Assembly: GCA_902598305.1 (NCBI GenBank) | Contig: CACKBL010000009.1 | Coordinates: 23,279 to 87,278 of the forward strand | DNA length: 64,000 nt | Source of the DNA: an uncultured Bacteroidota bacterium | GTDB taxonomy: Bacteria; Bacteroidota; Bacteroidia; Flavobacteriales; Flavobacteriaceae | Direction of reading: 5' to 3' | Shown: positions 1 through 64,000 of the stretch, in pieces | How positions within the stretch are numbered: position 1 is the stretch's first letter | Layout: every line of letters starts with the position of its first letter | Notes under the pieces: model-generated | The model's input: only the letters and a program-made list of their open reading frames with translations | Database searches by the model: none | Told to the model about the DNA's origin: nothing | Program-made: the position numbers and the translations under genes

Positions 1-989
1 ATGTTTCAACTAAATTCACCGAAAATTTACTAACCAATTTAAGTTTTCAATTTTTAAAAGGTAGAAAAATAGCATATTCGGTCTCATCAATATTAGTTTT
101 AACAAGTTTAATTTCTTTAAGTATCAAGGGATTAAATCAGGGGGTTGATTTTGTAGGTGGTAGGTCATATATAGTTAGATTTGATAAGATTATCAACCCA
201 AGTGTAATTGAAAAATCAATCTCTAATTCTTTGGGTAGTGCTGAGGTTAAAACATTTGGTGAAGCTAATCAATTAAAAATCACGACTAAATACAAGATTG
301 ATCAGGAGGGTACTCAAATTGATAACGAAATTTATCAAAAACTTTTTTCTTCTTTATCAAACTTTCTACCTAACAATTTCACTATTGATGAATTCATTAA
401 CGGGTCAGACGTTAAAACAGTCGGTATAATGTCTTCTATTAAAGTTGGTCCAACTATAGCTGATGATATCAAAAAGAACTCATATTTAGCAGTGATTGGT
501 TCACTGATTATAGTTTTTATATATATTTTAGCAAGGTTTAGAAAATGGCAATTTTCTGCGGGGGCTGTTGCAGCCGTTTTTCACGACGTTTTAATTGTAC
601 TAGGAATTTTTTCCTTATCCTACAACATTATGCCTTTTAATATGGAAATAAATCAAGCATTTATTGCCGCAATATTAACCGTTATCGGTTACTCATTAAA
701 TGACACAGTCGTTGTTTTTGACAGAATTAGGGAATATACTAGAAATAACCAGAATGAAAAATTGTCTCAGACTGTAAATTTAGCCCTAAATTCAACTTTG
801 AGTAGGACATTAAATACTTCTTTAACAACTCTATTAGTATTACTTGCAATTTTTTTGTTTGGTGGTGAATCAATTCGTGGTTTTATGTTTGCCCTTATTG
901 TGGGTGTAATAATAGGGACATATTCATCTGTATTTATTGCTACACCAGTAATGTTCGACTCCCAAAAGAAAAAAGTTATTGAAGTTTAA
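1..989 (+). CDS. secDF: SecDF protein-export membrane protein, C-terminal (SecF) part; 5' end outside the window
   Basis: The reading frame starting at base 3 is open from the window edge to TAA at 987-989. The TTG at 231 in the ORF track is internal. The translation has SecF-like TM segments (IADDIKKNSYLAVIGSLIIVFIYILARFRKWQF, AAILTVIGYSLNDTVVVFDRIREY, LLVLLAIFLFGGESIRGF). Confidence 0.85.
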   Translation, partial: VSTKFTENLLTNLSFQFLKGRKIAYSVSSILVLTSLISLSIKGLNQGVDFVGGRSYIVRFDKIINPSVIEKSISNSLGSAEVKTFGEANQLKITTKYKIDQEGTQIDNEIYQKLFSSLSNFLPNNFTIDEFINGSDVKTVGIMSSIKVGPTIADDIKKNSYLAVIGSLIIVFIYILARFRKWQFSAGAVAAVFHDVLIVLGIFSLSYNIMPFNMEINQAFIAAILTVIGYSLNDTVVVFDRIREYTRNNQNEKLSQTVNLALNSTLSRTLNTSLTTLLVLLAIFLFGGESIRGFMFALIVGVIIGTYSSVFIATPVMFDSQKKKVIEV

Positions 990-1816
990 TTTTTTGCGAC
1001 ATAGATTGATCGAATTAAAACTACAAGTCCTGATAAAATTAACGGAATACTTAGCCACTGACCAGTAGAAAATAAGGGTAATATAGTCTCAAAACCACCT
1101 TGACTTTCTTTTATAAACTCAACTAAAAATCTTACACTAAACAAAGTAAGCATAAAAAACCCGAGTAAAAATCCACTCTTATTTTTAAATTCAGTTTTGT
1201 AGATTTGAGATAAAACAAAAAAAAGAATAAAATAACAAACAGCTTCGTATAACTGCGCTGGATGACGAGGCAATGTATCCCCACGATTGACGAAGATGAC
1301 TCCAAAATTATTTCCTGTATAATTTCCAACTATTTCTGAATTAAAAAAGTTTCCTATTCTAACAAAACCAGCACCCAAGGTAGTGGGTATAATCAATCTG
1401 TCAAGAATCCAGAGTAAGGTTTTTTCTTTATATATCCTCTGATATAGTATTATTCCAGTTAAAATACCTATTGCAGCCCCATGACTCGCTAAACCTCTAA
1501 AACCAGTAAAAGAATATCCATTTGTAGTTTTTTCTATTGGTAAGAAAATTTCTAATAAGTGACTCTGATAGTACTCCCAATCATAAAAAATTACATGACC
1601 AAGTCGAGCACCAATTAAAGTTGAAAGCACTATATAAAACAGCATAGTTTCGAGTCTTTCTGTTGCAACATTTTCTTTTACATACATTCTCTTCATGATG
1701 TTGAATCCAAAAAGAAAAGCGATTATAAACATTAAACTATAATAATGGATACCGAAACTTCCAATTGAAAAAATTGTTGAACTAGGCTCCCAAATAATTT
1801 TATTTATTATAATCAT
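986..1816 (-). CDS. lgt: Prolipoprotein diacylglyceryl transferase
   Basis: 276-aa polytopic membrane protein with Lgt-type stretches (GIHYYSLMFIIAF, GARLGHVIFY, FRGLASHGAAIG, HPAQLYEA). Confidence 0.9.
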   Translation of the reverse strand: MIIINKIIWEPSSTIFSIGSFGIHYYSLMFIIAFLFGFNIMKRMYVKENVATERLETMLFYIVLSTLIGARLGHVIFYDWEYYQSHLLEIFLPIEKTTNGYSFTGFRGLASHGAAIGILTGIILYQRIYKEKTLLWILDRLIIPTTLGAGFVRIGNFFNSEIVGNYTGNNFGVIFVNRGDTLPRHPAQLYEAVCYFILFFVLSQIYKTEFKNKSGFLLGFFMLTLFSVRFLVEFIKESQGGFETILPLFSTGQWLSIPLILSGLVVLIRSIYVAKN

Positions 1817-1850
1817 TAATTTTTAACTTAAATGTATAAAAAACTTTTGG

Positions 1851-2114
1851 TTAAGGTATTGGATCATATCCTCCATCGCTCCATGGATTACATCGTAAGA
1901 TTCTTTTAATAGTCAAAAGAGATCCCTTAATAGCCCCATATTTATTTAAAGCTTCGATTCCGTATTTAGAGCATGAAGGTGAAAATTTACAACTAGATGG
2001 AAAAAAGGGTGAAATAAATCTCTGGTATACTTTTATAACCTTTATAAATAAATCTTTAAATAAATTTGAAAGAAAAATTTTAATATTCATAGGTTGTTTC
2101 ATCTTCATTGTCAT
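1851..2114 (-). CDS. yidD: Membrane protein insertion efficiency factor YidD
   Basis: YidD signature [48 protein letters not shown]. The true start is probably the internal ATG at 2090 (MNIKIF...). The 5' end overlaps the cysS stop. Confidence 0.85.
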
Positions 2115-3552
2115 TTAAAGTAATTCCTATTTTGTTTAACTCATCCCTTATTTTATCTGAGGTATCAAAATCCCTATTCGATCTTGATTTGTTACGAATT
2201 TTAATCAAAAGATCTAACGTTTTACCAAGTAGTTTGTCAGATACAATATTTTTATTGTCAACTAGTAAATTAAGCCCAAGTACTTGAGAGAAAAAAATAG
2301 AAGTTTTTTTCATAAGAAGATTTTTATCCTTTTTTGAAATTTTTTCTTTTCCCATTAATACAGAATTAGAATAATGTATTGCATTAAAAAGCTCAGCGAT
2401 TAACAGAGGGGTATTAAAGTCATCATTCATAGCTTTGTAACAACTCATTTCCCACTTCGAAATGTCAAACCCAGATGTCGACTTTGAAGTTTTTAGTTTA
2501 GAAATATTTTTTATACCAATTTCAAGTTTTTTAAGACCCTTCTCAGATGCCATTAAAGCCTCTTCACTTAGGTCCAATATGCTTCTGTAGTGAGCTTGAA
2601 GGAACAAAAAACGAACTACGTTTGGAGGATAAGGTTTTGAAAAAAAATTATTATCACCGCTAAATAATTCTCCCGGAAGGACACTATTACCGGTCGATTT
2701 TGACATTTTTTTTCCATTAAGTGTTAACATGTTTGCATGGAACCAGTACTTGACTTTTGAATTTTCATTAAGTGCTTCTGATTGTGCAATTTCACAATCA
2801 TGATGAGGAAATTTTAAATCTATACCCCCACCATGTATATCAAACTTATTTCCCAAATATTTCATACTCATTGCACTACATTCAGTGTGCCAACCTGGAA
2901 AACCTTCCCCCCATGGGGATTTCCACTTCATTATGTGTTTGGAATCAGCTTTTTTCCATAGTGCAAAGTCTTGGGGATTTAATTTATCATTTTGACCATC
3001 AAGAGTTCTAGAATTATGAACCAAGTCATCCAAGTTTCTTCTACTTAATTTGCCGTATGTAGAATTTTTATTGAATTTTATTACATCGAAATAAACAGAT
3101 CCATTTCTAATATATCCAAATCCGTTTTTAATAATTTTCTCAATTAATTCAATTTGTTCCAAAATATGACCTGTTGCTGTAGGTTCAATACTTGGTGGAA
3201 TAGTATTTAGTTTTCTTAAATTCTCATGAAAGTCTATAGTATATTTTTGAACCACCTCCATTGGTTCGATGTTTTCTTTTTTGGCTTTCTTTATAATTGG
3301 GTCTTCTCCATCGTCTGAGTCGTTCTCTAAATGACCGACATCTGTAATATTTCTAACATATTTAACTTTATATCCCAAGTGGAGAAGATATCTATAAATG
3401 ATATCAAAAGAAATAAAAGTTCTACAGTTACCTAAATGAACATTACTATAAACGGTTGGACCACATACATACATATGGACTAAATCTTTATGGAAAGTGG
3501 TAAACTTTTCTTTTTTTCCTGTTAAAGAATTGAATACGGATAAATTATGCAT
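2080..3552 (-). CDS. cysS: Cysteine--tRNA ligase
   Basis: 490-aa class I aaRS with a HIGH-type motif (NVHLGN), KMSKS, and CysRS-like blocks ([24 protein letters not shown]). Confidence 0.95.
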
Positions 3553-4232
3553 TAAAACTCTGTTTCAATTTTAATGTAATCTAAAAATTCATTTTTTCTT
3601 GCTTCATTTTTGAAAGCACCACCAAATTCAGAAGTTATAGTACTTGAATTTGGATCACATACGCCCCTTGAATTAATACAAATATGTTTTGCGTCAATTA
3701 CGCACGCAACATCTTTAGTTTTAAGGACATTTTGCATTTCCTCTACTATTTGTAAGGTAAGCCTTTCTTGAACTTGTGGTCTTTGAGCATAGTATTGAAC
3801 TATTCGATTCATTTTTGATAAACCAACCACTGTTCCATTTGATATATAAGCGACATGTGCCTTCCCAATAATAGGCAGCATATGGTGTTCACAAGTTGAA
3901 AAAAGAGTAATATTTTTCTCTACAAGCATTTCACCATATTTGTACTTATTTTCGAAGGTTGAGGCTTTTGGCTTATTTTTTGGGTCTAATCCACTAAAAA
4001 TTTCATTAATGTACATTTCAGCTACTCTTTTTGGAGTTCCCTTAATGCTGTCATCATTCAAATCCAATCCTAAAGTTTGAATAATATCAGATATTTTACT
4101 TTTGATAATTTCAATTTTTTCTTTGTTAGATAAATCAAAAGCATCTTTTCTGAGAGGCGTTTTTAAATTAGAGCTAAAATGATCGTATTGGTTTAAATCT
4201 TCTTCAGAGTAAATATTTTTTTCAACTTTCAT
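3552..4232 (-). CDS. folE: GTP cyclohydrolase I
   Basis: FolE core motifs ([29 protein letters not shown]). The stop overlaps the cysS start (ATG at 3550-3552). Confidence 0.9.
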
Positions 4233-4292
4233 CTTGTGTAATTCACTGCAAATATACTTAAATGATAATTAAAAATAACAGCCAATTGGTTC

Positions 4293-5858
4293 TTAAAGTT
4301 TTAATCTATAAGTAAGAACATAAATATTTCTTCTGGTTGATAAACCAATAGGATCTATTAAACCTTCATTAAAAATTGGTCTTTGATTATTGTATTCTGT
4401 ATTTTGATATGACAAATCTATAATTCCATAATCGAATGTGTAACCAATTCCGAGACTTAAGTTAGTTATGCTGTTATCATATAAATTTGATGAACTACTT
4501 TCTGAAAGATATCCAGCCCTAAGACTTATTTGCGGGTTTAATCTCAACTCCCCTCCAATTTGAAAAATATTATTACTTCTTAATTTGGTTCTAATCTCAT
4601 TGTTTAGACTTGTATCTAAGTAATTGTTTCCACCAGGTCTATATCTGATTCCAGAATAATTCTTTCTTGTAAAATCAAAACTTATAAGACCCTTTGATTT
4701 AAATATATATGCCAAACTTCCTCTCACAGAACCGGCTGTGTTGAGTTTGTGTTCAGGGAAAAATATTTCAGTTTCTGGGTCTAATATTAACTCATCATTA
4801 TTTGGGTTATCATCTAAATCAGTAACTAAAAATTGACTTAAACTTTCATTTATAGTATAGTAAACTGGGCTATCAATGACCAGTCCTAATCTAATTTTAT
4901 TGTTTAATTTATATATACTCCCAATCTGAAATGACCCTCCTTCACCTAAACTTGTTAAATAATTATTAAATCTGAGCGCTTTTATTCCGGATTCATCGGC
5001 ATAATTACTTTCGTAGAAATCAATTTTTTCAGTGTAGTCAAATCTGTGAGAATTGATGTTTAAACCAAAATAAAATTTATCTTTAAACGAACCGCTGATA
5101 TTAAAAGTGTAGAGTCTATTTATACCAAAGCTATTTAGAAAATATTCATGATAGAAACCATTATTTAACGGTAGCGTATTAGATGAGTAATCATAAACCG
5201 GGTCAATAGGGCTTAGTGGATCATTTGGCTGATTTGAATCTTCCGAAAAAATTGGGTTTATTACGTATCCCTCATATCCAAAAAGTGCCTGCTGAGCGGA
5301 ATAGCCCAAATTAGGCTGTTCTCCAATATTTATGTAAGCTTCCCTAAAGCTTTCTCCATTAATTTGAGAGATGTCATCTAAATTTCTATTCATTGCGTGG
5401 TATAAAAAGTACTTGTCAATCCCGTTGTTTTTTGTATTATTTCCCCTTGCAAGAATATTTTTATCAAAATTGTTGTTCACTTGATAATTGAATCCAAATG
5501 AAATTTTTGACCATTTGCTATTTCCTTCATCTTTTAAAACAAGTACAATTCCAGCTTGAGATAAATCTACACCATTAAATGAATTAATATTTTTGTTATT
5601 AAAGTAAGAGGATGTCACCTCATTATTGAAAGTATTTGCAGTTACTGAAAGCTCTGAGGATAAAAAAACAGAAGAAGCGGCAGGATTAACACTAATTGCG
5701 CTAAGTTCCCCTCCTAAAGCACCAAATGCTCCAGATAAAGCACTGAATCTTGCGCTTCCTGATAATGATGTTTGGCTATATCTAAGTGCATCGTTCAAAG
5801 ATTGAGCGTTCAAGCTAAGGCATAATAGACCCATAAATAAAAATAAGTTACTTTTCAT
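4293..5858 (-). CDS. Outer-membrane beta-barrel protein, FadL/OMPP1-like (function unknown)
   Basis: Signal peptide (LLCLSLNAQS) followed by a FadL-family-like N-terminal motif (GSARFSALSGAFGALGGELSAISVNPAAS). Alternating beta-strand pattern with an aromatic C-terminus (YVLTYRLKL). Confidence 0.55.
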   Translation of the reverse strand: MKSNLFLFMGLLCLSLNAQSLNDALRYSQTSLSGSARFSALSGAFGALGGELSAISVNPAASSVFLSSELSVTANTFNNEVTSSYFNNKNINSFNGVDLSQAGIVLVLKDEGNSKWSKISFGFNYQVNNNFDKNILARGNNTKNNGIDKYFLYHAMNRNLDDISQINGESFREAYINIGEQPNLGYSAQQALFGYEGYVINPIFSEDSNQPNDPLSPIDPVYDYSSNTLPLNNGFYHEYFLNSFGINRLYTFNISGSFKDKFYFGLNINSHRFDYTEKIDFYESNYADESGIKALRFNNYLTSLGEGGSFQIGSIYKLNNKIRLGLVIDSPVYYTINESLSQFLVTDLDDNPNNDELILDPETEIFFPEHKLNTAGSVRGSLAYIFKSKGLISFDFTRKNYSGIRYRPGGNNYLDTSLNNEIRTKLRSNNIFQIGGELRLNPQISLRAGYLSESSSSNLYDNSITNLSLGIGYTFDYGIIDLSYQNTEYNNQRPIFNEGLIDPIGLSTRRNIYVLTYRLKL

Positions 5859-5871
5859 AAAATATTAATTA

Positions 5872-7131
5872 TTACTGTTTTCTTCCAGAGGATCGACCAG
5901 CTGAGGACCTCCCTGATGATCTGTTTATGGAGGACGAACCATACGAACTGCCTCTAGATGCGTTGTAGGATCCTCTACTTGGAGAACTGTATGATCTGCC
6001 GCCTGATGAGTTTGAATAATTCCTTGAGTAGTTACTTGACGAATTATAATTCTGATTTGTTTTACCACTAGAATTATTTTGAGTAGATCTACTAAAAATA
6101 GAATTACTGTTACTTTGGGAACTTCTTCCTTGGAATCCGTAATTTTCTGAAACTCTTAACTTATAAAAATCACTATTGCTTCCTGTAGGAATTAATTCAA
6201 CGTTATATCCTCTAGACTGATATTGTCTTATAATGGACTCAATTCGTCTTCGTTGGGCATCTGAATTAGAATTTACCCTCCTTTGTTCAGAATTATTATT
6301 TTGTGCTAATCTTCGACCTTCAGACACTAAATCTGGCGTGGAACTATTTGCGGTAGAACGCACATTATTAGACTGCGCTTCTCCTGAACGAGCTCTAAAA
6401 TTACTGTTCAAAGGGCCAGTGTTTTTTCCTCTGTAGGTGGAGCTATAAGCCCAACCTCTAACGCGATTAAATTGTGAAGAGCTTCTTACACCATAATTAC
6501 CCACGTAAGGACTATTAAAATAATTGAATGCTGAAAATCCCCAATGAGGATTTCCAAACATCCATGGATCGTAAAAACCGAAATTAGCATTCCAACCATA
6601 ATTCCAAGCCCATCTATTCCATCCCCAGAAGCCTAGACGATTCCATCTCATAGGATTTCCCCATCCCCAACCGTTCCAAAACGGATTGTAAAATCCGGAG
6701 TAAAATGGGGAACCAAAATTCTGAAATCCCCACGGACCATTGTTAAACATAAAAATTTGTGTTGTTTTCTGTCCACCTCCCCATTGTGGATTTGTCTTGT
6801 AATTATCTATACTATTTGAATTTATAGAATCTATATCAGACAATACAACATCACTTCTTCTATCATCCCAGTCATATTGTCTTGCTACCTGATCAAAGTA
6901 TCTAGAATATGAATTAGAATCATTATCTAAATCACTTTTTCTAATTATAATCACATTGTCTGATGAATATATTCCATCTGAATATGAGGATACAGGCTGA
7001 AAGCTTCCACAGGAAACTTGAGTTAGAACAAACATTATTAAAAGAGAAATTTTAAAAACATTAATAATAAAGTCATTCATAAAATTGTTATGTTTATTTT
7101 TGAGCAAACTTAATTTATTAGTTTTGTTCAT
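5872..7131 (-). CDS. Hypothetical lipoprotein with a Trp/Gly/Asn-rich aromatic core and a Ser/Arg/Asn-rich tail
   Basis: 1260-nt open frame in an AT-rich genome. Lipobox-like LTQVSC, low-complexity composition, and a 13-nt gap to the downstream barrel gene on the same strand. The start may be an internal ATG (MNDFIINVF). Confidence 0.6.
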
Positions 7132-7184
7132 GGTCTATCTTTGTATTAAAGATAACCAAATTTTGTGCCAAACATGTATTTAAA

Positions 7185-8648
7185 ATGTTAACAAAAAGGT
7201 CAGATAACTTCTCAAAATGGTATAATGAACTTGTTTCTATGGCCCAACTCGCTGAAAACTCGTCAGTTAGAGGATGCATGGTAATTAAACCTTACGGTTT
7301 TTCTATATGGGAAAGTATGAAAAGTGAGCTTGATAAAAAATTCAAAGCAACTGGACATCAAAATGCATATTTCCCCCTTTTTGTTCCTAAAAGTCTTTTT
7401 GAGGCTGAAGAGAAAAATGCGGAGGGTTTTGCTAAAGAATGTGCTGTTGTTACTCACTATAGGTTAAAAAATAGTGGCAAAGAAGGAAAGCTGATTGTAG
7501 ACCCAGAAGCTAAACTAGAAGAGGAGTTAATTGTAAGGCCTACAAGTGAGGCTATAATTTGGCGAACATACAAAAATTGGATTCAATCATACAGAGATCT
7601 TCCTCTTCTTATTAATCAATGGGCAAATGTAGTTCGATGGGAAATGAGACCTAGATTATTCTTAAGAACAGCTGAATTTTTGTGGCAAGAAGGTCATACT
7701 GCACATGCCACAAAAAAGGAAGCGGAAGAAGAAGCTCTTTTAATTAACGATTTGTACGCAGATTTTGTAGAAAATTACATGGCTATTCCGGTAATTAAAG
7801 GGTTAAAATCCGAGAGCGAAAGATTTGCAGGTGCTGTTGAGACTCATTGTATAGAGGCATTAATGCAAGACGGTAAGGCACTTCAAGCAGGTACTTCACA
7901 TTTTTTAGGAGATAATTTCGCAAAAGCATTCGATGTTAAATTCGCCAATCAAAACGGAAATCTAGAGTATGTCTGGGCGACTTCCTGGGGTGTTTCTACA
8001 CGTCTAATGGGAGCACTTATAATGACTCATGGTGATGACAAAGGACTCGTTTTACCTCCAAATCTTGCTCCGATACAAGTAGTTATTGTTCCAATTTTTA
8101 AAGGAAAAGAGCAACTTGAAGAAATTTCCATTGTAGCTAAAAAAATTAAAGATGAACTTGAATCAAAAAACGTGAGGGTTCAATTCGATAATAGAGAAAA
8201 TCTTAAACCTGGTTTCAAATTTGCTGAACATGAAATGAAAGGTATTCCAATTCGTATTGCCATAGGACCAAAAGATATTGAAAAAAATCAGTTAGAGTTA
8301 GCTAGAAGAGATACTGAAGAAAAAATATTTATTAAACAAAATTTTGCTTTAGAAGAAGTAGAGAAAATTTTAAAAGAGATTCATGTTAATCTTTTTGAAA
8401 GGGCCAAAAAATTTCTTGAAGAAAATATTACAGAGGTTGATAGTTATGAAGATTTCAAAAATACAATTAATCAAAAAGGAGGTTTTGTATATGCATATTG
8501 GGATGGAACTACTGAAACTGAAGAAAAAATAAAAAAAGAAACTAAAGCTACTATCCGTTGTATTCCCTACAGTTCAAGTACAAAAGGAAAATGTGTGTTG
8601 ACTGGAAAAGAATCAAGCCAAAAGGTTTACTTTGCAAAATCTTATTAG
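7185..8648 (+). CDS. proS: Proline--tRNA ligase (archaeal/eukaryote-like type lacking the INS domain)
   Basis: 487-aa class II aaRS. Blocks [38 protein letters not shown] and [11 protein letters not shown], with a C-terminal ...FAKSY. Confidence 0.95.
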
Positions 8649-8731
8649 CGATAGTTTTATAATATCTATTTTTCGTAGATTTCACGTTGCACAATCGAGT
8701 AATATATTTTACATTTGCATGCAAATTTATT

Positions 8732-8803
8732 GGCCCGTTCGTCTATCGGTTAGGACGCCAGGTTTTCATCCTGGAAAGAGGGGTTCGATTCCCCTACGGG
8801 CTA
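8732..8803 (+). tRNA. tRNA-Glu (anticodon TTC)
   Basis: Hand-folded cloverleaf. Acceptor GGCCCGT/ACGGGCT (1:72 is G:U). D stem GTCT/GGAC. Anticodon stem CCAGG/CCTGG with loop TTTTCAT. T stem AGGGG/CCCCT with loop TTCGATT. Discriminator A; no encoded CCA. Confidence 0.85.
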
Positions 8804-8903
8804 CAAATATCTCTCTTAAGCCCGATAAATACTAAGTGTTTTTTTATTGTAAGATTATGTGTAAGGTCTAGCTAAAAGTTATAAGTGGGATAGGCAGAGA
8901 TGC

Positions 8904-12236
<3,333 letters not shown>

Positions 12237-12275
12237 TTAAGTCTATTTTTGTTTATAACTAATTTTACTTTTCTT

Positions 12276-12722
12276 ATGATAAAATATATCCTTAAACTTT
12301 TTTTCCCCTTATTAATTAACATTACAAATGGACAATCAATTCTTTCTGAATCAGACAAAAATGAAATTTTATTAGTGCTTAAAAATCAAGAAAAATTTTG
12401 GAATAAAGGAGATATAGATGGCTTTATGCAAGGGTACGTGAAATCTGACTACTTAGTTTTTAATGGATCTAAAGGTCCCTTTTACGGATGGGATTCTGTC
12501 AAGGATAGATATATCAAAACATACCCCTCAAAAGAACAAATGGGAATACTTAATTTCAAAATTCAAAACATATCTTTAATCACTCCCAATGTTGCTCAAT
12601 TACTAGGACAGTTCTTTTTAAACTACCCCAAAAAGGAAGTATCAGGATATTTTACATTAGTGTTCATAAAATCTAAAGGTAGGTGGTTGATTTTGAGTGA
12701 TCACACTTCAAGAAGTGAATAA
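12276..12722 (+). CDS. SnoaL/DUF4440-like (NTF2-fold) secreted protein
   Basis: Signal peptide, then an FWNKGDIDGFMQGY ... GYFTLVFIKSKGRWLILSDHTS pattern typical of DUF4440/NTF2-like proteins. The ATG at 12276 is preferred over the upstream TTG at 12249. Confidence 0.55.
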   Translation: MIKYILKLFFPLLINITNGQSILSESDKNEILLVLKNQEKFWNKGDIDGFMQGYVKSDYLVFNGSKGPFYGWDSVKDRYIKTYPSKEQMGILNFKIQNISLITPNVAQLLGQFFLNYPKKEVSGYFTLVFIKSKGRWLILSDHTSRSE

Positions 12723-12788
12723 AGTAACTATAAACTGAGAATTAATTGATACTATTTATTTTATCTTGTATACGTAAATGAGATAATT

Positions 12789-13820
12789 ATGAATAAATTT
12801 CTTTTTCTGATAACTCTTTTTTTATTTATTTTTTTTTTATTTCCAAAAAAAGAACCCCCTCCAAATATTTTTTTAATAACTCTTGACGGAGTTAGATGGC
12901 AAGAAGTTTTTTATGGTATTGATAAGAATTTAGTTGAAAAAACAAATTATGTCAACGACAAACAGTTGTTACTTGATAAATATTTCACAATTAAATTATC
13001 CGAAAGACGAAAAAAGCTTATGCCTTTTATGTGGAATTACGTATATAAAAATGGCAAACTCTTCGGTGATTCCTTAAAAATGTCAAATTTTAGTTTAACA
13101 AATAACAAGATCTTTTCCTATCCAGGATACAATGAAATACTAACGGGGAAAGCAGATTCAACGATAAATTCAAATGCAAAAATTTATAATAAAAATATTA
13201 CCATATTGGAAAAATTAAATCAAACCATAGACTACAAAAACAAAATTGCTGCTTTTGCTAGTTGGGATGTGTTTCCATTTATAATTAATGATAAAAGGAG
13301 TGGAGTTCCAGTAAATGCTGGTTATATGTCAGAATTAAATTTAAAAACTCCCATAGTAAATTACATTAATAAAAATCAAAAAAGGACTCCAGTTATCTGG
13401 GATAATGTGAGATTAGACGTTTATACTCATAATCTTGCATTAGAATACATAAAAAAAAAGAAACCCAAATTTATTTATATTGCCTATGGAGAAACAGACG
13501 ACTTTGGTCATTCGGAGAAATATGATTTCTATATCAATTCTCTAAACTATACGGACAACATGATTGAAGAGCTTTGGAATTACGTTCAAAAAAATAAATT
13601 TTATAAGGATAACACCTATTTCATAATTACGACTGATCATGGGAGAGGTTTAATGGAAAATTGGCCTAACCATGGTAAATCTAAAGCCTCTTGGTTGGCA
13701 ATTTTAGGGCCTAAAATAAAAAATACTGGACTGGTAGAGGGAAATTTCTATGCTAGTCAAATAGCAGAAACCATCTTAAATATGTCAAAAGGAATAGATA
13801 CAAAAATACCTATTGAATAG
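12789..13820 (+). CDS. Alkaline-phosphatase-superfamily enzyme (type I phosphodiesterase/nucleotide pyrophosphatase-like)
   Basis: Metal-site and nucleophile-type blocks FLITLDGVRWQ, YGETDDFGHS and ITTDHGRG. N-terminal signal/anchor. Confidence 0.6.
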   Translation: MNKFLFLITLFLFIFFLFPKKEPPPNIFLITLDGVRWQEVFYGIDKNLVEKTNYVNDKQLLLDKYFTIKLSERRKKLMPFMWNYVYKNGKLFGDSLKMSNFSLTNNKIFSYPGYNEILTGKADSTINSNAKIYNKNITILEKLNQTIDYKNKIAAFASWDVFPFIINDKRSGVPVNAGYMSELNLKTPIVNYINKNQKRTPVIWDNVRLDVYTHNLALEYIKKKKPKFIYIAYGETDDFGHSEKYDFYINSLNYTDNMIEELWNYVQKNKFYKDNTYFIITTDHGRGLMENWPNHGKSKASWLAILGPKIKNTGLVEGNFYASQIAETILNMSKGIDTKIPIE

Positions 13821-13821
13821 T

Positions 13822-14937
13822 TTAAGCGTTCAAATACAGATTTTCTAGCACCTTGGTAAATATTTTTGTTTCCTCTAAAGTTCCAATGCTTATTCTGCAC
13901 CAATCATAAAAAGGTGGAAAAGGTCTCCCGATTTTAACACCCTGTTCAAGCATTTGTTTGCCCAAATCATCGATATGCCTTTTGGAATGAAAGAAAACAA
14001 AATTAGTATTTGAAGGTGTATACTTTAATCCAATTTTGTCGAGCGTTGTGGTTATCATTTTTCTTCCCTCAACAATTTTGTTTAATGAAAAGTTGTAAAA
14101 CTCGTTGTCATCAAGTGCATTGTCAGCAGCAGCAATAGCAAGAACATTTGTCATCGCCACAATATTCTCTCTTATTACTTTAGATAAATGAGAAGGGGCT
14201 ATCAAATAACCAATTCTAAAACCAGCTAGACCGTACACTTTTGAAAATGTTTTGGAAACAATTACATTTTTTCCCTCTCGAACAAGAGAGTCCATTGAGG
14301 GGTAATTTGGAGTTTGGATAAAATCATAATATGCTTCATCACTAAAAATAATAGTTTTCTTACTTGCAGACGAACAGAAATCAATCAAAGATTCTTTTCC
14401 AACTACAGTCCCAGTTGGATTATTTGGGTTGCACAAAAAAACAAGCTTTGTGTTAGTATTAATTCTATTATTGATTGCATTAAGATCATAGCCTTTGTCT
14501 TTTCCAACTGGCACCCACCGAATTTTTGCTCCCCATTGTTTAGCAAAATTCATCATTGCTAAAAATGTTGGTTTCGCAGCAATAATTTCTCCACCACCAT
14601 TTGCAAAGGTCAAACCAGTTATTTTTAAACCTTCCGTTGAACCGCCTGTTATAATTATATTTTCTGAACTAACTCCATGTAATTTTGCTAATTTGTTAGC
14701 AAGAGCACTTGAATATGCTCGAGGATATCTGCAGCCATTTTCAAAGGCTTTGATTACAGCCTTTTGAACTTTTTCTGACGGGCCGTAAGGATTTTCGTTA
14801 GAGCTCAGTTTGATTGTTTTAGACAGTGGTCTAGGATTAAATTTTCTTATTTCTTCCTTTGAAAGGGCTAAATTAGGTGCAAGAAAAAGCCCTCCTAAAC
14901 CAATTGATGAGCGAATCCAGTTTCTTCTTGTTTGCAT
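13822..14937 (-). CDS. HisC-like class I/II PLP aminotransferase with a twin-arginine (Tat) signal
   Basis: LSSNENPYGPS and the PLP-Lys block SKTFSKVYGLAGFRIGY are typical of histidinol-phosphate aminotransferase-like enzymes. The N-terminus MQTRRNWIRSSIGLGGLFLAPNLALS is a Tat-type leader. Confidence 0.8.
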   Translation of the reverse strand: MQTRRNWIRSSIGLGGLFLAPNLALSKEEIRKFNPRPLSKTIKLSSNENPYGPSEKVQKAVIKAFENGCRYPRAYSSALANKLAKLHGVSSENIIITGGSTEGLKITGLTFANGGGEIIAAKPTFLAMMNFAKQWGAKIRWVPVGKDKGYDLNAINNRINTNTKLVFLCNPNNPTGTVVGKESLIDFCSSASKKTIIFSDEAYYDFIQTPNYPSMDSLVREGKNVIVSKTFSKVYGLAGFRIGYLIAPSHLSKVIRENIVAMTNVLAIAAADNALDDNEFYNFSLNKIVEGRKMITTTLDKIGLKYTPSNTNFVFFHSKRHIDDLGKQMLEQGVKIGRPFPPFYDWCRISIGTLEETKIFTKVLENLYLNA

Positions 14938-15046
14938 TTTTAAGTTTTAAAGTGCAATTAAAAATAAAAAATATTTATAAATCCAGTTAAAAATTTAGTG
15001 TTAGTTTATGAACAAGTCTTATAGAAATAATCAACCCGTATATTTA

Positions 15047-17299
15047 TCAAAAGGCATCAAAAAGTATTTGTTTGTTTTTCACACCAATATCACTCAACAT
15101 ATCTCTGCAAGCTTTTATCATAAGTGGAGGTCCACATAGATAAAATTCAATTTTCGAAAGATCCGCTATTGTGTTTAAATAATTTTTATTTACAACCTCG
15201 TGAATATATCCAATATAACCTGTCCACTGATCTTCGGGGAGAGGTTCGGAAAGGGCTATATTAAAATTGAAATTTTTATTTTTATCATCTAACATGATAA
15301 AATAATCTTTATAAAAAATTTCCTTTTTTGATCTTGCTCCATACCAATAACTAACTTTCCTTTTAGTATTCATTGTATCAAACAAGTATGAGATCTGAGA
15401 TTTAAATGGAGCCATTCCAGCACCACCACCAATAAAAATTATTTCTTTTTGAGTTTGTTTTAAATGAAAATCTCCAAATGGTCCAAATAATTCAATCGTA
15501 TCTCCTTTTTTTAGATTAAATAAGTAAGAAGACCCTAAACCTGGTGGATTATTTGATCCATTTAAAGGTAATGCAAGTCGAACGTTAAATTTTAAATGAT
15601 CTTCAACTCTTGGGCTAGTTGCAATGGAATAGTTTCGAGTTATTTTAGATTCATTTTCAGAGCTAAGTTTTAACAATCCTTTATTTTTCCATACTTTTTT
15701 AAAATTATCTTCAATTTCAATTTCATTGAAACTGAGTTGGTATTTAGGTATTTCTAATTGCATATAATCGCCAGGTGTGAATTCTATATTTTCCCCTTCA
15801 ACTGGTTTTATTTTCAATTCTTTGACAAATGTTGCTAAATTAGAATTTGAAATCACTTCATAGATCTTACTTTTTTTACTTTCTTTCACTTTGATTCCAG
15901 AATTTGGATTAAGCATTATAACTCCATCAACAACTTTGGTTTTGTATGTATTTAAACCAACGCAAACAGGGTGTCTTTTTGCAGTCCCGTCTTTAAAATT
16001 GAATCTCCCGTTGTGCTTTGGACACTCTACCAAATCACCCACAACCAAACCGTCAGCTAAGTGAGTTTTTCCGTGTGTGCACATTCCATCTGTTGCGTAA
16101 ATTGCCTGTTCTTTTGTCTTATAAATCGCAAATGTTCTTTCTTCAAAATCCAAGCGGATAACGTCTTCGGATTCTATATCTTCGAATTTACATACATTCA
16201 ACCACCCTTGTATTAAGTTTGTTTCTGACCTTTTAATTCCACCTTGTATTTCATTATCCTCCTTAATAATCGGAATTTCTCTTTCAACAAAGTAAGTAGG
16301 GTCTTTTGTTTGTTTAATTAAAGCTGGTATTATCTCTTTATATGCTTCATATATACTTCCATATGGTTTTGGACAATATTTTTTTACAAGCTCGTGTAGT
16401 TTTGGAAGATTATAATACGGCACCAATGGAAACATGTGATGTTCAAGATGATAATTCATATTCCAATACAAAAATCGGTGAACTCGATTCATATAAATTG
16501 TTCTGCAATTTTTTCTGTGGTCAAGTACATTTTCGGCTAGACCGGCATGCTGAGTTAAGGCGTAGATCATTTTCAAATATGAACCAAAAAATTTTGGGAA
16601 AATCACATAAAATAAAGGGAGGGTAGTCTGATAGAAGAAGGCCAAACCAATAAATGTAGAATAAATAAAAACCCAAATCCAAGCGGGCAAAAGCATTTTA
16701 TGATATTCATCTTTAGGGACATACTCTGCCTCTTCAGCCCCAACTTTTCCTCTTAAATGGTTTATCCACTTTTTTGTTTCTTTAAAGGTCAGCTTTATCC
16801 CAATCATTTTTAAAATCATTCCCTTAATATCGGGTGGTCTTGGCGCAGTAATTTCAGGATCTCTACCAACAATTATTGTATCACTATGATGACGAGCATG
16901 ACTCCAACGCCAAGATATTGGTAATCGGTAGAGCATAAAAGAAGATATGAAATAAAGAAAATTATTCATCCAGTCGGTTTTGAAAGCAGTCCCATGACCC
17001 GATTCGTGCCATCTAGAATCTGCTGTCGAATAGTAAAGCACACTATAAATTAGTATTGGGAAGACTACTAAATAAGTTCCCCATAAAAAATAAATACAGA
17101 AACCAGAAAAACCAATAAGACCAAACCACAACAAGGTGTCAAGAATTGCAGGTAAATCTCTGCGTTCAAGTAATTTTTTCATTTCTTTTTTGGAGACAGG
17201 GGGTAGGTACCACTGAGCATCAGTAAGCCCCTTTTTCTTAGCATTTTTTGACTCTACACCCGTAAGTGAATAATCAATTTTATGAATTGCATCATTCAT
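15047..17299 (-). CDS. Three-domain fusion oxygenase: membrane di-iron desaturase/hydroxylase + Rieske [2Fe-2S] + FNR-like FAD/NAD(P)H reductase
   Basis: His boxes HESGHG, HARHH and HLEHHMFP. Rieske CTHGKTH...CPKHNGRF. Reductase motifs RNYSIAT, GLGSSYLF, GPFGDF, IGGGAGMAPF and LCGPPLM. Confidence 0.8.
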   Translation of the reverse strand: MNDAIHKIDYSLTGVESKNAKKKGLTDAQWYLPPVSKKEMKKLLERRDLPAILDTLLWFGLIGFSGFCIYFLWGTYLVVFPILIYSVLYYSTADSRWHESGHGTAFKTDWMNNFLYFISSFMLYRLPISWRWSHARHHSDTIIVGRDPEITAPRPPDIKGMILKMIGIKLTFKETKKWINHLRGKVGAEEAEYVPKDEYHKMLLPAWIWVFIYSTFIGLAFFYQTTLPLFYVIFPKFFGSYLKMIYALTQHAGLAENVLDHRKNCRTIYMNRVHRFLYWNMNYHLEHHMFPLVPYYNLPKLHELVKKYCPKPYGSIYEAYKEIIPALIKQTKDPTYFVEREIPIIKEDNEIQGGIKRSETNLIQGWLNVCKFEDIESEDVIRLDFEERTFAIYKTKEQAIYATDGMCTHGKTHLADGLVVGDLVECPKHNGRFNFKDGTAKRHPVCVGLNTYKTKVVDGVIMLNPNSGIKVKESKKSKIYEVISNSNLATFVKELKIKPVEGENIEFTPGDYMQLEIPKYQLSFNEIEIEDNFKKVWKNKGLLKLSSENESKITRNYSIATSPRVEDHLKFNVRLALPLNGSNNPPGLGSSYLFNLKKGDTIELFGPFGDFHLKQTQKEIIFIGGGAGMAPFKSQISYLFDTMNTKRKVSYWYGARSKKEIFYKDYFIMLDDKNKNFNFNIALSEPLPEDQWTGYIGYIHEVVNKNYLNTIADLSKIEFYLCGPPLMIKACRDMLSDIGVKNKQILFDAF

Positions 17300-17434
17300 T
17301 ATTTAGACAAAGTAATAATTATATTGTTGAGACAATAATAAAATTAAGACAATATTTTTATAAACTTATTTATTGTAATTAATTACACAGTTTTTCATTA
17401 TATATTTTGTATATTTTTTTATTAAAGATTCAAT

Positions 17435-18634
17435 ATGCAAAAAATTGCGATGCTGGGTTCTGGGTTTATTGGCAGATTTTATACTGACTCTTTACAAGGC
17501 TATAGAAATAAAGATAGAGTAGTTTCAGTTTATTCAAGAAGTGAGGAAAGTGTAAAAAAGTTTGCTCAAGATTATAAAGTCCCACACTATACTAATAATA
17601 TGGAAGAATCAATATCAAATAAAGATGTTGATGTTGTTTGTATAGCACTACCAAATTATCTTCATGAAAAAGCCGTTGAATTATGTTGTAAACATAATAA
17701 AGCAGTTCTTTGTACAAAGCCATTGGGAAGAAATGCGAAAGAAGCAAAAAGGATGCTGGAAGCAGTAGAAAAAGCAGGTATTTTTGCTGGATATCTGGAA
17801 GACTTATGTTATACTCCAAAATTTCTTAAAGCTATGGAAACTGTTAAAAGTGGTGGATTAGGAAAAATCATTTGGTCAAAATCTAGAGAGACTCACCCAG
17901 GTCCCCACAGCGATTGGTTTTGGGATAAAGAAAAAGCCGGTGGAGGATGTATTTTAGATATGGGATGTCATTGTATAGAAATTGGGAGAAACTATATTGG
18001 TAAAGACATCAAGCCTGTTGAGGTTATGTGTTGGGGTGATACACAGGTAAAGCCAATTGACGCAGAAGACCATGCGATAGGTCTTATAAAATATGAAAAT
18101 GGGGCAATTGGTCAATTTGAAGTTAGTTGGACATTTAGAGGGGGCCTTGACCTTAGAGACGAAGTTATGGGAACCGAAGGCACAATATGGGTTAACTCAT
18201 TTTTAAGAACTGGTTTTGAAATGTTCACAACTGGTAAAGGGAACGAGTACGTTGCTGAAAAAGCTGAATCTGACTCTGGTTGGTTGTTTCCGGTTGGAGA
18301 TGAATTGAATGAATTGGGATACAACCACATGTTTATGGATATGTTGAATTCTTTAGAACAATCTAAACAACCATCTGAAACTTTTTATGACGGTTATATT
18401 GTTAATGCAGTTGTAGATGCATGTTATAAATCTATAAAATCCAAGAAATGGGAAAAAATTAATCTTGAGATTTGGAGGGGTAAAGAAGGGGTTGATAAAA
18501 TAAGCACATTTGCTAACTATGACGAAAAATATTATCTCGTTAAAGAGGAGATGACACATTATGGTGATAAAAAACTTATTCTAAAAAATAAATCAACTGG
18601 AAAAATTATAGAGAAAATAGTAGAAAAAAAATGA
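17435..18634 (+). CDS. Gfo/Idh/MocA-family NAD(P)-dependent oxidoreductase
   Basis: N-terminal Rossmann MLGSGFIGRFY, a TKP (EKP-type) motif in CTKPLGRN, and the C-terminal alpha/beta domain of the family. Confidence 0.85.
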   Translation: MQKIAMLGSGFIGRFYTDSLQGYRNKDRVVSVYSRSEESVKKFAQDYKVPHYTNNMEESISNKDVDVVCIALPNYLHEKAVELCCKHNKAVLCTKPLGRNAKEAKRMLEAVEKAGIFAGYLEDLCYTPKFLKAMETVKSGGLGKIIWSKSRETHPGPHSDWFWDKEKAGGGCILDMGCHCIEIGRNYIGKDIKPVEVMCWGDTQVKPIDAEDHAIGLIKYENGAIGQFEVSWTFRGGLDLRDEVMGTEGTIWVNSFLRTGFEMFTTGKGNEYVAEKAESDSGWLFPVGDELNELGYNHMFMDMLNSLEQSKQPSETFYDGYIVNAVVDACYKSIKSKKWEKINLEIWRGKEGVDKISTFANYDEKYYLVKEEMTHYGDKKLILKNKSTGKIIEKIVEKK

Positions 18635-18648
18635 TGCTATCTAATGAA

Positions 18649-19362
18649 CTATTCTAGATTTACAGTTCTAATCGAGGGATTAAATGGGCTATCGATTAAT
18701 TTACCCTCTGAGTTTATAAGTTCCAATTTTATTTTAACTTCTCCTTTTTTGAGTCCTTCAAGATAGTAGGGTGACCATTCCGTGATAATGAATTCCGTAT
18801 CATTAATTGTAGCTTTTACTTTGTTTCCGTAAGGGGAAATTGTTGTGTTAATGAGGTAAAAATCTAAAAGTAATTTTTCTGTATCTTTTCCTTTGTAGGT
18901 TCCTTTTGGTCTGCTGTAAAAAAGAAACTCATTGTCTAAGTCAATTTTACTCTCACCTATTTGAGTTAAAATAAATGCATTCGGATTTTTTACAGATTCA
19001 TGATAAGATCTTGATAAAAAAGCTAGTATTACGTTATTATCACTATTGAGTTTTTTCTTAAAATTATTTGTGTAATGTGCAGAATATGGTCCGTTATTTA
19101 CTATAAAATGAATATGTTGTCCCTTTCCCGAGTTAGCCAGTTGACTTTCAATTTTATTGACAGTTTGTTCACCTAGCTGATAATTATTTATATCAAAAGA
19201 AAAAGCGTATTCATTATCATCAACAAGTGTTATAGATGCTGTACTTATTTTAGCGTTCAAATAAGATGGTGAGCCTTCAAGTTTTGAAAGTGTAATTGTA
19301 TTTGGATTATCACATGAGGAATAACCAAATACGAATAAAATCAATATCAAAATTTTTTTCAT
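18649..19362 (-). CDS. Hypothetical lipoprotein
   Basis: Lipoprotein signal MKKILILILFVFGYSSC. 237-aa ORF with no recognisable motifs. Confidence 0.55.
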   Translation of the reverse strand: MKKILILILFVFGYSSCDNPNTITLSKLEGSPSYLNAKISTASITLVDDNEYAFSFDINNYQLGEQTVNKIESQLANSGKGQHIHFIVNNGPYSAHYTNNFKKKLNSDNNVILAFLSRSYHESVKNPNAFILTQIGESKIDLDNEFLFYSRPKGTYKGKDTEKLLLDFYLINTTISPYGNKVKATINDTEFIITEWSPYYLEGLKKGEVKIKLELINSEGKLIDSPFNPSIRTVNLE

Positions 19363-19455
19363 AACGTAAAGCTATAATTTTAGAAATAGACTTCAAACAA
19401 ATAATTTGAAAAAAAAGAAATTAAAAACATTTTTTATTATTTAAAAGCTTTTACT

Positions 19456-19463
19456 TAGTTTTG
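19456..19463 (+). promoter_or_regulatory. Candidate Bacteroidota -7 promoter box (TAnnTTTG) for rpsT
   Basis: TAGTTTTG sits 18 nt upstream of the rpsT ATG. Such 8-mers also occur by chance in AT-rich DNA, so support is positional only. Confidence 0.35.
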
Positions 19464-19480
19464 TGTTTTTAAAAATTAAA

Positions 19481-19732
19481 ATGGCGAACCACAAGTCAGC
19501 AATAAAGAGGATACGTTCCAGTGAAGTAAAAAAGTCTGCGAATAAGCTGCAGCACAAAACTGCTAGAAACGCTATTCGAAATCTAAGAAATAATTCAAAT
19601 AAAAAAGATGCGAAAAAGCAGCTCCCAAAGGTTATTTCTTTATTAGATAAATTGGTTAAGAAAAATATAATTCATTTAAATAAAGCTTCTAACCTTAAAT
19701 CAAAGTTAGAAAAACACGTGGCTTCACTGTAA
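19481..19732 (+). CDS. rpsT: 30S ribosomal protein S20
   Basis: MANHKSAIKRIRSSEVK... is the canonical S20 N-terminus. The ATG at 19481 is preferred over the upstream alternative start in the ORF track. Confidence 0.9.
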   Translation: MANHKSAIKRIRSSEVKKSANKLQHKTARNAIRNLRNNSNKKDAKKQLPKVISLLDKLVKKNIIHLNKASNLKSKLEKHVASL

Positions 19733-19743
19733 TATACCAAGTT

Positions 19744-21252
19744 TTAGGAATTCATCGAAATCAAAAACTCCTCATTGTTTACTGTTTTAGTAAATCTATC
19801 ATTCATTGATTCCATTGCCTCAACCGGATTCATATCAGCAAGATATTTCCTTAGAACCCACATTCTTTGAATTGTGTTTTCATCTAATAATAGATCGTCT
19901 CTCCTTGTGCTAGATGAAATTAAATCTATGGCTGGGAAAATTCTTCTATTAGATATCTTTCTATCTAATTGTAGTTCCATATTACCTGTTCCTTTAAACT
20001 CTTCAAAAATCACCTCATCCATTTTTGATCCAGTCTCTGTGAGTGCAGTAGCTATTATTGACAAAGAACCACCATTTTCAATATTTCTAGCGGCTCCAAA
20101 GAATCTTTTTGGTTTATGTAAAGCATTTGCATCAACGCCACCACTTAGTATCTTACCCGAGGCAGGTTGAACTGTATTGTAAGCTCTAGCTAGCCTTGTA
20201 ATAGAGTCTAAAAGTATCACAACATCATGACCACATTCAACTAATCTTTTGGCTTTTTCTAAAACTATATTAGCAACTTTAACATGCCTGTCTGCGGGTT
20301 CATCAAATGTTGATGCAACTACCTCGCCCTTGACATTTCTTTGCATATCTGTAACCTCTTCAGGTCTTTCATCTATAAGTAAAATTATTTGATAAACTTC
20401 GGGATGATTTGCAGCTATCGCATTCGCAATATCTTTCAGAAGCATTGTTTTACCCGTTTTTGGTTGCGACACAATCATTCCCCTTTGTCCCTTTCCTATT
20501 GGTGAAAAAAGATCAATAATTCTTGTGGAAGTTGTATTTTGTTTTTCAGCTAACTTAAATTTTTCTTGAGGGAAAAGTGGTGTTAAATGTTCAAACGAAA
20601 CCCTGTCCCTCACAACTTTTGGGTCTTGTCCGTTAATACTTACAACTTTTATCAAAGGAAAATATTTTTCACCTTCTTTAGGAGGTCTTACTGTACCTAA
20701 GACAGTATCACCTGTTTTAAGTCCAAAAAGTCTAATTTGAGATTGAGAAACGTAAACATCGTCAGGTGATGATAAATAATGGTAATCTGATGACCTCAAA
20801 AAACCATAACCCTCATTCATTATATCCAAAACTCCTTCGGAATTTATTATTCCATCAAATTCATAGTCAGGTTCTTTATACCTATTTCTATTATCCCTGT
20901 TATGAAAATTATCATAGTTTTTTTGACCCTGCTGATTTCTATTTTTGGGATTTGGTTTATTAAAGGGTTTGTTAGCTCCTTTGTCATTTTTATAAAAACT
21001 GTTTTTTTCAGCTTGTGTGTCTTTGTTGTTATTATTCTTTTTGAAAGAAGCCTTATTGTCTTTTGCATTAGATTTCTCTTCTTTTGATGTTTCAGATTTA
21101 GGATTAGATTCAGGATTAGTTGATAAAAAGTCTATGATTTGATAAATTAATTCTTGTTTTTTTAAACTCGCTATTTTCTTAATATTCAATGATTTTGCGA
21201 TATCCTGTAATTCAGATATTTTTTTTTCTTTTAATGTGGATATGTCGTACAT
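19744..21252 (-). CDS. rho: Transcription termination factor Rho with an N-terminal low-complexity insertion
   Basis: N-terminal helix bundle ([13 protein letters not shown]), CSD-like RNA-binding region ([21 protein letters not shown]), Walker A (SQPKTGKT), and the C-terminal ATPase core. 502 aa, versus about 419 aa for E. coli Rho. Confidence 0.95.
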
Positions 21253-21363
21253 GTTTTGTAATTGATAAAATTTGAGGATATTTCTCTTAGATTAAAGAGA
21301 TATTATGTGCAATATTACAAAAAATTATGAAAGTCAACTTATTTTTTTTTAATTTTCAAGTAA

Positions 21364-21765
21364 ATGATACAGAGAATACAATCTATTTATATATTTCTTT
21401 TTATAATTAGTAATATTTTTTTATTGTATATGACTTCAATGGATCGAAATTCATTTCATTTTTCCATTCATGAATTTGACTTATTTCCCTTGTTACTAAT
21501 ATTATTAATTATTTTTTCAATTATTAGTTTATTAAGTTTTAAAAATAGAAGAACTCAAATTAAGTTATTATACTTTCTAACATTTATCCAATTGATTATT
21601 TTAACACTAATATCAATTTTAGCGTTTAAATCTGATAACGCATTAATTTTTTTGCAGAACTATCAGATTTTTATTTATTTATTGGGATTGGCGTTACTTT
21701 TACTTTCCGTTAGAGGAATAAAAAAGGATCAAAACTTAATTGATTCGATAGATAGAATACGTTAA
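21364..21765 (+). CDS. DUF4293-like small polytopic membrane protein
   Basis: The N-terminus MIQRIQSIYIFL is characteristic of DUF4293 as I recall it. Four hydrophobic segments. Confidence 0.55.
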   Translation: MIQRIQSIYIFLFIISNIFLLYMTSMDRNSFHFSIHEFDLFPLLLILLIIFSIISLLSFKNRRTQIKLLYFLTFIQLIILTLISILAFKSDNALIFLQNYQIFIYLLGLALLLLSVRGIKKDQNLIDSIDRIR

Positions 21766-22265
21766 ATTTTTGATCTATTGCCCAATTCGATTATATTCAT
21801 ATTTTCAACCGCTTGGTTAATTATCTCAAATTTTATCATTGTTCTAATTTTATGAAATCCAAATTTTCCTGCAGCTCCTGGATTTAAATATAAAATATTT
21901 TTTGATTTTAAAAATTCAACCTTTAAAATGTGAGAGTGCCCACAAACCAAAACATTAGGTCTATGAAAATTAAGCAAATTTTTGACCTTTGATGATAAAT
22001 TTTTAGGATTTCCCGCAATGTGTATTAACAAAAATTTTAATTTATCAATTTCGAATATTTCAAACTCGGAGAGACTTTTTCTTAAAAGATGATTATCGAT
22101 ATTTCCATATACTCCTCTGAAAAAAGATTTTTCTTCTAATTTTTTCAAAACTTCAAGAGAACCAATATCTCCCGCATGCCAAACCTCATCTGAATTTCTA
22201 GCATAGTATTCTATTCTGTTATCTATATACCCATGAGTGTCCGAAAGAACAAGAATTTTTTTCAA
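21762..22265 (-). CDS. YfcE/MJ0936-family metallophosphoesterase
   Basis: Metallophosphoesterase motifs LSDTHG, HAGDIG, GNID, CGHSH and NPGA. Confidence 0.8.
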   Translation of the reverse strand: MKKILVLSDTHGYIDNRIEYYARNSDEVWHAGDIGSLEVLKKLEEKSFFRGVYGNIDNHLLRKSLSEFEIFEIDKLKFLLIHIAGNPKNLSSKVKNLLNFHRPNVLVCGHSHILKVEFLKSKNILYLNPGAAGKFGFHKIRTMIKFEIINQAVENMNIIELGNRSKI

Positions 22266-22326
22266 ATTTTTAATAAATAATAAAATGAATTCAATTTAAG
22301 AATTGTCATTCTAATATATTTGTGGT

Positions 22327-23073
22327 GTGAGATATTTTTTAGTTATTAGTTATTGCGGAACAAAATATCATGGGTGGCAACGACAACCGAACTCCTTAAG
22401 TATTCAGCAAACTGTTGAAGAAGCAATTTCCACAATTTTAAACCAAAAAATTTTACTGGTTGCTGCGGGTAGAACGGATGCCGGTGTACATGCGATTAAT
22501 ATGTATGCCCACTTTGATGCAAATATAAATGGAGAAATTGAATCAAAATTGGTTAGCCTCTTAAATAGTTTTTTGAATCATAGTATAAGTATTAAAAAAA
22601 TTATGAAAGTTATTGACAACGCTCATGCTCGTTTTGATGCAATTTCAAGAACTTACAAATACAAAATTTCTTTCTGTAAAGATCCATTTAGGCACGAAAG
22701 ATATTTTGAGTTAAGAAATGAAATTAATTTCAAAAATATTAAGACTGCATCGGAAATTCTTCTATCACACAATGACTTTAAATCATTTTCCAAAACTAGG
22801 TCAGATGTTAAGAATTATTTATGTGAAATTTCTAAAGCAGAATGGGAATTAAAAAATAATCGAGCTGTTTTTACAATTACTGCAAACAGATTTTTAAGAA
22901 ATATGGTTAGAGCAATTGTAGGTACTCTTATTGAGGTTGGTAAAAATAAGATTTCAGTTGATGATTTTAATAGTATAATAATTCAAAGAGATAGAAAAAA
23001 AGCAGGGTTTTCAGTCCCTGCATGTGGATTGTATCTTGTAAATGTAGAATATTCTAAACATATTTTTTTATAG
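22327..23073 (+). CDS. truA: tRNA pseudouridine(38-40) synthase
   Basis: YCGTKYHGWQRQ and the catalytic-Asp block AAGRTDAGVHA. GTG start. Confidence 0.9.
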   Translation: MRYFLVISYCGTKYHGWQRQPNSLSIQQTVEEAISTILNQKILLVAAGRTDAGVHAINMYAHFDANINGEIESKLVSLLNSFLNHSISIKKIMKVIDNAHARFDAISRTYKYKISFCKDPFRHERYFELRNEINFKNIKTASEILLSHNDFKSFSKTRSDVKNYLCEISKAEWELKNNRAVFTITANRFLRNMVRAIVGTLIEVGKNKISVDDFNSIIIQRDRKKAGFSVPACGLYLVNVEYSKHIFL

Positions 23074-24840
23074 ATGAAAAAAAACAATATATCATATTTT
23101 GATTTAAGACTATTTAAAAGAATAATGGTTTATACAAAACCATACATTAAAACTTATTATGTTGTTTTAATATCTGCAATTTTACTTTCCTTATTTTCTA
23201 CATTAAATCCATATTTATTAAAAATTACTGTAGATGACTACATTACCCCTAGAAACTATAGCGGGCTAATGACTTTTATTTTTATAATGTTAATTGTTCT
23301 TCTTCTTGAAGTTATTTTTCAATACATTTTTGTGTTTTACGCTAATTGGTTGGGGCAAATGGTGATCAAAGATATTCGAGTTTCGCTATTCAAAAAGTTA
23401 GTAAGTTTTAAAATGAAATTTTTTGATAAATCTGCGGTTGGAAGACTAGTTACGCGGTCAGTTAGCGATATTGAATCAATCGCAAATATTTTTAGTCAGG
23501 GGTTATTCATGATACTTGCTGATTTTTTAAAAATGGGAATAGTTATAATAGTTATGATAGTTATTAATTTTGAGCTTTCCTTGGTTGTTTTTTCGATTCT
23601 TCCACTGATAATTTATGCAACTAGACTATTTCAAAAGTCAATGAAAAAAGCTTTTGAACAAGTTAGGGTTGAAATTTCAAATATGAATACTTTTCTTCAG
23701 GAGAGAATAACCGGAATGAGGATAGTACAAATTTTTAATAGAGAAAGTAAAGAATTAGAAGCATTTAAAATGATTAACGAAAGACATAAAAAGGCTTGGT
23801 TAAAAACTGTTTGGTACAATTCAATTTTTTTCCCTGTTGCAGAATTATCAACATCTATAACACTAGGTCTTCTGGTATGGTATGGGGGATTAAGGACTTA
23901 TGCTGAAGATAATTTCTCACTGGGGGTTTTGTTCTTATTTATCCAACTATCACAAAATCTATTTCGCCCGTTGAGGCAAATTGCTGACAAATTTAACACA
24001 TTACAAATGGGAATGGTTGCTGCGGACAGGGTTTTTGAAATATTGGATAAAAAAGAACCAACTGATAATAGGTTAGTCAAATTACCCCTCAATTTAAAGG
24101 GTGAGATAACCATTGAGGATTTAAATTTTTCATATGAAAGTGGGCAAGAGGTTTTAAAAAATATAAATATTAATATTAATGCAGGTGAGAAAATTGCACT
24201 AGTTGGGTCAACTGGATCTGGTAAGTCGACTCTAATAAATCTTATACTTCTTCTTTATGAATATGAAAAAGGAGATATAAGACTAGATGGAATTTCCATT
24301 AATAAAATTTCAAAAAATAATTTAAGGTCTCAAGTGGCAAATGTATCTCAAGATATATTTTTATTTGCAGACAGTATCTTTAATAATGTAACTCTATACA
24401 ATCCTAATATTTCCCTTATAGATGTAGAAAAAGCAGCCAGTGATATCGGCATTGATAGATTTATTAAAAAATTACCAAATGGATTCAAATATAGAGTTAA
24501 TGAAGGAGGAACAATTCTTTCTTCAGGTCAAAGACAACTCATATCTTTCTTAAGAGCTTACGTTTCAAATCCAAAAATCTTGATCTTAGATGAAGCAACT
24601 TCGTCGGTTGACTCTTTCACAGAAGAACTTATTCAGACAGCTACTGATAGAATTATTAAAAATAAAACATCAATTATTATTGCTCATAGACTCACTACAA
24701 TAAAAAAAGCTGACAAGATAATCGTTTTAGATAGGGGTAAAATAGTTGAAACGGGAACACATTTAGAACTTATCAATCTTGAAAAAGGTCACTACAAAAA
24801 ATTACATGAGTTTCAATTCAATAGAGAAGAGATAAGTTAG
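23074..24840 (+). CDS. ABC exporter, fused permease/ATPase (MsbA-like)
   Basis: Six-TM N-domain, Walker A GSTGSGKST, ABC signature LSSGQRQ, Walker B ILILDEATS, and H-loop IAHRL. Confidence 0.9.
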   Translation: MKKNNISYFDLRLFKRIMVYTKPYIKTYYVVLISAILLSLFSTLNPYLLKITVDDYITPRNYSGLMTFIFIMLIVLLLEVIFQYIFVFYANWLGQMVIKDIRVSLFKKLVSFKMKFFDKSAVGRLVTRSVSDIESIANIFSQGLFMILADFLKMGIVIIVMIVINFELSLVVFSILPLIIYATRLFQKSMKKAFEQVRVEISNMNTFLQERITGMRIVQIFNRESKELEAFKMINERHKKAWLKTVWYNSIFFPVAELSTSITLGLLVWYGGLRTYAEDNFSLGVLFLFIQLSQNLFRPLRQIADKFNTLQMGMVAADRVFEILDKKEPTDNRLVKLPLNLKGEITIEDLNFSYESGQEVLKNINININAGEKIALVGSTGSGKSTLINLILLLYEYEKGDIRLDGISINKISKNNLRSQVANVSQDIFLFADSIFNNVTLYNPNISLIDVEKAASDIGIDRFIKKLPNGFKYRVNEGGTILSSGQRQLISFLRAYVSNPKILILDEATSSVDSFTEELIQTATDRIIKNKTSIIIAHRLTTIKKADKIIVLDRGKIVETGTHLELINLEKGHYKKLHEFQFNREEIS

Positions 24841-25628
24841 GAAGAAAGATCACTTGTAAGAATTTCTTGTAGTTTTTTACCAGATGAGATTCTTTCCAGG
24901 TTTCCATCCTTAATGTAGGTTACGTCACCTCTTTGCTCTGAAACTACGATGACTATTGCATCTGTTTTTTCTGATATTCCTATTCCTGCCTTATGCCTTA
25001 AACCGTATCTTTTTGGAATAGAAGTTGAGTCTGAAACAGGAAGAATAATTCTAGTAGCAATAATTGTATTACCCTTAATAATAATTGCTCCATCATGCAA
25101 CGGGCCATTTTTTTGAAAGATTGATTCAATTATTTGAGGACTTAATTCAATTTTAGCTTTATCACCGGTGGACTTTATAAATTCGAGACTATTACTTTGC
25201 TCTATAACAATTATTGCACCTGTTTTATCTCTACTCATGTTAAAACAAGAGTCAACTAGCAATAAAGTTTCTAAAATTATTTCCTTTTCTACTTCGAAAT
25301 TCAAAAAATTTAAATATTTGAGAAAACTTTTTCTACTAGTGTAGTTGGTAGATCCAATCATAAGAAGAAACTTTCTAATTTCCTGTTGAAAAACAACAAT
25401 CAGCGCAAAGAAACCAACGCTTATGAAATTTCCTAAAATATTGCTCAAGACATTCATTTCAAGGGTCACTGTTATTTGAAACATAAAATAAATTATTACA
25501 ATACCCAAAAAAATATTTATAGCAACTGTTCCCTTTACTAATTTGTAAAAATAAAATAGAAGAAGCCCGACTAAAATAATGTCAAGGGCATCCACAAAAT
25601 TAAATTTTAAAAAACTTAAGTTGTCCAT
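24837..25628 (-). CDS. cdaA: Diadenylate cyclase (c-di-AMP synthase), membrane-anchored CdaA type
   Basis: Three N-terminal TM helices, then DAC-domain motifs GPLHDGAIII and YGLRHKAGIGISE. Confidence 0.85.
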   Translation of the reverse strand: MDNLSFLKFNFVDALDIILVGLLLFYFYKLVKGTVAINIFLGIVIIYFMFQITVTLEMNVLSNILGNFISVGFFALIVVFQQEIRKFLLMIGSTNYTSRKSFLKYLNFLNFEVEKEIILETLLLVDSCFNMSRDKTGAIIVIEQSNSLEFIKSTGDKAKIELSPQIIESIFQKNGPLHDGAIIIKGNTIIATRIILPVSDSTSIPKRYGLRHKAGIGISEKTDAIVIVVSEQRGDVTYIKDGNLERISSGKKLQEILTSDLSS

Positions 25629-25653
25629 TTTAAATTTTAATAAAATTAAAAAA

Positions 25654-26475
25654 CTAAACTAGTTTTTTGCATAGTTCAATTGATTCTTTTGCTTCCTTAA
25701 CATCATGGACTCTTAAAATATTTGCTTTTTTTAATAAAGCAACTGTATTTAATACCGATGTCCCATTTAAAGCATCAATAGATTTTATTTTCAGAGATTT
25801 ATAAATCATTGATTTTCTCGATAAACCAACAAGTATTGGAACATTTAACTCTTGAAATATTTCTAAATTTTTGAGAATTTCAAAATTTTGATGTATTTCT
25901 TTACCAAACCCAAATCCAGGATCAATTATTACATTGTTAATTTTGTTTAAATGACATGTATTTATTTTATCCAAAAAAAAACTTAATAATTCAGAGGTAA
26001 TATCTTCACAATTTGAATTTTCTTTCATATTGTGGGGACTTCCTTGCATATGCATTGCTATATAAACTGTATTATATTTTCCAACTATTGGGAGCATTTT
26101 GGAATCAAACTCACCAGCAGTTATGTCATTAATGATTGAAGCTCCCTCATCTATAGAAGCTTTCGCTATTTGAGATCTAAATGTGTCTATTGAAAAGATT
26201 GTTGAATTAAATTCTTTTACCAGAATCTTTAGAATAGGAATTAGCCTATTAAATTCCTCTTTTTCACTTATTTCAATAGACCCAGGTCTAGAGCTAACGG
26301 CTCCAACATCAATTATGTCAGCGCCTTGGCTTAACATTTCAGCACATCTTTTTACCGCTAATTTAGCAGATTGAAACTTTCCACCATCATAAAATGAGTC
26401 TGGAGTTAAATTTAAAATCCCCATTACTTTTGGATCTTTTAAATCTAAAATTTTACCATTACAATTTAATGTCAT
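25654..26475 (-). CDS. folP: Dihydropteroate synthase
   Basis: Pterin-binding blocks MGILNLTPDSFYDGG, DIIDVGAVSSRPG, SIDT and DPGFGFGK. Confidence 0.9.
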   Translation of the reverse strand: MTLNCNGKILDLKDPKVMGILNLTPDSFYDGGKFQSAKLAVKRCAEMLSQGADIIDVGAVSSRPGSIEISEKEEFNRLIPILKILVKEFNSTIFSIDTFRSQIAKASIDEGASIINDITAGEFDSKMLPIVGKYNTVYIAMHMQGSPHNMKENSNCEDITSELLSFFLDKINTCHLNKINNVIIDPGFGFGKEIHQNFEILKNLEIFQELNVPILVGLSRKSMIYKSLKIKSIDALNGTSVLNTVALLKKANILRVHDVKEAKESIELCKKLV

Positions 26476-26544
26476 TATAATTCAATAACTTTCAGAAAAA
26501 TAATTTTTACAATATAATATTTGAAATTGACAAAAAAAATCTAA

Positions 26545-27105
26545 ATGAATTCAACTGAGAGTTTTTACGAAAAAGTCATGGGAGAATGTAGATTGATATT
26601 TGGAAAAAAGATGTCAGATTATGGTGCTGCATGGAGAATTTTAAGATTATCGTCTTTAACTGATCAAATTTTCATTAAAGCTCAAAGAATAAGAAGCATT
26701 CAAGAATTAAAAAACAAAAAAGTTGACGAAGGAGAATATTCTGAATTCATTGGAATAATAAATTATTCAATTATTGCTCTCATCCAGATTGAAAAAGGGA
26801 TTTCAAGCACCCCAGAGATGTCAAAAAAGGAAGCATTAGCCCTCTACGATAAAAATTTTTCTATAGCAAAAAATTTAATGTTAAATAAAAATCATGATTA
26901 TGGAGAGGCATGGAAAGATATGAGAGTTTCATCTTTAACCGATTTAATTTTGCAGAAAATTATGAGAATTAAGCAAATAGAGGATAACAAAGGCAAAACA
27001 ATTATAAGTGAAGGAATAGATGCAAATTATTTAGATATAATTAACTATGCTATTTTTTCTTTAATTCACCTGAATTTAAACAAAAAGGCATCCAAAGATT
27101 TTTGA
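26545..27105 (+). CDS. DUF1599-domain protein (two tandem domain copies)
   Basis: Two internally similar halves: YGAAWRILRLSSLTDQIFIKAQRIRSIQ and YGEAWKDMRVSSLTDLILQKIMRIKQIE. Confidence 0.65.
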   Translation: MNSTESFYEKVMGECRLIFGKKMSDYGAAWRILRLSSLTDQIFIKAQRIRSIQELKNKKVDEGEYSEFIGIINYSIIALIQIEKGISSTPEMSKKEALALYDKNFSIAKNLMLNKNHDYGEAWKDMRVSSLTDLILQKIMRIKQIEDNKGKTIISEGIDANYLDIINYAIFSLIHLNLNKKASKDF

Positions 27106-27123
27106 ATTGAAAAATAAATAAAA

Positions 27124-27882
27124 ATGAGACAAAAAGTGATTATTGGGAACTGGAAAATGAATAATGATAAAAAAGAAACAGAAGACCTTTTACTTAAACT
27201 TTCAAAAATAAATTGTAAAAAAGAAATAAAAGTAAAAGTTTCTCCTTCTTATGTAAATTTAGAGAGTGCAGTAAAAATTTTGGAAAATAGTCCCATAGAG
27301 GTCGTAGCTCAAAATATGCACTATGAAGAACAAGGGGCTTACACAGGGGAAATATCTTATAAAATGTTGAAATGTATAAATGTAAATTCCGTAATTATTG
27401 GACATTCTGAGAGAAGAATGATTTTTAGTGAAAATGATGACATTATAAAAAGGAAAATTAATACTGCCTTAAATAACGAAATGGATGTAATTATTTGTTT
27501 TGGTGAATCTTTAGAGGACCGTAATAAAAAAAAACATATTGAAATTATTAGTAAACAACTTGATGTAATAATTAGTGATTTGAAAATAAATCAATGGAAG
27601 CAAATTATTTTAGCATATGAACCCATATGGGCTATCGGAACTGGGGTAAATGCGACACCAAAACAAGCTCAAGAAATCCATAAACACGTAAGAGCAGAAA
27701 TAGCTATCGCATTTAATAAAAGCCTAGCTGACTCAGTTCCAATTTTGTATGGAGGAAGTTTAAAACCCAACAATTCAGAGGAAATTTTTTCTAAACCTGA
27801 CATTGACGGTGGGCTAATAGGAGGTGCATCTTTAAGTTTTGAGGATTTTAATTCAATAATAAAATCCATTGATAAAAAATAA
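27124..27882 (+). CDS. tpiA: Triosephosphate isomerase
   Basis: GNWKMN, IIGHSERR, AYEPIWAIGTG and GGASL motifs. Confidence 0.95.
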   Translation: MRQKVIIGNWKMNNDKKETEDLLLKLSKINCKKEIKVKVSPSYVNLESAVKILENSPIEVVAQNMHYEEQGAYTGEISYKMLKCINVNSVIIGHSERRMIFSENDDIIKRKINTALNNEMDVIICFGESLEDRNKKKHIEIISKQLDVIISDLKINQWKQIILAYEPIWAIGTGVNATPKQAQEIHKHVRAEIAIAFNKSLADSVPILYGGSLKPNNSEEIFSKPDIDGGLIGGASLSFEDFNSIIKSIDKK

Positions 27883-28714
27883 AATTTATATAAAATTATC
27901 TTTAAAAGTTTCACCCCTAAACCCTGGTCTAGAAATTTTGATTGCGAAATTGGATCAATTAAAATTCGAAGGATTCGAAGAAAAGAAAGATGGTTTGGAT
28001 TGTTATATTCCAACTAATAAATGGAAAAATGAGATTTTAGATGTTTTTTATCCGTTGGAGGAAGAAGGGATTTATATTGATTGGTTTATTGATATTGTTA
28101 AACACAAAAACTGGAATTCATTATGGGAACAAAATTATTCACCAGTTTTTATTGGAGATTCCTGCGTGATTAGGTCGGATTTTCACAAGAAAATCAAGAT
28201 TAATTATGAAATAATTATTAAACCAAAAATGACCTTCGGGACTGGTCATCATGAAACCACTCAATTAATAATTGAAGAACTTTTGAAAAGTCCACCAATA
28301 GAAAAAAATGTTTTGGACATTGGCTCTGGGACGGGTATACTTTCTATTGTGTCTGAAAAATTAGGCGCAAAAAAGATTGACTCAATTGATACCTGCGAGT
28401 TGTCCATGCATTCAGCTAAAGAAAATTTTAAGTTAAACAAATCCAATAAAATAAATTTTCATCTAGGAACTATTGACGTTATTAACTCTAAAACTTATGA
28501 TACTATTTTGGTAAATATTGATAAAAATGTTATTCTTAAAGAAGCAAAATCTTATTCTAAAAAATTAGATTTACGGGGTTGTATATACTTAAGTGGTTTT
28601 TATTCTTCAGATGAAGAACTAATTATAAAAAAAATTGAAACTTTAAATTTAAATCTGAAAGAAAAGAAAAGAAAAAATAAATGGTCGTTATTAATTTTTG
28701 AGAAATATGAGTGA
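27869..28714 (+). CDS. prmA: Ribosomal protein L11 methyltransferase
   Basis: FGTGHHETT and the SAM-binding block LDIGSGTGILS. Apparent TTG start overlapping the tpiA 3' end. Confidence 0.85.
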   Translation: MIKNKIYIKLSLKVSPLNPGLEILIAKLDQLKFEGFEEKKDGLDCYIPTNKWKNEILDVFYPLEEEGIYIDWFIDIVKHKNWNSLWEQNYSPVFIGDSCVIRSDFHKKIKINYEIIIKPKMTFGTGHHETTQLIIEELLKSPPIEKNVLDIGSGTGILSIVSEKLGAKKIDSIDTCELSMHSAKENFKLNKSNKINFHLGTIDVINSKTYDTILVNIDKNVILKEAKSYSKKLDLRGCIYLSGFYSSDEELIIKKIETLNLNLKEKKRKNKWSLLIFEKYE

Positions 28715-28982
28715 AAAGCCTGAGTTAGAAGTTTTAGAAGAGACCGAAGTCAAAACTTCGAAGGAACATCAGATTATACTTTATAATGATGATATAAATA
28801 CCTTTGACCATGTAATTTCTTGCCTAATTAATATATGTGACCAAACTCAAGAACAGGCGGAACAGTGTGCATACATTGTTCATTACCATGGGAAATGTAT
28901 TGTTAAAACAGGAACTTTTGAAGATTTAAAACCAAGATGTTTGAAGTTGCTAGATGCTGGTTTGTCTGCTGAGCTTGTCTAG
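28707..28982 (+). CDS. clpS: ATP-dependent Clp protease adaptor ClpS
   Basis: ClpS core ILYNDDINTFDHVI...QAEQCAYIVHYHGK. The ATG at 28707 overlaps the prmA stop. Confidence 0.85.
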   Translation: MSEKPELEVLEETEVKTSKEHQIILYNDDINTFDHVISCLINICDQTQEQAEQCAYIVHYHGKCIVKTGTFEDLKPRCLKLLDAGLSAELV

Positions 28983-29034
28983 CGATTTTGCCAGTAGTTA
29001 AACTTGTTGTATTTTAGGCCTTTTTTTAAAATTA

Positions 29035-29580
29035 ATGAAAAAAACACTAATCATTTTAATTCTCGTAAATTGGCAAATTATTAAAGAACAAAAAATAATG
29101 GACAATAGCATATATCAATTTACTGTTGAAGATGTTGACGGAGAAGCATTCGATTTTTCGTGTCTAGAAGGAAAAAAAATCATGATTGTTAATACTGCTT
29201 CAAGATGTGGTCTCACATATCAATACAAGGGACTACAAGCCTTATATGATAAATATAAAAATCAAAACTTTATTATTATTGGTTTTCCTGCAAATAATTT
29301 TTTATTTCAAGAACCTGGTACAAACCAACAGATAAGCGAATTTTGTAAAAAAAATTACGGTGTTACATTTCCAATTATGTCCAAGATTGATGTAAAAGGG
29401 AAAAATATTCATCCGATATACCGTTTTTTAACTGATAAAAGTAAAAATGGATATATCGATTCAAAAGTAACTTGGAACTTCCAAAAATATTTAATTAATG
29501 AAAATGGATTACTGGAAATGGTTGTTTCTCCTAGGACATCCCCGGAGAGTGAAAAAATTGTAAATTGGATTACAAATTAG
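29035..29580 (+). CDS. Glutathione peroxidase (Cys type)
   Basis: NTASRCGLT (active-site Cys encoded by TGT, not TGA), GFPANNF and WNFQKYLI. An alternative start at 29098 (MDNSIYQF) is plausible. Confidence 0.85.
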   Translation: MKKTLIILILVNWQIIKEQKIMDNSIYQFTVEDVDGEAFDFSCLEGKKIMIVNTASRCGLTYQYKGLQALYDKYKNQNFIIIGFPANNFLFQEPGTNQQISEFCKKNYGVTFPIMSKIDVKGKNIHPIYRFLTDKSKNGYIDSKVTWNFQKYLINENGLLEMVVSPRTSPESEKIVNWITN

Positions 29581-29583
29581 TTG

Positions 29584-30732
29584 ATGAAAAAAAATAAACC
29601 TGAAACGCTATGTGTTCACGAAGGACAAATTGAAGATCCAATTTATAACGGTGCGGTTTCTCCTTTGTATATGGCTACAGCCTATTCATACAAAAAAGGT
29701 GATATGTACCCTCGATATTTTAATACCCCAAATCAGGTAGGGCTATCTAAAAAAATATCATCTCTAGAAAATGCTGAAGAAACTCTTGTTTTTGGTTCTG
29801 GGATGGCCGCAATTTCGACATCTTTACTTTCATTTTTGTCATCTGGTGATCACGTTATTTTTCAGCCTGATTTATATGGTGGAACTAGAAATTTTGCAAT
29901 TGAACATTTAAATACCTATGGAATAGAATATAGTTTCGCTGATAGCACTAATTTGAACGATTTTTCTTCTAAAATTAAAGATAACACAAAAGTTATCTAC
30001 GTGGAATCACCTAGTAATCCTTTGATGAAAATTATAGATTTAAAAGGTATATCTGAGCTCGCAAATGATCACAAGATTATTACAATGATTGACAACACGT
30101 TTGCTTCTCCTGTAAATCAAAATCCAATAACATTAGGTATAGATATTGTTATCCAAAGCGCAACAAAATATCTTGGAGGACATAGTGATATTTTAGCAGG
30201 TTCAGTATCATCTTCAAAAAAAAACATTGAATCTGTTTTTACTGTTGGAAAAAGCCTTGGTGGTAATTTAAGTGATTATACTGTTTGGTTGCTAGAAAGA
30301 AGTCTAAAAACATTATTCGTGAGGGTGGAAAAACAAAACAAAAATGCTAAAGAATTAGCTTACCACTTACAAAACCACGAATGTGTAAACAAAGTTTTTT
30401 ATCCTGGTCTAGAAAATAGCTTATATTATAATCTTGCAAAAAGCCAAATGAAAGATTTCACTGGTATGCTTTCATTCGAAATTGGCAAAAACATAAGCAG
30501 AGAAATTTTTGAAAACAATCTGAATCTAATTCAACCCGCAATAAGCTTGGCAGGAGTTGAAAGTACAATTAATATTCCATTTTTAACTTCACATAAATGG
30601 CTTCCTAAAGAGGAAAAAATAAAACAAGGGATAACACCAAATCTTGTCAGATTTTCTGTTGGCATTGAAGATGTTAATGATTTGAAGCGAGACCTTGACC
30701 AAGCTCTTAAAAAAGCAATTGATGAAAGTTGA
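29584..30732 (+). CDS. Cys/Met-metabolism PLP enzyme (cystathionine gamma-synthase/beta-lyase family)
   Basis: PLP-Lys block QSATKYLGGHSD, DNTFASP and ESLGGVES-like AGVEST. Family assignment only; substrate not resolved. Confidence 0.85.
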   Translation: MKKNKPETLCVHEGQIEDPIYNGAVSPLYMATAYSYKKGDMYPRYFNTPNQVGLSKKISSLENAEETLVFGSGMAAISTSLLSFLSSGDHVIFQPDLYGGTRNFAIEHLNTYGIEYSFADSTNLNDFSSKIKDNTKVIYVESPSNPLMKIIDLKGISELANDHKIITMIDNTFASPVNQNPITLGIDIVIQSATKYLGGHSDILAGSVSSSKKNIESVFTVGKSLGGNLSDYTVWLLERSLKTLFVRVEKQNKNAKELAYHLQNHECVNKVFYPGLENSLYYNLAKSQMKDFTGMLSFEIGKNISREIFENNLNLIQPAISLAGVESTINIPFLTSHKWLPKEEKIKQGITPNLVRFSVGIEDVNDLKRDLDQALKKAIDES

Positions 30733-31441
30733 TATAATTGCATTTGGAGCTCATCCTGATGATGTTGAGTTGGGCTGTGGCGGAAGTATTTCTTCAGCTA
30801 TTTCTCAAGGTTTAAAAGTTGGTATTGTTGACTTAACAAAAGGGGAACTTGGTACTAGGGGAACTAAAGAAATAAGAAAAAAAGAATCTGAAAAAGCCTC
30901 TGAAATTCTTGGGGTTAGTTTTAGAAAAAATTTAGGATTCAAGGATGCCTTTTTTGTTAACGATAAAGCCCATCAATTAAAAGTTATTGAATTATTAAGA
31001 GAACACAAACCTTCCATTGTATTTTGCAACGCAGTAAAAGATAGGCATATTGATCATCCCAAGGGTAGTAGACTTGTTAGTGATTCATGTTTTCTTTCAG
31101 GACTTTCTAAAATTAAAACGAATTACAAAAATTCTATAAATCAATCGCCTTGGACTCCAAAACAAGTTTACCACTACATCCAGTGGTTTGATATAAAACC
31201 CGATTTACTAATCGATATAAGTGACTTTCAAGAAAAGAAAATGGAAGCTATAATGGCTTATAATTCACAATTTTATAATCCAAACAGCAAAGAACCGAAT
31301 ACACCTATTAGTTCAAAAAATTTTATAGATAGTATTAAACAAAGAGATCAGAACTTCGGAAGAATTTCAGGAGTGGTTGCGGCAGAAGGTTTTACTGTTG
31401 AAAGGCCACCAGTTATACAAGTCTTCAAAGGCATTATATAA
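30722..31441 (+). CDS. LmbE/PIG-L-family zinc deacetylase (BshB1-like)
   Basis: AFGAHPDDVELGCGG and DRHIDH motifs. The ATG at 30722 overlaps the upstream stop by 11 nt. Confidence 0.8.
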   Translation: MKVDIIAFGAHPDDVELGCGGSISSAISQGLKVGIVDLTKGELGTRGTKEIRKKESEKASEILGVSFRKNLGFKDAFFVNDKAHQLKVIELLREHKPSIVFCNAVKDRHIDHPKGSRLVSDSCFLSGLSKIKTNYKNSINQSPWTPKQVYHYIQWFDIKPDLLIDISDFQEKKMEAIMAYNSQFYNPNSKEPNTPISSKNFIDSIKQRDQNFGRISGVVAAEGFTVERPPVIQVFKGII

Positions 31442-31496
31442 TATACAAATCTTTATTTTGAAGGGATTTTAAATTACCTTAAATTTACTTAAGAAT

Positions 31497-31573
31497 GGTG
31501 GTTGTAGCTCAGTTGGTTAGAGCGCCTGATTGTGGTTCAGGAGGTCGTCGGTTCGAGACCGATCTTCCACCCA
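31497..31573 (+). tRNA. tRNA-His (anticodon GTG) with encoded G-1
   Basis: Hand-folded. G-1 pairs with C73. D stem GCTC/GAGC. Anticodon stem CCTGA/TCAGG with loop TTGTGGT. T stem GTCGG/CCGAT with loop TTCGAGA. Acceptor GTGGTTG/CTTCCAC has two adjacent T:T mismatches (5:68 and 6:67). Confidence 0.8.
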
Positions 31574-31577
31574 AGTA

Positions 31578-31602
31578 GGGGAGAGTAGCTCTCCCTTTTT
31601 TT
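31578..31602 (+). terminator. Rho-independent terminator after tRNA-His
   Basis: Stem GGGAGAG (31579-31585), loop TAG, stem CTCTCCC (31589-31595), then a T7 run (31596-31602). Confidence 0.7.
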
Positions 31603-31629
31603 GTAAATTCATCTAGTTAAACCAATAAT

Positions 31630-31800
31630 ATGAAAAAATACAATCGTGCAATAATAATTATTGCATTGGCCGCTATTGTCGCTATATTATTGAGTTTATA
31701 TAATGGAAATCCAAATTGGAAAATATATTTACCAGTAACAATAATTTTTTTCATTATTCTATATATTTCTATTTCTTATGAAAAAAATCAAAATAAATAA
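31630..31800 (+). CDS. Candidate 56-aa two-TM membrane peptide (below the ORF-track cutoff)
   Basis: Hand translation: MKKYNRAIIIIALAAIVAILLSLYNGNPNWKIYLPVTIIFFIILYISISYEKNQNK*. It has two hydrophobic helices and its 3' end overlaps the next gene's start by 23 nt. Such ORFs can arise by chance in AT-rich DNA. Confidence 0.3.
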   Translation: MKKYNRAIIIIALAAIVAILLSLYNGNPNWKIYLPVTIIFFIILYISISYEKNQNK

Positions 31801-32473
31801 AAACTTAATATTTAGATATCTTTTTGAGATATTTGTGATTATATTTTCTATAACTGCTTCTTTTTATATTCAAGATTTATTGAATAAAAAAGACAAAAAA
31901 GACGATAAAAATAAAGGTCTTGAAGGTTTATTGATTGAGTTAGAAAAAGATAAAAATGCATTTAAATATGGTAAGATTTACAACAAACAAAGACTCGCCT
32001 ACATTGACTCATTATTTGATTTAAATTTAAAATTCAAGCCACTGTATATTTCTGGAATTTGGGGTAACAATGAACTCATTAAAAACAGTAAATTCTTTGA
32101 TGCGTTAGTATCTACTGGATCTATAGAGTATATTAAAAACAGTGAACTTCAAAGTGAGTTAAGTAATTATTATATTTTTATTTATTCACTTTTAAAAAAT
32201 GCAATCGATACGGATAACAGGTCTTTTTTAAGGTTTGGAGATAAGTTAACAGATTATAAATTAGATTCGCTTGATTATGGAGCCATAGGGGGGACTTTAA
32301 CTAAGCATTATTTCGATCCATCTGATATAATTAAAATTCGAAAAGACAAAAAACTAAAATCTATTGCTCTGGATTGGTCTATGTATATGAGGATGCAGTC
32401 TGAATTTATGACAGAAGGACAGAAAAAAATAGAGATTCTTCAGAAATTGATTAAAGAAGAATTAAAAAATTAG
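31778..32473 (+). CDS. Hypothetical N-terminally anchored protein (possibly DUF6090-like)
   Basis: Single TM (IFRYLFEIFVIIFSITASFYIQ) followed by a helical, Lys/Glu-rich body. Family assignment is from memory of the N-terminal pattern only. Confidence 0.5.
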   Translation: MKKIKINKNLIFRYLFEIFVIIFSITASFYIQDLLNKKDKKDDKNKGLEGLLIELEKDKNAFKYGKIYNKQRLAYIDSLFDLNLKFKPLYISGIWGNNELIKNSKFFDALVSTGSIEYIKNSELQSELSNYYIFIYSLLKNAIDTDNRSFLRFGDKLTDYKLDSLDYGAIGGTLTKHYFDPSDIIKIRKDKKLKSIALDWSMYMRMQSEFMTEGQKKIEILQKLIKEELKN

Positions 32474-32540
32474 CTTCCAGAGAGTAGATATTCTCCAAGT
32501 GACAGATATTCTTTTTTTGTACATTTATTTAACCGATACA

Positions 32541-33638
32541 ATGAAAAAACTATTACTTCTTTTAGTATCTATATCACTTATTTCTTTTGGACAGGAAAAT
32601 TCTCAAGAATCAAGTGAAATAATTTTTCACGGAAAAGATTTTTTTAGGCTTGAAGGAACGATAATTGTTGACTCTTTAAAAGAGAACAGATACGATCGCC
32701 TACCTGCCTCCTATAAAGATGTTGTAAGAGAACAAGTATGGGAGTTGTCAAAATCATCCACTGGATTATCAATTCGTTTTATTACTAACTCATCAATAAT
32801 AAAAGTAAAGTGGGAGATTTTGAATAACTTAAAAATGGACCATATGCCTGAAACAGGAATTAAAGGGGTGGATCTATATTTCAGAAATAAAGACAAATGG
32901 CAATATCTAAATACAGGACGCCCCAAAGGAAAATTAAATGAGTATACTCTTGTCGAGAATATGACTTTAGAAGAAAGAGAATATAAAGTCTATCTACCTC
33001 TGTATGATGGAGTAAAGAATATCGAAATTGGAATTGACTCAAGTAGTTTCATAATAGTTCCTGACCGAAATTTAGAAAAACCAATAATATTTTATGGGAC
33101 AAGTATTACTCAAGGGGGTTGTGCATCTCGTCCAGGAATGGCTCACACTAATATTATCAACCGTAAATTGGACAGGGATATAATTAATTTTGGATTCAGC
33201 GGAAATGGCATAATGGAAGAGCCTATAGCAAAACTAATTTCAGAATTTGATGCAAAAATTTATGTAATTGAATGTATGCCAAATATGTTATCTCCACAAA
33301 ATATAACGGAACGCACAATTCCTCTAATTGATACCATAAGAGAGAAAAACCCTAATACTCCAATAATTCTTGTAGACTTATTTAAAGCTACCTTTTCTGT
33401 TTTAAATAATAAAGTTTTTGAATGGGGCAAAGGAATGGATAATGCTTTAAAAATAGAATATCAAAAAATGATTGATAATGGATACAATAACCTTTTCTAT
33501 TTTGAGACTTTAAATGCGTTAGGTGATGATCAAGAGGGAACAGTAGACGGAGTCCATTTTACTGATGTTGGCTTCATAAGATATGCAGATTTTTTAATAG
33601 AAAATTTCAAAGAATTAGGTTTAATAAAACAAGATTGA
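32541..33638 (+). CDS. SGNH/GDSL-family hydrolase (esterase) with an N-terminal beta-sandwich domain, secreted
   Basis: Signal peptide MKKLLLLLVSISLISFGQ. SGNH blocks FYGTSITQGG (Ser), GFSGNG and DGVHFTD (Asp-x-x-His). Confidence 0.8.
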   Translation: MKKLLLLLVSISLISFGQENSQESSEIIFHGKDFFRLEGTIIVDSLKENRYDRLPASYKDVVREQVWELSKSSTGLSIRFITNSSIIKVKWEILNNLKMDHMPETGIKGVDLYFRNKDKWQYLNTGRPKGKLNEYTLVENMTLEEREYKVYLPLYDGVKNIEIGIDSSSFIIVPDRNLEKPIIFYGTSITQGGCASRPGMAHTNIINRKLDRDIINFGFSGNGIMEEPIAKLISEFDAKIYVIECMPNMLSPQNITERTIPLIDTIREKNPNTPIILVDLFKATFSVLNNKVFEWGKGMDNALKIEYQKMIDNGYNNLFYFETLNALGDDQEGTVDGVHFTDVGFIRYADFLIENFKELGLIKQD

Positions 33639-33749
33639 TAAGTTGCAGAAATTAGGATTCTTCACTCTCCTCAAACTCTATATTCCACTCTACAGTATCC
33701 TTTATTCCAAAGAGGGGATATTCTTCATGTTACAAGTTTAATTATTTTT

Positions 33750-33757
33750 TATCTTTG
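33750..33757 (+). promoter_or_regulatory. Candidate -7 promoter box (TAnnTTTG) upstream of the Cys-rich sORF
   Basis: TATCTTTG ends 16 nt before the ATG at 33774. Support is positional only. Confidence 0.35.
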
Positions 33758-33773
33758 AATAAAATAAAATTCT

Positions 33774-33860
33774 ATGTGTAATTGTAGTTGTACCCCTTGT
33801 AAAGAAATAGATTGCTTAGCATGTGTTTGCGATCCTTGTGATTGTTCTTGTGATTGTTGA
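33774..33860 (+). CDS. Candidate 28-aa cysteine-rich peptide (11 Cys; metallothionein-like composition)
   Basis: Hand translation: MCNCSCTPCKEIDCLACVCDPCDCSCDC*. An in-frame TAA lies 9 nt upstream, and the sORF ends 21 nt before the next gene. It is not in the ORF track because it is shorter than 60 aa. Confidence 0.5.
   Translation: MCNCSCTPCKEIDCLACVCDPCDCSCDC
33835..33858 (+). repeat. Perfect 12-nt tandem duplication (CTTGTGATTGTT x2) inside the Cys-rich sORF
   Basis: Read directly: 33835-33846 equals 33847-33858. It encodes the repeated CDC units at the C-terminus. Confidence 0.9.
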
Positions 33861-33881
33861 TTAATTTTTTTAACTAGATGC

Positions 33882-35342
33882 ATGAAAAAATATTTTTTTA
33901 TAATTCTTTCTACCCTTTTGTTATGTTGTAATAATCCAAGCGTTGATTCCGAGAAAAGTAAAGTAGAAAATTTAGATTCTAAAAATTATTCAGATGTCTA
34001 CAAAATGGTTGAAATTTGGTTACAATCAGAGATAGATTACAATAATATCCCAGGCTTTTCGGTTGCTATAATAAATAAAGATAAAATTGATTGGAGTAGG
34101 GCAATTGGAAACGAAAAAAATAAGGATGAAATTTCCATAAATTCTTTATTTAGTATCTGCTCAATATCAAAATTATTTACTTCAATTGGAATTATGCAAT
34201 TAGTAAATGAAGGAAAGATTAATTTAGACGATCCTTTAAAAAAACATCTCCCTTTTTTTGATTTGGTTCAAATATATCCGGAAAGTTCTCCAATAACAAT
34301 TAGGAATATTTTAACCCACTCCTCAGGATTACCAAGAGAGTCAAATCAACCATATTGGTCAAACACTGATTTAATTTTCCCAACGAAAAAAGAGGTTATA
34401 GAAGGACTTTCTAAACAAAAAACCTTATATCCAGCGAACAAATATTTTCAGTACAGTAATTTGGGTCTAACACTTTTAGGATATCTAATTGAGGAGGTAT
34501 CTGGAATTCCATACAATCAATATATTTCAGACAAAATCTTAAATCCTTTAGATATGAATAGTACAAAAACCTTTATGGATAGAAAACAGTACGGCAAAGA
34601 ACTAATAGTTGGATTTGGAGCTGAAAATAGAAAAAGAAATAGGGAAAGTGTTCCTTATTTTAATGCTTTTGGAATTGATCCAGCGGCTGGATTTACATCA
34701 AACACTGTTGATCTAGCAAAATTTGCGATATGGCAGTTAAATTTGTTATCTGGTAAAAATAATTCGGGAGTTCTGCCTAAAGATCTCCTTTCGCAAATGC
34801 ACAAAATTCAATTTATAGATAGTTTAAGTAACGTTAAAAGAGGCCTTGGTTTTAGTATTTATAATCAAAATAACGAAAATCTAGTCGGTCACGGAGGCTC
34901 TTGTCCAGGATATAAAACACAATTAACTATTGATCCTAAAGGTCAAAAGGCAATCATAGTTTTAATTAATGCAAGGGGGGTTACCCCCACAAAATATACA
35001 AGAGGAATTAAAAACCTAATGAATCAACTACGAAAAGGGGATAATAAAAAAGCAAATGTGTTTAGAGAAATTAGTGGCTACTACAAATCTTTACCTTGGA
35101 ATACAGAAAATTATCTTTCTTCTTGGGGAGAAAATATTGCATTAATGTCACTCCCAAGTAATTCTGCAAACATCACAAGGTTCAAACCTGTAGAAAAGGA
35201 TGTGTTTAGAAGAATACTCAAAAACGATAGTCTAGGTGAGTATTTATATATCATAAGAGATGAAAAAAATAATATTTCTGGATTTAAAAGACATCAAAAT
35301 ATTTATAATTTTTATGGCAAAGAAGCCTCTGATTTGAATTAG
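33882..35342 (+). CDS. Beta-lactamase-family serine hydrolase (class C/PBP4*-like), lipoprotein or secreted
   Basis: S-x-x-K block FSICSISKLFT, YSN block FQYSNLG and an HGG block VGHGGSCPGY. Signal with LLCC. Confidence 0.85.
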   Translation: MKKYFFIILSTLLLCCNNPSVDSEKSKVENLDSKNYSDVYKMVEIWLQSEIDYNNIPGFSVAIINKDKIDWSRAIGNEKNKDEISINSLFSICSISKLFTSIGIMQLVNEGKINLDDPLKKHLPFFDLVQIYPESSPITIRNILTHSSGLPRESNQPYWSNTDLIFPTKKEVIEGLSKQKTLYPANKYFQYSNLGLTLLGYLIEEVSGIPYNQYISDKILNPLDMNSTKTFMDRKQYGKELIVGFGAENRKRNRESVPYFNAFGIDPAAGFTSNTVDLAKFAIWQLNLLSGKNNSGVLPKDLLSQMHKIQFIDSLSNVKRGLGFSIYNQNNENLVGHGGSCPGYKTQLTIDPKGQKAIIVLINARGVTPTKYTRGIKNLMNQLRKGDNKKANVFREISGYYKSLPWNTENYLSSWGENIALMSLPSNSANITRFKPVEKDVFRRILKNDSLGEYLYIIRDEKNNISGFKRHQNIYNFYGKEASDLN

Positions 35343-35390
35343 GTTGAGATTTTTTATCTTTATTATAACATAATCATAAATCAAATCAAA

Positions 35391-36170
35391 ATGAAAAAAT
35401 TATTTTATTTTATTTTATTATTTCCCTTCGTTGGTTTTTCACAGTATGTGGATATGTGGCATTTCTCTGTTCCATATAATGAAACTAATATATATGAGGC
35501 ATCAGAAAAAGAGTGGTTTGCGAAAGTAATGTCAAAAGCAGCGAAGGAAGGATTAATTAGAGGTTGGGGAATGAGTAGGAGAGTCGGCAAAGAAGAAACT
35601 AATGTTAGCTATATAACTTGGATTTCATTTGGTGACTTGAACTCAAGAAAAGAAGCATACAATTCAATAGGTAAATTTTTTAATCAAACCTCTAAAGAAT
35701 TATACACTCCTAGGCTGAGCGAAATTGGAAGAGAGAAGTGGGGGTCATATGTTGTAGGAAACAGCAATCTTTATTTTGATGAGTTTTTGTCAGCCCCGGA
35801 AGGTGTAAAAATAAAATATTCTGTACACAACTTGGCCATGTCAAACAACCCAAAAAATTTCAGCACCCAGCAAAAGGCCATCTGGCTACCTTTTTTTAAA
35901 AAACTTTTAAAGTCTAAAAGCACAAACCAAAAAAGTTGGGGAGTAGCTAGAAGAATTAATCCTCGAGGGAAAAAGCATAATTGGAATGTTATGACTGTTG
36001 ATGGATACGAAAGCATAGACGACATTTTCCAATCAATAAATTCTACTATTCCTGGCATATCTAAATTAAATATCGAACCAATATCTAAATCTTTCCCAGA
36101 AGGATGGTATGAACAAATAATTTGGGAAAATATTATAAGGGTCAATAGCAAAGGTCAAATAATAGAGTAA
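35391..36170 (+). CDS. Hypothetical secreted protein
   Basis: Signal peptide MKKLFYFILLFPFVGFSQ. 259-aa ORF with no motif recognised. Confidence 0.55.
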   Translation: MKKLFYFILLFPFVGFSQYVDMWHFSVPYNETNIYEASEKEWFAKVMSKAAKEGLIRGWGMSRRVGKEETNVSYITWISFGDLNSRKEAYNSIGKFFNQTSKELYTPRLSEIGREKWGSYVVGNSNLYFDEFLSAPEGVKIKYSVHNLAMSNNPKNFSTQQKAIWLPFFKKLLKSKSTNQKSWGVARRINPRGKKHNWNVMTVDGYESIDDIFQSINSTIPGISKLNIEPISKSFPEGWYEQIIWENIIRVNSKGQIIE

Positions 36171-36177
36171 CCTAAAA

Positions 36178-36360
36178 ATGAATAAGGAAAAATATGCTAA
36201 ATGGTTATCAATAACAGCAATTATTCTGTCAGTATTATTAACATCACTTGGTCTGTATACAATTTTTATGGATAATGATTTTTTAATGGGATTTATATAT
36301 CTCTCTCTAGGATTTAGTATCAGTGTAAATGACTGGATTAAAATTTTTAAGAGTAAATAA
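36178..36360 (+). CDS. Small two-TM membrane protein (60 aa)
   Basis: Two hydrophobic segments (LSITAIILSVLLTSLGLYTIF and LMGFIYLSLGFSISV). Starts 8 nt after the upstream stop. Confidence 0.4.
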   Translation: MNKEKYAKWLSITAIILSVLLTSLGLYTIFMDNDFLMGFIYLSLGFSISVNDWIKIFKSK

Positions 36361-36474
36361 CCGTCATTATTAAATATTTTTCATTTGGAGGGTTTTTGTT
36401 TTAGTTATAGATAATTTAATTAAGTTGATATACTTCTTTGTATATTGAATGATATTAATCGCAAATAAATTGTA

Positions 36475-37005
36475 ATGAAAAAAATATTTATCGTTGTTGT
36501 TGCTCTATTTATTTTATCTACTACAAGTTGTAATGAAAGTAAAATAGTCAAGGTTGATGATTCATTAAATAAGGAAATATTTAATAAAAATGTTTCGATT
36601 TTCAATACGGCAATAGATGCTTTCGTAAATGAAGATAAAGTTATGTTTATGAACAACTTTGCTGATTCTTTAAAATGGTCTGGACCAGATAAAAAAACAA
36701 GTGATGAGTTTGATTCGAAAGAAGATCTTGCTACCGCAATTAGTGCATATATGGAAATATATGACAATCATGCATTAAAAAACACCACATTTTATGGAGG
36801 AAGTGTTTATTCTACTGATAAACCAAATTCTGACCCCAATACAGGTATTAGAGTTTATGGTGATTGGTATCACAAGCACACAGAAACTGGTAAGGAAGTA
36901 AGTCATAAATGGATGGCATTAGTTTGGTTTAATGAGGCGGGTAAGATTTATGAATTTAGAGATTTTTTTGATGTAAATGGATTTTTAAAGCAACATGTCC
37001 AATAA
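36475..37005 (+). CDS. NTF2/SnoaL-like lipoprotein
   Basis: Lipoprotein signal ALFILSTTSC, with a size and pattern resembling SnoaL-like polyketide-cyclase-fold proteins. Chosen over the overlapping minus-strand ORF 36420..36767. Confidence 0.55.
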   Translation: MKKIFIVVVALFILSTTSCNESKIVKVDDSLNKEIFNKNVSIFNTAIDAFVNEDKVMFMNNFADSLKWSGPDKKTSDEFDSKEDLATAISAYMEIYDNHALKNTTFYGGSVYSTDKPNSDPNTGIRVYGDWYHKHTETGKEVSHKWMALVWFNEAGKIYEFRDFFDVNGFLKQHVQ

Positions 37006-37056
37006 TAGTCTCCAACATAAATCTTTCTGAAATCACATAATAGTTAATTAAAAATA

Positions 37057-38256
37057 ATGAGGAAAATCTTAATCATCTCTCTTTTTGTCTTAATTCAAAA
37101 TTATCTAGCATATTCTCAATTTGAAGCTGTAAAAAATTTTCAAAAAGAAATAATAAAAAAAGAGATAACTGGAAGTAATGTAGTAATGATTTTTAAAGAT
37201 GGTAAAGTTGTTTTTTTTAATGCAGAAAATTCCAATTTGATTGGAGATAAGAAAATAAATAATCAAAGCTATAAGCCCTACCAAGAAACATTGTTTCCTA
37301 TTTGGTCAATGTCAAAACCAATTACAGTAGTGAGTATTATGATTTTGGTTGAAAAAGGACTTATTAAACTTGATGACAATGTCTCAAAATATTTACCAGA
37401 ATTTTCTCAAATTTATTGTAAAGGAAACTCAGGGAAATATTTATGTAAAAAACCTTTAAAAATTATTCATCTTTTAACTCATCGTTCCGGATTTGGTTAT
37501 TATAGTCATAAGGGCTATGGTTATGGCTTGACAAGTACTATTAAGTATGATAATTTAAATGATTTTTCTAAAGATTTATCAAAAGTGGTTTTAGAATTTG
37601 AACCGGGTGAAAAATATTATTATGGAGTTAATCAGGCTTTACTTGGCAGGGTTGTGGAGGTTGTTTCCAAAAGGAATTTTTATGAATTTTTAAAGGAAGA
37701 AATTTTTGGACCTCTTGAAATGAGCGAAACTAAATTTTATTTAACACAAGATGACCGTTCTCGTTTTCAGCCGTTATATATAAATTTTGGAACTATTAAG
37801 GGTTTTACTACCGAACTTGATGAATTAACATACGAAGAAAGTAATGCTGCTTATTTTGGAGGAGAGGGATTAATATCTACAATGAATGATTATTCAAATT
37901 TTTGTTTAATGCTTTTAAATGGAGGAATTTATAAAGGTAAAAGGATTATATCGGAGAGAAGCATTGGGATAATGACCAAAAAATATTCATCCTCTTACCC
38001 AGAGGAGGAATTTGCCGACACAAGAAAACTTGGATTTAATTACGGTTTTTCAATGTTTGTTCTTGATGACCCTATAGTTGATGGAACAGGAAGCACAAAA
38101 GGAATTTATGGATGGAGCGGATACCATGGAACTCATTTTTGGATTGATCCAATAAAAAAAATGTTTGGTTTATTTATGTCTAGACATAGGCAAAATATAT
38201 CAAACATAGACATTCAAAAAGAGCTTAGAAAAATAATCTATAAAAACACAAATTAA
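37057..38256 (+). CDS. Beta-lactamase-family serine hydrolase, secreted
   Basis: S-x-x-K block PIWSMSKPIT, LLTHRSG, and GWSGYHGTHFWIDP near the C-terminus. Confidence 0.85.
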   Translation: MRKILIISLFVLIQNYLAYSQFEAVKNFQKEIIKKEITGSNVVMIFKDGKVVFFNAENSNLIGDKKINNQSYKPYQETLFPIWSMSKPITVVSIMILVEKGLIKLDDNVSKYLPEFSQIYCKGNSGKYLCKKPLKIIHLLTHRSGFGYYSHKGYGYGLTSTIKYDNLNDFSKDLSKVVLEFEPGEKYYYGVNQALLGRVVEVVSKRNFYEFLKEEIFGPLEMSETKFYLTQDDRSRFQPLYINFGTIKGFTTELDELTYEESNAAYFGGEGLISTMNDYSNFCLMLLNGGIYKGKRIISERSIGIMTKKYSSSYPEEEFADTRKLGFNYGFSMFVLDDPIVDGTGSTKGIYGWSGYHGTHFWIDPIKKMFGLFMSRHRQNISNIDIQKELRKIIYKNTN

Positions 38257-38470
38257 ATTTAGGGAAACCTTGCTATATAAGTGTATTTTTTACATTATAA
38301 CAAAAAAAATCAATAATTTTTAACAATTTCTAAGTTTTAACATCAAAAGATTAAACAAAACGTAAAAAAATAGCTGTTAATTAATTGTTAATTTGAATTA
38401 AATCTTTAATTTTAGGGCATATTAGAGTTTGAAAAAACAAAAATTAATAAATTAATCAAATCGAAATTAT

Positions 38471-41449
38471 ATGAAAAAAAATGTAATGAAGAGTATTCTC
38501 TCTGTACTAGCCTTTTTGGTTTCAGTGGGAATTTATGCTCAGTCTGTTTCTGGACTTGTTACTAGTGAGGATGGTCCCCTACCAGGGGCAACTGTTCTTG
38601 TAAAAGGAACGAGTGAAGGAACTACGACTGATTTTGACGGAAATTTTACAATAAATGCTGGAGCAGATGATGTTCTTGTGGTATCATTTGTAGGATTTGT
38701 TTCACAAGAAGTTTCTGTTGCAGGACAAGATAACATAACAATTAATCTTGTTTCTGACAGTGAACTTGATGAAGTTATTGTAACTGGTTATGGTTCTCAA
38801 AATGAGAGAGAAATTACCTCAGCTACAGTAAATGTAAATGCTGAAGATTTTAACCAAGGGCCTATCAATGATCCAATTCAGTTACTTCAAGGTAAGGTCG
38901 CTGGTTTGACTATTTATAAACCAGGGGGTAATCCAAACGAATCACCTACTATTAGAATTAGAGGTCTTTCAACACTTGGTGCCAATACTTCCCCACTTGT
39001 TGTAATAGACGGAATTCCAGGTGCAACACTTGCCAGTATTGATCCTAATGATATTGAGTCTATGACCGTTCTGAAGGATGGTTCAGGTGCTGCTATCTAT
39101 GGTACAAGGGGATCCAGTGGTGTGATACTTATCACTTCTAAGAAAGGTAAATCTGGACCTATGCAGGTTAATTACAACACAAGTTTTGCACAAAGTTCAA
39201 TTGCTCAAAGAATTCCAGTGTTATCTGCGCAAGAATTTCTTGACAACGGTGGTACTCAACTTGGAACTCAAACTGATTGGGTAGATGCAATTACTAGAAA
39301 TGGAAGTAATGTTATCCACAACTTTTCAGTTGCTGGTGGTGGAGAGAAAAGTACATATAGAATGTCTGCCAATTTGAGAAAATCTGAAGGAATATTAAAT
39401 AGAACTGGATTTGATCAAATGAATACAAGAGCAGCACTTAGTACAAAAGCTCTTAATGACAAGTTAGATATTACTTTTAATATGGCTTACACGAAATTTG
39501 ATCGTGATTTAGGAGATGAAAGAGCTTTTGAATTTGCTCAATTTTATAATCCTACTGCACCAATCTACGCTGCAGATCCACTTGCTAAATATAAAGTTGA
39601 TCCAGTACAATTTGGTGGATATTTTGAACAGTTAGGTCTTTTTAGAAGTTATAATCCAGTTGCGATTATTGAGCAAACAAGAAATACAAGAGTTTCGACA
39701 GATTTTATTTATAATGTTGCAGCTACATACAATGTAACTGATAAGTTTGAAGTTACAGCAGTTGTATCTGAGCAAAGAACATCTTCTAATGATCAGCTCT
39801 ACAGACCAACTACGTTGTGGTTTGAAGGAAATGCAACTAGTCCGACTCGAAAAGGACTAGCTGACCACGCTAGTTTTAACTTTTCTTCTAAAGTTTTTGA
39901 ATACTATGGAAGATATAATATGGATTTAGGCTCTTCTAATTTGAATGTGACTGCTGGTTATTCTTACAACCAGTTTAACTCAAGAGGAACTCAGTTTTCT
40001 CTAGGTGATTTCCCAGATAATTCAATTGACTGGTCTAATGCAATTGGTGCATCTCAAGATTTATTAAATTCAGGTTTTATTGGTGCAAACAGTTACGCAT
40101 CTCCTGATGATAAAATCATCGGTATGTTTGCTCGGGCTAACCTTGTTATTAACAACAAGTATTTTGTTAATGCATCACTTAGAAGAGAAGGTTCGTCTAG
40201 ATTTGGTGCTGATCAAAGATGGGGGGTTTTCCCAAGTTTTGGTATTGGTGCTGATTTAAATGAGATTCTTGGCTTAGGATTAAGAAAGTTTAAAGTAAGA
40301 GCTAGTACTGCTACAACTGGAGCATTACCAGCAACTACTGGTTTAACAGCTCAAGCTAGAACATTCGTTTATGATGGAGGAGGTTCTGCTGGTGGTTCGA
40401 CTGTACTTAGTAGAGCTGCAAACGCTGATTTAAAGTGGGAAGAGAAAAATGAGTTTAATTTCGGAATAGAATATGAAACTGGAAAATTAGCTATAGACTT
40501 CGACGTTTACAACAGAGTAATAAAAGACTTTATTCTTGACAGACAAGTTGATGTTACCGTATTTGGTGTTGACAGAAGATTTGAGAATTCTGGACAGGTT
40601 ACATCTAAGGGTTGGGAATTAAAAGCTGAGTATGATGTAATCGATAATGACAAATTAAGTTATAATACTGGTTTGGCTTTTTGGAACAACAAAGTTATTC
40701 TAGATGAATACGTTCTTGACAGAGCTCAGTATGGATTCTTAGGTTCTCCAGGACAAAATGCTGTTACGATGGTAAAAGTTCAAGTTGGAGAAGAATTAGG
40801 TCAAATTTTTGCACCTGTGTTTGTAGGTGTAAATGCTGACGGTTCCCCACAATTTAAGGACGTCAACGGTGACGGTACACTAAATACCGATTCAGGAAAC
40901 GTACTTCAAGATAATTATGATGGTGAGGTTATTGGTAATGCATATCCGACTCTTGAAATGTCGTGGTCAAATAATGTGAATTTTGGAAATGGATGGTCTT
41001 TAAATGCCTTCTTCAGAGGAGCGTTTGGACACAGTCTAATTAATACATTTAGAGCCTTCTATGAGCCTAACGTCCCATCTCAGACATCTTACAACCAAAT
41101 GAACACATCTCTTAGAGAGCCAAACTTGGCAGTTGCCCAGTATAGTTCGTTATATGTAGAAAAAGCTGATTTTTTCTTACTTGACAACTTAACACTCTCT
41201 AAGCAAATAATAATGCCGGAGGGTAGCGGTATTAAAGATTTAACAGTATCTTTGAATGCGCTAAGACCTTTTGTGATAACCAATTACACAGGTACGGATC
41301 CTTCTCCTGAGCTTTTTGATGCTCTAGGTGGTGGTGAAGAAGGAAATGCTGCTTCTGGTGGAGCCGCACTACTTGCGCCTGGTATTGACAGAAGAGCGGA
41401 TTACTTCGCGAGTAAGACATTTTCTGTTGGATTAAGTGTTAACTTTTAA
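38471..41449 (+). CDS. SusC/RagA-family TonB-dependent outer-membrane transporter
   Basis: Signal peptide; CarboxypepD_reg-like N-domain (VSGLVTSEDGPLPGATVLVKGTSEGTTTDFDGNF); TonB-box-like DEVIVTGYG; plug (IESMTVLKDGSGAAIYGTRGSSGVILITSKKG); long barrel ending ...VGLSVNF. Confidence 0.9.
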   Translation: MKKNVMKSILSVLAFLVSVGIYAQSVSGLVTSEDGPLPGATVLVKGTSEGTTTDFDGNFTINAGADDVLVVSFVGFVSQEVSVAGQDNITINLVSDSELDEVIVTGYGSQNEREITSATVNVNAEDFNQGPINDPIQLLQGKVAGLTIYKPGGNPNESPTIRIRGLSTLGANTSPLVVIDGIPGATLASIDPNDIESMTVLKDGSGAAIYGTRGSSGVILITSKKGKSGPMQVNYNTSFAQSSIAQRIPVLSAQEFLDNGGTQLGTQTDWVDAITRNGSNVIHNFSVAGGGEKSTYRMSANLRKSEGILNRTGFDQMNTRAALSTKALNDKLDITFNMAYTKFDRDLGDERAFEFAQFYNPTAPIYAADPLAKYKVDPVQFGGYFEQLGLFRSYNPVAIIEQTRNTRVSTDFIYNVAATYNVTDKFEVTAVVSEQRTSSNDQLYRPTTLWFEGNATSPTRKGLADHASFNFSSKVFEYYGRYNMDLGSSNLNVTAGYSYNQFNSRGTQFSLGDFPDNSIDWSNAIGASQDLLNSGFIGANSYASPDDKIIGMFARANLVINNKYFVNASLRREGSSRFGADQRWGVFPSFGIGADLNEILGLGLRKFKVRASTATTGALPATTGLTAQARTFVYDGGGSAGGSTVLSRAANADLKWEEKNEFNFGIEYETGKLAIDFDVYNRVIKDFILDRQVDVTVFGVDRRFENSGQVTSKGWELKAEYDVIDNDKLSYNTGLAFWNNKVILDEYVLDRAQYGFLGSPGQNAVTMVKVQVGEELGQIFAPVFVGVNADGSPQFKDVNGDGTLNTDSGNVLQDNYDGEVIGNAYPTLEMSWSNNVNFGNGWSLNAFFRGAFGHSLINTFRAFYEPNVPSQTSYNQMNTSLREPNLAVAQYSSLYVEKADFFLLDNLTLSKQIIMPEGSGIKDLTVSLNALRPFVITNYTGTDPSPELFDALGGGEEGNAASGGAALLAPGIDRRADYFASKTFSVGLSVNF

Positions 41450-41485
41450 TTGATGGAGATTATTAATAATTTAAAAATGATAAAA

Positions 41486-43096
41486 ATGAATAAATTTATA
41501 ACAACAATACTTAATTTAAGTATTCTAACGTTCATATTCTCCTGTACCGATTTGGACGAGGATTTAAGAGGTGTGATTACCACAGACATTAGTGTTGAGG
41601 GAATTGCAACTGATGACGGAGGAAGTGGAGGAGGAGATGTTCTTGGTGGAGCATATGCTGGTTTACGTGGTACTGGAACAGGTGGCCACACTAACTGGTA
41701 TTCTGCACAGGAGCTGACTTCTGATGAGATGGTGGTTACCACCAAAGGTGGAGACTGGTATGATGGAGGCTGGTTAATTGATTTCCATCAACACAATTAT
41801 AAGAACACTAATCCTAGTGTAAATAACAATTGGAACAGTCACTATGGTGCAGTTGCTACTACTAATGAGCTACTAGCTTCTGGGCTAGATGCTAACGGCA
41901 CGGCGCAAATGTTAGCGTTAAGAGCTTATTTCTTTTGGAGATTGATGGATATGTACGGTAGTATTAAATTACCATTATCTCCAGGACAAGATGCCACTCA
42001 GGTGTCTAGGACTGAAGCCTTTAACCAAATTGAGAAGGATTTATTAGCCTCATTAGGTATAAGTGCTGTTAATTCATCAATGGATTTAAGTGGTAGTGCC
42101 CTTGGTACTGACAAAAATGCTTATAGAATTAACCAATTTGGTGCTTTAGGTATACTTGCAAAACTTTACTTAAATGCAGAAGTTTATACTGGAACTCCAA
42201 GATATCAAGAAGCTCACGACGCTGCTGACTACATTATTAACAATGGAGGATACACGCTTTGTGGTGTAGGTTGTAAAGTATCTAATTTAGGAAAGCGTCC
42301 TAAGGTTGCAGAAGATCCAGAAGAATTAGAAGGTTTTGCTGCAGTATTTGCTCCTAACAACGCCGGTAATCCAGAGCACATCTGGACTGTAAACTATGAG
42401 GCTGGAGTAAATGGTGGATTTAACTTAGCTATGATGGCTCTTCATTATTCAAGTCAATTGACATGGAATTTTGATTCTCAGCCATGGAATGGTTATTCAA
42501 CACTTGAAGCATTCTATAATTCTTTTGGTGCTAATGATGCTCGTAAAAAAGCAAGCTTTATTGCAGGACCACAGCTAGATTACGGTGGTAACACTCTTCT
42601 AGACTATGCAACTGACGATGGTGAACCAGCGTTAAATTATACTCCATATATAAATGAAATTTTCCCTGATGGATGTAGAGAATGCGGTGCAAGACCTGGT
42701 AAGTTCAGCTACAGACAGTTTGGAAGACCTGATATGGATAATGACTTTACTCTTTTAAGATTGGGTCAGATTTACTTAATCAGAGCTGAAGCTGCTGCTA
42801 GAGTTGGCGGTGGTTGGGATGGAGCTGCTGCTCTTGCTGATACAAATATTATCAGAAATAGAGCTAATGCAGGCGCTTACACTGCTGCTGAACTTACAGA
42901 AGATGAGTTCTTGGCTGAAAGAGGTAGAGAAATGTTCTCTGAAGCCGTTAGAAGAACGGATTTGATAAGATTTGGAAAATATAATGGTGCATGGTGGGAA
43001 AAATCCGCTTCTGAATCATATAAAAACATTTTCCCTATTCCGTTTGATGCCATCCAAGCAGCAAATGGTACTTTAAAGCAAAATCCAGGATACTAG
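41486..43096 (+). CDS. SusD/RagB-family outer-membrane lipoprotein
   Basis: Lipoprotein signal MNKFITTILNLSILTFIFSC followed by an acidic TDLDED. SusD-like helical blocks (LRAYFFWRLMDMYGSI, LLRLGQIYLIRAEAAAR), ending QNPGY. The open frame extends upstream to 41450. Confidence 0.85.
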   Translation: MNKFITTILNLSILTFIFSCTDLDEDLRGVITTDISVEGIATDDGGSGGGDVLGGAYAGLRGTGTGGHTNWYSAQELTSDEMVVTTKGGDWYDGGWLIDFHQHNYKNTNPSVNNNWNSHYGAVATTNELLASGLDANGTAQMLALRAYFFWRLMDMYGSIKLPLSPGQDATQVSRTEAFNQIEKDLLASLGISAVNSSMDLSGSALGTDKNAYRINQFGALGILAKLYLNAEVYTGTPRYQEAHDAADYIINNGGYTLCGVGCKVSNLGKRPKVAEDPEELEGFAAVFAPNNAGNPEHIWTVNYEAGVNGGFNLAMMALHYSSQLTWNFDSQPWNGYSTLEAFYNSFGANDARKKASFIAGPQLDYGGNTLLDYATDDGEPALNYTPYINEIFPDGCRECGARPGKFSYRQFGRPDMDNDFTLLRLGQIYLIRAEAAARVGGGWDGAAALADTNIIRNRANAGAYTAAELTEDEFLAERGREMFSEAVRRTDLIRFGKYNGAWWEKSASESYKNIFPIPFDAIQAANGTLKQNPGY

Positions 43097-43120
43097 AATC
43101 AATTTATTTGATTAAAAAAA

Positions 43121-43147
43121 GGCTTCCCTATTGGGGGGCCTTTTTTA
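43121..43147 (+). terminator. Rho-independent terminator after the SusC/SusD pair
   Basis: GGCTTCCC (43121-43128), loop TATT, GGGGGGCC (43133-43140). The 8-bp stem includes two G:U pairs. It is flanked by an A7 run upstream and a T6 run downstream. Confidence 0.6.
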
Positions 43148-43190
43148 TTTGAAACCATAACTTTAAATTTACTTTAAATATTAAATAGCT

Positions 43191-46100
43191 TTGATTAGAA
43201 TATTTATAAAGCTGTTATACAGTTTGCCTTTTGTTTTTCTTTCATGTGATGATAAATATGGAGAAAGATTTATTCGGTTTGAAGAAGAATCAGGATTGAT
43301 TTTTGAAAATAATCTTGAATACACCGAAAATTTAAATCCTTACACTTACAGAAATTTTTATAATGGTGGAGGAGTTGCTTTAGGAGATATAAACAACGAT
43401 GGTTTAATAGATGTTTATTTTACAGGAAATATCGTTGATAATAAATTATTTTTAAATAAAGGAAATTTTAAATTCGAAGATATTACTCCTACAGCTGGAG
43501 TTGCTTGTTCTAATGTCTGGTCAACTGGTGCGACCTTCGCAGATATAAATGGGGATGGTTTTTTAGATATCTATGTATGTAAGTCTGGACCCCCAGGTGG
43601 TAAAAATAGAAACAACGAACTTTTTATTAACAACGGTGATTTAACTTTCACAGAAAAATCAAAAGAATACAATTTAAATCTAACAGGTTTATCAGTTCAC
43701 TCTGCTTTTTTTGACTATGATAAAGACGGTGATTTGGACTGTTATATTTTAAATAATTCATTTAGAAACGTTGGAGGTTACGACTTAGTTGAAGATCAGA
43801 GAAAAATTCCTGATCCAGATGGTCAGGGGAATAAATTTTTTGAAAATGTGGGAAACAAATTTATCGATGTAACACAAAAAGCAAATATTTTTTCAAGTAA
43901 TATTGGATTTGGTTTAGGTATAACCCTAAGTGATTATAACAATGACGGTTGGACTGATTTGTTTATTTCTAATGACTTTTTTGAGAAGGATTATTTGTAT
44001 ATAAATAATAAGGACAAAACCTTTTCTGAAAAATCCACCAAATATTTTAAATCTATGTCACTTGGTTCTATGGGAGCTGATTCAGCAGACTTAGATAATG
44101 ATTTACTTACTGATTTATTTGTGACAGAAATGCTTCCGAAATCTTTGAAAAGAAGAAAGACAAAAGCGGTTTACGATTCTTGGGACAAACATCAACTAGC
44201 TGTATCAAAAGGTTACTATTATCAGTATCCAAGAAATGTTCTTCAAAGAAATTACGGAAATTCTGGATTTTTTGAAATAGGAAGATATTCTAACCTAGCT
44301 GCAACTGAATGGAGTTGGGCATCAATGATTTTTGATATGAACAATGATGGTCTAAGAGATATTTTCATTGCAAACGGTATATTCAAAGATCTTCTAGACA
44401 GAGATTATCTCGCTTATATGGCTAATAAGCAAAGGATTTCGAATTTAATGAAGTCAGGTGGTGAAGTTATTAAAAAGCTAATCGATATTATGCCATCTAA
44501 GGCTGTTAAAAACAATGTATATAGAAACGATGGTGATTTTGATTTTACTGAATTTACCGATCAGTGGGGATTTGATTCTCCAAGTTTTAGCAACGGAATG
44601 GCTTATGGAGATCTTGACAACGATGGTGATCAAGATATAGTTATCAATAATGTAAATATGAAATCTTTTGTCTACAATAATCAAAATGACAATGAAAGTT
44701 CAAAAAGTATATCATTTAATCTTAAAGGGGTTGATAAAAACAGAAACGCTATAGGCGCAAAACTCATAATTTACTATGGAGAAGCGAAATCTAGCATGTC
44801 TGAACATTTTCCCTCAAGAGGTTTTCAATCTTCAATTTCAAATAAAATTCACTTCGGTGTAGGTGACATTGACAAGGTAGACAGCTTAATAGTTTACTGG
44901 CCAAATGAAGAAATTTCAAAATTATATGATTTAAAAACAAATAAAACTTACAATGTTGATCAACAAGTGGAAAAGAGGTTCACTAAATTGAACAGACCAA
45001 AAGATAAAAAGAAAAATAAATTAAATGAAATTGATATTTTAAACCACTCACACACAGAAAACAAATTTATTGATTTTAACAAAGAAAGACTTATTCCTCA
45101 AATGTTTAGCAACGAAGGCCCTCCAATTATCTCGAGTGATTTAAATGGTGATAATGTTCCAGATTTTTTTGTGGGATCTTCTAAAAACCAAATATCTTCA
45201 CTTTTTCTATCCGATGATTTATCTTATAAAGAAATAATAAAACCATTTAAAAATCACAAAAATTCAGAAGACATTGATGCTGTTTTCTTTGACAGTGACA
45301 ATGATGGTGACAAAGATCTTTATGTGTCCTCCGGAGGAAAATCTTTTTCTAGATACGATAGTAATCTAGATGACAGACTTTATATTAACGAGGGAAATGG
45401 AAATTTTAAAGTTTCTAACTCCTCTATTTCTTTTGATAAACCCTTTTCAACAGGTGCAGTTGCTATTGGGGATTATAACAATGACTCATTGTTAGATATT
45501 TTTGTGGGAGAGCGATATGATGTAGATAGTTATGGCATTCCAGTATCTGGAAGACTTTATAAAAATATCGGAGGTAATAAATATGAATTTGTAAAAATTA
45601 AATCCTTTGATGACTTAGGTCTTATTAAATCTGCTAGATGGATAGATTTAAACTCCGATAATAATTTAGACTTAATTGTTTCAGGTGAGTGGATGCCAAT
45701 TAAAATATTTATAAATATCAATGGAGACTTCATTGACAAAACTAAAGAATACGGTTTAGAAAAATCAAATGGATTGTGGAGTGATATAGAAGTATCCGAT
45801 ATTGATAATGACGGTGACGTTGACTTGGTTGCGGCAAATTTTGGTCAAAATAATTTCTATAAACCCAATATGAAAATGTTTGTTAATGATTTTGATTTAA
45901 ATGGATTTAAAGAGCAAATAATATGCTACGAAATAGATGGGAAAAATTATCCAATTTTAGATAAAGACGAGTTAGTAGCACAGCTGCCTGGAATAAAGAA
46001 AAAAATTGTCTACTACGAAGATTACGCTAATCTAAGCGTAGACCAGATTTTTGGCCAAGAAACTATTGAAAATTCAGTAGTGTTAAATTTAAATATTTTA

Positions 46101-46454
46101 CAGTCTTCAGTTTTTGTAAACAATAATGGAAAATTTGAACAAACTTCTATGCCTCCAGAAGTTAATTATTCATCCATGTATGATATTGAAATAGTTGAGA
46201 AATACAAAAGAGGTATAAAAATCGTCATGGGAGGTAATCAGTACAATATCAAACCTCAATTTGGAAGACAGGACGCTTCAAAAGGATATTTTTTAAATAT
46301 AGAAATTTCAAATGATTCAATATCTTATTCAAATTTAGAATCACTAAATATTGACGGTCAAATACGTAATTTTGAAATCTTTAATTTAAAAAACGCGAAA
46401 GCAATAGCAGTAGGAATTAACAATGAAAAAACTAAATTTTTTAAATTTGAATAG
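43191..46454 (+). CDS. FG-GAP/VCBS-repeat + ASPIC/UnbV (CRTAC1-like) giant lipoprotein, paralog 1
   Basis: Lipobox FVFLSC followed by DD. Many Ca-binding-type D-x-D-x-DG blade motifs (GDINNDGLID, ADINGDGFLD, FDYDKDGDLD, GDLDNDGDQD, SDIDNDGDVD). ASPIC/UnbV-like block NRNAIGAKLIIYYG...SRGFQSS. Apparent TTG start. Confidence 0.85.
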   Translation: MIRIFIKLLYSLPFVFLSCDDKYGERFIRFEEESGLIFENNLEYTENLNPYTYRNFYNGGGVALGDINNDGLIDVYFTGNIVDNKLFLNKGNFKFEDITPTAGVACSNVWSTGATFADINGDGFLDIYVCKSGPPGGKNRNNELFINNGDLTFTEKSKEYNLNLTGLSVHSAFFDYDKDGDLDCYILNNSFRNVGGYDLVEDQRKIPDPDGQGNKFFENVGNKFIDVTQKANIFSSNIGFGLGITLSDYNNDGWTDLFISNDFFEKDYLYINNKDKTFSEKSTKYFKSMSLGSMGADSADLDNDLLTDLFVTEMLPKSLKRRKTKAVYDSWDKHQLAVSKGYYYQYPRNVLQRNYGNSGFFEIGRYSNLAATEWSWASMIFDMNNDGLRDIFIANGIFKDLLDRDYLAYMANKQRISNLMKSGGEVIKKLIDIMPSKAVKNNVYRNDGDFDFTEFTDQWGFDSPSFSNGMAYGDLDNDGDQDIVINNVNMKSFVYNNQNDNESSKSISFNLKGVDKNRNAIGAKLIIYYGEAKSSMSEHFPSRGFQSSISNKIHFGVGDIDKVDSLIVYWPNEEISKLYDLKTNKTYNVDQQVEKRFTKLNRPKDKKKNKLNEIDILNHSHTENKFIDFNKERLIPQMFSNEGPPIISSDLNGDNVPDFFVGSSKNQISSLFLSDDLSYKEIIKPFKNHKNSEDIDAVFFDSDNDGDKDLYVSSGGKSFSRYDSNLDDRLYINEGNGNFKVSNSSISFDKPFSTGAVAIGDYNNDSLLDIFVGERYDVDSYGIPVSGRLYKNIGGNKYEFVKIKSFDDLGLIKSARWIDLNSDNNLDLIVSGEWMPIKIFININGDFIDKTKEYGLEKSNGLWSDIEVSDIDNDGDVDLVAANFGQNNFYKPNMKMFVNDFDLNGFKEQIICYEIDGKNYPILDKDELVAQLPGIKKKIVYYEDYANLSVDQIFGQETIENSVVLNLNILQSSVFVNNNGKFEQTSMPPEVNYSSMYDIEIVEKYKRGIKIVMGGNQYNIKPQFGRQDASKGYFLNIEISNDSISYSNLESLNIDGQIRNFEIFNLKNAKAIAVGINNEKTKFFKFE

Positions 46455-47016
46455 AATATTTTTTATAATAATAAATTTGATTTTAATTGTTGGTTGTCAA
46501 AAAAAATCCGAGTATTCAACAATATTAACAAGGGAATTAGAAAAGAAAAATGAGTTTAACGACTTGATTTTTGACATGAAAATTGGACAATCAAGGCAAG
46601 ACTATTTTGATATTTGTTATCAACTTAACAAACAAAAAAAGATAATTTCAGGTGAAAGAAGTTTAAATCCAGAGTTAATTCTCAAATCGAAAAACGGTTC
46701 AACAAAAGGGAGTAATATTAAAATGTCATTTAATGGAATTTTTAATGAAAAAAAAACAATGAGAGGTTTTGAAATGAGATTTTATTTTACTGGATGGTCA
46801 AATTGGAATAAAGATTTATCCTCTGAAAATCTTCTATTTCAGTTGAAAGATACACTAAGGAAATGGTTTCCGGGGAATGATTTTTTTAAAGTTAACTTTG
46901 AAAATAATCTTTCTGCTGAAGTAAAAATTGATGGTAACAGGAGAATTTTAGCCTACAAAGTTAACTCCAAGGACGTAGCAGTAAGAATTGAAGATATGAG
47001 TGGTAAATATGATTAA
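46423..47016 (+). CDS. Hypothetical small lipoprotein embedded in the paralog array
   Basis: Lipoprotein signal IIINLILIVGC. 197 aa. Overlaps the upstream gene by 32 nt and the downstream ATG (47009) by 8 nt. Confidence 0.6.
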   Translation: MKKLNFLNLNRIFFIIINLILIVGCQKKSEYSTILTRELEKKNEFNDLIFDMKIGQSRQDYFDICYQLNKQKKIISGERSLNPELILKSKNGSTKGSNIKMSFNGIFNEKKTMRGFEMRFYFTGWSNWNKDLSSENLLFQLKDTLRKWFPGNDFFKVNFENNLSAEVKIDGNRRILAYKVNSKDVAVRIEDMSGKYD

Positions 47017-50000
47017 TTTACGTTTTATTTTTCTGGTTCTTTTTTTGTTTTTGATATCATGTCAAAACAACGATAATCTTTTCGAATTAAAAGATAATAG
47101 GAAGCTGGGAATAAGTTTTTCAAATAATTTAGGTTTTGACAATGATTTTAATGTCTACAAGTATAGAAACTTTTACAATGGTGGAGGGGTAGCGTTAGGA
47201 GATATTAATAATGATGGTTTAATCGATCTTTATTTGACATCAAATCAAAATAAAAACAAACTCTATCTAAATAAGGGAAATTTTACTTTTGAGGACATCA
47301 CAGATTCAGCTAACGTTGGGGGTACTAAGGCTTGGTCAACTGGAGTTACCATGGTGGACATCAATTCTGATGGTCTTTTGGATATTTATGTGTGTAATTC
47401 TGGTGATATAAAAGGAGATAACAAGCAAAATGAACTTTTTGTAAACAATGGAGATTTAACTTTTATTGAATCTGCATCAAATTATAATCTTGATGACAAA
47501 GGATATTCCACACATGCAAGTTTTTTCGATTACGATAAAGATGGAGACTTAGACGTTTATATTTTAAATAATTCTTATCAAGCCATAGGTTCATTTAACC
47601 TAACTAAAAATGAAAGGCCGAAAAGAGACTTACTTGGTGGAGATAAATTAATGGAAAACGTTGATGGGGTTTTTAAAGATGTTAGTGAAAAGTCAAATAT
47701 TTTTGGAAGCGTAATTGGTTTTGGTTTAGGAGTTACAGTTGGGGATACAAATGGAGATGGTTGGGAGGATATTTTTGTGAGTAATGATTTCTTTGAGAGG
47801 GACTATCTCTATATTAATAATAAGGATGGAACTTTCACCGAAGATCTAACTAACCAAATGAAGTCTATAAGTGGTGCGTCCATGGGTGCCGACCTTGCAG
47901 ACATTGATAATGACGGTTTCAATGATATTTTTGTAACGGAGATGCTTCCTTCAAAATATGAAAGACTAAAATCGGTTACCACTTTCGAAGATTGGAATAA
48001 ATACCAATATGTTGTAAAAAATGGATATTATCACCAATTCACAAGGAATGTTTTGCATTTAAACAACGGAAACCAAACATTTAGTGAAATAGGAAGGTTC
48101 GCTGGAGTCGAGGCCTCGGATTGGAGTTGGGGAGCATTATTTTTTGATATGGAAAATGACGGATATAAAGATTTATTTATTGCAAATGGAATCTTTAAAG
48201 ACCTCACTGACCAAGACTATTTGCAATACATATCTAACGATGAAGTTGTAAAGTCAATTGTAATGAATAATGAAGTTGATTACAAAAGGTTAATTGAAAT
48301 AATCCCATCAGAAAAAGTACCGAATCATGCCTATAAAAATCTCAACGGTATTAATTTCAGTTCTTATACAAATTCAGGTTTAGATTTACCAAGTTTTTCT
48401 AATGGATCAGCCTATGGTGATTTAGATAACGATGGCGATTTAGATTTAATTGTAAATAATGTAAACATGCCTCTTTTTGTTTTTGAAAATAAAAACAAAA
48501 GCAAAAATAATTATATAAAACTTGAACTAAAGGGACTCTATAATAACGTAAATGCAATAGGCACCAAAATTATTGTAAAAACCAAAAATGGCATACAAAT
48601 TCAAGAGGTACAGCCCGCAAGAGGCTTTCAATCAACAGTAGATATAAGACCAAATTTTGGATTAGGTGATGCCACAAATGTAGATATAGAAGTTATTTGG
48701 CCTTATGGTAAGAAAACTTTTTTAAAAAATACCAAAGTGAATCAAACTATTTCACTTAATGAAAAAGATGCAATCGAATTTTCAGAAGAATTAACAAATA
48801 ATAAAGCAACTAAACCCCTATTTCAAAAAAATAAAATAAAACCCAATATCGTTCATAAGGAAAGTAATTTCGTAGATTTTAACAGAGAAAGACTTATTTA
48901 CCATATGTGTAGTAGCGAAGGTCCAAAAATAACCAAAGGAGACATCAATGGGGATAATGAAGAAGATATCTTAATTTCCTCTTCAAAAGGGAACACCACT
49001 CAAATATTAATAAAAGATGGGTCTGATTATTATATAGATAAAAAAAACAAAAAATTATTCGATGATTTGAGGGATGTTGAAAATTCGGAAATCATACCTT
49101 TTGATGCAGATAATGATGGAGATTTAGATTTATACTATTCAAGTGGTAGTGTAGAGCACTCAAGATATTCTCAGACATTATATGATAGACTATTATTAAA
49201 TAATGGTAAGGGTGAGTTTATAGATTCAAATCAAAGTTTACCAGATATAAATAGTAAGATTAGTACCGGTGCTGTCATATCTGGTGATATTGATAACGAT
49301 GGAGATTTAGATTTATTTGTTGGTGAAAGGGTGAAAATAGGAAGTTATGGCTCACCTGGATCTGGTTTTATTTTGGTGAATGATGGGAATGGAAATTTTA
49401 CAAATCAAACCAAAAAAATAGCTCCAAACCTAATAAATATAGGAATGATTACTGATGCTTCATTTGAAGATATTGACACAGATGGCAACTTAGATCTTAT
49501 TGTGGTGGGAGAATACATGGGAATCAATATTTTTAAAAATGAAGGGTCACGATTCAATCCAATTCAAAATAAAATTTTAGATGAGAAAGGATGGTGGAAT
49601 GAAATTCATATTTCTGACTTAAATAATGACGGTAAAATTGATTTGATTGTTGGCAACCACGGCTTAAATTCAAGATTTAATGCTAGCAAGTCTAGACCAT
49701 TAAAGCTATATTTTAATGACTTTGATAAAAATGGTTTTGGAGAAGGAATTATTTGTTTTGAGGCCGAAAACGGAAAAGATTACCCTTACGCATTACGTCA
49801 TGATTTGATAGATCAAATTAAAAGTTTAAAGAAAAAATTTCCCGATTACGAATCTTTTAAAAACGCAGACATATCTAAAATTTTTGATGAAAAAATCCTC
49901 AATGAGTCGGATATACTTATTACAAACACATTAGAAACTTCTATATACATAAACAAAGAGGGGTTTGAATTTGAGAAAATTAATATTCCAAGCGAAGTAC

Positions 50001-50278
50001 AATTTAGTCCTGTTTACTCAATTAATAGTCATGATTTCGATGGTGATGGAGACGAAGATATTCTACTAGGCGGAAATTTATATGACGTAAAACCAGAAGT
50101 TGGTATTTATGATGCTTCTTATGGACTATACTTAGAAAATTTAGGTAATCTAAAATTCAAGTATCATAAAGATGGAAACGGTTTTTTTGTAAAAGGAGAA
50201 ATTAGAGATCTTTTAATCTCTGATAAAAATATTTTTGTTTCTAAAAATAACGACAAAATGGAAGTATTTAAATTTTAA
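47009..50278 (+). CDS. FG-GAP/VCBS-repeat + ASPIC/UnbV giant lipoprotein, paralog 2
   Basis: Lipobox FLFLISC. Same blade motifs as paralog 1 (GDINNDGLID, VDINSDGLLD, FDYDKDGDLD, GDLDNDGDLD). ASPIC block NVNAIGTKIIVKT...ARGFQST. The frame is also open from a GTG at 47000. Confidence 0.85.
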   Translation: MINLRFIFLVLFLFLISCQNNDNLFELKDNRKLGISFSNNLGFDNDFNVYKYRNFYNGGGVALGDINNDGLIDLYLTSNQNKNKLYLNKGNFTFEDITDSANVGGTKAWSTGVTMVDINSDGLLDIYVCNSGDIKGDNKQNELFVNNGDLTFIESASNYNLDDKGYSTHASFFDYDKDGDLDVYILNNSYQAIGSFNLTKNERPKRDLLGGDKLMENVDGVFKDVSEKSNIFGSVIGFGLGVTVGDTNGDGWEDIFVSNDFFERDYLYINNKDGTFTEDLTNQMKSISGASMGADLADIDNDGFNDIFVTEMLPSKYERLKSVTTFEDWNKYQYVVKNGYYHQFTRNVLHLNNGNQTFSEIGRFAGVEASDWSWGALFFDMENDGYKDLFIANGIFKDLTDQDYLQYISNDEVVKSIVMNNEVDYKRLIEIIPSEKVPNHAYKNLNGINFSSYTNSGLDLPSFSNGSAYGDLDNDGDLDLIVNNVNMPLFVFENKNKSKNNYIKLELKGLYNNVNAIGTKIIVKTKNGIQIQEVQPARGFQSTVDIRPNFGLGDATNVDIEVIWPYGKKTFLKNTKVNQTISLNEKDAIEFSEELTNNKATKPLFQKNKIKPNIVHKESNFVDFNRERLIYHMCSSEGPKITKGDINGDNEEDILISSSKGNTTQILIKDGSDYYIDKKNKKLFDDLRDVENSEIIPFDADNDGDLDLYYSSGSVEHSRYSQTLYDRLLLNNGKGEFIDSNQSLPDINSKISTGAVISGDIDNDGDLDLFVGERVKIGSYGSPGSGFILVNDGNGNFTNQTKKIAPNLINIGMITDASFEDIDTDGNLDLIVVGEYMGINIFKNEGSRFNPIQNKILDEKGWWNEIHISDLNNDGKIDLIVGNHGLNSRFNASKSRPLKLYFNDFDKNGFGEGIICFEAENGKDYPYALRHDLIDQIKSLKKKFPDYESFKNADISKIFDEKILNESDILITNTLETSIYINKEGFEFEKINIPSEVQFSPVYSINSHDFDGDGDEDILLGGNLYDVKPEVGIYDASYGLYLENLGNLKFKYHKDGNGFFVKGEIRDLLISDKNIFVSKNNDKMEVFKF

Positions 50279-50280
50279 AG

Positions 50281-53200
50281 ATGATTGTAAATAAAATAAA
50301 ATTGAGTTTATTGTTTTTTGCTTCCACTTTAATCTTATTCTGCTGTAATAAACTTGAAAAGAAAGCTGAAAGTAGTATTAAGTTTAAAACTTTAAATTCT
50401 TCTTATACCGGAATTGATTTCAACAATAAACTTAAATACAAAACAAAACTTAACATTATCGAATATTTATACTATTACAATGGAGGAGGAGTAGCCATTG
50501 GAGACATAAACAATGATGGATTGGAGGATATATATTTTTCAGGGAATCAAGTTTCGGACCGTCTATACCTTAACTTAGGAAATCTAAAATTTAAAGACAT
50601 TACTTTAGCATCAGGTATTAATACGGACAAGTCTTGGTCCAATGGAGTTAGCTTTGAAGATGTAAATAATGATGGATTTTTAGATATATATGTTTGTAAA
50701 GTAAGTCCGATTAGTCCAAAAGGGACTCACAATTTACTTTACATAAACAATAAAAATATGACTTTTACTGAAAGCTCCTCTCTGTTAGGTCTAGATTTTT
50801 CTGGTTTTTCTACCCATTCTACATTTTTGGATTACGATAAAGACGGAGATTTAGATATGTATTTGATGAATCATGCAGTTCATACCGTAAGAAGCTATGG
50901 AAGCTCAAAAAAAAGAAAAGAATCTGACGAATTATCTGGTGACAAGTTTTTTGAAAATAGGTTGAACGAAAAAGATAAAAAGTTCGTAGATGTCACCAAA
51001 GAATCAAACATTTATGATAGTCCATTGGGATATGGTTTAGCCATTACAACAACTGATTTCAATAATGATGGTTGGTTAGATATTTATATTGGAAATGACT
51101 TTCATGAAAATGATTATTTATATTTAAATAACAAAGACAAAACATTTACTGAATCAATAAAAAATTCAATGAGTCACACATCTCATTTTACCATGGGAGT
51201 AGATGTAGCAGATTTAAATCAGGATGGAAGCCTAGATGTATTTACAACAGATATGATGCCCTACGACCCAAAGATATTTTTAAAATCTGGAGGTGAAGAC
51301 TTAGATAAAATTTCAAGAATAAAAAAAGATTTGGGTTTTGAGCAACAATTTTCAAGAAATCATATGCAAATAAGTAGAGGAAACAATACCTTCTCTGAAG
51401 TTGCAATTCAAACCAATACCCACGCAACAGATTGGAGTTGGGGCGTTTTATTACAAGATTTTGACTCGGATGGGAGAGATGATATCTTTATTTCAAATGG
51501 AATATTAAAAAGACCAAATGATTTAGATTACATAAATTATTTAAGCAATGTAGATTTCACTGAATACAACAACTCTCGTCAAGATGTGATTAAGAAAAAA
51601 CTTATTGATAAGATGCCAACACTTAAAATTCCTAACCTTTTTTTTAAAAATAATGGAAATTTAAATTTTGAAAAAGTAAATCCATCTTTCACTGGTATTC
51701 CCTCTTACAGCAATGGTGCTGCATATGCCGACTTAGATCTTGATGGAGATTTAGATATCGTTCTAAACAACTTAAATTCTGAGGCATCAGTTCTTGAAAA
51801 TCTTACGGAAAAATCAAATTTTCTTTCTGTAAAATTAGTTGGAAACGAAAAGTATCCCGTAACAAGGGGGTCAAGAATAGTTTTATACTTAAATAACACA
51901 AAACTTGTTAAGGAGGATATAATTACTAGAGGCTTTCAATCATCTTCTTCACATAATATTTTTTTTGGATTGGGTAAAAACAAAAACATTGATTCTTTAA
52001 TTATAAGATGGCCAGATGGAGTTAAAGAAACAAAGATGGTAACAAAAATTAATCAAAGAGTAAATATCTATAAAAGTAACTATCGTTTTAAAAATAAGGA
52101 GGAGGTCGAAATAAAAAAATCAAAGGATTTTGAAATTAATTATCTTCCCATCAAGCATAAAGAAATCGAATATTATGATTATGAAAAAGAGAGACTAATT
52201 CCAGAGAAATTGTCATTTGAAGGGCCTGCAGCCGTGAAAGCCGACTTTAATAATGACGGCCTTGAGGATTTTTTTATTGGAGGTGCAAAATTTCAAAGAG
52301 GCAAGATTTTTCTATCAAATAAAAATAATGGATATGAAGAGGTTAAAAATATGGATTTACAAAAAGATAATATCTTCGAAGACACAGACGCGGCAGCTTT
52401 TGATATTGACAAAGATGGAGACCTTGATCTTTATGTTGTTAGTGGTGGAAATGAGTACAAAGAATTGGACAAAAATTATATGGATCGTGTCTATTTAAAT
52501 GATGGACTTGGGAATTTTACACGTCTTCAAATCCCCCTTCCAAAGACAAATGGCTCTTCAGTATCGGTTTCTGATTTTAACAATGACGGTTATGAGGATT
52601 TGTTTGTAGGGTCAAGGTCAATAACAGGTTTTTATGGGTTAAGTCCTTACAGTTTTATTATGCTAAACAATAGAGATAATACCTTATCGCCTATGGAGCA
52701 GCAAAGATATGGAATGGTGACAGATAGCAAATGGGTTGATTTTAATTCTGATGGAAAAAAAGATCTTATTTTAGTAGGTGATTGGATGCCGATAACTATA
52801 TTAATACAAGAGGATGATTTAAAATTTGTGAACAAAACAGATGAGTACGGACTTTCTAAAACAAATGGACTATGGAATGTAGTTGAGATTAATGATTTCA
52901 ACAAAGATGGTAGAATGGATATAATTGCTGGAAATGCGGGGACTAATTTTAAATGGAAGCCTTCAATTAAGAAACCCGTAAAATTATATTTGGATGATTT
53001 TGATAATAATTTGCAACCTGATCCAATTATATTTTATGAATTTTTTGGAAAATACGTCCCTTTTTCTTCAAAAGATAAACTAGATAAACAGTTGCCTTTT
53101 TTGAAAAAGAAGTTCCCAAACTATAATAACTTTTCAAGCATCAACAATATTAAATCTTTGACAGGTAAAGATGAAAATGAAATACTTGAAATAAAATACA

Positions 53201-53568
53201 TTTATGATCTCGAATCTTCTATTTTTATAAATGAAGAAGATGGTTTTAAAAAATATGCTTTGCCACCTAATGCACAACTTAGTAGTATTGAAGATTTTAA
53301 AATTTTTAAGAAATCAAGTAGTATAAATAACGTAATTTACGTAGGAAATTTCAGTAAATATGTTACGGAACTTGGATTCTCAAGTGCTAATCCTGGCGGT
53401 TTATTATTAGATTTTGATACCAAACAAATGAAATTTAAAAAATCAAAATCTCTTCCTTTACCAATTAATAAAGATTTTAAAGAGATAATACGATTTGATA
53501 AAAATTATTTGATATTTACAAATAATGATTTCATATTCTCTTTGAAAGCGGACTACTTAGAACAATAA
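50281..53568 (+). CDS. FG-GAP/VCBS-repeat + ASPIC/UnbV giant lipoprotein, paralog 3 (most diverged)
   Basis: Lipobox-like LILFCC. Blade motifs GDINNDGLED, EDVNNDGFLD, LDYDKDGDLD and ADLDLDGDLD. ASPIC-like block TRGSRIVLYL...TRGFQSS. Starts 2 nt after the paralog 2 stop. Confidence 0.85.
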   Translation: MIVNKIKLSLLFFASTLILFCCNKLEKKAESSIKFKTLNSSYTGIDFNNKLKYKTKLNIIEYLYYYNGGGVAIGDINNDGLEDIYFSGNQVSDRLYLNLGNLKFKDITLASGINTDKSWSNGVSFEDVNNDGFLDIYVCKVSPISPKGTHNLLYINNKNMTFTESSSLLGLDFSGFSTHSTFLDYDKDGDLDMYLMNHAVHTVRSYGSSKKRKESDELSGDKFFENRLNEKDKKFVDVTKESNIYDSPLGYGLAITTTDFNNDGWLDIYIGNDFHENDYLYLNNKDKTFTESIKNSMSHTSHFTMGVDVADLNQDGSLDVFTTDMMPYDPKIFLKSGGEDLDKISRIKKDLGFEQQFSRNHMQISRGNNTFSEVAIQTNTHATDWSWGVLLQDFDSDGRDDIFISNGILKRPNDLDYINYLSNVDFTEYNNSRQDVIKKKLIDKMPTLKIPNLFFKNNGNLNFEKVNPSFTGIPSYSNGAAYADLDLDGDLDIVLNNLNSEASVLENLTEKSNFLSVKLVGNEKYPVTRGSRIVLYLNNTKLVKEDIITRGFQSSSSHNIFFGLGKNKNIDSLIIRWPDGVKETKMVTKINQRVNIYKSNYRFKNKEEVEIKKSKDFEINYLPIKHKEIEYYDYEKERLIPEKLSFEGPAAVKADFNNDGLEDFFIGGAKFQRGKIFLSNKNNGYEEVKNMDLQKDNIFEDTDAAAFDIDKDGDLDLYVVSGGNEYKELDKNYMDRVYLNDGLGNFTRLQIPLPKTNGSSVSVSDFNNDGYEDLFVGSRSITGFYGLSPYSFIMLNNRDNTLSPMEQQRYGMVTDSKWVDFNSDGKKDLILVGDWMPITILIQEDDLKFVNKTDEYGLSKTNGLWNVVEINDFNKDGRMDIIAGNAGTNFKWKPSIKKPVKLYLDDFDNNLQPDPIIFYEFFGKYVPFSSKDKLDKQLPFLKKKFPNYNNFSSINNIKSLTGKDENEILEIKYIYDLESSIFINEEDGFKKYALPPNAQLSSIEDFKIFKKSSSINNVIYVGNFSKYVTELGFSSANPGGLLLDFDTKQMKFKKSKSLPLPINKDFKEIIRFDKNYLIFTNNDFIFSLKADYLEQ

Positions 53569-53685
53569 CGTTTTTCATAGTTTAATTGGGGGTAATTATC
53601 TAAAGCAATATTCATATAATAGGTAAAACAAATTAAATATAAGGTTAAGTTATTGCAATAATAAATTTTAATCTCTCTTAGTCAA

Positions 53686-53693
53686 TAGATTTG
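53686..53693 (+). promoter_or_regulatory. Candidate -7 promoter box (TAnnTTTG) upstream of the PSCyt/DUF1553 gene
   Basis: TAGATTTG lies about 45 nt upstream of the ATG at 53738, inside the only sizeable intergenic gap (169 nt) of the downstream operon. Confidence 0.3.
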
Positions 53694-53737
53694 ATGGTAT
53701 ATAAAATGTCTGTTTTTTGTAAATTAGTAGTTGTTTT

Positions 53738-56700
53738 ATGCAGATGAGAGTTTTATTTTTTGTTTTATTTGTTTTTTCTTACGGATGTACTTTAACCGTT
53801 CCCAAAGAGGTAGAGGTTAAATTCAGCGAAATACCGGGAAGAGTTGACTTTAACTATCACGTAAAACCGATACTTTCTGATAGGTGCTATTCTTGCCACG
53901 GTCCTGACGAAAAATCAAGAAGGGCTGGACTTAGATTAGACCAAGAAAAAACTGCTTTTATGAAATTATCCAGTGGTAAGAAGGCAATAGATCCAGGAAG
54001 TTTGGGTGGAAGTGAAATGGCTCACAGGATTTTATCTGATGATCCTGATGAAGTTATGCCTACTCCTGAATCTAACTTAAGTTTAACCAATACTGAAAAA
54101 GCAATCCTTTTAAAATGGATTGAACAAGGTGCAGAGTGGAAAGAACATTGGTCTTTTTTACCTGTTCAGGAAGTTTCAAGTTCGTCTTCAGACCAGTTTA
54201 AAAATCCAATTGATTATTTTATTTCAAAAAAACTTCAAGCAAAGGGATTAAATTTTTCCGCTAAGTCATCTAAAGAGAAACTAATTAGGAGATTATATTT
54301 CGACTTAACGGGCTTACCTCCATCAATTGAGGAAGTCGAATCTTTTGTAAAGTCAGATGACAAAAATGCATACCTAAATATCGTAAACAAACTTCTTGGT
54401 AGTGATGAGCATGCAGAAAGATTAACTATGGATTGGTTAGATGTGTCTAGATACGCTGACTCTCATGGGCTTCACGCAGATGGTATAAGGACGATGTGGC
54501 CTTGGAGAGATTGGGTAATTAATGCATTTAAAAGTAATACCCCCTACGATGAATTTGTTTCGGTTCAACTCAGCGGTGATATGAGAGAAAATGCCACGAA
54601 AGAAGAGAAATTAGCTACTGCATTTAATAGAAATAACCCAATGACAGCAGAGGGAGGGGTTATTGACGAAGAGTGGCGACTAAATTATGTTTTTGATAGA
54701 ACTGAAACCCTAGGCACAGCTGTAATGGGATTGACACTTATGTGTGCAAAGTGTCATGATCACAAATTTGACCCTATTTCCCAAAAAGACTATTACCAAT
54801 TATCCGCTTTTTTTAACCAAACTAGAGAAATAGGAATGACTGGTGACGACGGAGATTTTGGACCTTTACTTTTTTTACCAGATGAGAAAATTGAAAAAAA
54901 ATTGAATAAAATTCAATTGGCCATAAACACAAAAAATAAAGAATTAGATACTAAGATTCAAGAATTAGAGAGGTTTTACAGTTATGTTGATAATTTATCA
55001 AATTTTGATTCTAAATCTATTGCTAGAAAAAACATAATTGAAAAAGTTTCTTTTAATAAAATTAGAAAACAAAAAGTTACAAGTGATGATAAAATACTTA
55101 TAGTTCAGGGTTCATTTGGACGTGAAACAGATTTTATCATTGACAATAGTAGAGATATAACATCTTACCACAAACAAGATCTTGGTAAAGGTATAGTTGG
55201 CAGGGCGTTAGAATTTGACGGAAGTAATCAAGTGTTTGTAGAAAAAGTACCTAACTTTGAATGGACTGAATCCTTTTCTGCTGCTTTTTGGTTTAAAACA
55301 ACAAAAAGAAAAAAAGGATTTACTCAAAGCTTACTTACCACCACAGGTGGGAAAAATTCTTGGTGGAGAGGCTGGGATTTAATCTTGGATGATAAAAATT
55401 ATTTAAATTTAAGACTAATCAGCTCCCTACCTGGTGATGCTATTCACGTTAAATCATTGGATTCACTGAAAGTAAACAACTGGCATCATGTTGCTTTTTC
55501 ATATGATGGTAGTGGAAATTCTTCAGGTATTAATTTATTTTTAAATGGTGAAAAAATCAATAAAAAAGTAGTTTTTGACAATTTAAAAAAATCAATTTTG
55601 CCTGTTTCAAGTAGTGGAATCCATCTTCAAGAACAAGCACTTAAAATTGGGGCATCAGGAGATTTTTCTTCAGGTGATAATGGATGGGTCGAAGGGCTAA
55701 TGGACGAGTTATTTGTGTTTAACAAATCAATAAGTACTTATGAATTAAAAAATTTATATAATACATATAATATCGAGAAAAAAGTATTTGATAATAAAGA
55801 AAAAGTTGAACATCTAATCTTTAATGACGCGTCTATCATAAAAATCAAAAGGCAAATTAAAAATTTAAAAAAACAGTGGCTAGATAATATTTCAGATGTT
55901 AAAACTGTTATGGTCATGGAGGAGATGAAAGAAAAAAGAAAGACTTTTCTTTATGACAGAGGAAGCTACCAGTTACCTAGTTACGAAGTTGAGGCCGATG
56001 TTCCATCTAAACTCCCCAAAATGTCTCCTGATATGCCCAAAAATAGGCTTGGACTTTCAAAATGGATATTTGATAAAAAAAATCCACTGACGGCAAGAGT
56101 TGCGGTTAATAGGTATTGGCAGATGGTTTTTGGAAGAGGTATTGTAAATACTCCTGGTGACTTTGGGGTCCAAGGACAGCTTCCATCACATCCTAACTTA
56201 CTCGAATATCTTTCTTACTATTTTATGGAGAAAGATTGGAATATAAGAGATTTGTTAAGATTGATGGTGACATCGCATACGTATATGCAATCTTCTAAAC
56301 CCAATCAAAAACAAGTTGAAATCGATCCTGACAACATACTTCTTTCAAGAAGTAATAGTTACAGGTTACCTGCTGAAATGATTAGAGATAATGCCTTAGC
56401 TGCTAGTGGATTACTTGTAAAACATATTGGAGGAAAAAGTGTAAGACCATACCAACCTAAAGGTTTGTGGAAAGAGAAATCAAATTTTTCAATTAAACTT
56501 TTAAATTATAAAGAATCAACTGGAGATAGTTTGTATAGAAGAAGTATGTACACATTTATAAGAAGAACAAACCCACCTCCATCTATGTCAACTTTTGATG
56601 CTCCTACGAGGGAGGTCTGTACGGTAAAAAGAGAAATAACAAATACTCCTTTACAAGCACTCGTTTTATTAAATGACCCACAATTTGTCGAAGCTTCAAG

Positions 56701-56992
56701 AATTCTAGCAGAAAGGATTCAAAAAGAAAAGCCTTCCTCTATTGAGGAATCAATTAAGCATGGATTTCGTTTGTGTACCTCGAGAAAACCAAGAGACAAG
56801 GAAATAGAATTACTTAAGAATTTGTATGATCAGCAGTTAAAAAAATTCAAACAAAACCCTAAACTCGCATATAATATTTTTAAAAATGGAAAAAAACCTA
56901 GAGATAAAACCTTAAATTTATATAAAACTGCAGCGCTATCCATGGTGGCAAATGTAATGTTAAACCATGATGAAGTTTATATGAAAAGATAA
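53738..56992 (+). CDS. Planctomycete-type cytochrome-like protein: PSCyt/DUF1549 - LamG lectin-like - DUF1553/PSD1
   Basis: CxxCH at CYSCH (53885-53899) within HVKPILSDRCYSCHGPDEKSRRAGLRLD. DUF1549-like FISKKLQAKGL...RRLYFDLTGLPPS. Second CxxCH, CAKCHDHKFDP (54743-54757). LamG-like LEFDGSNQVF...WHHVAFSYDG...LFLNGE. DUF1553-like C-terminus (RVAVNRYWQMVFGRGIV, FDAPTREVCTVKR). Confidence 0.85.
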   Translation: MQMRVLFFVLFVFSYGCTLTVPKEVEVKFSEIPGRVDFNYHVKPILSDRCYSCHGPDEKSRRAGLRLDQEKTAFMKLSSGKKAIDPGSLGGSEMAHRILSDDPDEVMPTPESNLSLTNTEKAILLKWIEQGAEWKEHWSFLPVQEVSSSSSDQFKNPIDYFISKKLQAKGLNFSAKSSKEKLIRRLYFDLTGLPPSIEEVESFVKSDDKNAYLNIVNKLLGSDEHAERLTMDWLDVSRYADSHGLHADGIRTMWPWRDWVINAFKSNTPYDEFVSVQLSGDMRENATKEEKLATAFNRNNPMTAEGGVIDEEWRLNYVFDRTETLGTAVMGLTLMCAKCHDHKFDPISQKDYYQLSAFFNQTREIGMTGDDGDFGPLLFLPDEKIEKKLNKIQLAINTKNKELDTKIQELERFYSYVDNLSNFDSKSIARKNIIEKVSFNKIRKQKVTSDDKILIVQGSFGRETDFIIDNSRDITSYHKQDLGKGIVGRALEFDGSNQVFVEKVPNFEWTESFSAAFWFKTTKRKKGFTQSLLTTTGGKNSWWRGWDLILDDKNYLNLRLISSLPGDAIHVKSLDSLKVNNWHHVAFSYDGSGNSSGINLFLNGEKINKKVVFDNLKKSILPVSSSGIHLQEQALKIGASGDFSSGDNGWVEGLMDELFVFNKSISTYELKNLYNTYNIEKKVFDNKEKVEHLIFNDASIIKIKRQIKNLKKQWLDNISDVKTVMVMEEMKEKRKTFLYDRGSYQLPSYEVEADVPSKLPKMSPDMPKNRLGLSKWIFDKKNPLTARVAVNRYWQMVFGRGIVNTPGDFGVQGQLPSHPNLLEYLSYYFMEKDWNIRDLLRLMVTSHTYMQSSKPNQKQVEIDPDNILLSRSNSYRLPAEMIRDNALAASGLLVKHIGGKSVRPYQPKGLWKEKSNFSIKLLNYKESTGDSLYRRSMYTFIRRTNPPPSMSTFDAPTREVCTVKREITNTPLQALVLLNDPQFVEASRILAERIQKEKPSSIEESIKHGFRLCTSRKPRDKEIELLKNLYDQQLKKFKQNPKLAYNIFKNGKKPRDKTLNLYKTAALSMVANVMLNHDEVYMKR

Positions 56993-57000
56993 ATTTAAAT

Positions 57001-58458
57001 ATGAATTGTAATCACCACCACCATAACGAAAAATTTTCTAGGAGAGATTTTTTAACAAAAACCTCTCTAGGACTGGGTGCCCTAACACTTGGATCCCTAA
57101 TAAGTCCTGCAAGAGCTTTTAGTGGGGTTTCAAGTCTAAATAATGTAAATATTCCACCTCAAATACCACATTTTCCTGCAAAAGCTAAAAGAATTATTTA
57201 TTTGTTCCAGAGTGGTGCACCTTCTCAAATAGATCTTTTTGATCACAAACCTCTTATAACAGAGATGCATGGTAAAGAGTTACCCCCAAGCGTTAGAGGT
57301 GGCCAAAGGTTGACAGGTATGAGTGCAGGTCAAGCTTCGTTTCCACTAGTATCATCTATTTATGATTTTAAACAGTATGGTCAAAGCGGAGCTTGGGTTA
57401 GTGAACTAATGCCGCATACGTCAAAAATTGTTGATGAGCTTTGTTTCATTAAATCGATGTACACAGAAGAAATTAATCATGACCCAGCTGTTACTTTTAT
57501 TCAAACAGGTTCAAACCTTCCCGGTAGACCTTCAATGGGTTCATGGATTAGCTATGGTTTAGGATCTGACAATAAAAATCTACCCGAATTCGTAGTACTT
57601 GTCACAAAAGATAAACAGGGTCAGCCTTTATATGCTCGTTCTTGGGGTAACGGATTTTTACCATCCAAATACCAAGGTGTCCAATTTAGATCTGGTAAGG
57701 ATGCTGTTCTTTATTTACAAAATCCACCGGGTGTAACGGGTGACTTGAGAAGAGAACAACTTGAATATTTAAAAAAACTTGAAAATGATAATTATAGAGA
57801 TATAGGTGATCCTGAAATTTTATCTAGAATGTCTCAGTATGAAATGGCATACAGAATGCAAACATCTGTCCCTGAAGTCATGGATGTTTCGGACGAACCA
57901 GATTATATTTTTGATATGTATGGGGAGGATAGTAAAAACCCCGGGACATTTGCAGCTAATTGTCTGCTTGCAAGAAAACTTATAGAAAAAGATGTAAAAT
58001 TTGTTCAATTATATCATCAAGGGTGGGATCACCATGGGAATTTAAATAAAGAACTCAAAATACAATGCAAAGACACAGATCAACCCTCTGCAGCTCTTAT
58101 TATGGATTTAAAACAAAGAGGTCTTCTAGAAGACACACTAGTGATATGGGGTGGAGAATTTGGGAGAACTAATTATACTCAAGGCGTTATAACCGACCCT
58201 GGTTATGGTAGAGATCATCATCCAAGATGTTTTACTATCTTCATGGCAGGCGCTGGAATAAAAAAAGGAATCACTTACGGAGCAACCGATGAATTCGGTT
58301 ATAATTTAAGGGAAAACCCAGTCCATGTTCATGATTTTCAAGCCACAATTTTGCACCTTTTGGGTCTTGATCACGAAAAATTAACTTTTAAGCACCAGGG
58401 CAGGAGATATAGATTAACAGATGTTCACGGAAAAATTGTAAACGATATACTTGTATGA
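57001..58458 (+). CDS. DUF1501-family protein (sulfatase/alkaline-phosphatase-like fold) with a Tat signal
   Basis: Tat leader SRRDFLTKTSLGLGALTLG. DUF1501-like blocks GWDHHGN, WGGEFGRT and GRDHHP. Confidence 0.85.
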   Translation: MNCNHHHHNEKFSRRDFLTKTSLGLGALTLGSLISPARAFSGVSSLNNVNIPPQIPHFPAKAKRIIYLFQSGAPSQIDLFDHKPLITEMHGKELPPSVRGGQRLTGMSAGQASFPLVSSIYDFKQYGQSGAWVSELMPHTSKIVDELCFIKSMYTEEINHDPAVTFIQTGSNLPGRPSMGSWISYGLGSDNKNLPEFVVLVTKDKQGQPLYARSWGNGFLPSKYQGVQFRSGKDAVLYLQNPPGVTGDLRREQLEYLKKLENDNYRDIGDPEILSRMSQYEMAYRMQTSVPEVMDVSDEPDYIFDMYGEDSKNPGTFAANCLLARKLIEKDVKFVQLYHQGWDHHGNLNKELKIQCKDTDQPSAALIMDLKQRGLLEDTLVIWGGEFGRTNYTQGVITDPGYGRDHHPRCFTIFMAGAGIKKGITYGATDEFGYNLRENPVHVHDFQATILHLLGLDHEKLTFKHQGRRYRLTDVHGKIVNDILV

Positions 58459-59510
58459 AAAAAAATAATAATTCTAGAAGAAATTTTATAAAAAATTCTG
58501 CTATTGTTGGATTAGGTGTTGCTTCAGCTAACAAAACATTCTCTATTGGAAAAAAAAGTAAATCGTTAGAAAATACTATTGGGCACAACGGATTTACATA
58601 TAAAATTGATAAAAGTTGGAGTAAACAGAATTTAAACACACACCCAGTTCATCATTGTCATGAAATGATTATGGATAAAAAAGGAAGATTATTCATGACA
58701 ACAACACACAAAAAAAATAATGTTTTGGTTTACAATAAGGATGGAAATATTTTAGATGGTTGGAGCGTCGGATTTAATGGTGCGCATGGATTAACACTTA
58801 GTAATGAAGGTGGTACTGAATTTTTATATATTACCGATCCAGATTTGCATAGGGTGTGTAAAACCGATTTGAACGGAAAACTCATTCTCGAAATTTTTTA
58901 TCCTAAAGAAATTAAAGATTATTCTTCCCAAGATGACTTTAAACCAACCGAAACTGCAATTGCCCCAAATGGAGATATATATATCGCTGACGGTTATGGT
59001 AAAGATTTTATTATAAAATACGATCAAAAAGGAAACTACATAGGACATTTTGGAGGTAAGGGAGATGGTAAAAACCATTTTGATTGTTGTCATGGGATAA
59101 CCCTTGATAGCCGATTTAATCAAAACCCAACTCTTCTTATTTCATCTAGAACAAAAAATGAGTTCAAAAGATTTACTTTGAGTGGAAAACATTTAGAGAC
59201 TATCTCTCTTCCAGGTTATTGGATGTGTAGACCAGTTATCAAAGGCGATAATCTTTATTTTGCTATTATTAATACTTACAATTGGTGGAATTATGATGGT
59301 ATGATTGCAGTTTTAGATAAAAATAATAAAGTAATTTCACTTCCAGGAGGAGGTAAGCCATCATATAATAATGGTGTAATTAATAAACCCGTTTATGACG
59401 ATCGTAGTTTTCTAAACCCACACGATGTTTGTGTAGACGATGACGAAAACATCTACGTTCCTCAGTGGAACTCGGGTAGAACAACTCCTTTAAAATTAAT
59501 TAGAGTTTAA
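58455..59510 (+). CDS. Tat-signal six-bladed beta-propeller protein (NHL/PAL-like)
   Basis: Tat leader SRRNFIKNSAIVGLGVASA. Repeated blade-like motifs (AHGLTL, DIYIADGYG, CHGITLD, NIYVPQWNSG). The ATG overlaps the upstream TGA (ATGA). Confidence 0.65.
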   Translation: MKKNNNSRRNFIKNSAIVGLGVASANKTFSIGKKSKSLENTIGHNGFTYKIDKSWSKQNLNTHPVHHCHEMIMDKKGRLFMTTTHKKNNVLVYNKDGNILDGWSVGFNGAHGLTLSNEGGTEFLYITDPDLHRVCKTDLNGKLILEIFYPKEIKDYSSQDDFKPTETAIAPNGDIYIADGYGKDFIIKYDQKGNYIGHFGGKGDGKNHFDCCHGITLDSRFNQNPTLLISSRTKNEFKRFTLSGKHLETISLPGYWMCRPVIKGDNLYFAIINTYNWWNYDGMIAVLDKNNKVISLPGGGKPSYNNGVINKPVYDDRSFLNPHDVCVDDDENIYVPQWNSGRTTPLKLIRV

Positions 59511-59519
59511 ACTTTACTT

Positions 59520-60872
59520 TTGGAAGCTGTTTTTTTTCTTGGAAGATTTCATCCATTGCTAGTTCACTTGCCAATTGGTTTTTTGATTCTTGCTATTTTA
59601 ATTGAAGTTTATTGCTCTATTTTTAAAATTAGAATTAATCAGAGTGTAATCAATTTTACTTGGTTTGTAGCTTTCTTTTCCTCTGTCTTGACAACAATTC
59701 TAGGGCTTTTAATTGCAGAGACAGGTCATTACATAGATGAAAATTTATCTATGCATAAAATCTTTGGTTTGTCTTTAACAGGAATCACATTCATATCATG
59801 GTTTCTAAGGTTATCCATTTTTTCAAATTTATTTTCATCTTCACTAAAAACATTATCAAATGTCATAATCGTTATCCTTTTAACTTTAACGGGTCATTAC
59901 GGTGGAAATTTAACCCATGGTGAAACATATCTTGTGGATTATGCTCCAGAACAAATAAAAGAGCTAGTTGTTAATAAAAATAAAAACATAGAATTAGAAA
60001 TTGATTCTGTAAAAATTTACAATGACCTTATACAACCGATTTTTAATCAAAAGTGTGTTTCTTGCCACAACAAAGAAATATCTAGAGGAAATCTAAATAT
60101 GGATTCCTACAGTAATCTTCTAAAGGGTGGGAGTAGTGGTAATCCTATAAATAAATCTGACCCTAGAAAAAGCTTGTTGATAAAGAGAATTACTATGCCA
60201 ACAAGTGAACTCAAATATATGCCTCCAGATGGAGAGCCTGTATCATTTGATGAAATTAAAACTCTTATATGGTGGATAAATAATTTTGACAAATCGAATG
60301 AAAATTTAGCATCATTAAAAGTTGAGGATGATATAAAAGAATCACTTGAAATACTTTATAGTTTGAATTTTAAAGAAAAACAATGGTTCGAAAAAATCGT
60401 AGTAGAAAAATTAGATGAATCTTTAATTCAAAATATTGATAATACTACATTTCAAATTAAATACATTTCGGATGACAAAAAATTTCTGTCAGTAAAATAC
60501 TTAAAGAAAAATGCAAGTATTAATGATATTGAAAAACTTCAAAAAATTAGCAGTAATATTACCTATCTCACAGTAAAATCTTCAAATCTGTCTAATGATA
60601 TGATCAAAAGCATATCTAATTTTAAAAACATAGTAAAACTTGAGATTCAAGACAATAATATTGATGATGAAAGTATTGAAATTCTTCAATCACTCAATAA
60701 TCTTGAAATACTTAACATCCACAACACAAAAATTACAAATAGAGCTATTGAATCCCTTAAAAATTTTAAAAATTTAAAAAGGGCATATGTTTGGGGAACA
60801 AGTATATCTAAAAATGAAGTAGACGATTTTAACAGAAAGGATTCAAAGCTTAAATTAATTGGAGGGAATTAA
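59520..60872 (+). CDS. Membrane protein: DUF2231-like 4-TM domain + PSCyt1-type CxxCH domain + leucine-rich repeats
   Basis: FHPLLVHLPIGF (DUF2231-like). CxxCH CVSCH at 60054-60068, within IQPIFNQKCVSCHNKEISRGNLNM. C-terminal LRRs (LEIQDNNIDDESIEILQSLNNLEILNIHNTKITNRAIESLKNFKNLK). TTG start inferred. Confidence 0.7.
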   Translation: MEAVFFLGRFHPLLVHLPIGFLILAILIEVYCSIFKIRINQSVINFTWFVAFFSSVLTTILGLLIAETGHYIDENLSMHKIFGLSLTGITFISWFLRLSIFSNLFSSSLKTLSNVIIVILLTLTGHYGGNLTHGETYLVDYAPEQIKELVVNKNKNIELEIDSVKIYNDLIQPIFNQKCVSCHNKEISRGNLNMDSYSNLLKGGSSGNPINKSDPRKSLLIKRITMPTSELKYMPPDGEPVSFDEIKTLIWWINNFDKSNENLASLKVEDDIKESLEILYSLNFKEKQWFEKIVVEKLDESLIQNIDNTTFQIKYISDDKKFLSVKYLKKNASINDIEKLQKISSNITYLTVKSSNLSNDMIKSISNFKNIVKLEIQDNNIDDESIEILQSLNNLEILNIHNTKITNRAIESLKNFKNLKRAYVWGTSISKNEVDDFNRKDSKLKLIGGN

Positions 60873-60949
60873 TTTTTTCCAGAAATAAATAACTATAGTT
60901 CATAAAGAAAATAGATTATCAGTTAAGTTTAAAAAATATTAGTTTTAAT

Positions 60950-60957
60950 TAATTTTG
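60950..60957 (+). promoter_or_regulatory. Candidate -7 promoter box (TAnnTTTG) upstream of the haloperoxidase-like gene
   Basis: TAATTTTG ends 9 nt before the ATG at 60967, which would give a very short leader. Support is positional only. Confidence 0.3.
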
Positions 60958-60966
60958 TAATTATTT

Positions 60967-62316
60967 ATGAGGAAGGTATTTAAACACTTTATTATTTTAT
61001 TTTTGACTGTTAGCTGCGTAAGTAAAGAATTTAATCAAGATGAGCTTAATGATGCAGCACTTTTTCATTCTGCGATGCAAAACCTATCAGATATAATTGT
61101 GTATGATATTTTTTCTCCCCCTGTTGCCTCCAGAGTTTATCTATATCCTTCGATCGCGGCTTACGAACTAATGGCTAAAGACATGCCTCTAAAGTATAAA
61201 TCCCTTGTTGGTCAGGTAAAAGGATTAACAAAAATACCTGAACCAGATAAAATTTTTAAAAATTACAACTTAAATCTTACTATTTTATTTGCATTTAACA
61301 AAGTTGGAAGGGCACTTATTTTTTCAGATGAATTGATGGATAAGTTTGAAAAAAGGTTTAACGACAAGTTAATTTCAATGGGCGTACCTAAAAAAATAAA
61401 AACTGCCTCTGAAAAATACGCAGAAAGGGTTGCTAAGCATATTTTAAATTGGGCGAAAGACGACTTATATAATCAAACAAGAACATATTCAAAATATACA
61501 ATTTTAGAAGACGAGGTTTTTTGGAAACCCACGCCGCCAGATTACATGGATGGAATTGAACCTCACTGGAATAAAATTAGAACTTTAGTTTTAGACTCAG
61601 CAAATCAATTTGTTCCAAAAAAACCGTTAAAGTTTGATTTGACAAAGGGCAGTCCTTTTCAAAAGCAACTCCAAGAAGTTTATGAGATTGGAAATATAAT
61701 GGATCCTGAAAAGATTGAGATTGCAAAGTTTTGGGATTGTAACCCTTATGTAACGCACCATAGAGGACATGCAATGTTTGCAACCAAAAAAATAACACCA
61801 GGTGGACACTGGATTGGTATTACGGCTATTGCTGGTAGAACAGCAAATAGTAATTTTGGCGAAGTAGTAAATGCTTATGCCAATGTTTCAATTTCATTGT
61901 TCGACTCTTTTATTAGTTGCTGGGATGAAAAGTGGAGGTCTATATTGGTTAGACCAGAAACTCTAATTAATCAGCACTATGATGAAGAATGGTTACCTCT
62001 TCTACAAACCCCACCATTTCCCGAGTACACAAGTGGTCATTCAGTAATTTCTCGAGCTGCTGCAACATCTCTTACCAGATTATATGGTGACAATTTTAAA
62101 TTCACTGATACAACTGAGGTTGCATACGGTCTACCGTCAAGAAAATACAATTCATTTATTGAAGCTTCTGACGAAGCGGCTATATCTAGACTATATGGCG
62201 GTATACACTATAGAATGGCTATTGAGGAGGGAGTTTCGCAAGGAGTAAAGGTTGGAAATTTTATATCTGAGAATCTTAAGACAAACCTAGATTCTTACAA
62301 ATTAGCAACAAAATAA
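60967..62316 (+). CDS. PAP2-superfamily vanadium-haloperoxidase-like lipoprotein
   Basis: Lipobox LFLTVSC. PAP2/vanadate-site motifs K-x6-RP (KWRSILVRP, 61930-61956), SGH (62032-62040) and SR-x5-H (SRLYGGIH, 62185-62208). Confidence 0.75.
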   Translation: MRKVFKHFIILFLTVSCVSKEFNQDELNDAALFHSAMQNLSDIIVYDIFSPPVASRVYLYPSIAAYELMAKDMPLKYKSLVGQVKGLTKIPEPDKIFKNYNLNLTILFAFNKVGRALIFSDELMDKFEKRFNDKLISMGVPKKIKTASEKYAERVAKHILNWAKDDLYNQTRTYSKYTILEDEVFWKPTPPDYMDGIEPHWNKIRTLVLDSANQFVPKKPLKFDLTKGSPFQKQLQEVYEIGNIMDPEKIEIAKFWDCNPYVTHHRGHAMFATKKITPGGHWIGITAIAGRTANSNFGEVVNAYANVSISLFDSFISCWDEKWRSILVRPETLINQHYDEEWLPLLQTPPFPEYTSGHSVISRAAATSLTRLYGDNFKFTDTTEVAYGLPSRKYNSFIEASDEAAISRLYGGIHYRMAIEEGVSQGVKVGNFISENLKTNLDSYKLATK

Positions 62317-62405
62317 AAGTTTGTTTTTTTAAATATTTGTTTTATATCCCTGTTTTTGCTTATATTTATCGACTTATTAACATTTAATTAACAATATTCT
62401 CTGTT

Positions 62406-64000
62406 ATGAAAAAATTAATCTTAGAAAAATCAAAGTATATATTAACACTTTGTCTTCTTCTATTTGTATCACTAGGGTTTTCGCAATCTATATCAGGTAC
62501 TGTGACTGACGCGGAAACTGGTGATCCATTATTGGGGGTGACAATTGTTTTAAAAAATACAAATAAAGGAGTAGTTACTGATTTTGACGGTAACTATATA
62601 ATAAATAATGTTGAGCCAGGTGATTACACAATAGACCTGTCTTACATAGGGTATGGTCGTTTATCTCAAACTATTACAGTCGGAGCAGACGACGTAACAT
62701 ACGACTTTGTAATGTCTTTTTCAGCATCTAAACTTGATGAACTTGTTGTCACTGGTACGGGTGCTCCCGTTGCGAGAAAAAAAATAGGAAATAGTATTGG
62801 CTCAATTTCCACAGCAAAATTGGAAAACTTGCCTATAAATTCTTTTTCTGACATACTTCAAGGAAGAGAGCCTGGTTTGGTAGCTTTCCCCTCAGGAGGT
62901 CTGAATGGTGAAGGTGCACAAATTAGAATTCGCGGGAACGCTTCACTTTCTCAGTTAAATGAACCAATTATTATTGTCGATGGAGTTAGAGTCGATAGAG
63001 GCGGTGGTTTTGGAGGTTACATTAACACTGGTGGTGGTTCAAGTTCAAGGCTTGATGATATTAACCCAGAGGCAATTGAAAGAATAGAAATACTTAAGGG
63101 TGCTTCTGCAGCTACATTATTTGGGACTGAAGCAAGTAACGGTGTAATTCAAATTTTTACCAAAAAAGGGCAAATCGGTGCTCCAAAATTTAATTTTAAA
63201 GCAACACAAGGATGGATTAATTTTCCAAAAGGTAAATTTGCAGACAATACTGGTTGGACTTCAAGTGCGTCTACAGCCGCAAGGATGAGTACAGTTCTTG
63301 GAAGATCAGTTTCGCCTTATGAACTTGTAAGTTTCAACGCTACAGAAGATCTTTTTGAAACTGGTTTTAATAATATAGTCAACTTGAATGTTTCGGGAGG
63401 TAGTGAATTTATGACTTACTTCGCCTCTGCCAGATATCAATATTCAGATGGCCCTATTGGTGGTAAAGAAAGACAAGGATATCTTGAGGGGCAAAAAACG
63501 AATGCTTCAGATATTAATGAGATGGGTGGTTTTAATATTAATTTAAACATAAATCCAAGTGATAAATTTAATATTAGATTGACTTCAGGTTTTACTTCTA
63601 GATATCAAACAACACTACAAAATAATAACAACATTTATGGTACAGGTTCGTTAGCTCAATTTAGTAAACCTGAATTGGTAACCGAAAGTAATACAACCGG
63701 AGTAATTGCTTTTGCAACTGTAGATGAAACTTTACAATTGGGTTATAACACAAGAATAAACCACTATAATGGTAGTGTTGGACTTAATTATTATGCTACT
63801 GATTGGCTTAAGTTAGATGGTACTTTCGGAATCGATTACTCAGGCCAAGTGAGTGAAGATTTTTGGCCATTCCAATGGAATATTGATGGTTTTTCTGGTA
63901 GTAGACCAACTGGTCAATTATCTGTTGGAACTAGAGACTATATGGCTAAAACTGCTGAAATAAAAATAGTTATGGATAACAAACTTGGATCACTTACTTC
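62406..64000 (+). CDS. Second SusC/RagA-like TonB-dependent transporter, 3' end outside the window
   Basis: Hand translation from the ATG at 62406 is open to the window end; it is absent from the ORF track because there is no stop. MKKLILEKSKYILTLCLLLFVSLGFSQ signal. CarboxypepD_reg-like ISGTVTDAETGDPLLGVTIVLKNTNKGVVTDFDGNY. TonB-box-like DELVVTG. Plug IERIEILKGASAATLFGTEASNGVIQIFTKKG. Confidence 0.85.
   Translation, partial: MKKLILEKSKYILTLCLLLFVSLGFSQSISGTVTDAETGDPLLGVTIVLKNTNKGVVTDFDGNYIINNVEPGDYTIDLSYIGYGRLSQTITVGADDVTYDFVMSFSASKLDELVVTGTGAPVARKKIGNSIGSISTAKLENLPINSFSDILQGREPGLVAFPSGGLNGEGAQIRIRGNASLSQLNEPIIIVDGVRVDRGGGFGGYINTGGGSSSRLDDINPEAIERIEILKGASAATLFGTEASNGVIQIFTKKGQIGAPKFNFKATQGWINFPKGKFADNTGWTSSASTAARMSTVLGRSVSPYELVSFNATEDLFETGFNNIVNLNVSGGSEFMTYFASARYQYSDGPIGGKERQGYLEGQKTNASDINEMGGFNINLNINPSDKFNIRLTSGFTSRYQTTLQNNNNIYGTGSLAQFSKPELVTESNTTGVIAFATVDETLQLGYNTRINHYNGSVGLNYYATDWLKLDGTFGIDYSGQVSEDFWPFQWNIDGFSGSRPTGQLSVGTRDYMAKTAEIKIVMDNKLGSLT

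Follow-up and report, generated by a model that had tools for sequence, protein, structure and literature searches.

Methyl ethers obstruct the catabolism of sugars, and to our knowledge demethylation of a sugar by bacteria is proven only for the three-protein P450 system of a few marine flavobacteria. MocD, MocE and MocF are also said to demethylate, a role reportedly derived from genetics and from a 1998 model on 3-O-methyl-scyllo-inosamine. AlkB, which works with rubredoxin and rubredoxin reductase, and XylM are His-box membrane di-iron enzymes that hydroxylate methyl groups. Natural fusions of AlkB with rubredoxin exist, the electron carrier thus being sometimes fused; in P450 BM3 and the RhF-type P450s, catalyst and redox partners are found in one chain. 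The P450 of the marine Flavobacteriia, CYP236A, demethylates 6-O-methyl-D-galactose with the help of a ferredoxin and a ferredoxin reductase (PMC6292453, PMC9400963, PMC10033563).

We analysed a window of 64,000 nucleotides from an uncultured member of the Flavobacteriaceae, in which one gene encodes a MocD-type di-iron oxygenase, a Rieske ferredoxin and an NqrF-type reductase as a single polypeptide (Table 1). The best overall explanation, which we regard as probable, is that the product is a self-sufficient monooxygenase, anchored in the cytoplasmic membrane, that acts on a sugar or cyclitol after its import, O-demethylation being the most likely reaction. It would share with the CYP236A system the reaction type (O-demethylation of a sugar with O2 and NAD(P)H, giving formaldehyde), and the ecological setting is also that of algal glycan users; one fused member lies in the porphyranase-domain locus described below. 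It differs from it in its catalyst, which is membrane di-iron rather than haem. The P450 system, moreover, consists of three soluble proteins, and its activity is proven, whereas for the fused family we infer it. This genome (88% complete) yielded no P450 gene; the P450 search, suggestive only, had no hit in G000 or G438 and a single hit in Winogradskyella.

The fusion resembles AlkB and XylM in its His boxes, but a PDB search at E values up to 10 revealed no solved structure related in sequence to its di-iron domain, its carrier is a Rieske domain instead of a rubredoxin, and the reductase is fused as well. It has its one-chain layout in common with P450 BM3 and the RhF-type P450s, from which the catalytic domain differs. 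GntB, a membrane desaturase-like L-arginine hydroxylase, indicates that the superfamily can handle a polar small molecule, although its redox partners are unfused and its catalytic domain is different; the GntB model gave a weak score on the fused ORF (34.5 bits). If the proposed function is correct, the family would represent a second and far more widespread solution to sugar demethylation, in hundreds of species from several phyla, and a membrane di-iron counterpart of the self-sufficient P450s that is attractive for biocatalysis.

Architecture and distribution of the fused protein

Table 1. Positions in the window of the fused gene, its domains, its divergent neighbour and the deletions found in congeners
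Feature	Position	Strand	Basis
ORF, 750 aa, fused MocD-type di-iron oxygenase, Rieske ferredoxin and NqrF-type reductase	15047..17299	-	ATG start; stop codon 15047-15049
Membrane di-iron domain, aa 1-345	16265..17299	-	PF00487, split-MocD identity, invariant residues, AF2 and hydropathy
MocE-type Rieske [2Fe-2S] domain, aa 364-465	15905..16210	-	Pfam Rieske, TIGR02377, MocE identity, Foldseek
NqrF-type FAD/NAD(H) reductase module, aa 480-750	15050..15862	-	TIGR01941, PDB 2r6h, Foldseek
Intergenic region, 135 nt, AT-rich, divergent, between fusion and dehydrogenase	17300..17434	.	Sequence; both promoters presumed within
Gfo/Idh/MocA dehydrogenase, 399 aa, cytoplasmic, divergent from fusion	17435..18634	+	Pfam
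Outer bounds of block missing from congeners	14972..18648	.	blastn and junction sequences
Deletion junction, G008	15087/18491
Deletion junction, G004	about 14983/18588
Deletion junction, G007	15292/about 18641
Deletion junction, G006	14971/18616
Deletion junction, G001	14971/18649

The preliminary description had reported a single 750-aa ORF, which we confirmed and could assign to the minus strand. All the motifs that it quoted were present in the translation, i.e. the His boxes HESGHG (98-103), HARHH (134-138) and HLEHHMFP (284-291), the Rieske motifs CTHGKTH (407-413) and CPKHNGRF (426-433), and the reductase motifs RNYSIAT (555-561), GLGSSYLF (587-594), GPFGDF (606-611), IGGGAGMAPF (623-632) and LCGPPLM (721-727). 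Pfam recognized FA_desaturase (PF00487; 2.8e-31, aa 76-315, 109.6 bits for a cut-off of 29.7), Rieske (2.4e-15, aa 366-452), FAD_binding_6 (1.1e-6, aa 549-612) and NAD_binding_1 (6.5e-16, aa 622-732).

All cofactor ligands and nucleotide-binding residues were invariant across 69 relatives. In the di-iron domain, 63 residues were invariant over 69 fused and 4 split proteins; these included 11 histidines, those of the HX3H, HX2HH and HX2HH boxes (H98/H102, H134/H137/H138 and H284/H287/H288) and in addition H251, H261 and H302, while the invariant residues near the boxes were mostly Asp, Arg, Asn, Trp and Glu. The Rieske ligands C407, H409, C426 and H429 (CxH...CxxH) were invariant in the 69 homologues, and the reductase module contained the RNYS FAD motif, the GGGAGMAP nucleotide motif, CGPP and an invariant C-terminal F750. 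The three-part anatomy put forward earlier, with electrons passing from NAD(P)H over FAD and 2Fe-2S to the di-iron site, fits these intact motifs.

Two hydrophobic hairpins (at about aa 48-94 and 196-250) are predicted in the di-iron domain from hydropathy peaks and from AF2 helices (48-71/76-94 and 196-223/229-251); the N-terminus and the region between the hairpins are rich in K and R. The full-length AF2 model (pLDDT 83), in which the geometry between domains is uncertain (pTM 0.58), gave Foldseek matches to NqrF only. With a model of aa 1-470 (pLDDT 74) the matches were Rieske ferredoxins, AlkB and SCD1 being absent from the top 50, and the Rieske domain aligned with dioxygenase Rieske ferredoxins at a TM of about 0.8. 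The aa 1-470 model also weakly resembled subunits of chloroplast Ycf2/Orf2971-FtsHi complexes (TM 0.44-0.51), and its di-iron part had no near counterpart among solved folds.

An artefactual fusion, a concern raised at the outset, was ruled out, as a congener MAG contains an equivalent ORF (92% identity) and the same architecture and length recur in thousands of proteins from independent assemblies covering hundreds of genomes. The protein is also present in cultured isolates, for example Winogradskyella sediminis DSM 28134 and Sunxiuqinia indica. In total, the fusion was found in at least 584 species genomes from about seven phyla, including Bacteroidota, Verrucomicrobiota and Acidobacteriota, and in just 1 of 400 sampled Bacteroidota.

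Homologues are named NqrF by NCBI and JGI, and the NCBIfam nqrF equivalog model (TIGR01941) scored above its cut-off on the fused ORF (318.6 versus 295 bits), as if this were a subunit of the Na+-pumping NADH:quinone reductase. That identification is refuted. The match was restricted to model positions 132-403 of 405, and 470 aa of MocD and MocE take the place of the N-terminal membrane helix and plant-type [2Fe-2S] ferredoxin domain of NqrF. Furthermore, the gene lies outside any nqr operon, next to a dehydrogenase and an aminotransferase, whereas the true NqrF of the genome (560 bits, positions 1-405) is encoded on another contig (C6) in an nqrD-E-F-apbE row. What the two proteins share is the C-terminal 270 aa, 43-45% identical, superposed at 1.2 Å and ending in an aromatic residue (PDB 2r6h matched at 1.1e-79; Foldseek gave a TMt of 0.95, an rmsd of 1.2 Å and 44% identity). 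The 'equivalog' model is therefore triggered by the C-terminal third alone, which amounts to a systematic mis-annotation.

Relationship to MocDEF and to lipid desaturases

The preliminary description had likened the three domains to MocD, MocE and MocF, and this parallel held, in function for all three and in homology for the first two. Alignments of 336-360 aa (344-384 bits) showed 48-50% identity between the di-iron domain and split MocD and MocD-like proteins. For the Rieske domain, identity to MocE was 49-57%, with 55% for the protein from the moc-type locus of R. leguminosarum. The MocE model TIGR02377 gave 130.0 bits on this domain, which is embedded in a larger protein, just under the cut-off of 136.15. 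In contrast, BLASTP found no significant match (E > 0.2) between the NqrF-type module and MocF, a FAD-dependent pyridine-nucleotide-disulfide oxidoreductase of about 410 aa. Judged from these comparisons, the electron donor is swapped relative to MocDEF, a non-homologous protein fulfilling the function of MocF.

On rhizobial plasmids the three functions are encoded by separate adjacent genes; the comparison covered a mocC-A-B-R-D-E-F-type locus and MocD-like clusters. The fusion has the order oxygenase, Rieske, reductase in common with MocDEF and with the MocD-like clusters found in rhizobia, Burkholderia and Acidiphilium, where Gfo/Idh/MocA neighbours and a TIM-barrel companion also recur; in Acidiphilium the split MocDEF-like genes are trailed by the same TIM-barrel family as the fused loci. 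In rhizobial split clusters, PanB-like and PurU one-carbon (folate) genes lie directly 3' of MocF, which is consistent with release of formaldehyde. The present locus differs in that its host is a marine flavobacterium and that the window contains no MocB, MocR, MocC, PanB-like or PurU gene. In a tree, the split MocD clade was nested among fused sequences, with an unreliable root (the outgroup, the second desaturase of the genome, sat on a branch of about 10 substitutions per site). A 488-aa representative (P0125), considered as a two-domain MocD-MocE fusion, was rejected since it had no Rieske match.

Sugar-type neighbours were present within 6 kb in 57 of 82 fused loci. An unannotated xylose-isomerase-like TIM barrel adjoined the fusion in 28 of them, AraC regulators were found in 32, aldose 1-epimerase in 16-25, sugar MFS transporters in 14, Gfo/Idh/MocA genes in 12 and RhaT in 7. 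In one Flavobacteriaceae member, the fusion shared a SusC/D locus with a porphyranase-domain protein. In the window, the dehydrogenase was the sole sugar-type partner, with no transporter, regulator or TIM-barrel companion.

Most proteins of the FA_desaturase family (PF00487) modify lipids, and the fusion could in principle do the same, its extra domains only providing the electrons to desaturate or hydroxylate a membrane lipid or glycolipid (acyl chain, sphingoid base, carotenoid or head group). The predicted integral-membrane location, weak matches to the DesB, CrtR and DesA models, and a GDSL/acyltransferase-like gene near the fusion in marine relatives would agree with this. We consider it improbable, however, because the lipid and carotenoid models scored very low (DesA 42.7, DesB 16, CrtR 23.2 and CrtW 7.9 bits, for cut-offs of 350-500) compared with the MocD-type proteins, and because the 82 loci, with their recurrent sugar regulators, transporters and isomerases, contained no recurrent lipid-synthesis or carotenoid genes. 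In addition, another gene of the desaturase family is present in the genome, and Asp, Arg, Asn, Trp and Glu prevail among the invariant residues next to the His boxes. A grouping with acyl-lipid desaturases encoded in operons for lipid metabolism, envisaged earlier as counter-evidence, was not observed, and the data support the original suggestion of an oxygenase or demethylase rather than a lipid desaturase.

Proposed reaction and its alternatives

In the mechanism that we propose, NAD(P)H would reduce the FAD of the C-terminal module, which would pass single electrons to the Rieske [2Fe-2S] domain and from there to the di-iron centre, which nine conserved His would hold at the cytoplasmic face of the predicted four-helix MocD-type domain. 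O2 would be activated at this centre, and the substrate would be a sugar or cyclitol taken up by the cell rather than an acyl chain. We consider hydroxylation of a carbon adjoining an ether oxygen the most likely reaction; a methyl ether would thereby give a hemiacetal, which would release the free sugar and formaldehyde, as modelled for MocDEF.

That the substrate is a sugar appears quite likely, whereas demethylation as the reaction is a serious candidate, somewhat short of probable. The kinship with MocD and MocE, the invariant ligands, the sugar-type contexts and the TIM barrel common to the Acidiphilium split cluster argue for the overall proposal. So does the member neighbouring the porphyranase-domain protein; porphyran contains 6-O-methyl-galactose (PMC6292453, PMC9400963). 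A full-text literature search disclosed no paper on the fused family and no activity assay of either this family or MocDEF.

The sugar proposal is weakened by the thin context in the window and by the fact that membrane di-iron enzymes usually act on hydrophobic substrates. Demethylation is also weakened by the lack of formaldehyde-handling genes near the fused genes; for RuMP formaldehyde fixation, no HxlA scored above cut-off in five congeners, a result with little discriminating power. This lack would be explained if the same enzyme and electron path served to hydroxylate an unmethylated sugar at a ring or terminal C-H, for instance at C-1 of a 1,5-anhydro-alditol, which adjoins the ether oxygen, to give a free aldose, or at the methyl group of a 6-deoxy sugar. 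The family could then supply the orphan 'C-1 oxygenation' that, according to Kuhn, Yu and Giffhorn (2006), reportedly converts 1,5-anhydro-D-mannitol to D-mannose in Sinorhizobium morelense. The frequent aldose 1-epimerase would suit the release of one aldose anomer, and the RhaT transporters would also fit, as would the GH31 genes found 3' of the dehydrogenase in marine relatives, GH31 including alpha-glucan lyases. The Gfo/Idh/MocA neighbours belong to the family of 1,5-anhydro-D-fructose reductase (2glx), but although 2glx is among the PDB relatives of our dehydrogenase, the closest ones are other enzymes. The rhizobial MocD-like clusters that we inspected had folate/C1 genes and no anhydrofructose-reductase-like neighbour. 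We think unmethylated substrates unlikely and keep O-demethylation as our main proposal.

A broader proposal, to which we give equally little credence, is that the family are general O2-dependent 'sugar-ether alpha-hydroxylases', the first membrane di-iron enzymes on free sugars. They would account both for a non-P450 demethylation of methyl sugars in marine and soil glycan degraders and for the orphan oxygenase converting 1,5-anhydro-alditols to aldoses, in a single self-sufficient chain usable as a biocatalyst.

Repeated loss of the fusion with its divergent dehydrogenase

Congeners have undergone at least three independent deletions, each taking out the fusion together with the divergent dehydrogenase and nothing else (Table 1), an observation that is new here. 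Among 25 relatives, the dehydrogenase occurred together with the fusion only in G000 and G002. By contrast, the downstream aminotransferase was kept at 92-93% identity in G004, G007 and G008, from which the other two genes are gone. The fusion and the dehydrogenase thus form a two-gene block, and the aminotransferase, which has a twin-arginine export signal (MQTRRNWIRSS...), lies outside it.

These deletions bear on the idea that the three adjoining genes constitute one aminocyclitol pathway (demethylation, transamination and oxidation or reduction), as in rhizopine catabolism. Compounds of the scyllo-inosamine type are substrates for enzymes of these three classes, and the adjacency is preserved in the congener G002. 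However, the exported aminotransferase would be separated from the cytoplasmic dehydrogenase and from the catalytic side of the oxygenase. It is no neighbour of the fusion in relatives with a 68-70%-identical fusion and is missing from all 80 other fused loci. Since it is also retained where the block is deleted, its proximity is coincidental, and we rejected the pathway as very improbable.

That a streamlined marine genus has cleanly deleted the fusion several times shows that it is an accessory trait under fluctuating selection, and the deletions help to tell real partners from chance neighbours. In marine flavobacterial relatives with a 68%-identical fusion, the dehydrogenase was 84% identical and the arrangement the same. 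Elsewhere in Bacteroidota, a 77-80% identical dehydrogenase is found behind an MFS gene in the absence of the fusion; its pairing with the fusion may therefore be positional.

Domain architecture and the reductase module

The preliminary description had read the gene as a single 750-residue ORF with three parts, and this held: the frame is intact, four Pfam domains were recognized far beyond chance, and all the motifs that it quoted occur in the translation, in the order given. The domains are FA_desaturase (residues 76-315, 2.8e-31), Rieske (366-452, 2.4e-15), FAD_binding_6 (549-612, 1.1e-6) and NAD_binding_1 (622-732, 6.5e-16). We determined the conservation of the cofactor sites in an alignment with 69 full-length homologues, 51-97% identical to the window protein. 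The residues of the three His boxes (H98/H102, H134/H137/H138 and H284/H287/H288) were invariant, as were three further histidines (H251, H261 and H302), the Rieske ligands (C407, H409, C426 and H429), the FAD motif R555-x-Y-S558, the nucleotide motif G625-G-x-G-x-A-P631, and C722-G-P-P725 together with the C-terminal F750.

The protein contains two hydrophobic hairpins (about residues 48-94 and 196-250), with many Lys and Arg residues at its N-terminus and in the stretch that separates them. This pattern fits the usual desaturase topology, with both termini and the His boxes predicted to be cytoplasmic, in which case the Rieske and flavin domains would also be cytoplasmic. The AF2 model of the whole protein had a pTM of 0.58, the geometry between domains being uncertain. 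No solved sequence relative of the di-iron domain was found in the PDB, and fold matches were weak. The only large-coverage Foldseek matches of its model (m62356d9be856, residues 1-470) were chloroplast Ycf2/Orf2971-FtsHi motor-complex subunits (8xqw_M and 8xks_K, TM 0.44-0.51), while AlkB and SCD1 were not among the top 50.

The C-terminal 270 residues form an NqrF-type FAD/NADH module (PDB 2r6h, 1.1e-79), the AF2 model matching this structure at 1.2 A with a TM score of 0.95 and 44% identity. The NCBIfam nqrF 'equivalog' model TIGR01941 gave 318.6 bits (trusted cut-off 295), with a match that spans model positions 132-403 only and lies in the C-terminal third of the protein. Because this model passes its cut-off, homologues are labelled 'NADH:ubiquinone reductase (Na+-transporting) subunit F' in NCBI/RefSeq and JGI. 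We could rule out that the fusion is NqrF, since the genome has its own full-length NqrF (560 bits, model positions 1-405), encoded on a different contig within an nqrD-nqrE-nqrF-apbE row. The NqrF naming of the whole fused family is a systematic mis-annotation.

Coordinates of the fused gene, its neighbours, deletion junctions and related loci (window coordinates unless a locus is named)
Feature	Position	Strand	Remark
Fused oxygenase ORF	15047-17299	minus	unbroken 750-codon frame, ATG start
TIGR01941 match	15050-15862		
HisC-like class I/II PLP aminotransferase	13822-14937	minus	109 nt downstream of fused gene
Gfo/Idh/MocA dehydrogenase	17435-18634	plus	399 aa, cytoplasmic; divergent from fused gene
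Predicted lipoprotein	18649-19362	minus	237 aa; MKK...SSCDNS in congeners; protein conserved at this position throughout genus
Junction in G008	15087 joined to 18491		
Junction in G004	~14983 joined to 18588		7-nt ATAAATC microhomology
Junction in G007	15292 joined to ~18641		
Junction in G006	14971 joined to 18616		
Junction in G001	14971 joined to 18649		
TIM-barrel companion, examples	L014 7145-7963; L058 10338-11249; L095 9658-10479		alignment A3
URO-D-fold protein	L025 3146-4414		~11 more loci
PanB-like gene (with PurU in moc-type locus)	L094 9694-10503; L096 11741-13477; L105 12667-13470		
Genes downstream of fused gene, including an aldo-keto reductase	L062 10274-11964; L073 10247-12678; L101 11301-12281		Flavobacteriaceae

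Relationship to MocD, MocE and MocF

Judged by sequence comparison, residues 1-465 consist of MocD and MocE. Searching PLSDB plasmids by tblastn with the di-iron domain gave 284 records, chiefly from Rhizobium and Sinorhizobium. The loci inspected carried a gene for a 360-370-residue 'fatty acid desaturase family / MocD-like' protein, followed by one for a 104-residue 'MocE family' Rieske ferredoxin and, in four of five cases, by one for an FAD-dependent oxidoreductase of about 410 residues, which the Burkholderia locus lacked. On pRLa11 of R. leguminosarum A1 the order (IolE-like gene, Gfo/Idh/MocA genes, binding protein, MocR-type regulator, D, E, F) is that published as mocCABRDEF (PMC10107442, PMC6668481, PMC5789663). 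The parallel with MocD, MocE and MocF, drawn at first from function, thus holds at that level and extends to homology for two of the three parts: over about 340 residues the di-iron domain shares 48-50% identity with split MocD proteins, and the Rieske domain shares 49-57% with MocE, but no similarity between the flavin module and MocF was found by sequence comparison. The reductase is therefore a non-homologous replacement of MocF, and the fusion is a MocD/MocE oxygenase turned self-sufficient through capture of an NqrF-type reductase.

Across the 69 fused and four split proteins 63 residues are invariant, many of them Asp, Arg, Asn, Trp and Glu beside the His boxes. The window protein scored 8-43 bits with models of lipid and carotenoid enzymes, whose cut-offs are 350-500. 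In the di-iron-domain tree the four split proteins group as a single clade nested among the fused ones, close to the window and to other sequences from Bacteroidia. The window branch is long and compositionally biased, and the outgroup too distant for rooting. At 50% clustering, the MocD-type domain comprised 253 clusters, with E values up to 1e-30.

The closest known system, MocDEF, is defined genetically, and no assay of it was found in the literature. The closest proven functional analogue is a P450/ferredoxin/reductase system that demethylates 6-O-methyl-galactose (PMC6292453, PMC9400963, PMC10033563); no P450 gene was found in the window's genome (88% complete). Full-text literature searches returned no paper on the fused family.

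Full-length matches fell into more than 7000 clusters of a 5.8-billion-protein collection, the best 120 of which all measured 744-782 residues and had domains identical in kind. Among GTDB contigs (one genome per species), at least 584 of the 600 pattern matches listed encode relatives, which belong to Bacteroidota, Verrucomicrobiota, Acidobacteriota, Planctomycetota, Kiritimatiellota, Chloroflexota and a gammaproteobacterium. The gene is sparse nonetheless: apart from the window's genome, it turned up once in an even sample of 400 high-quality Bacteroidota genomes, and a look at 16 further genera within the family found it in none.

Joint loss of the fused gene and its divergent dehydrogenase

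Within the genus, the fused gene and the dehydrogenase are both intact only in genomes G000 and G002. Five congeners share the flanks (the aminotransferase on one side; the 237-aa lipoprotein, rpsT and rho on the other), with the pair excised at differing junctions. Remnants persist at these: G008 retains the final 38 coding bases of the fused gene plus the final 144 of the dehydrogenase, G007 the final 81 codons of the fused gene, and G004 the final 47 bases of the dehydrogenase. The pair is therefore ancestral and was lost at least three times independently. Since the aminotransferase survives (92-93% identity) in G004, G007 and G008, the congeners where it is traceable, the pair behaves as a unit in its repeated loss, with the aminotransferase outside it. 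G001 (locus L118) also lacks 5.9 kb (window 8882-14787), comprising a GH2 beta-galactosidase, a DUF4440 protein, a sulfatase-superfamily gene and most of the aminotransferase. The region around this segment is a gene-loss hotspot of a streamlined genome.

We rejected the idea that dehydrogenase, fusion and aminotransferase make up one aminocyclitol pathway. The aminotransferase carries a clear twin-arginine signal (MQTRRNWIRSSIGLGGLFLAPNLALS) and is thus exported, whereas the dehydrogenase, a Rossmann fold from its very start, is cytoplasmic; furthermore, G004, G007 and G008, which have lost the pair, retain the aminotransferase. It is also absent beside the fused gene in marine relatives (fusion 68-70% identical), which keep the divergent dehydrogenase (84% identity), followed by a GH31 gene, a GDSL/acyltransferase-like gene, a second Gfo/Idh/MocA gene and 3-keto-disaccharide hydrolases. 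With the model of the periplasmic pyoverdine transaminase PtaA the aminotransferase gave 188 bits, below the cut-off.

No family model names the 399-aa dehydrogenase. Between distant Bacteroidota (Chitinophaga caeni, Cyclobacteriaceae and others; L122, L124) its identity is 77-80%, unusually high for its family. In Chitinophaga and others it lies directly behind a Nuc_H_symport/LacY-like MFS gene, with no fused gene nearby, so that its link with the oxygenase may be specific to the marine lineage or partly positional. The 237-aa lipoprotein had no Pfam or NCBIfam match.

Gene neighbourhoods and the proposed reaction

All ORFs surrounding 82 fused genes were clustered, and the clusters that recurred were named by Pfam and NCBIfam. 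Each count refers to loci with the gene inside 6 kb, except where it is called adjacent, and is approximate because our own ORF calling over-extended starts in GC-rich loci. No lipid-synthesis family recurred, and 57 of the 82 loci had at least one sugar-type neighbour. The recurrent families were an unannotated TIM-barrel protein of 270-300 residues (adjacent in 28), aldose 1-epimerase (adjacent in 16; 25 by clustering), AraC regulators (32), sugar-porter MFS (14), RhaT (7), Gfo/Idh/MocA (12), a URO-D/MtaA-like protein (12) and aldo-keto reductase (5). The TIM-barrel companion, for which there is no NCBIfam model, counts by its sequence as a distant member of the xylose-isomerase-like superfamily. 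Of 26 companions, 14 touch PF01261, AsbF, a dehydratase, is the nearest relative in the PDB (3e-6), and E126, H128, R129, D154, S156, H157, H184, R186 and E234 are invariant. The same family comes after split MocDEF-like genes in Acidiphilium, and a second 'xylose isomerase' gene adjoins mocDEF of Pseudomonas syringae (PMC5132102). One Flavobacteriaceae fused gene lies in a SusC/D locus with a porphyranase-domain protein, a sugar MFS, a 3-keto-disaccharide hydrolase, Gfo/Idh/MocA, an aldo-keto reductase and LacI, and that of Lentimonas is surrounded by three sulfatases.

Beyond the observed architecture, intact ligands and family relationships, what is well established for NqrF/FNR modules, for Rieske ferredoxins and for His-box di-iron enzymes suggests that NAD(P)H would pass a hydride to FAD, from which one-electron steps would lead through the Rieske cluster to the di-iron site, where O2 would be activated and a C-H bond then hydroxylated. 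Gene context and the kinship with MocD indicate that the substrate is probably an imported sugar or cyclitol.

Within this substrate class the leading reading, which we hold tentatively, is O-demethylation, a methyl ether being hydroxylated and formaldehyde then lost. It leads because of the MocDEF model, for which O-demethylation was reportedly put forward by Bahar et al. 1998, because of the porphyranase-domain gene beside one member, and because of one-carbon genes in split clusters. In rhizobial MocDEF and MocDEF-like clusters a PanB-like 3-methyl-2-oxobutanoate hydroxymethyltransferase gene lies directly 3' of MocF, as does, in a moc-type locus, PurU after MocF, a possible sign that folate takes up a one-carbon unit set free by the reaction. 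C1-detoxification genes are absent near the fused genes, and this would be explained by an alternative candidate reaction of similar chemistry, in which the ring carbon by the ether oxygen of a 1,5-anhydro-alditol is hydroxylated and an aldose anomer released; the frequent mutarotase and the Gfo/Idh/MocA neighbours would be explained as well. Kuhn, Yu and Giffhorn are said to have described in 2006, with no gene given, a 'C-1 oxygenation' in Sinorhizobium morelense that turns 1,5-anhydro-D-mannitol into mannose.

Two observations concern subsets of the loci. The URO-D-fold protein is kin to MtaA/CmuA methyltransferases (47 bits, below the cut-off), so that a methyl-handling type of enzyme lies near the putative demethylase in these loci. 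The Flavobacteriaceae operon with a downstream aldo-keto reductase (L062, L073, L101) differs from that of the soil phyla: in L062 and L073 a creatininase-fold protein precedes the reductase, with a weak IolN-like match in L062, and a RhaT-type transporter comes next in L073.

Follow-up and report, generated by a model that had tools for sequence, protein, structure and literature searches.

Between the gene for an SGNH/GDSL hydrolase (32499-33638) and a serine hydrolase gene that starts at 33882 lies a gap of 243 nt, within which an open reading frame of 28 codons specifies 11 cysteines. The question raised by this locus is whether so small a reading frame is a gene at all and, if it is, what its product does in the cell. 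The locus belongs to a stretch of 64,000 nt from an uncultured member of the Flavobacteriaceae, referred to here as the window. An initial annotation, made from the letters of the window alone, had proposed a metallothionein-like peptide and had named two alternatives, namely the precursor of a thioether- or disulfide-rich RiPP and a translated upstream ORF (uORF) regulating the serine hydrolase. The gene caller Prodigal has a length limit of 90 nt, and the micro-ORF is shorter than that.

A cysteine-rich micro-ORF between two hydrolase genes

The features of the locus are the following:

33750..33757, + strand: TATCTTTG box of the Bacteroidota -7 type (TAnnTTTG), read from the sequence and the same in the related loci L001 and L301
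33774..33860, + strand: 28-codon gene for the 11-Cys peptide, translating to MCNCSCTPCKEIDCLACVCDPCDCSCDC*
33835..33858, + strand: perfect 12-nt tandem repeat (CTTGTGATTGTT twice) within the micro-ORF, coding for ..CDC/SCDC
33861..33881, + strand: 21-nt spacer with no terminator, joining the micro-ORF to the hydrolase gene
33882..35342, + strand: beta-lactamase-family serine hydrolase (Pfam PF00144, E = 3e-55)

Re-translation reproduced the peptide described by the initial annotation, with 11 Cys in 28 residues (39% Cys) and no F, W, Y or H, and the other particulars on which that description was built were also recovered. An in-frame TAA (33765-33767) stands 9 nt before the ATG, the TATCTTTG box ends 16 nt 5' of this start codon, and the 12-nt duplication is present and perfect. 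The micro-ORF has the highest Cys content among the 723 six-frame ORFs of at least 20 aa (39% vs 15% for the next one), the six-frame Cys frequency of the window being 2.3%, and among approximately 128,000 windows of 28 codons a count of 11 Cys was reached by two, both of which overlap the micro-ORF. An antisense ORF of 44 aa (33749-33883) was considered and rejected, as some relatives have stops in every antisense frame. Comparison of positions 33400-34100 with Rfam gave sub-threshold noise and no family. The genes found 2-5 kb upstream in the window include a glutathione peroxidase, a Cys/Met PLP enzyme and a PIG-L (BshB-like) gene.

Conservation and selection in close relatives

Three close relatives (L001, L002 and L003) were fetched with the neighbouring hydrolase, not the Cys pattern, as bait. 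In L001, whose hydrolase is 86% identical, an ortholog (MCECNCTPCKEIDCSACVCKPCGCSCDC) occupies the same position and keeps all the Cys. The two ORFs differ at 11 nt (4 synonymous and 7 nonsynonymous differences) and no Cys codon is damaged; under random placement, the chance of sparing the Cys codons is roughly estimated at ~0.65^11 = ~0.009.

The window peptide belongs to a subtype, termed 'MC', that is carried on marine, low-GC contigs. Within this subtype pN/pS is 0.30, and pairwise comparison of the Cys codons gave 114 synonymous and no nonsynonymous changes, while the flanks are unalignable. The subtype includes peptides of 28 aa (window, L001, L301 and L311) and of 29 aa (L264, L267, L279, L300 and L326), the shorter ones having one codon fewer, so that CxCxxCxC becomes CxCxCxC.

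These lengths bear on the 12-nt repeat, which had been taken to add a second CDC unit by slippage. That proposal found no support: the number of Cys is constant at 11 across members of 28 to 37 aa, so the repeat adds no unit, and the subtype of the window is one codon shorter, not longer, than its nearest 29-aa relatives. The repeat is better read as a by-product of periodic CxC coding, because its two units match at just 10 of 12 positions in L001 and L311 and the 29-aa relatives are longer by one codon at this point.

The view that the ORF is real was in turn strengthened, since the frame and the 11 Cys are kept both in an independently found ortholog and in a large family; the Cys-pattern and codon-conservation search of relatives and metagenomes returned a conserved frame with preserved Cys codons. 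The micro-ORF is almost certainly a real coding gene under selection, and it is presumably translated.

A widespread family of 11-Cys peptides

Pattern scans of genome and metagenome collections identified 95 loci encoding 94 distinct peptides of 28-37 aa. The search pattern was the spacing of the first eight Cys, followed by filtering; this pattern dictated Cys 1-8, as well as Pro8 for the metagenome set, and the apparent conservation at these positions is inflated. Many (TGC)n junk matches were filtered from the first genome scan, one locus (L359) was dropped as a false positive, and an initial scan of viral sequences that used the Cys pattern alone gave poly-Cys repeats only.

The consensus of the family is C-x-C-x-C-xx-C-xxxx-C-xx-C-x-C-xx-C-x-C-x(1-2)-C-x-C-stop, and a typical member reads MKNxxCTCNCxGCKxGNCxNCTCxNCTCxNCNC. 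Features that lie outside the search pattern are also shared: Cys 9-11 are kept in 91 of the 95 loci and the stop codon follows directly after the last Cys in 83. The full spacing (1,1,2,4,2,1,2,1,2,1) is found in 87/95. Each Cys site is encoded by TGT in some members of the family and by TGC in others. Cys makes up 34% of the residues, while H (0.4%), Y (0.3%) and F (0.2%) are scarce, W is absent and L does not exceed 0.4%. The first Cys is residue 2 in the window peptide and residue 4-10 elsewhere in the family.

Carriers include the genera Polaribacter, Tenacibaculum, Winogradskyella, Kordia, Gelidibacter, Olleya, Bizionia, Jejuia and Seonamhaeicola, a species of Flavobacterium, and Saprospiraceae and Cytophagales MAGs. 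The family occurs in marine and freshwater metagenomes and on some IMG/VR contigs. In phyla other than Bacteroidota, a strong AGGAGG site accompanies the copies.

Searches with the peptides in protein resources yielded almost nothing. The window peptide and 96 members gave no hit to Pfam or NCBIfam at E <= 10, PDB chains gave none at the same threshold, and no peptide match was found in PHROGs. None of ten member peptides was present, by exact look-up, in a collection of 15 billion sequences. A profile of 96 members, from an alignment of 96 rows headed by a natural 43-aa upstream-ATG version, had one match among 5.77 billion proteins, a 65-aa over-call of one member. The family is thus widespread by the pattern scans and, by these searches, unannotated and without detectable relatives.

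Linkage to an ECF sigma factor

Clustering of the neighbours of all loci revealed a dominant partner, a SigZ-like ECF sigma factor encoded 3' of the peptide gene on the same strand in 55 loci, at a distance of 0-207 nt apart from two outliers at ~700 nt. In a reverse scan that started from the sigma factor, the peptide and its promoter were found upstream in 18 of 18 flavobacterial orthologs. The mutase, Lrp and MFS genes are other recurrent neighbours across the 95 loci, and OsmC-like genes lie upstream in 8; the occurrence of OsmC near some sigma-linked loci also fits a thiol-stress reading.

The linked sigma factors have 167-195 aa with Sigma70_r2 and r4_2 domains, and their best NCBIfam match is SigZ, with 175 bits, below the equivalog cut-off of 212. 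One Cys in the linker (D-C-L) and a C-terminal CC...CxxC are invariant, the protein ends in a Cys-rich extension of ~25 aa, and no anti-sigma gene was found beside it. Members of the ECF238 group are described as being activated by metals through a short Cys-rich extension and as having no anti-sigma factor (PMC7826278, PMC8999054, PMC4937300, PMC6851896); CorE2 responds to Cd/Zn (PMC7826278, PMC8999054, PMC4937300), and published work on SigZ of B. subtilis is called very limited (PMC7826278). By its predicted domains, its SigZ match and its Cys-rich tail, the linked sigma factor fits ECF238 (SigZ, CorE2). It resembles CorE/CorE2 and SigZ in being SigZ-like, in its Cys-rich C-terminal extension and in having no anti-sigma gene (PMC7826278). 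A CxC in the sigma2-sigma4 linker defines the CorE-like factors (PMC8999054). This motif of the CorE-like group (former ECF44) was not found in the linker here, which has a single Cys; and whereas the CorE-like factors are described as 'loners' with no Cys-rich partner (PMC6851896, PMC8999054), the sigma factors described here are accompanied by an upstream micro-gene. Their signal could be redox rather than metal, because they have one linker Cys and no CxC and score below the SigZ cut-offs.

In L402 both partners have decayed: stops are scattered through the sigma gene, and most Cys codons of the peptide are gone (KNKECTCNCVNYIRGQCENFTSENCNYTGYNC). A homologous sigma factor and the same promoter motif occur at three planctomycete loci, with a different Cys-rich ORF in the slot of the peptide. 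This ORF, of 64-65 aa with CC-x-P repeats and a good Shine-Dalgarno sequence, had no homologs in the protein database.

A promoter of ECF type, TGCATC-N16-cGTCTA (in its fuller form TGCATCTTTTT...cGTCTatTa.aTGAAc), precedes the ATG of the peptide in all 55 sigma-linked loci; the 33-mer of Polaribacter marinus, MENKNCTCNCKGCKTGNCNNCTCENCTCSSCNC, is an example of a sigma-linked peptide. The promoter is also found at 7 further loci, 6 of which end no more than ~210 nt past the peptide. From TGCATC to GTC the distance is exactly 17 nt in 62/62 cases, and from the end of the motif to the ATG there are mostly 27-29 nt. The promoter is missing from all 33 orphan loci. The adjacent sigma factor presumably uses it. 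The interval between peptide and sigma factor usually holds a long hairpin, and under a strict hairpin and T-run rule a terminator-like structure was detected in 31/59 sigma-linked loci, 3/32 orphan loci and 7/91 shuffles.

A second candidate target of the same promoter is the gene for DUF3703, which ends ~60 nt 5' of the peptide in 8 loci of Polaribacter or Tenacibaculum type and in 6 of them is preceded by a further, separate ECF-type promoter. No literature on DUF3703 was found. On plasmids of three phyla, DUF3703 genes occur in Cd/Zn/Pb loci: in Pseudoalteromonas its neighbours are CzcA and a CDF transporter, in Pseudomonas putida it comes straight after cadR, and in Rhodococcus it lies in a cluster with CadD, ArsR/SmtB, a P-type ATPase and lspA. 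As a second promoter target, DUF3703 points to metals.

The window copy as an orphan member

The window copy belongs to the orphan type. A SigZ homolog or DUF3703 was not found in the window, nor was an ECF-type promoter near the micro-ORF; the sole match to TGCATC-N-CGTC in the window (40171-40197) is inside a coding region, has no T-tract and is probably due to chance. Orphan copies have a different kind of box: a TAnnTTT(G/A) motif at no more than 60 nt 5' of the ATG is found in 21/33 orphan-type loci vs 7/62 sigma-linked loci, and in related orphan copies it is mostly placed 14-24 nt before the ATG. The box proposed by the initial annotation is thus one that recurs upstream of related orphan copies. 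The 45 nt 5' of the micro-ORF, TATCTTTG included, are nearly identical in L001, and TATCTTTG is a likely promoter for both the micro-ORF and the downstream hydrolase. A scan of the window region for sigma-70 promoters and terminators gave nothing that exceeded shuffles, and no terminator-like site was detected in 33300-34200, either in one scan or in a second one by our own rule.

The serine hydrolase is probably co-transcribed with the micro-ORF. In the window, L001 and L301 it follows the peptide gene, with a spacer of 21-22 nt to its ATG. In L311, which has the same peptide subtype as the window, the downstream ORF encodes a membrane protein of 62 aa, and other close relatives have unrelated or convergent genes there (convergent in L279 and L326). 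The close hydrolase relatives L002 and L003 have no micro-ORF, and in L002 the same upstream block runs directly to the ATG of the hydrolase, a layout which indicates that in the window lineage the ORF and its spacer (~108 nt) sit between the promoter region of the hydrolase and the hydrolase itself. Because the downstream genes vary among the closest relatives, the hydrolase is no conserved partner of the 11-Cys family and the peptide not a hydrolase-specific device.

Comparison with known metal-binding peptides

The metallothioneins of bacteria are deemed rare, and essentially SmtA/BmtA and MymT are cited (PMC7558416). SmtA/BmtA (Metallothio_Pro) are likewise small bacterial cytosolic proteins, which sequester Zn/Cd and have a metal-responsive regulator (PMC7558416), but they differ by a zinc-finger fold, His ligands and a length of ~56 aa, and none of 96 family members has a match to their Pfam model. 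MymT of Mycobacterium tuberculosis, a Cys-rich bacterial protein of ~5 kDa that is encoded by a small ORF missed by annotation and is upregulated for Cu resistance (PMC7558416), differs from the family in phylum, sequence and regulator.

A likeness in size and composition is also seen with eukaryotic proteins. With ~30 residues, 11 Cys in CxC and CxxC arrangements, hardly any aromatic residues or His, and a lack of any predicted signal peptide, the family resembles the alpha-domain of vertebrate metallothioneins. In that domain 11 Cys ligate four divalent ions (M4Cys11). Its CC doublets have no counterpart here, the window peptide is a free-standing single domain, and no homology is detectable; hhalign against human MT2 aligned 8 columns with a probability of 4.3%. 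Fungal Cu-metallothioneins such as Cup1 and the 26-aa protein of Neurospora are similar in length, and the HECQCQCGSCKNN segment of Cup1 aligns with the family motif xxCTCNCxGCKxG, but the remaining Cys are spaced otherwise. Against yeast Cup1, hhalign gave 13 columns and a probability of 7.7%. The resemblance to Cup1 is most likely convergent.

The literature search found no metallothionein from Bacteroidota, in agreement with the statement of the initial annotation that none was known from Flavobacteriia, and in the literature found there was no earlier description of a metallothionein-like gene coupled to an ECF sigma factor, as appears to be the case here.

A probable metallothionein-like product and its proposed regulation

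Several of the features by which metallothioneins are recognized are present. The mass is below 10 kDa (28 aa in the window, 28-37 aa in the family), Cys in CxC and CxxC arrangements accounts for 39% of the residues in the window and 34% in the family, and aromatics and His are few, with none in the window peptide. A tie of expression to metal status is at most indirectly suggested by the sigma-linked promoter of 62 members and by the co-target DUF3703, known from Cd/Zn plasmid loci; the window copy has neither. No match was obtained to SmtA/BmtA, eukaryotic metallothioneins or any metallothionein model of Pfam or NCBIfam at E <= 10. The metallothionein-like reading of the initial annotation is the best fit on circumstantial grounds, which are the composition, the Cys spacing, the sigma-linked promoter and the DUF3703 context in relatives. 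The window product is probably a cytosolic peptide that holds a metal cluster through Cys thiolates. The metal link of the window copy is, however, borrowed from relatives, because this copy has no sigma gene, ECF promoter or DUF3703.

In the main branch of the family, the transcription unit is compact and consists of an ECF-type promoter, a leader of ~20 nt, the ORF and a hairpin or terminator, directly 5' of the SigZ/CorE2-like sigma gene. A sigma factor activated by metal would drive abundant synthesis of the chelator, and part of this transcription would run on into the sigma gene. The window orphan would have been decoupled from the sigma factor and placed under a promoter of housekeeping type; it is probably expressed constitutively together with the hydrolase, because the ORF and spacer sit between that promoter and the hydrolase. 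The wider proposal is that the family is a new and widespread kind of bacterial metallothionein, the first in Bacteroidota, and that its genes, each closed off by a terminator, are the main target of an ECF238 sigma factor that senses metals, with analogues in planctomycetes and with orphans that spread to streamlined marine flavobacteria; we regard this whole as about evenly poised between true and false.

Alternative explanations

Among the other readings, the one that deserves most attention is a thiol or redox module, in which the peptide would act as a sacrificial thiol buffer or as a modulator of the sigma factor that exchanges redox equivalents or metal (a mini anti-sigma factor or co-sensor). 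The peptide gene occupies the operon position of a partner, a position that holds another Cys-rich ORF in the planctomycete homologs, and the OsmC-like genes upstream in 8 loci and the three genes 2-5 kb upstream in the window would suit a role in thiol chemistry. A typical anti-sigma domain is far larger than the 11-Cys peptide, the terminator-like hairpin before the sigma gene implies a large excess of peptide, as expected of an effector and not of a stoichiometric partner, and 33 orphan copies, that of the window included, live without the sigma factor. The Cys residues of the sigma factor are invariant in the linker and at the C-terminus, yet the CxC of CorE is missing (PMC8999054), which speaks for redox; the DUF3703 link points instead to Cd/Zn. 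On balance this module is unlikely, although it is the most serious competitor of the metallothionein-like reading. Much the same loci can be read as a regulatory uORF or leader peptide that senses, for example, the supply of Cys-tRNA and controls the gene downstream, which is the hydrolase in the window and the sigma factor at other loci. The ORF does lie between promoter and hydrolase in the window, L001 and L301, at 21-22 nt from the hydrolase ATG, and in the sigma-linked loci the succession of ORF, hairpin or terminator and gene resembles the layout of an attenuator. Such control is nevertheless quite improbable, as the gene downstream is not conserved (a small membrane protein in L311, convergent genes in L279 and L326), the window has no terminator or alternative structure, and a comparison of the ORF with the left arm of the terminator, made for 31 loci, showed no complementarity (mean z +0.44, with no value below -2). 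Fixed Cys spacing, frequent Gly and a stop right after the last Cys are constraints at the level of the peptide that codon sensing would not need, and in other phyla the peptide gene has a strong AGGAGG site. The hydrolase-specific uORF of the initial annotation meets the same difficulty, with differing downstream genes among close relatives and no attenuator structure found.

Bacteroidota encode many RiPP systems, and a small Cys-rich peptide is what a precursor might look like; those of SCIFF and the ranthipeptides are also short, Cys-rich and ribosomally made. They have a leader and an adjacent radical-SAM maturase, whereas the family has neither: one residue precedes the first Cys in the window peptide and 3-9 elsewhere, 83/95 loci have no tail after the last Cys, and among the neighbours of the 95 loci there is no recurrent gene of the radical-SAM, lanthipeptide, YcaO or peptidase/transporter kind. 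The precursor models of NCBIfam had no match. The RiPP alternative of the initial annotation, with no leader peptide and no conserved maturase across the 95 loci, is therefore very improbable. Hardly credible is, finally, a chance ORF that arose without function from a low-complexity stretch rich in TGT. A short tandem repeat is present in the region and the ORF is unannotated and below the length limit of the gene caller, but frame, length class, all Cys and the position of the stop are kept across genera and phyla where the flanks are unalignable, relatives have a dedicated promoter and terminator, and loss of Cys codons was seen only where the linked sigma gene is a pseudogene too. The metallothionein-like reading thus stays the preferred one.

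Biological significance

A family of at least ~95 members has been invisible to annotation and is an example of the functional micro-genes that gene callers miss. Its carriers include abundant marine Flavobacteriaceae, and Tenacibaculum includes fish pathogens. By function the peptide would be a metallothionein, a known kind of protein; what appears to be new is the sequence family, the phylum and the coupling to an ECF sigma factor. The coupling would provide a concrete regulon for the ECF238 group, whose function is little understood, and if the proposal is true, supposedly 'loner' sigma factors of CorE/SigZ type gain a dedicated effector or partner. Abundant bacteria of the ocean would likewise possess a hidden component of metal buffering, an intracellular buffer of Zn/Cd/Cu unaccounted for in trace-metal biogeochemistry. 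Copies of the gene are also found on contigs classed as viral by IMG/VR.

Possible Planctomycete Counterpart and a Decayed Pair

The pairing of a Cys-rich peptide with a SigZ/CorE2-like sigma factor has a possible counterpart in planctomycetes. Homologs of the sigma factor, carrying the same Cys tail, occur in three planctomycete MAGs, with a Cys-rich ORF of 64-65 aa, unlike the 11-Cys peptide, located 20-28 nt upstream:

L393:2279-2473, Cys-rich ORF
L396:2287-2481, Cys-rich ORF
L404:2279-2476, Cys-rich ORF

This ORF (an example begins MPTESSETGNTPSCCVPAGCCVPSSCCVPAGC...) is preceded by a Shine-Dalgarno site and by the promoter motif TGC(A/G)TCCTTTT...CCGTC, the same as that of the sigma-linked 11-Cys peptide genes, and no homologs of it were found in the protein database. 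In a Flavobacteriaceae MAG both members of the pair are degraded:

L402:2270-2500 and 2501-3023, decayed locus

The promoter motif is still intact there, but the majority of Cys codons are gone from the peptide frame and numerous stops interrupt the sigma gene. Peptide and sigma gene seem to have degenerated together.

Genes Upstream of Family Members

A DUF3703 gene (Pfam E = 7.5e-37) is found just upstream of the peptide gene in eight loci (L113, L156, L174, L176, L225, L235, L244, L344), ending ~60 nt before the peptide ATG, and in 6 of these 8 it has its own ECF-type promoter. Plasmid-borne DUF3703 genes lie within Cd/Zn/Pb resistance clusters, and no paper was found to mention DUF3703. 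A large fused methylmalonyl/isobutyryl-CoA-mutase-like gene (~1146 aa, identity assigned by eye only) is encoded upstream on the same strand in 31 of the 95 family loci, 60-3600 nt away (~100 nt in L160, for example); this neighbor probably reflects Flavobacteriaceae synteny and not a functional link.

Members on Viral-Class and Metagenome Contigs

Family members were also detected on the following contigs:

L576, L583, L594, L602, L605, L644/L699, L657, L703/L704, L705, classed as viral (IMG/VR)
L271, L287, L309, freshwater metagenome

Many of these members are Lys-rich (MCKCKCVPCVRGKCEKCRCKDCKCEGCSCKK), and the set has strong AGGAGG sites and a higher GC. In L309, L605 and L703-L705 a longer ORF may end in the Cys motif. 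Among the neighbors in L602, viral by its IMG/VR class, only a DNA methyltransferase matched PHROGs; those in L309 are phage-like as judged by eye only, one resembling ThyX.

Surroundings of the Cys-Rich ORF in the Window

Two features lie at or near the window ORF:

33705-33735, conserved block ATTCC..AGAGGGGATATTCTTCA..ACA with a short hairpin
33749-33883 (-), antisense 44-aa ORF (MHLVKKINQQSQEQSQ...) overlapping the Cys ORF

The hairpin reads GGGGA-TAT-TCTTC in the window and GGAGA-TAT/TGT-TCTCC in the close relatives L001 and L002. In each of the three relatives the block sits ahead of the promoter region despite differing upstream genes, and it may represent an operator or RNA element of the serine hydrolase unit. 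The antisense ORF was rejected as a gene, every antisense frame being interrupted by stops in some relatives, and is a mirror-image by-product of the Cys ORF.

The window holds a single match to TGCATC-N15-17-CGTC:

40171-40197 (+), inside the 38471-41449 ORF

It lacks a T-tract and is probably a chance occurrence, since 3 of 100 shuffled sequences also matched.

Four ORFs of ~1084-1095 aa span 43191-56992:

43191-46454 (+)
47000-50278 (+)
50281-53568 (+)
53738-56992 (+)

Thiol-related genes are located 2-5 kb upstream of the Cys ORF, on its strand:

29035-29580, glutathione peroxidase
29581-30732, Cys/Met-metabolism PLP enzyme
30695-31441, PIG-L family deacetylase, possibly BshB-like

Follow-up and report, generated by a model that had tools for sequence, protein, structure and literature searches.

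A 26-kb SusC/SusD block of a marine Flavobacteriaceae lineage as a patchwork of described modules around a widespread uptake cluster

Gene content and layout

The analysed window, a stretch of 64,000 nucleotides, belongs to an AT-rich lineage of the Flavobacteriaceae represented solely by marine-metagenome contigs, MAGs and single-cell genomes. Its last 26 kb hold twelve genes, all on the plus strand (Table 1). Gene calls together with Pfam and NCBIfam profiles bore out the domains given in the first-pass annotation as well as its view that the building material consists largely of families of unknown function.

Table 1. Features of the block, in window coordinates
Feature	Description	Position	Strand	Evidence
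SusC1	SusC/RagA-type TonB-dependent transporter, 992 aa	38471..41449	+	TIGR04056 572 bits
SusD1	SusD lipoprotein, 548 aa from listed TTG	41450..43096	+	SusD_RagB E 1.4e-20
Hairpin	GC-rich hairpin and T-run between SusD1 and F1, candidate terminator/attenuator	43119..43148	+	sequence, fold
F1	CRTAC1-like FG-GAP/UnbV_ASPIC lipoprotein, 1087 aa	43191..46454	+	FG-GAP_3 6.6e-62, UnbV_ASPIC 9e-18
s	small conserved lipoprotein, 197 aa	46423..47016	+	position, conservation
F2	CRTAC1-like FG-GAP/UnbV_ASPIC lipoprotein, 1092 aa	47000..50278	+	Pfam
F3	CRTAC1-like FG-GAP/UnbV_ASPIC lipoprotein, 1095 aa	50281..53568	+	Pfam
P	lipoprotein, PSCyt1 + PSCyt2/DUF1549 + Laminin_G_3 + PSD1/DUF1553, 1084 aa	53738..56992	+	Pfam
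U	Tat-exported DUF1501 protein, 485 aa	57001..58458	+	DUF1501 2.7e-160, TAT signal
N	Tat-exported NHL beta-propeller, 351 aa	58455..59510	+	NHL + DUF5128 matches
Y	DUF2231 membrane domain + PSCyt1 cytochrome c + LRR, 450 aa	59520..60872	+	Pfam
V	PAP2/VCPO_2nd lipoprotein, 449 aa	60967..62316	+	PDB 4CIT/4USZ E 5e-142, full length
SusC2	second SusC-type transporter, cut by window end	62406..64000	+	TIGR04056 274 bits, 531-aa fragment

SusC1 is composed of CarboxypepD_reg, Plug and barrel, and a profile search revealed no STN signalling domain. In SusD1 an internal methionine is followed by a signal peptide and a lipobox cysteine. The large lipoproteins F1, F2 and F3 are paralogues (37-46 % identity) with 9-12 Dx[DN]x[DN]G calcium-loop motifs each, nine of them in F1, where the lipobox LSC precedes DD. 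FG-GAP propeller and UnbV_ASPIC domain are common to these proteins and vertebrate CRTAC1, and F2 matches the human protein (PDB 9etn, 6.9e-18); at twice the length of CRTAC1, however, the bacterial lipoproteins contain two propeller regions, and a single uptake operon encodes three such paralogues. The small lipoprotein s had no match in Pfam, NCBIfam or the PDB, and its residues W125, W128 and G171 are invariant. Three CxxCH motifs had been claimed and exactly three were found: CYSCH in PSCyt1 and CAKCH in PSCyt2 of P (residues 50 and 336) and CVSCH in Y (residue 179), a protein whose LRR was also matched in the PDB. The Tat motifs are RRDFL in U and RRNFI in N; the latter protein weakly resembles the peptidylglycine alpha-amidating monooxygenase lyase domain (3fvz, 2.9e-8). 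All top 50 Foldseek matches of the AF2 model of U (pLDDT 86) were of the alkaline-phosphatase/sulfatase type (E 1.5e-7 to 2e-5), namely S1 sulfatases, phosphonate monoester hydrolases, LtaS and an unnamed alkaline-phosphatase-superfamily protein. U thus models as a fold of this superfamily; a formylglycine motif (C/SxPxR) is not present in U.

V shares 51 % identity with the crystallised Zobellia iodoperoxidase Zg-VIPO1, including all 12 vanadate-site and second-shell residues, and both carry a lipoprotein signal. By sequence and position V, first annotated as VHPO-like, is its orthologue. PAP2-fold enzymes have an anion site in common with acid phosphatases.

In an identical contig of 294.8 kb (L001) SusC2 is complete with 1069 aa (11440-14649) and precedes a SusD-like lipoprotein, D2, of 437 aa (14660-15973). 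SusC2 is 25 % identical to SusC1; D2 has a weak SusD_RagB match (2.9e-4) and is unalignable with SusD1. Hence the partner suspected just beyond position 64000 exists, as a SusD-like protein. The enzymes or regulators also suspected there do not follow: the cluster ends with D2, after which unrelated genes were found both in L001 and in L007, a relative of 88 % identity (in L007: M28 peptidase, HamA_HO-like gene, LysE, IMPDH). A CAZyme-rich polysaccharide utilization locus (PUL) downstream was absent from these longer contigs.

The terminator annotated at 43121-43147 was recovered at about this place as a hairpin with T-run, which may act as terminator or attenuator; the entire 94-nt gap between SusD1 and F1 folds at a dG of -25.2 kcal/mol. 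The gaps annotated at 53569-53737 and 60873-60966 are likewise present, and to these come the 94 nt before F1 and 89 nt before SusC2. Since the 169-nt gap before P and the 94-nt gap before V hold promoter-like TAnnTTTG motifs, 44 nt upstream of the start in the case of P, independent transcription is possible. Start and stop codons overlap within P-U-N-Y and at s/F2. The locus probably comprises several transcription units, as had been proposed.

Within the window the locus has no recognisable glycoside hydrolase, formylglycine sulfatase, peptidase or regulator, and none that would serve it was seen elsewhere in the 64 kb. A Pfam scan of every window ORF of at least 100 aa, six of which had no match, detected no transcription-factor domain, in line with the earlier statement on the 64 kb; shorter ORFs lay outside the scan. 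The sole glycoside hydrolase of the window, a GH2 on the minus strand (8904-12191), is unrelated to the locus. The absence of sulfatases is valid for motif and family only, because the DUF1501 protein U has a sulfatase-type fold. For the window lineage, neither a glycoside hydrolase serving the locus nor a sugar transporter or regulator was found in the 38 kb upstream or the roughly 5 kb downstream.

Conservation of the modules

The order SusC-SusD-ASPIC-small lipoprotein-ASPIC-ASPIC, usually with the haloperoxidase next, is conserved across Bacteroidota. With SusD1 as anchor, the six-gene core was observed in all 12 metagenome loci that were long enough (SusD identity 54-90 %), and SusC1 orthologues of 48-95 % identity invariably preceded those of SusD1. 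Among 80 genome loci anchored on V, 58 contained ASPIC genes and 30 had s between F1 and F2. Sixty-five of the 80 offered enough upstream DNA, and in 39 of these an ASPIC gene ended at most 1.5 kb from V; such loci span Flavobacteriaceae, Cyclobacteriaceae, Flammeovirgaceae, Lewinellaceae and Haliscomenobacteraceae. The F3 stop codon overlaps or abuts the haloperoxidase start in most relatives. In Zobellia galactanivorans, too, the gene of Zg-VIPO1 (identified by a 100 % identical protein) sits directly after three ASPIC genes, whereas here the 7.1-kb P-U-N-Y cassette separates F3 from V, and V is followed by SusC2/SusD2 instead of a GyrI-like gene.

The PSCyt/DUF1553-DUF1501-NHL-DUF2231-cytochrome cassette turns up repeatedly as an extension of ASPIC loci. 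P-U-N-Y followed ASPIC genes in four arrays, sampled separately, whose Y proteins form at least three groups by identity (83-98 %, 52 % and 45-46 %), and Y homologues of 45-52 % identity were again found in F-F-P-U-N-Y arrays. A Tat-signal DUF1501 protein adjoining a PSCyt1-PSCyt2-LamG-PSD1 protein is known from Planctomycetes and Verrucomicrobia (PMC3542564, PMC5615132); the four-gene versions add another PSCyt1 protein that bears repeats, WD40 in that case and LRR in the window (PMC3542564). In contrast to this module, the present cassette resides in a flavobacterial host inside a SusC/D locus, includes an NHL propeller and has its second cytochrome joined to a membrane anchor, DUF2231.

It is rather unlikely that the ASPIC SusC/D operon, the PSCyt/DUF1501 cassette, V and the second SusC/D pair are just independent co-directional neighbours in the window lineage. 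Each unit occurs elsewhere alone: V (or V-M) without F genes in three loci, P-P-U-Y beside sialic-acid genes in another, Y in Zobellia roscoffensis, and the core in two loci with neither V nor P-U-N-Y within reach. Within the block the units are therefore only putative functional partners. The promoter-like motifs before P and V and the divergence of the second SusC/D pair also fit such neighbours, but the F-V adjacency across five families, the recurrence of F-F-P-U-N-Y in at least three identity groups and the overlapping start and stop codons of P-U-N-Y and s/F2, as well as of F3/V among relatives, argue against them.

The system, a candidate for an undescribed one in the first-pass annotation, is not undescribed. 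The core corresponds to PULs 103, 62 (Dokdonia sp. Hel1_63) and 156 (Gramella forsetii KT0803) of Kappelmann et al. 2019 (PMC6298971, ISME J, Suppl. Table S3), and the PSCyt-DUF1501 pair appeared already in Kamneva et al. 2012 and He et al. 2017. PUL103, labelled "trehalose" by bioinformatic prediction, reads LacI::SusC::SusD::ASPIC::hypothetical::ASPIC::ASPIC, with the hypothetical protein at the position of s; in PUL156 a "vanadium-dependent haloperoxidase family protein" follows the FG-GAP genes. The authors give GH37 and GH13 for PULs 103 and 116, the SusC/D types of which turned up in bloom metaproteomes (Kappelmann et al. 2019, PMC6298971). The SusC::SusD::ASPIC/UnbV::hypothetical::ASPIC/UnbV::ASPIC/UnbV order is identical in the window, but LacI with GH37 and GH13, or GH13 alone, of the published loci are missing here, while the PSCyt/DUF1501/NHL/DUF2231 cassette and the second SusC/D pair are additional. 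Adjacent SusC and SusD, subsequent surface lipoproteins and a hairpin after susD resemble canonical Sus-like PULs such as Sus of B. thetaiotaomicron; the window copy, however, has no glycoside hydrolase, SusE/F/G equivalents, regulator or inner-membrane transporter.

Substrate class and proposed function

Orthologous cores are accompanied by sugar genes. LacI is divergent from SusC in seven loci, three of which also carry GH65, HAD and MFS genes, and the GH65 of relatives is joined by beta-phosphoglucomutase-like genes. The 80 V-anchored loci included SSF (20) and GPH (19) symporters, GH37 (16), FGGY kinases (15) and GH13 (10, in two loci between F and V), besides SusE/F-like genes, ROK and GDPD; glucokinase and glycerol kinase occur with the cores as well. 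Because of these links an alpha-glucoside-type glycan or glycoside is the most likely substrate class, possibly esterified or otherwise modified. Since the window lineage has no nearby glycoside hydrolase, sugar transporter or regulator, the sugar assignment is drawn wholly from the relatives.

The first-pass annotation had raised the possibility of a non-glycan or chemically modified marine substrate. This could be, e.g., a phenolic, halogenated or otherwise redox-active organic compound, on which haloperoxidase and cytochromes would act oxidatively in place of glycoside hydrolases. The window locus without CAZymes, the three haem c sites, the haloperoxidase orthologue and the Tat-exported cofactor enzymes agree with this idea, as does the inverse relation of PSCyt and glycoside hydrolase gene densities, from which PSCyt proteins were suggested to mirror glycoside hydrolase functions by a different mechanism (He et al. 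2017, PMC5615132). But the orthologous cores lie beside LacI, GH37, GH13, GH65 with beta-phosphoglucomutase-like genes and sugar symporters, P holds a LamG domain of carbohydrate-binding type, and the published tables group the core with alpha-glucan/trehalose PULs (PMC6298971), so that such a substrate is improbable.

V invites a further reading: the F-V core would oxidise iodide at the cell surface, either to accumulate iodine or, as has been proposed for Zobellia and Arenibacter, to detoxify the H2O2 and halide defences of algae, and SusC/D would import an iodinated or oxidised product. Zg-VIPO1 is reportedly iodide-specific in vitro. Arenibacter C-21, whose genome encodes five Zg-VIPO homologues, requires H2O2 and Ca2+ for iodine uptake, and the F proteins are Ca-binding propellers by their loop motifs. 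Nevertheless, the core lacks V in several lineages (three loci), and V is likewise seen without the core. Its neighbours are related to sugars rather than halides, and the locus contains no oxidase that would produce H2O2. An iodine/peroxide system is very doubtful.

With moderate confidence we regard the block as a modular SusC/D-based nutrient-uptake locus of four units for an alpha-glucoside-type substrate; this grading covers the whole explanation, including that the window lineage has lost or relocated regulator, hydrolases and symporter. In the first unit, the conserved core SusC1-SusD1-F1-s-F2-F3, SusD1, the three Ca-binding propeller lipoproteins and s would be located with SusC1 at the outer membrane, where they may capture and perhaps pre-process the substrate for TonB-energised import by SusC1. 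V, the orthologue of the iodide-specific Zg-VIPO1 and usually the last enzyme gene of the operon, forms the second unit. The third, P-U-N-Y between F3 and V, comprises a predicted di-haem LamG lipoprotein, a sulfatase-fold DUF1501 enzyme, an NHL propeller and a membrane-anchored cytochrome c/LRR protein; it may act on imported material in the periplasm by a redox-linked step that removes an ester or another modification. The divergent second SusC/D pair, the fourth unit, stands at the site of the inner-membrane sugar symporter of relatives. A disaccharide, on the other hand, scarcely explains three surface propellers of 1090 aa.

Of the first interpretation, the lack of CAZymes and of a local regulator and the probable several transcription units stood; the undescribed system did not, and the non-glycan substrate is disfavoured. 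The 26-kb block is a lineage-specific patchwork in which each module was previously described, and its centre is a widespread nutrient-uptake cluster of the Bacteroidota, catalogued as a predicted trehalose/alpha-glucan locus.

Gene content and limits of the locus

The first-pass annotation had described twelve co-directional genes with assigned domains, a reading that was borne out by the ORF listing and by Pfam and NCBIfam scans. SusC1 scores 572 bits against TIGR04056 (NCBIfam) as a full-length transporter of the SusC/RagA type, and SusD1 directly abuts it with zero gap (Pfam SusD_RagB, E 1.4e-20), thus the pair constitutes a polysaccharide utilisation locus (PUL) in the operational sense of adjacent susC-like and susD-like genes. 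The second transporter, SusC2, was thought to be cut by the window end with a SusD partner possibly beyond position 64000. An exact-protein look-up recovered the window sequence on a 294.8-kb ENA contig (L001; ERZ28548084, mantis_2 contig_16101), on which the complete SusC2 of 1069 aa is indeed followed by a lipoprotein of 437 aa (SusD2) with a SusD-like C-terminus and a weak SusD_RagB match (2.9e-4). With 274 bits to TIGR04056 on the SusC2 fragment, this pair also falls under the operational SusC/D definition. The suggestion of enzymes or regulators just past the window end did not hold: after SusD2 the contig extension presents unrelated genes, one on the minus strand followed by fragmented copies of genes found whole in L007, a relative of 88 % identity with an M28 peptidase, a HamA_HO-like gene, LysE and IMPDH at the corresponding place. 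The locus therefore closes with the second SusC/D pair, and a downstream CAZyme-rich PUL hiding the enzymes was ruled out by the sequences of L001 and L007 past the window. Seven kb past the window end, the M28 peptidase, HamA_HO-like and LysE genes of L001 are in short pieces, intact in L007; the broken genes are either real pseudogenes or artefacts of frameshift errors left in a polished long-read assembly.

The three giant lipoproteins F1, F2 and F3 are paralogues with 37-46 % mutual identity and 9-12 Dx[DN]x[DN]G calcium-loop motifs per protein. Their combination of FG-GAP repeats and an UnbV_ASPIC domain assigns them to the CRTAC1/ASPIC family, and PDB 9etn was matched. A Pfam scan of 20 homologues of the small lipoprotein s yielded noise only, its single-sequence structure model was too low in confidence for use (pLDDT 49), and PDB sequence searches with s and with the PSCyt/DUF1553 lipoprotein P had zero matches. 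The NHL propeller N shows weak similarity to peptidylglycine alpha-amidating monooxygenase, namely to its Zn-dependent lyase domain. Twin-arginine signals are present on N and on the DUF1501 protein U, a lipobox cysteine in SusD1, F1-3, s, P and the haloperoxidase V. No CAZyme was detected with Pfam and NCBIfam in the locus and 3 kb beyond, and Pfam scans of window ORFs of at least 100 aa revealed no transcription-factor gene in the 64 kb, both as noted before. Hence a dedicated regulator of the HTCS, SusR, LacI/GntR or ECF sigma/anti-sigma type is missing from the window, and STN domains are absent from SusC1 and SusC2.

The hairpin/terminator after SusD1 and two intergenic gaps reported earlier were found again in the sequence. 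The hairpin would fit an attenuation that holds SusC/D above the abundance of the accessory proteins. Genes overlap or abut in two sets, F1/s/F2/F3 and P/U/N/Y (Y, the DUF2231-cytochrome-LRR protein), and TAnnTTTG motifs are located 44 nt upstream of P and 9 nt upstream of V. Overlaps, hairpin and motifs are compatible with three to five transcription units. A sigma-70 promoter scan of 44-64 kb was uninformative (91 sites, 98 expected), and the accompanying terminator scan gave fewer sites than in shuffles.

Upstream of SusC1, the co-directional beta-lactamase-family, esterase and PIG-L genes were considered as locus members. This was not supported, as they are missing from all neighbourhoods of SusC1 orthologues; the nine upstream genes are thus probably a separate cluster. 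About 26 kb upstream of the locus and unrelated to it, a GH2 beta-galactosidase is the sole glycoside hydrolase of the window. It adjoins a DUF4440 protein and a 343-aa alkaline-phosphatase-superfamily protein with weak Sulfatase/Metalloenzyme matches, and the window has no CAZyme-like or sulfatase-like genes other than these two, the GH2 and the 343-aa protein. A desaturase-Rieske-reductase fusion at 15047-17299 would be, by its domains, a self-sufficient desaturase or oxygenase.

Positions and composition of features (window coordinates unless a contig is named)
Feature	Position (strand)	Size	Content	Motifs or matches
Locus	38471-64000 (+)	12 genes	SusC1, SusD1, F1, s, F2, F3, P, U, N, Y, V, SusC2	
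F1, F2, F3		~1090 aa each	8-11 FG-GAP_3 repeats, one UnbV_ASPIC domain	Pfam
s	between F1 and F2	197 aa		no family match (Pfam, NCBIfam)
P			PSCyt1, PSCyt2/DUF1549, Laminin_G_3, PSD1/DUF1553	CxxCH at residues 50 and 336
U	57001-58458 (+)		DUF1501	
Y			DUF2231, PSCyt1, LRR	CxxCH at residue 179
Gap, susD to first downstream lipoprotein gene	43097-43190			perfect 14-bp GC-rich hairpin and T-run
Intergenic gap	53569-53737			
Intergenic gap	60873-60966			
Upstream genes	29035-38256 (+)	nine co-directional genes	glutathione peroxidase, Cys/Met PLP enzyme, PIG-L deacetylase, GxDLY/SGNH esterase, two beta-lactamase-family serine hydrolases, three further genes	no Pfam match for the last three
GH2 beta-galactosidase	8904-12191 (-); 8904-13820 with its two neighbours			
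Fusion protein	15047-17299 (-)	750 aa	fatty-acid desaturase, Rieske [2Fe-2S], FAD/NAD-binding reductase domains	
Fragmented genes	L001, 16600-19213		M28 peptidase, HamA_HO-like, LysE	
Intact counterparts	L007, 16030-19157		M28 peptidase, HamA_HO-like, LysE	
Cassette in sialic-acid locus	L117, 1755-15857		two PSCyt/DUF1553 genes, DUF1501, DUF2231-cytochrome-LRR	

Catalogued counterparts and conservation of the core

The locus had been proposed as an undescribed system, but the same layout is already catalogued by Kappelmann et al. 2019 (PMC6298971), the only literature found that describes the cluster; its protein families do not come up in Francis et al. 2021 or Krueger et al. 2019. PUL103 of that catalogue, predicted to target "trehalose", reads LacI::SusC::SusD::ASPIC/UnbV::hypothetical::ASPIC/UnbV::ASPIC/UnbV. 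The window has the identical SusC-SusD-ASPIC-small hypothetical-ASPIC-ASPIC order, whereas the GH37, the GH13 and the upstream LacI of this type are missing from the 64 kb and the downstream extension. PULs 103 and 116 are stated to contain GH37 and GH13, and matching SusC/D proteins occurred in North Sea spring-bloom metaproteomes with up to 0.19 %NSAF (Kappelmann et al. 2019, PMC6298971). The same catalogue lists PUL62 of Dokdonia (GH13::SusC::SusD::ASPIC x3, label alpha-glucan), PUL156 of Gramella forsetii (TBDR::SusD::FG-GAP::FG-GAP::vanadium-dependent haloperoxidase family::GyrI-like, label unknown) and, in Suppl. Table S3, PUL47 of Cellulophaga sp. RHA_19 (GntR::SusC::SusD::repeat protein::GH36 alpha-galactosidase::SSS symporter::glycerol kinase::PAP2). 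PUL47 hints that the pairing of propeller and PAP2 also serves galactosyl-glycerol-type (floridoside-like) substrates. Under a strict definition, which requires a degradative CAZyme within the locus, the window locus is not a PUL, but GH37, GH13 and GH65 are found in orthologous loci.

Related loci were collected around V, with one genome per species and ORFs labelled by BLASTP against the window proteins. The resulting 80 loci (V identity 56-86 %) span Flavobacteriaceae, Cyclobacteriaceae, Flammeovirgaceae, Lewinellaceae and Haliscomenobacteraceae. ASPIC genes were present in 58 of them; among the 65 loci whose upstream DNA reached far enough, 39 had an ASPIC gene ending at most 1.5 kb from V. 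The most frequent string was F1-s-F2-F3-V, often continued by a GPH-type MFS symporter; SusC/D was seen upstream whenever fewer F genes left space within the 10-kb flank. A metagenome scan anchored on SusD1 gave 21 loci, 12 of them long enough to show the core, and all 12 had SusC1-SusD1-F1-s-F2-F3, with V and the symporter downstream or divergently upstream. Only the window and its three closest relatives (L007, L009, L010) have in common the four genes P-U-N-Y between F3 and V and the second SusC/D pair after V. Six Flavobacteriaceae loci (L004, L012, L015, L025, L029, L090) occupy one chromosomal spot between a queG/cytochrome-oxidase/Act cluster and malic enzyme-ruvA-sprA, filled with the full SusC-SusD-F-s-F-F-V-MFS, only (LacI-)V(-MFS), or F-F-P-U-N-Y; this variation suggests that modules were repeatedly gained and lost there.

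Pfam annotation of the recurrent unlabelled neighbours revealed the regulators and sugar genes of the relatives. A LacI-family regulator lies directly upstream of SusC, divergently oriented, in L096, L100-102 and L104/105/112, the last three also with a GH65 phosphorylase, a HAD (beta-PGM-like) protein, MFS and a sugar-phosphate isomerase; L110 has a histidine kinase and a response regulator upstream. Of the 80 V-anchored loci, 16 carry a GH37 trehalase, in many cases immediately 3' of V, and ten a GH13 with a SusG_C domain, which in L057 and L060 lies between F and V. SSF symporters (20/80) and FGGY kinases (15/80) were frequent, and G3P dehydrogenase, GDPD, ROK kinase and a SusE/F-like protein also recurred. 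Altogether 46 of the 80 loci had at least one sugar-type neighbour, and 20 of the 80 had GH37, GH13 or GH65. By estimate, chance would place a single-copy GH37 of a 4-5 Mb genome inside a given 20-kb stretch in under 1 % of cases, thus GH37 is strongly enriched near V. Overall, the observations of the first-pass annotation stood and its interpretation was supported in part, the locus being a variant of a catalogued PUL type; with high confidence we regard it as assembled from known modules, with a catalogued PUL core at its centre.

The haloperoxidase and the PSCyt/DUF1501 cassette

V (PAP2/VCPO_2nd) matches PDB 4CIT/4USZ, the vanadium-dependent iodoperoxidase Zg-VIPO1 of Zobellia galactanivorans, over its full length (4CIT: E 5e-142, query residues 2-438 of 449, 51 % identity). 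PAP2 acid phosphatases have the same anion site as vanadium haloperoxidases. For Zg-VIPO1, we take K324, R331, S358, G359, H360, R410 and H416 to be the vanadate-binding residues and Y263, C320, W321, D322 and F353 to be the second shell; these positions were verified on P0241, the native sequence. Each of the 12 residues is conserved in V and invariant in a 10-sequence alignment. In Zobellia sp. OII3, the gene for a protein that matches the crystallised enzyme at 100 % identity lies directly 3' of three FG-GAP/UnbV_ASPIC genes of 1100 aa. Full-length homology, conserved residues and the place after ASPIC genes therefore make V the sequence and positional orthologue of Zg-VIPO1. Homology and vanadate site also place it in this haloperoxidase class; iodide oxidation by V is a prediction.

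DUF1501 is a very large family (27,459 representative clusters at E≤0.001). As single sequence, U had one PDB match, insignificant and unrelated (E 0.053); a 39-sequence DUF1501 profile obtained weak matches, nearly all to LtaS or S1 sulfatases, the sulfatases at E≥0.013. The AlphaFold2 model of U (pLDDT 86, pTM 0.85) gave 185 PDB matches in Foldseek at E≤0.001, the top 50 being S1 sulfatases, phosphonate monoester hydrolases, LtaS and an unnamed alkaline-phosphatase-superfamily protein (E 1.5e-7 to 2e-5) with modest TM-scores of 0.3-0.4. According to the model, U shares the alkaline-phosphatase-superfamily fold of the formylglycine-dependent S1 sulfatases, but it lacks their C/S-x-P-x-R formylglycine motif and a Pfam Sulfatase match. 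Among 39 aligned homologues, W342-D343-x-H345 and G403-R404-x-H406 are invariant and S75 nearly so, which makes them candidate metal ligands and nucleophile. The N-terminus of U starts MNCNHHHHNEKFSRRDFL, with a four-histidine run immediately before the twin-arginine motif.

The pair of DUF1501 and PSCyt1/PSCyt2/(LamG)/PSD1 proteins is a described module with a proposed electron-transfer or carbohydrate-related role (Kamneva et al. 2012, PMC3542564; He et al. 2017, PMC5615132), including four-gene versions with a second PSCyt1-repeat protein (Kamneva et al. 2012, PMC3542564). As in that definition, the window has a Tat-signal DUF1501 gene adjoining a PSCyt1/PSCyt2/PSD1 gene, Laminin_G_3 being optional. 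Homologues of Y with 52 %, 46 % and 45 % identity all lie within F-F-P-U-N-Y arrays devoid of V (L090/L091, L092, L115). Due to this recurrence, a random insertion of P-U-N-Y was rejected. In L117 (Y identity 37 %), a P-P-U-Y array with NHL absent directly precedes an FMN-dependent dehydrogenase, a DHDPS/Neu5Ac-lyase-type gene, a GlcNAc 2-epimerase and a BNR sialidase, thus the cassette accompanies a sialic-acid locus as well. Zobellia roscoffensis has a Y homologue (38 % identity) by itself. The arrays at 37-52 % Y identity indicate a recurrent accessory of glycan loci, especially of the ASPIC core.

Proposed function and significance

SusC1/SusD1, the three propeller lipoproteins and s may form an outer-membrane unit for capture and import. 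V and the P-U-N-Y proteins would work on the imported compound in the periplasm or at the membrane, and SusC2/SusD2 would bring in a second compound, related to the first or derived from it; genes for regulation and for sugar catabolism in the cytoplasm may lie elsewhere or have been lost. Judged by the gene wiring of the relatives, the substrate would be of the alpha-glucoside type, an assignment that for the organism of the window is tentative and falls short of probable. V (PAP2-type) and U (alkaline-phosphatase-type) are accessory enzymes, alternative or additive, with phosphatase-/sulfatase-related folds. These folds, together with GDPD, metallophosphoesterase and glycerol-kinase neighbours in other lineages, hint at an esterified or glycerol-linked glycoside, which is speculation.

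New in the window is the combination of V with P-U-N-Y, an extra SusC/D pair, and the lack of CAZymes, regulator and symporter. It is unlikely that ASPIC propellers, iodoperoxidase and the PSCyt/DUF1501/NHL/cytochrome cassette act jointly as a machinery for non-hydrolytic pre-processing that is coupled to import by SusC/D, opening a modified algal glycan or glycoside without classical CAZymes by chemistry that could be oxidative, halogenating or ester-cleaving. If true, this would be the first physiological role for bacterial vanadium iodoperoxidases, bacterial CRTAC1 homologues and the very large DUF1501/PSCyt families. As a variant of a catalogued PUL, the locus cautions annotation: a PUL free of CAZymes and regulators may be a reduced ordinary sugar locus and not necessarily a new kind of system. 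The sole characterised bacterial iodoperoxidase, Zg-VIPO1, is now placed within a conserved SusC/D operon, and the PSCyt/DUF1501 cassette recurs as an add-on to the SusC/D-ASPIC operon. With three giant CRTAC1-like lipoproteins and a vanadium iodoperoxidase orthologue as signature proteins, this locus family is widespread in Bacteroidota, and Zobellia, Gramella forsetii and strain MAR_2010_105 offer culturable test cases.

Follow-up and report, generated by a model that had tools for sequence, protein, structure and literature searches.

A PSCyt/PSD–DUF1501 cassette with a PAL-like propeller and a membrane-bound putative cytochrome in a marine flavobacterium: a possible periplasmic redox system

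Gene clusters encoding PSCyt1/PSCyt2/PSD1 and DUF1501 proteins are known from Planctomycetes, Verrucomicrobia, and Lentisphaerae (Kamneva et al., 2012, PMC3542564; He et al., 2017, PMC5615132), and no biochemical, expression, or structural data on PSCyt/PSD or DUF1501 proteins were found in the literature searched. In the 64,000-nucleotide stretch of flavobacterial DNA analyzed here (the window), such a pair was predicted to open a four-gene operon, raising the question of whether the four encoded proteins act together and, if so, on what kind of substrate. The ORF coordinates and spacings agreed exactly with that prediction—that is, g1 to g4 all lie on the + strand, separated by an 8-nt gap, then a 4-nt overlap, and then a 9-nt gap. 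Since the identical set returns in dozens of genomes, it is far from a chance arrangement, and the four packed genes of this marine flavobacterium are confirmed as a real operon.

The distribution of the cassette was compared among 60 species-level representative genomes of Bacteroidota with adequate flanking DNA. In 43 of these, g1, g2, and g4 adjoin g3, as required of a set predicted to co-occur elsewhere, and gene order is unchanged even at 45–52% g4 identity; a permuted order (1-2-4-3) was also seen. At least six distinct genomic contexts were found in Flavobacteriaceae, Cytophagales, Saprospiraceae, and Chitinophagales, and the cassette is widespread in Bacteroidota rather than a peculiarity of this flavobacterium. 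The parts are not strictly interdependent in cis, because 15 of the 60 genomes carry g3 alone, and one carries g4 alone, where others have the complete cassette. Furthermore, in one Planctomycetota MAG and two unassigned metagenome contigs, g4 and g3 form a single polypeptide with the domain order DUF2231-PSCyt1-LRR-(F5/8C)-NHL, encoded 3′ of PSCyt/PSD and DUF1501 genes, which argues for physical coupling of g3 and g4. The genomes retaining g3 or g4 alone could be taken to mean that the four genes are chance neighbors, or are held together only by shared ancestry among close relatives, and do no joint work; however, the six or more contexts across four Bacteroidota groups, the permuted order, and the return of the set, with g4 and g3 fused, in a Planctomycetota contig of 71% GC make this scarcely credible. 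Chance adjacency is regarded as refuted by the 43/60 co-occurrence and the fusions.

Domain searches upheld the architecture proposed for each protein, namely PSCyt1/PSCyt2/PSD1, DUF1501, NHL/PAL-like, and DUF2231-PSCyt1-LRR. The first gene, g1 (53738..56992, +), encodes a 1084-aa lipoprotein with a lipobox Cys17 that is ~90% conserved. It contains, in order, PSCyt1 (nt 53885-54067, residues 50-110; Pfam 1e-15), PSCyt2/DUF1549 (nt 54206-54826, residues 157-363; 2.4e-77), the LamG lectin domain Laminin_G_3 (nt 55220-55744, residues 495-669; 3e-13), and PSD1/DUF1553 (nt 56042-56824, residues 769-1029; 1.2e-97), all on the + strand, with the PSCyt1, PSCyt2, and PSD1 matches all exceeding Pfam gathering scores; the LamG region also matches PDB 4qvs (E 5.5e-6). 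Translation verified both predicted CxxCH motifs of g1, C50YSCH (nt 53885-53899) and C336AKCH (nt 54743-54757). In 47 homologs, C50xxCH54 is kept in 94%, and C336-A-x-C-H-D-H-K-x-D-P in 100%. M107-P108 is invariant in a 32-sequence alignment of close homologs. With its CxxCH, distal Met-Pro, and lipoprotein signal, the PSCyt1 domain of g1 is predicted to be a class I c-type cytochrome.

The last gene, g4 (59520..60872, +; TTG start), encodes a 450-aa inner-membrane protein comprising a DUF2231 four-helix domain (nt 59547-59915, +; Pfam 1.1e-9), a PSCyt1 c-type cytochrome domain (nt 60054-60233, +; Pfam 5e-11) that begins with the third predicted heme motif, likewise verified by translation (C179VSCH, nt 60054-60068), and an LRR domain (about nt 60360-60794, +; Pfam LRR). 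The AF2 model of g4 (pLDDT 84) contains four helices, at residues 16-35, 41-66, 73-96, and 107-133, consistent with the predicted 4-TM domain, while LRR proteins were the sole Foldseek matches. Placed after four transmembrane helices, the PSCyt1 domain of g4 also fits a putative class I c-type cytochrome, and the Met residues of g1 M107-P108 and g4 M234-P235 would be the distal heme ligands. In 62 homologs of g4, H11, H16, H79, H126, H133, C179xxCH183, and M234-P235 are conserved in 98–100% and are kept in the fusions; the CxxCH and M234-P235 are invariant down to ~35% identity. Overall, the putative heme motifs, the distal Met-Pro, and the five DUF2231 His residues are 94–100% conserved, and the proposed heme attachment thus withstood comparison of the CxxCH motifs among homologs (94–100%). 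According to our reading of the topology, the five invariant His residues all lie at the periplasmic face; because they do so, a trans-membrane electron wire in g4 is not evident.

These five His residues on the membrane surface, together with the LRR domain as a typical binding or sensor module, could also belong to a sensing or metal-homeostasis system, in which the His-rich DUF2231 domain, the LRR, and the hemes would sense or handle Fe/Cu or a redox signal without catabolism. A Fur-family regulator gene indeed adjoins the cassette in Eudoraea and Poritiphilus, but this adjacency is limited to one lineage, and among the loci compared the cassette has no conserved partner of the kinase, sigma/anti-sigma factor, or transporter type. 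Moreover, the PSCyt/DUF1501 pair occurs in many PVC clusters of diverse composition (PMC3542564), a variation more in keeping with catabolic diversification than with sensing; we consider a sensory role very improbable.

The second gene, g2 (57001..58458, +), encodes a 485-aa Tat-exported DUF1501 protein (Pfam 2.7e-160), with the predicted Tat leader at nt 57037-57117 (+) scoring 21.9 bits with TIGR01409 against a cut-off of 16.7 and its R14, R15, and F17 invariant in close homologs. It shares 53–58% identity with the DUF1501 gene product of Planctomycetota-type loci, and S75, D81, N159, H160, D343, H345, E386, D405, H406, H407, H444, D445, H452, and H458 are at least 97% conserved in homologs. 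The DUF1501 Pfam clan is presumably the alkaline-phosphatase superfamily, and the protein looks like a member of the alkaline-phosphatase/sulfatase fold. When g2 was aligned with 12 S1 sulfatases by hhalign, only residues 340-458 aligned (probability 52%, E 1.4e-4); E386-F387 occupy the position of the sulfatase D-N, and the N-terminal half, which holds the motif in sulfatases, was unaligned. Weak profile matches to ENPP4 and an S1_8 sulfatase were also obtained (E 0.4-0.7), and the AF2 model of g2 is of very low confidence (pLDDT 37). A formylglycine-dependent S1 sulfatase was rejected as the identity of g2: Pfam gives no PF00884 (Sulfatase) match; the formylglycine motif of these enzymes, C/S-x-P-x-R some 40 residues beyond a DD metal site, is absent from the translation; and Glu-Phe stands in place of the Asp-Asn metal pair.

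The third gene, g3 (58455..59510, +), encodes a 351-aa Tat-exported, PAL-like six-bladed NHL propeller (Pfam NHL and DUF5128) with the Tat motif SRRNF (TIGR01409 17.7 bits versus the cut-off of 16.7). Its sequence matches in PDB are PAL and TRIM/Thin NHL domains, and the match to PAL itself (PDB 3fvz, E 2.9e-8) aligns only about 110 residues; the predicted likeness to PAL holds specifically at the active site. H111, Y181, H213, and H323-D324 align to PAL 585, 654, 690, and 786-787, and R232 was paired with PAL R706 by manual alignment; conservation is 100% for each of them in 84 homologs, and the fusion proteins keep them too. We take PAL 585, 690, and 786 to be the Zn-ligand His residues, 654 the catalytic Tyr, and 706 the carboxylate/substrate-binding Arg. 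The predicted metal site of g3 is accordingly of the PAL type in its three His and Tyr residues, and probably also in its Arg. The PAL domain of PAM (PDB 3fvz, 5wm0) is likewise a six-bladed NHL propeller, whereas g3 is bacterial and Tat-exported, shows low overall similarity, has additional invariant residues (H69, R220, R239, C258, and R259), and has cytochrome c and carbohydrate-binding modules, not a copper monooxygenase, as its linked or fused partners.

Retention of the three His, Tyr, and Arg of PAL, with the residue roles assumed above, and the tethering of g3 to a membrane cytochrome in the fusions would suit a bacterial counterpart of PHM/PAL/cytochrome b561. In such a system, g4 would feed membrane electrons, g1 and g2 would hydroxylate the carbon beside an amide nitrogen, and g3 would cleave the carbinolamide, so that peptides or N-acylated compounds would undergo a net oxidative N-dealkylation. 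The two PF00144 serine hydrolases and one PIG-L deacetylase in the upstream region of the window, and the DAO-family oxidoreductase and PIG-L genes that flank the cassette in one other clade, may point the same way. However, the cassette has no copper monooxygenase-like domain, His/Met-ligated c-type cytochromes are electron carriers and not oxygenases, the LamG and F5/8C modules indicate glycans, and a conserved peptidase neighbor was found at none of the cassette loci compared, making this scheme decidedly unlikely.

Could the cassette instead be a hydrolytic scavenging module? Here, g2 would act as an esterase of the sulfatase/phosphatase type and g3 as a metal-dependent hydrolase, for example a lactonase, the ligand would be held on the LamG domain of g1, and the cytochromes would be structural, sensing, or redox-gating without carrying substrate electrons. 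Around the metal-binding strand, DUF1501 can be aligned over its C-terminal half with S1 sulfatases and, weakly, with ENPP4; one g2 homolog is named "sulfatase" in a database record; canonical sulfatase genes lie near the cassette in 15 loci and in L089; g3 has a weak Pfam match to the SGL/gluconolactonase family; and a gluconokinase-like gene and 6PGD follow 3′ of the cassette in about 12 species. Against this stand the missing sulfatase motif and altered metal pair of g2, and the metal site of g3, which is like that of PAL and not that of SMP30-type lactonases. In addition, conservation of the three heme motifs and their distal ligands stands at 94–100% across phyla, so electron transfer is hard to avoid; a purely hydrolytic module appears unlikely.

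The reading that we prefer, with a rough probability of 0.4, is that g1–g4 constitute a periplasmic, inner-membrane-attached, electron-transfer-coupled heme/metal enzyme system that oxidizes and cleaves glycan-type substrates; the periplasmic redox/hydrolytic processing machine of the original prediction likewise stays a proposal. The CxxCH motifs occur in g1, with its Sec/lipoprotein signal, and in the membrane protein g4, and are lacking in g2 and g3, which have twin-arginine leaders, as expected of enzymes that take up a metal or cofactor while folding in the cytoplasm. In the proposed mechanism, g4 would anchor the complex, its DUF2231 His cluster and class I cytochrome c domain providing a link to the membrane redox system and its LRR domain a docking site for g3. 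The LamG domain of g1 would hold the glycan-type substrate, g1 and g2 would carry out its electron-transfer-coupled oxidation, with electrons passing via the hemes to the aerobic respiratory chain, and g3, as a metal-dependent lyase or hydrolase, would resolve the oxidized intermediate. Such an oxidize-then-cleave route would be an alternative to glycoside hydrolases.

Hints of carbohydrate come from the LamG domain of g1, the sugar-gene neighbors, the SusC/D genes of the window, and g3-like domains elsewhere that are fused to F5/8-type-C modules or, in one case, to a 3-keto-disaccharide hydrolase domain; F5/8-type-C modules are galactose-binding-like. The alkaline-phosphatase/sulfatase fold is associated with hydrolysis and transfer rather than redox chemistry, which counts against an oxidative role for g2, and PAL, a simple Zn lyase, has peptides rather than sugars as substrates, which counts against the glycan reading. 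Periplasmic dehydrogenase–cytochrome c complexes, such as glucoside 3-dehydrogenase and gluconate 2-dehydrogenase, have Tat-exported catalytic subunits, c-type cytochromes, and membrane attachment, with a follow-up hydrolase or lyase handling the oxidized sugar. The likeness is one of analogy only: g1–g4 also pair Tat-exported subunits with putative cytochromes and a membrane anchor, whereas the putative catalytic subunit would be alkaline-phosphatase-like in fold and no flavin, PQQ, or molybdenum domain was detectable in g1–g4 with Pfam. He et al. (2017, PMC5615132) reported that, across their Verrucomicrobia MAGs, PSCyt genes are more common in genomes from the oxic layer and show an inverse correlation with GH genes, a pattern that we counted in favor of the preferred reading.

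In the PVC clusters, the same core pair is seen, with a PSCyt1-PSCyt2-(Laminin_G_3)-PSD1 protein beside a Tat-signal DUF1501 protein, and the versions on record include four-gene ones that add a second protein joining PSCyt1 to a repeat domain (PMC3542564, PMC5615132). Given their domains, the adjacent same-strand Tat-leader DUF1501 gene, and the conserved CxxCH motifs, g1 and g2 can be assigned to this PVC-type pair on sequence grounds. The published four-gene cluster consists of DUF1501, a PPC protein, PSCyt1-Big_2-PSCyt2-PSD1, and PSCyt1-WD40, and its layout is analogous; here, however, Pfam gives no PPC, Big_2, or WD40 matches in g1–g4, the partners are the PAL-like NHL propeller and the DUF2231-PSCyt1-LRR membrane protein, and the host is a member of Bacteroidota, with its cassette joined to a SusC/D locus. 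No mention of this partner set was found in the PSCyt/DUF1501 literature searched. Quite unlikely, as we see it, is a bolder version in which the cassette would be a minimal, single-copy, cross-phylum oxidize-then-cleave machine, a heme chain from g4 to g1 coupling PSCyt2/PSD1-DUF1501 oxidation of a bound glycan or N-substituted compound to the respiratory chain before the PAL-type lyase g3 breaks the activated bond. If true, it would give a first function to two very large sets of families, PSCyt/PSD and DUF1501, and define a way of degrading marine organic matter that is not hydrolytic; single-copy cassettes in cultured flavobacteria could make these "dark matter" families testable.

The predicted placement of the cassette between SusC/D-type genes holds for the window but is clade-specific, with other contexts elsewhere. 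A SusC-type TonB-dependent receptor (38471-41449) and a SusD-like lipoprotein (41450-43096), identified by the Pfam families Plug, TonB_dep_Rec_b-barrel, CarbopepD_reg, and SusD_RagB (38471..43096, +), form the head of a larger locus in this clade; every gene up to 62316 is on the + strand, and a second SusC-type receptor begins at 62406, 3′ of the cassette. Between the pair and g1 lie three paralogous FG-GAP/VCBS and UnbV_ASPIC proteins of ~1090 aa (Pfam; 43191-46454, 47000-50278, and 50281-53568, +) and, within this stretch (43191..53568), a small ORF of 197 aa (46423-47016, +). In this genome, the SusC/D pair and the three FG-GAP/ASPIC lipoproteins would deliver the substrate. SusC/SusD PULs similarly have a same-strand SusC/SusD pair followed by lipoproteins and periplasmic enzymes, but Pfam shows no glycoside hydrolase, lyase, or esterase family (GH/PL/CE) in any ORF of the 38.4–62.3 kb stretch; an SGNH esterase and PIG-L are present farther upstream.

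Only in this clade is the cassette set among SusC/D and FG-GAP/ASPIC genes, with the three FG-GAP/ASPIC genes mediating the SusC/D association. Such genes lie directly 5′ of g1 in the related loci (L002-L005, L008, L009, L026, L054, and L063), the order in L063 being SusD, a small ORF, FG-GAP, and g1–g4, and in a Saprospiraceae locus (L058) one lies between g4 and g3. Most other genomes carry the four-gene cassette without SusC/D, and outside this clade it adjoins housekeeping or other catabolic genes; neighbors in other lineages include sulfatase, GFO/IDH/MocA, gluconokinase-like, 6PGD, FMN-dependent hydroxyacid dehydrogenase, and sialidase/NanA-like genes, which are among the carbohydrate hints. 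The change of neighbors from lineage to lineage, some of them housekeeping genes, counts against the glycan-oxidation reading. A vanadium-dependent haloperoxidase lipoprotein (60967..62316, +; E 5e-142 to PDB 4cit, the Zobellia enzyme) is encoded after g4 only in the closest relatives, L007 and L008. Upstream, a candidate Bacteroidetes-type −7 promoter element, TAGATTTG (53686..53693, +), lies 44 nt 5′ of the g1 start codon; the Bacteroidetes −7 consensus is TAnnTTTG. This putative element falls within a block common to the window and its relative L008 (89-91%), outside which the 169-nt spacer before g1 is divergent between the two.

The four genes g1 to g4 lie at 53738-56992, 57001-58458, 58455-59510, and 59520-60872 of the window, respectively, all on the forward strand, with an 8-nt gap between g1 and g2, a 4-nt overlap between g2 and g3, and a 9-nt gap between g3 and g4, matching the original prediction exactly. 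Pfam searches bore out every one of the domain assignments made there: the lipoprotein g1 contains PSCyt1 (1e-15), PSCyt2/DUF1549 (2.4e-77), Laminin_G_3 (LamG; 3e-13), and PSD1/DUF1553 (1.2e-97) domains; g2, a DUF1501 domain (2.7e-160); g3, an NHL-type six-bladed propeller; and the membrane protein g4, DUF2231, PSCyt1, and leucine-rich repeat (LRR) domains. Translation placed the three CxxCH motifs—two in g1 and one in g4—where they had been predicted, and the twin-arginine model TIGR01409 scored above its cut-off for both g2 and g3, in agreement with the Tat leaders ascribed to them. The export routes are coherent—that is, the heme-motif proteins g1 and g4 carry Sec-type signals, and g2 and g3, which have no heme motifs, carry Tat signals. 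Furthermore, the CxxCH motifs of g1 PSCyt1, g1 PSCyt2, and g4 are all kept in homologs, as are M107-P108 in g1 PSCyt1 and M234-P235 in g4. The structural interpretation is supported.

The cassette formed by these genes is not confined to the window's genome. A g3 alignment was run against a set with a single genome for each GTDB species and brought up at least 575 relatives. The 80 highest-ranking ones were examined, and all belong to Bacteroidota: Flavobacteriaceae, among them the cultured Eudoraea adriatica, Maribacter algarum, Ulvibacterium marinum, Poritiphilus flavus, and Pseudozobellia; Cytophaga sp. FL35, other Cytophagales, Cyclobacteriaceae, and Roseivirgaceae; and Saprospiraceae, Chitinophagales, and Lewinellaceae. 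Cassette carriers in culture include E. adriatica DSM 19308, M. algarum, U. marinum, P. flavus, and Cytophaga sp. FL35, and the cassette is also plentiful among MAGs of pelagic marine Flavobacteriales, Tara data included. Co-occurrence elsewhere had been named beforehand as a check; upon mapping of the window proteins onto the 60 loci with enough flank, g1, g2, and g4 were found beside g3 in 43, g4 and g3 only in two, and g3 alone in 15. Together with the cross-phylum fusion contigs described below, this recurrence excludes chance adjacency. The gene order is mostly 1-2-3-4 (digits denoting g1 to g4), though Saprospiraceae, along with some others, have 1-2-4-3 or 1-2-1-2-4-3, and Chitinophagales have 1-2-3-4-4; around g4 homologs of 45-52% identity, the order FG-GAP, FG-GAP, g1, g2, g3, g4 persists, and the genes are spaced just as tightly.

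The PSCyt/PSD and DUF1501 families were described in 2004. The g1-g2 pair belongs fully to the PVC-type PSCyt/PSD + DUF1501 class. In Planctomycetes and Verrucomicrobia, proteins of this class are encoded in numerous clusters of varied composition; the pair itself, its variants with LamG, and a four-gene cluster of another kind have been described (Kamneva et al., 2012, PMC3542564). Unlike that PVC cluster, in which the partners are a PPC protein and a PSCyt1/WD40 protein, the window's cassette has as partners a propeller resembling peptidyl-alpha-hydroxyglycine alpha-amidating lyase (PAL) and a DUF2231-PSCyt1-LRR protein, a set whose description was not found in the searched literature. PSCyt has also been linked to carbohydrate-binding modules and sulfatases, with an inverse relation to GH genes (He et al., 2017, PMC5615132).

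An exhaustive g3 search, giving 144 clusters at E ≤ 1e-30, revealed natural fusions of g4 to g3. By Pfam, P0487 and P0481 combine DUF2231-PSCyt1-LRR-(F5/8 type C)-NHL in one protein, and P0465, P0501, and P0504 are of the form PSCyt1-...-NHL. The fusion proteins align to nearly all of g4 and then to g3, and retain H69, H111, Y181, H213, R232, and H323 of g3 as well as the five DUF2231 His residues. P0501 comes from a Planctomycetota MAG according to the NCBI annotation, and one fusion contig has a GC content of 71%, compared with ~30% in the window. In all three contigs examined, a PSCyt1/PSCyt2/(LamG)/PSD1 gene and then a DUF1501 gene stand immediately before the fusion gene, and the four-component system is therefore cross-phylum. 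The fusions also allow prediction of which partners touch: g3 and g4 are very probably in contact, with the LRR between the cytochrome and the propeller.

As the best-supported reading, at a probability of roughly 0.4, we tentatively propose that the cassette is a periplasmic, membrane-tethered, electron-transfer-coupled system that would oxidize a LamG-bound, glycan-type substrate, after which a PAL-type metal lyase or hydrolase would complete the cleavage. A carbohydrate substrate is supported by the LamG domain of g1, the F5/8C modules in the fusions, the fusion of a g3-like protein to a 3-keto-disaccharide hydrolase domain, and the sugar-related neighbor genes in other lineages. In P0534 (L091:8001-9686), P0468, P0490, and P0528, g3-like propellers are joined to 3-keto-disaccharide hydrolase (PF06439), GDSL esterase, and F5/8-type-C (galactose-binding-like) modules, at least in L091 outside any PSCyt context. 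A rival explanation is that the cassette is a hydrolytic esterase system. In the searched literature, we found no functional study of DUF1501, DUF1553, or PSCyt, no paper assigning a function to DUF2231, and no functional study of UnbV/ASPIC with SusD.

The proposed cleavage step draws on the likeness of g3 to rat PAL (3fvz; E 2.9e-8). H111, H213, and H323 of g3 fall on PAL positions 585, 690, and 786, the Zn ligands of that enzyme; Y181 falls on 654, its catalytic Tyr; D324 falls on 787; and R232, aligned by hand, corresponds to R706, its carboxylate-binding Arg. The PAL-matching residues are invariant in 84 homologs, and g3 appears from its sequence to have a recognizable PAL-type active site. 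The same likeness frames a second rival, a PHM/PAL-like N-dealkylation pathway. A ScyF identity for g3 was rejected, since g3 scored 36.9 bits with the ScyF model, whose cut-off is 350. The many redundant PSCyt/PSD-DUF1501 clusters of Planctomycetes and Verrucomicrobia make genetics hard there; cultured members of the Flavobacteriaceae and Cytophagales carry the defined four-component version in the form of a compact cassette. With these compact cultured copies, the PAL-type site, and the natural fusions, the function of the large families becomes experimentally approachable, and the main value of the cassette is that an old question about PSCyt/PSD and DUF1501 function turns into concrete experiments.

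The second CxxCH motif of g1 is part of an absolutely conserved C-A-x-C-H-D-H-K-x-D-P stretch in PSCyt2 (residues 336-346, nt 54743-54775), which could be either a heme site in unusual surroundings or a metal site of another kind. With g1 and g2 as queries, sequence and profile searches of the PDB found significant relatives for the g1 LamG domain alone; a weak PSCyt1 match to the heme domain at the C terminus of hydrazine synthase alpha (E 0.3) was discarded as not significant. The g2 protein has many invariant Asp and His residues and lacks the sulfatase C/S-x-P-x-R motif. In hhalign comparisons with S1 sulfatases, its C-terminal half alone aligns (probability 52%), and Glu-Phe takes the place of the Asp-Asn pair at the metal site of the sulfatases. 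The AF2 model of g2 (pLDDT 37) is unusable because its 27-sequence alignment was too shallow; the 120 retrieved homologs have an Neff of ~1 at 62% identity.

The AF2 model of g4 (pLDDT 84) has four predicted transmembrane helices, and Foldseek comparison with the PDB matched LRR proteins only, with no structural match for DUF2231. In this domain (window 59547-59915, residues 10-132), H11, H16, H79, H126, and H133 are invariant from Bacteroidota to Planctomycetota. The positive-inside rule predicts these five residues to be at the periplasmic membrane face, and the cytochrome domain and LRR to be periplasmic as well. Sensing or metal handling by the cassette is a third rival explanation.

The SusC/D-type uptake genes originally described around the cassette were found again, with SusC (38471-41449) and SusD (41450-43096) upstream and a second SusC-type receptor (62406 to the window end) downstream, all on the forward strand, like the other neighbors described here. 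Between SusD and g1 are three paralogous FG-GAP/VCBS + UnbV_ASPIC lipoproteins of ~1090 aa (43191-53568). The same kind of protein is encoded between g4 and g3 in one Saprospiraceae genome (L058:6432-9959), so this association recurs across orders. A 197-aa ORF (46423-47016), which bridges two successive FG-GAP genes, overlapping the first at its end and the second at its start, has no Pfam match but is probably a real gene, since a 41% homolog occupies the same place (SusD - ORF - FG-GAP) in locus L063. In the window, the cassette is the enzymatic end of a SusC/D locus that contains no CAZyme, a hint that a marine substrate is taken up and processed by non-hydrolytic chemistry. PIG-L deacetylase, GxDLY/SGNH esterase, and two PF00144 (beta-lactamase-family) serine hydrolase genes at 30695-38256, upstream of SusC, could be part of this uptake locus as well; in another clade, PIG-L genes are also found beside the cassette. 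Following g4, the 'PAP2' gene (60967-62316) encodes a 449-aa lipoprotein that is a close homolog, over its full length, of the vanadium-dependent haloperoxidase of Zobellia galactanivorans (4CIT; E 5e-142). Among the relatives, this gene comes after the cassette only in L007 and L008, the two closest ones, and it may tie the locus to peroxide or halide chemistry.

The Bacteroidetes -7 promoter consensus is TAnnTTTG. A fitting candidate element, TAGATTTG (53686-53693), lies 44 nt before the g1 start codon within a block conserved with L008, so g1 to g4 may be transcribed from a promoter of their own as well as by read-through from the FG-GAP genes; several relatives have only ~6-25 nt between FG-GAP and g1. 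A sigma-70 promoter and terminator scan, ill-suited to Bacteroidetes, gave matches no commoner than in shuffled sequence, and an Rfam search found two distant tRNAs only and no riboswitch.

The cassette occurs in at least six unrelated contexts. Besides the SusC/D and FG-GAP/ASPIC setting of the window's clade, it follows an MBL-fold gene in an MS024-2A-like clade, where PIG-L, GFO/IDH/MocA, gluconokinase-like, 6PGD, sulfatase, and DAO genes come after it; in Eudoraea, has Fur/PurA on one side and an LptD-like gene on the other; precedes a P450 gene in Saprospiraceae; and, as 1-2-3-4-4, has no conserved flanking genes in Chitinophagales. The sixth site, between a Mur-ligase gene (probably MurF, with a probable GldJ before it) and an FMN-dependent hydroxyacid dehydrogenase gene, holds in Flavobacteriaceae the full cassette, g3 alone, g4 alone (Zobellia roscoffensis), or 1-1-2-4 without g3 (L001, L006, L038, L040, L041, L043, L048, L049, L050, L055, L066, and L069). 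The lone g3 copies keep all catalytic residues. Parts of the cassette can therefore persist separately, and we read this variation as a movable cassette being eroded and reshuffled. An FGE-sulfatase-domain gene near the cassette in several genomes was rejected as a partner because the conserved housekeeping synteny of PorV, this 555-aa gene (probably GldJ), and the Mur-ligase gene is present with or without the cassette. In L006 (1755-15857), two tandem g1 paralogs, g2, and g4, with no g3, are directly followed by genes for an FMN-dependent dehydrogenase, a DHDPS/NanA-like lyase, a GlcNAc 2-epimerase, and a BNR sialidase, a set pointing to a possible link to sialic-acid-type substrates.
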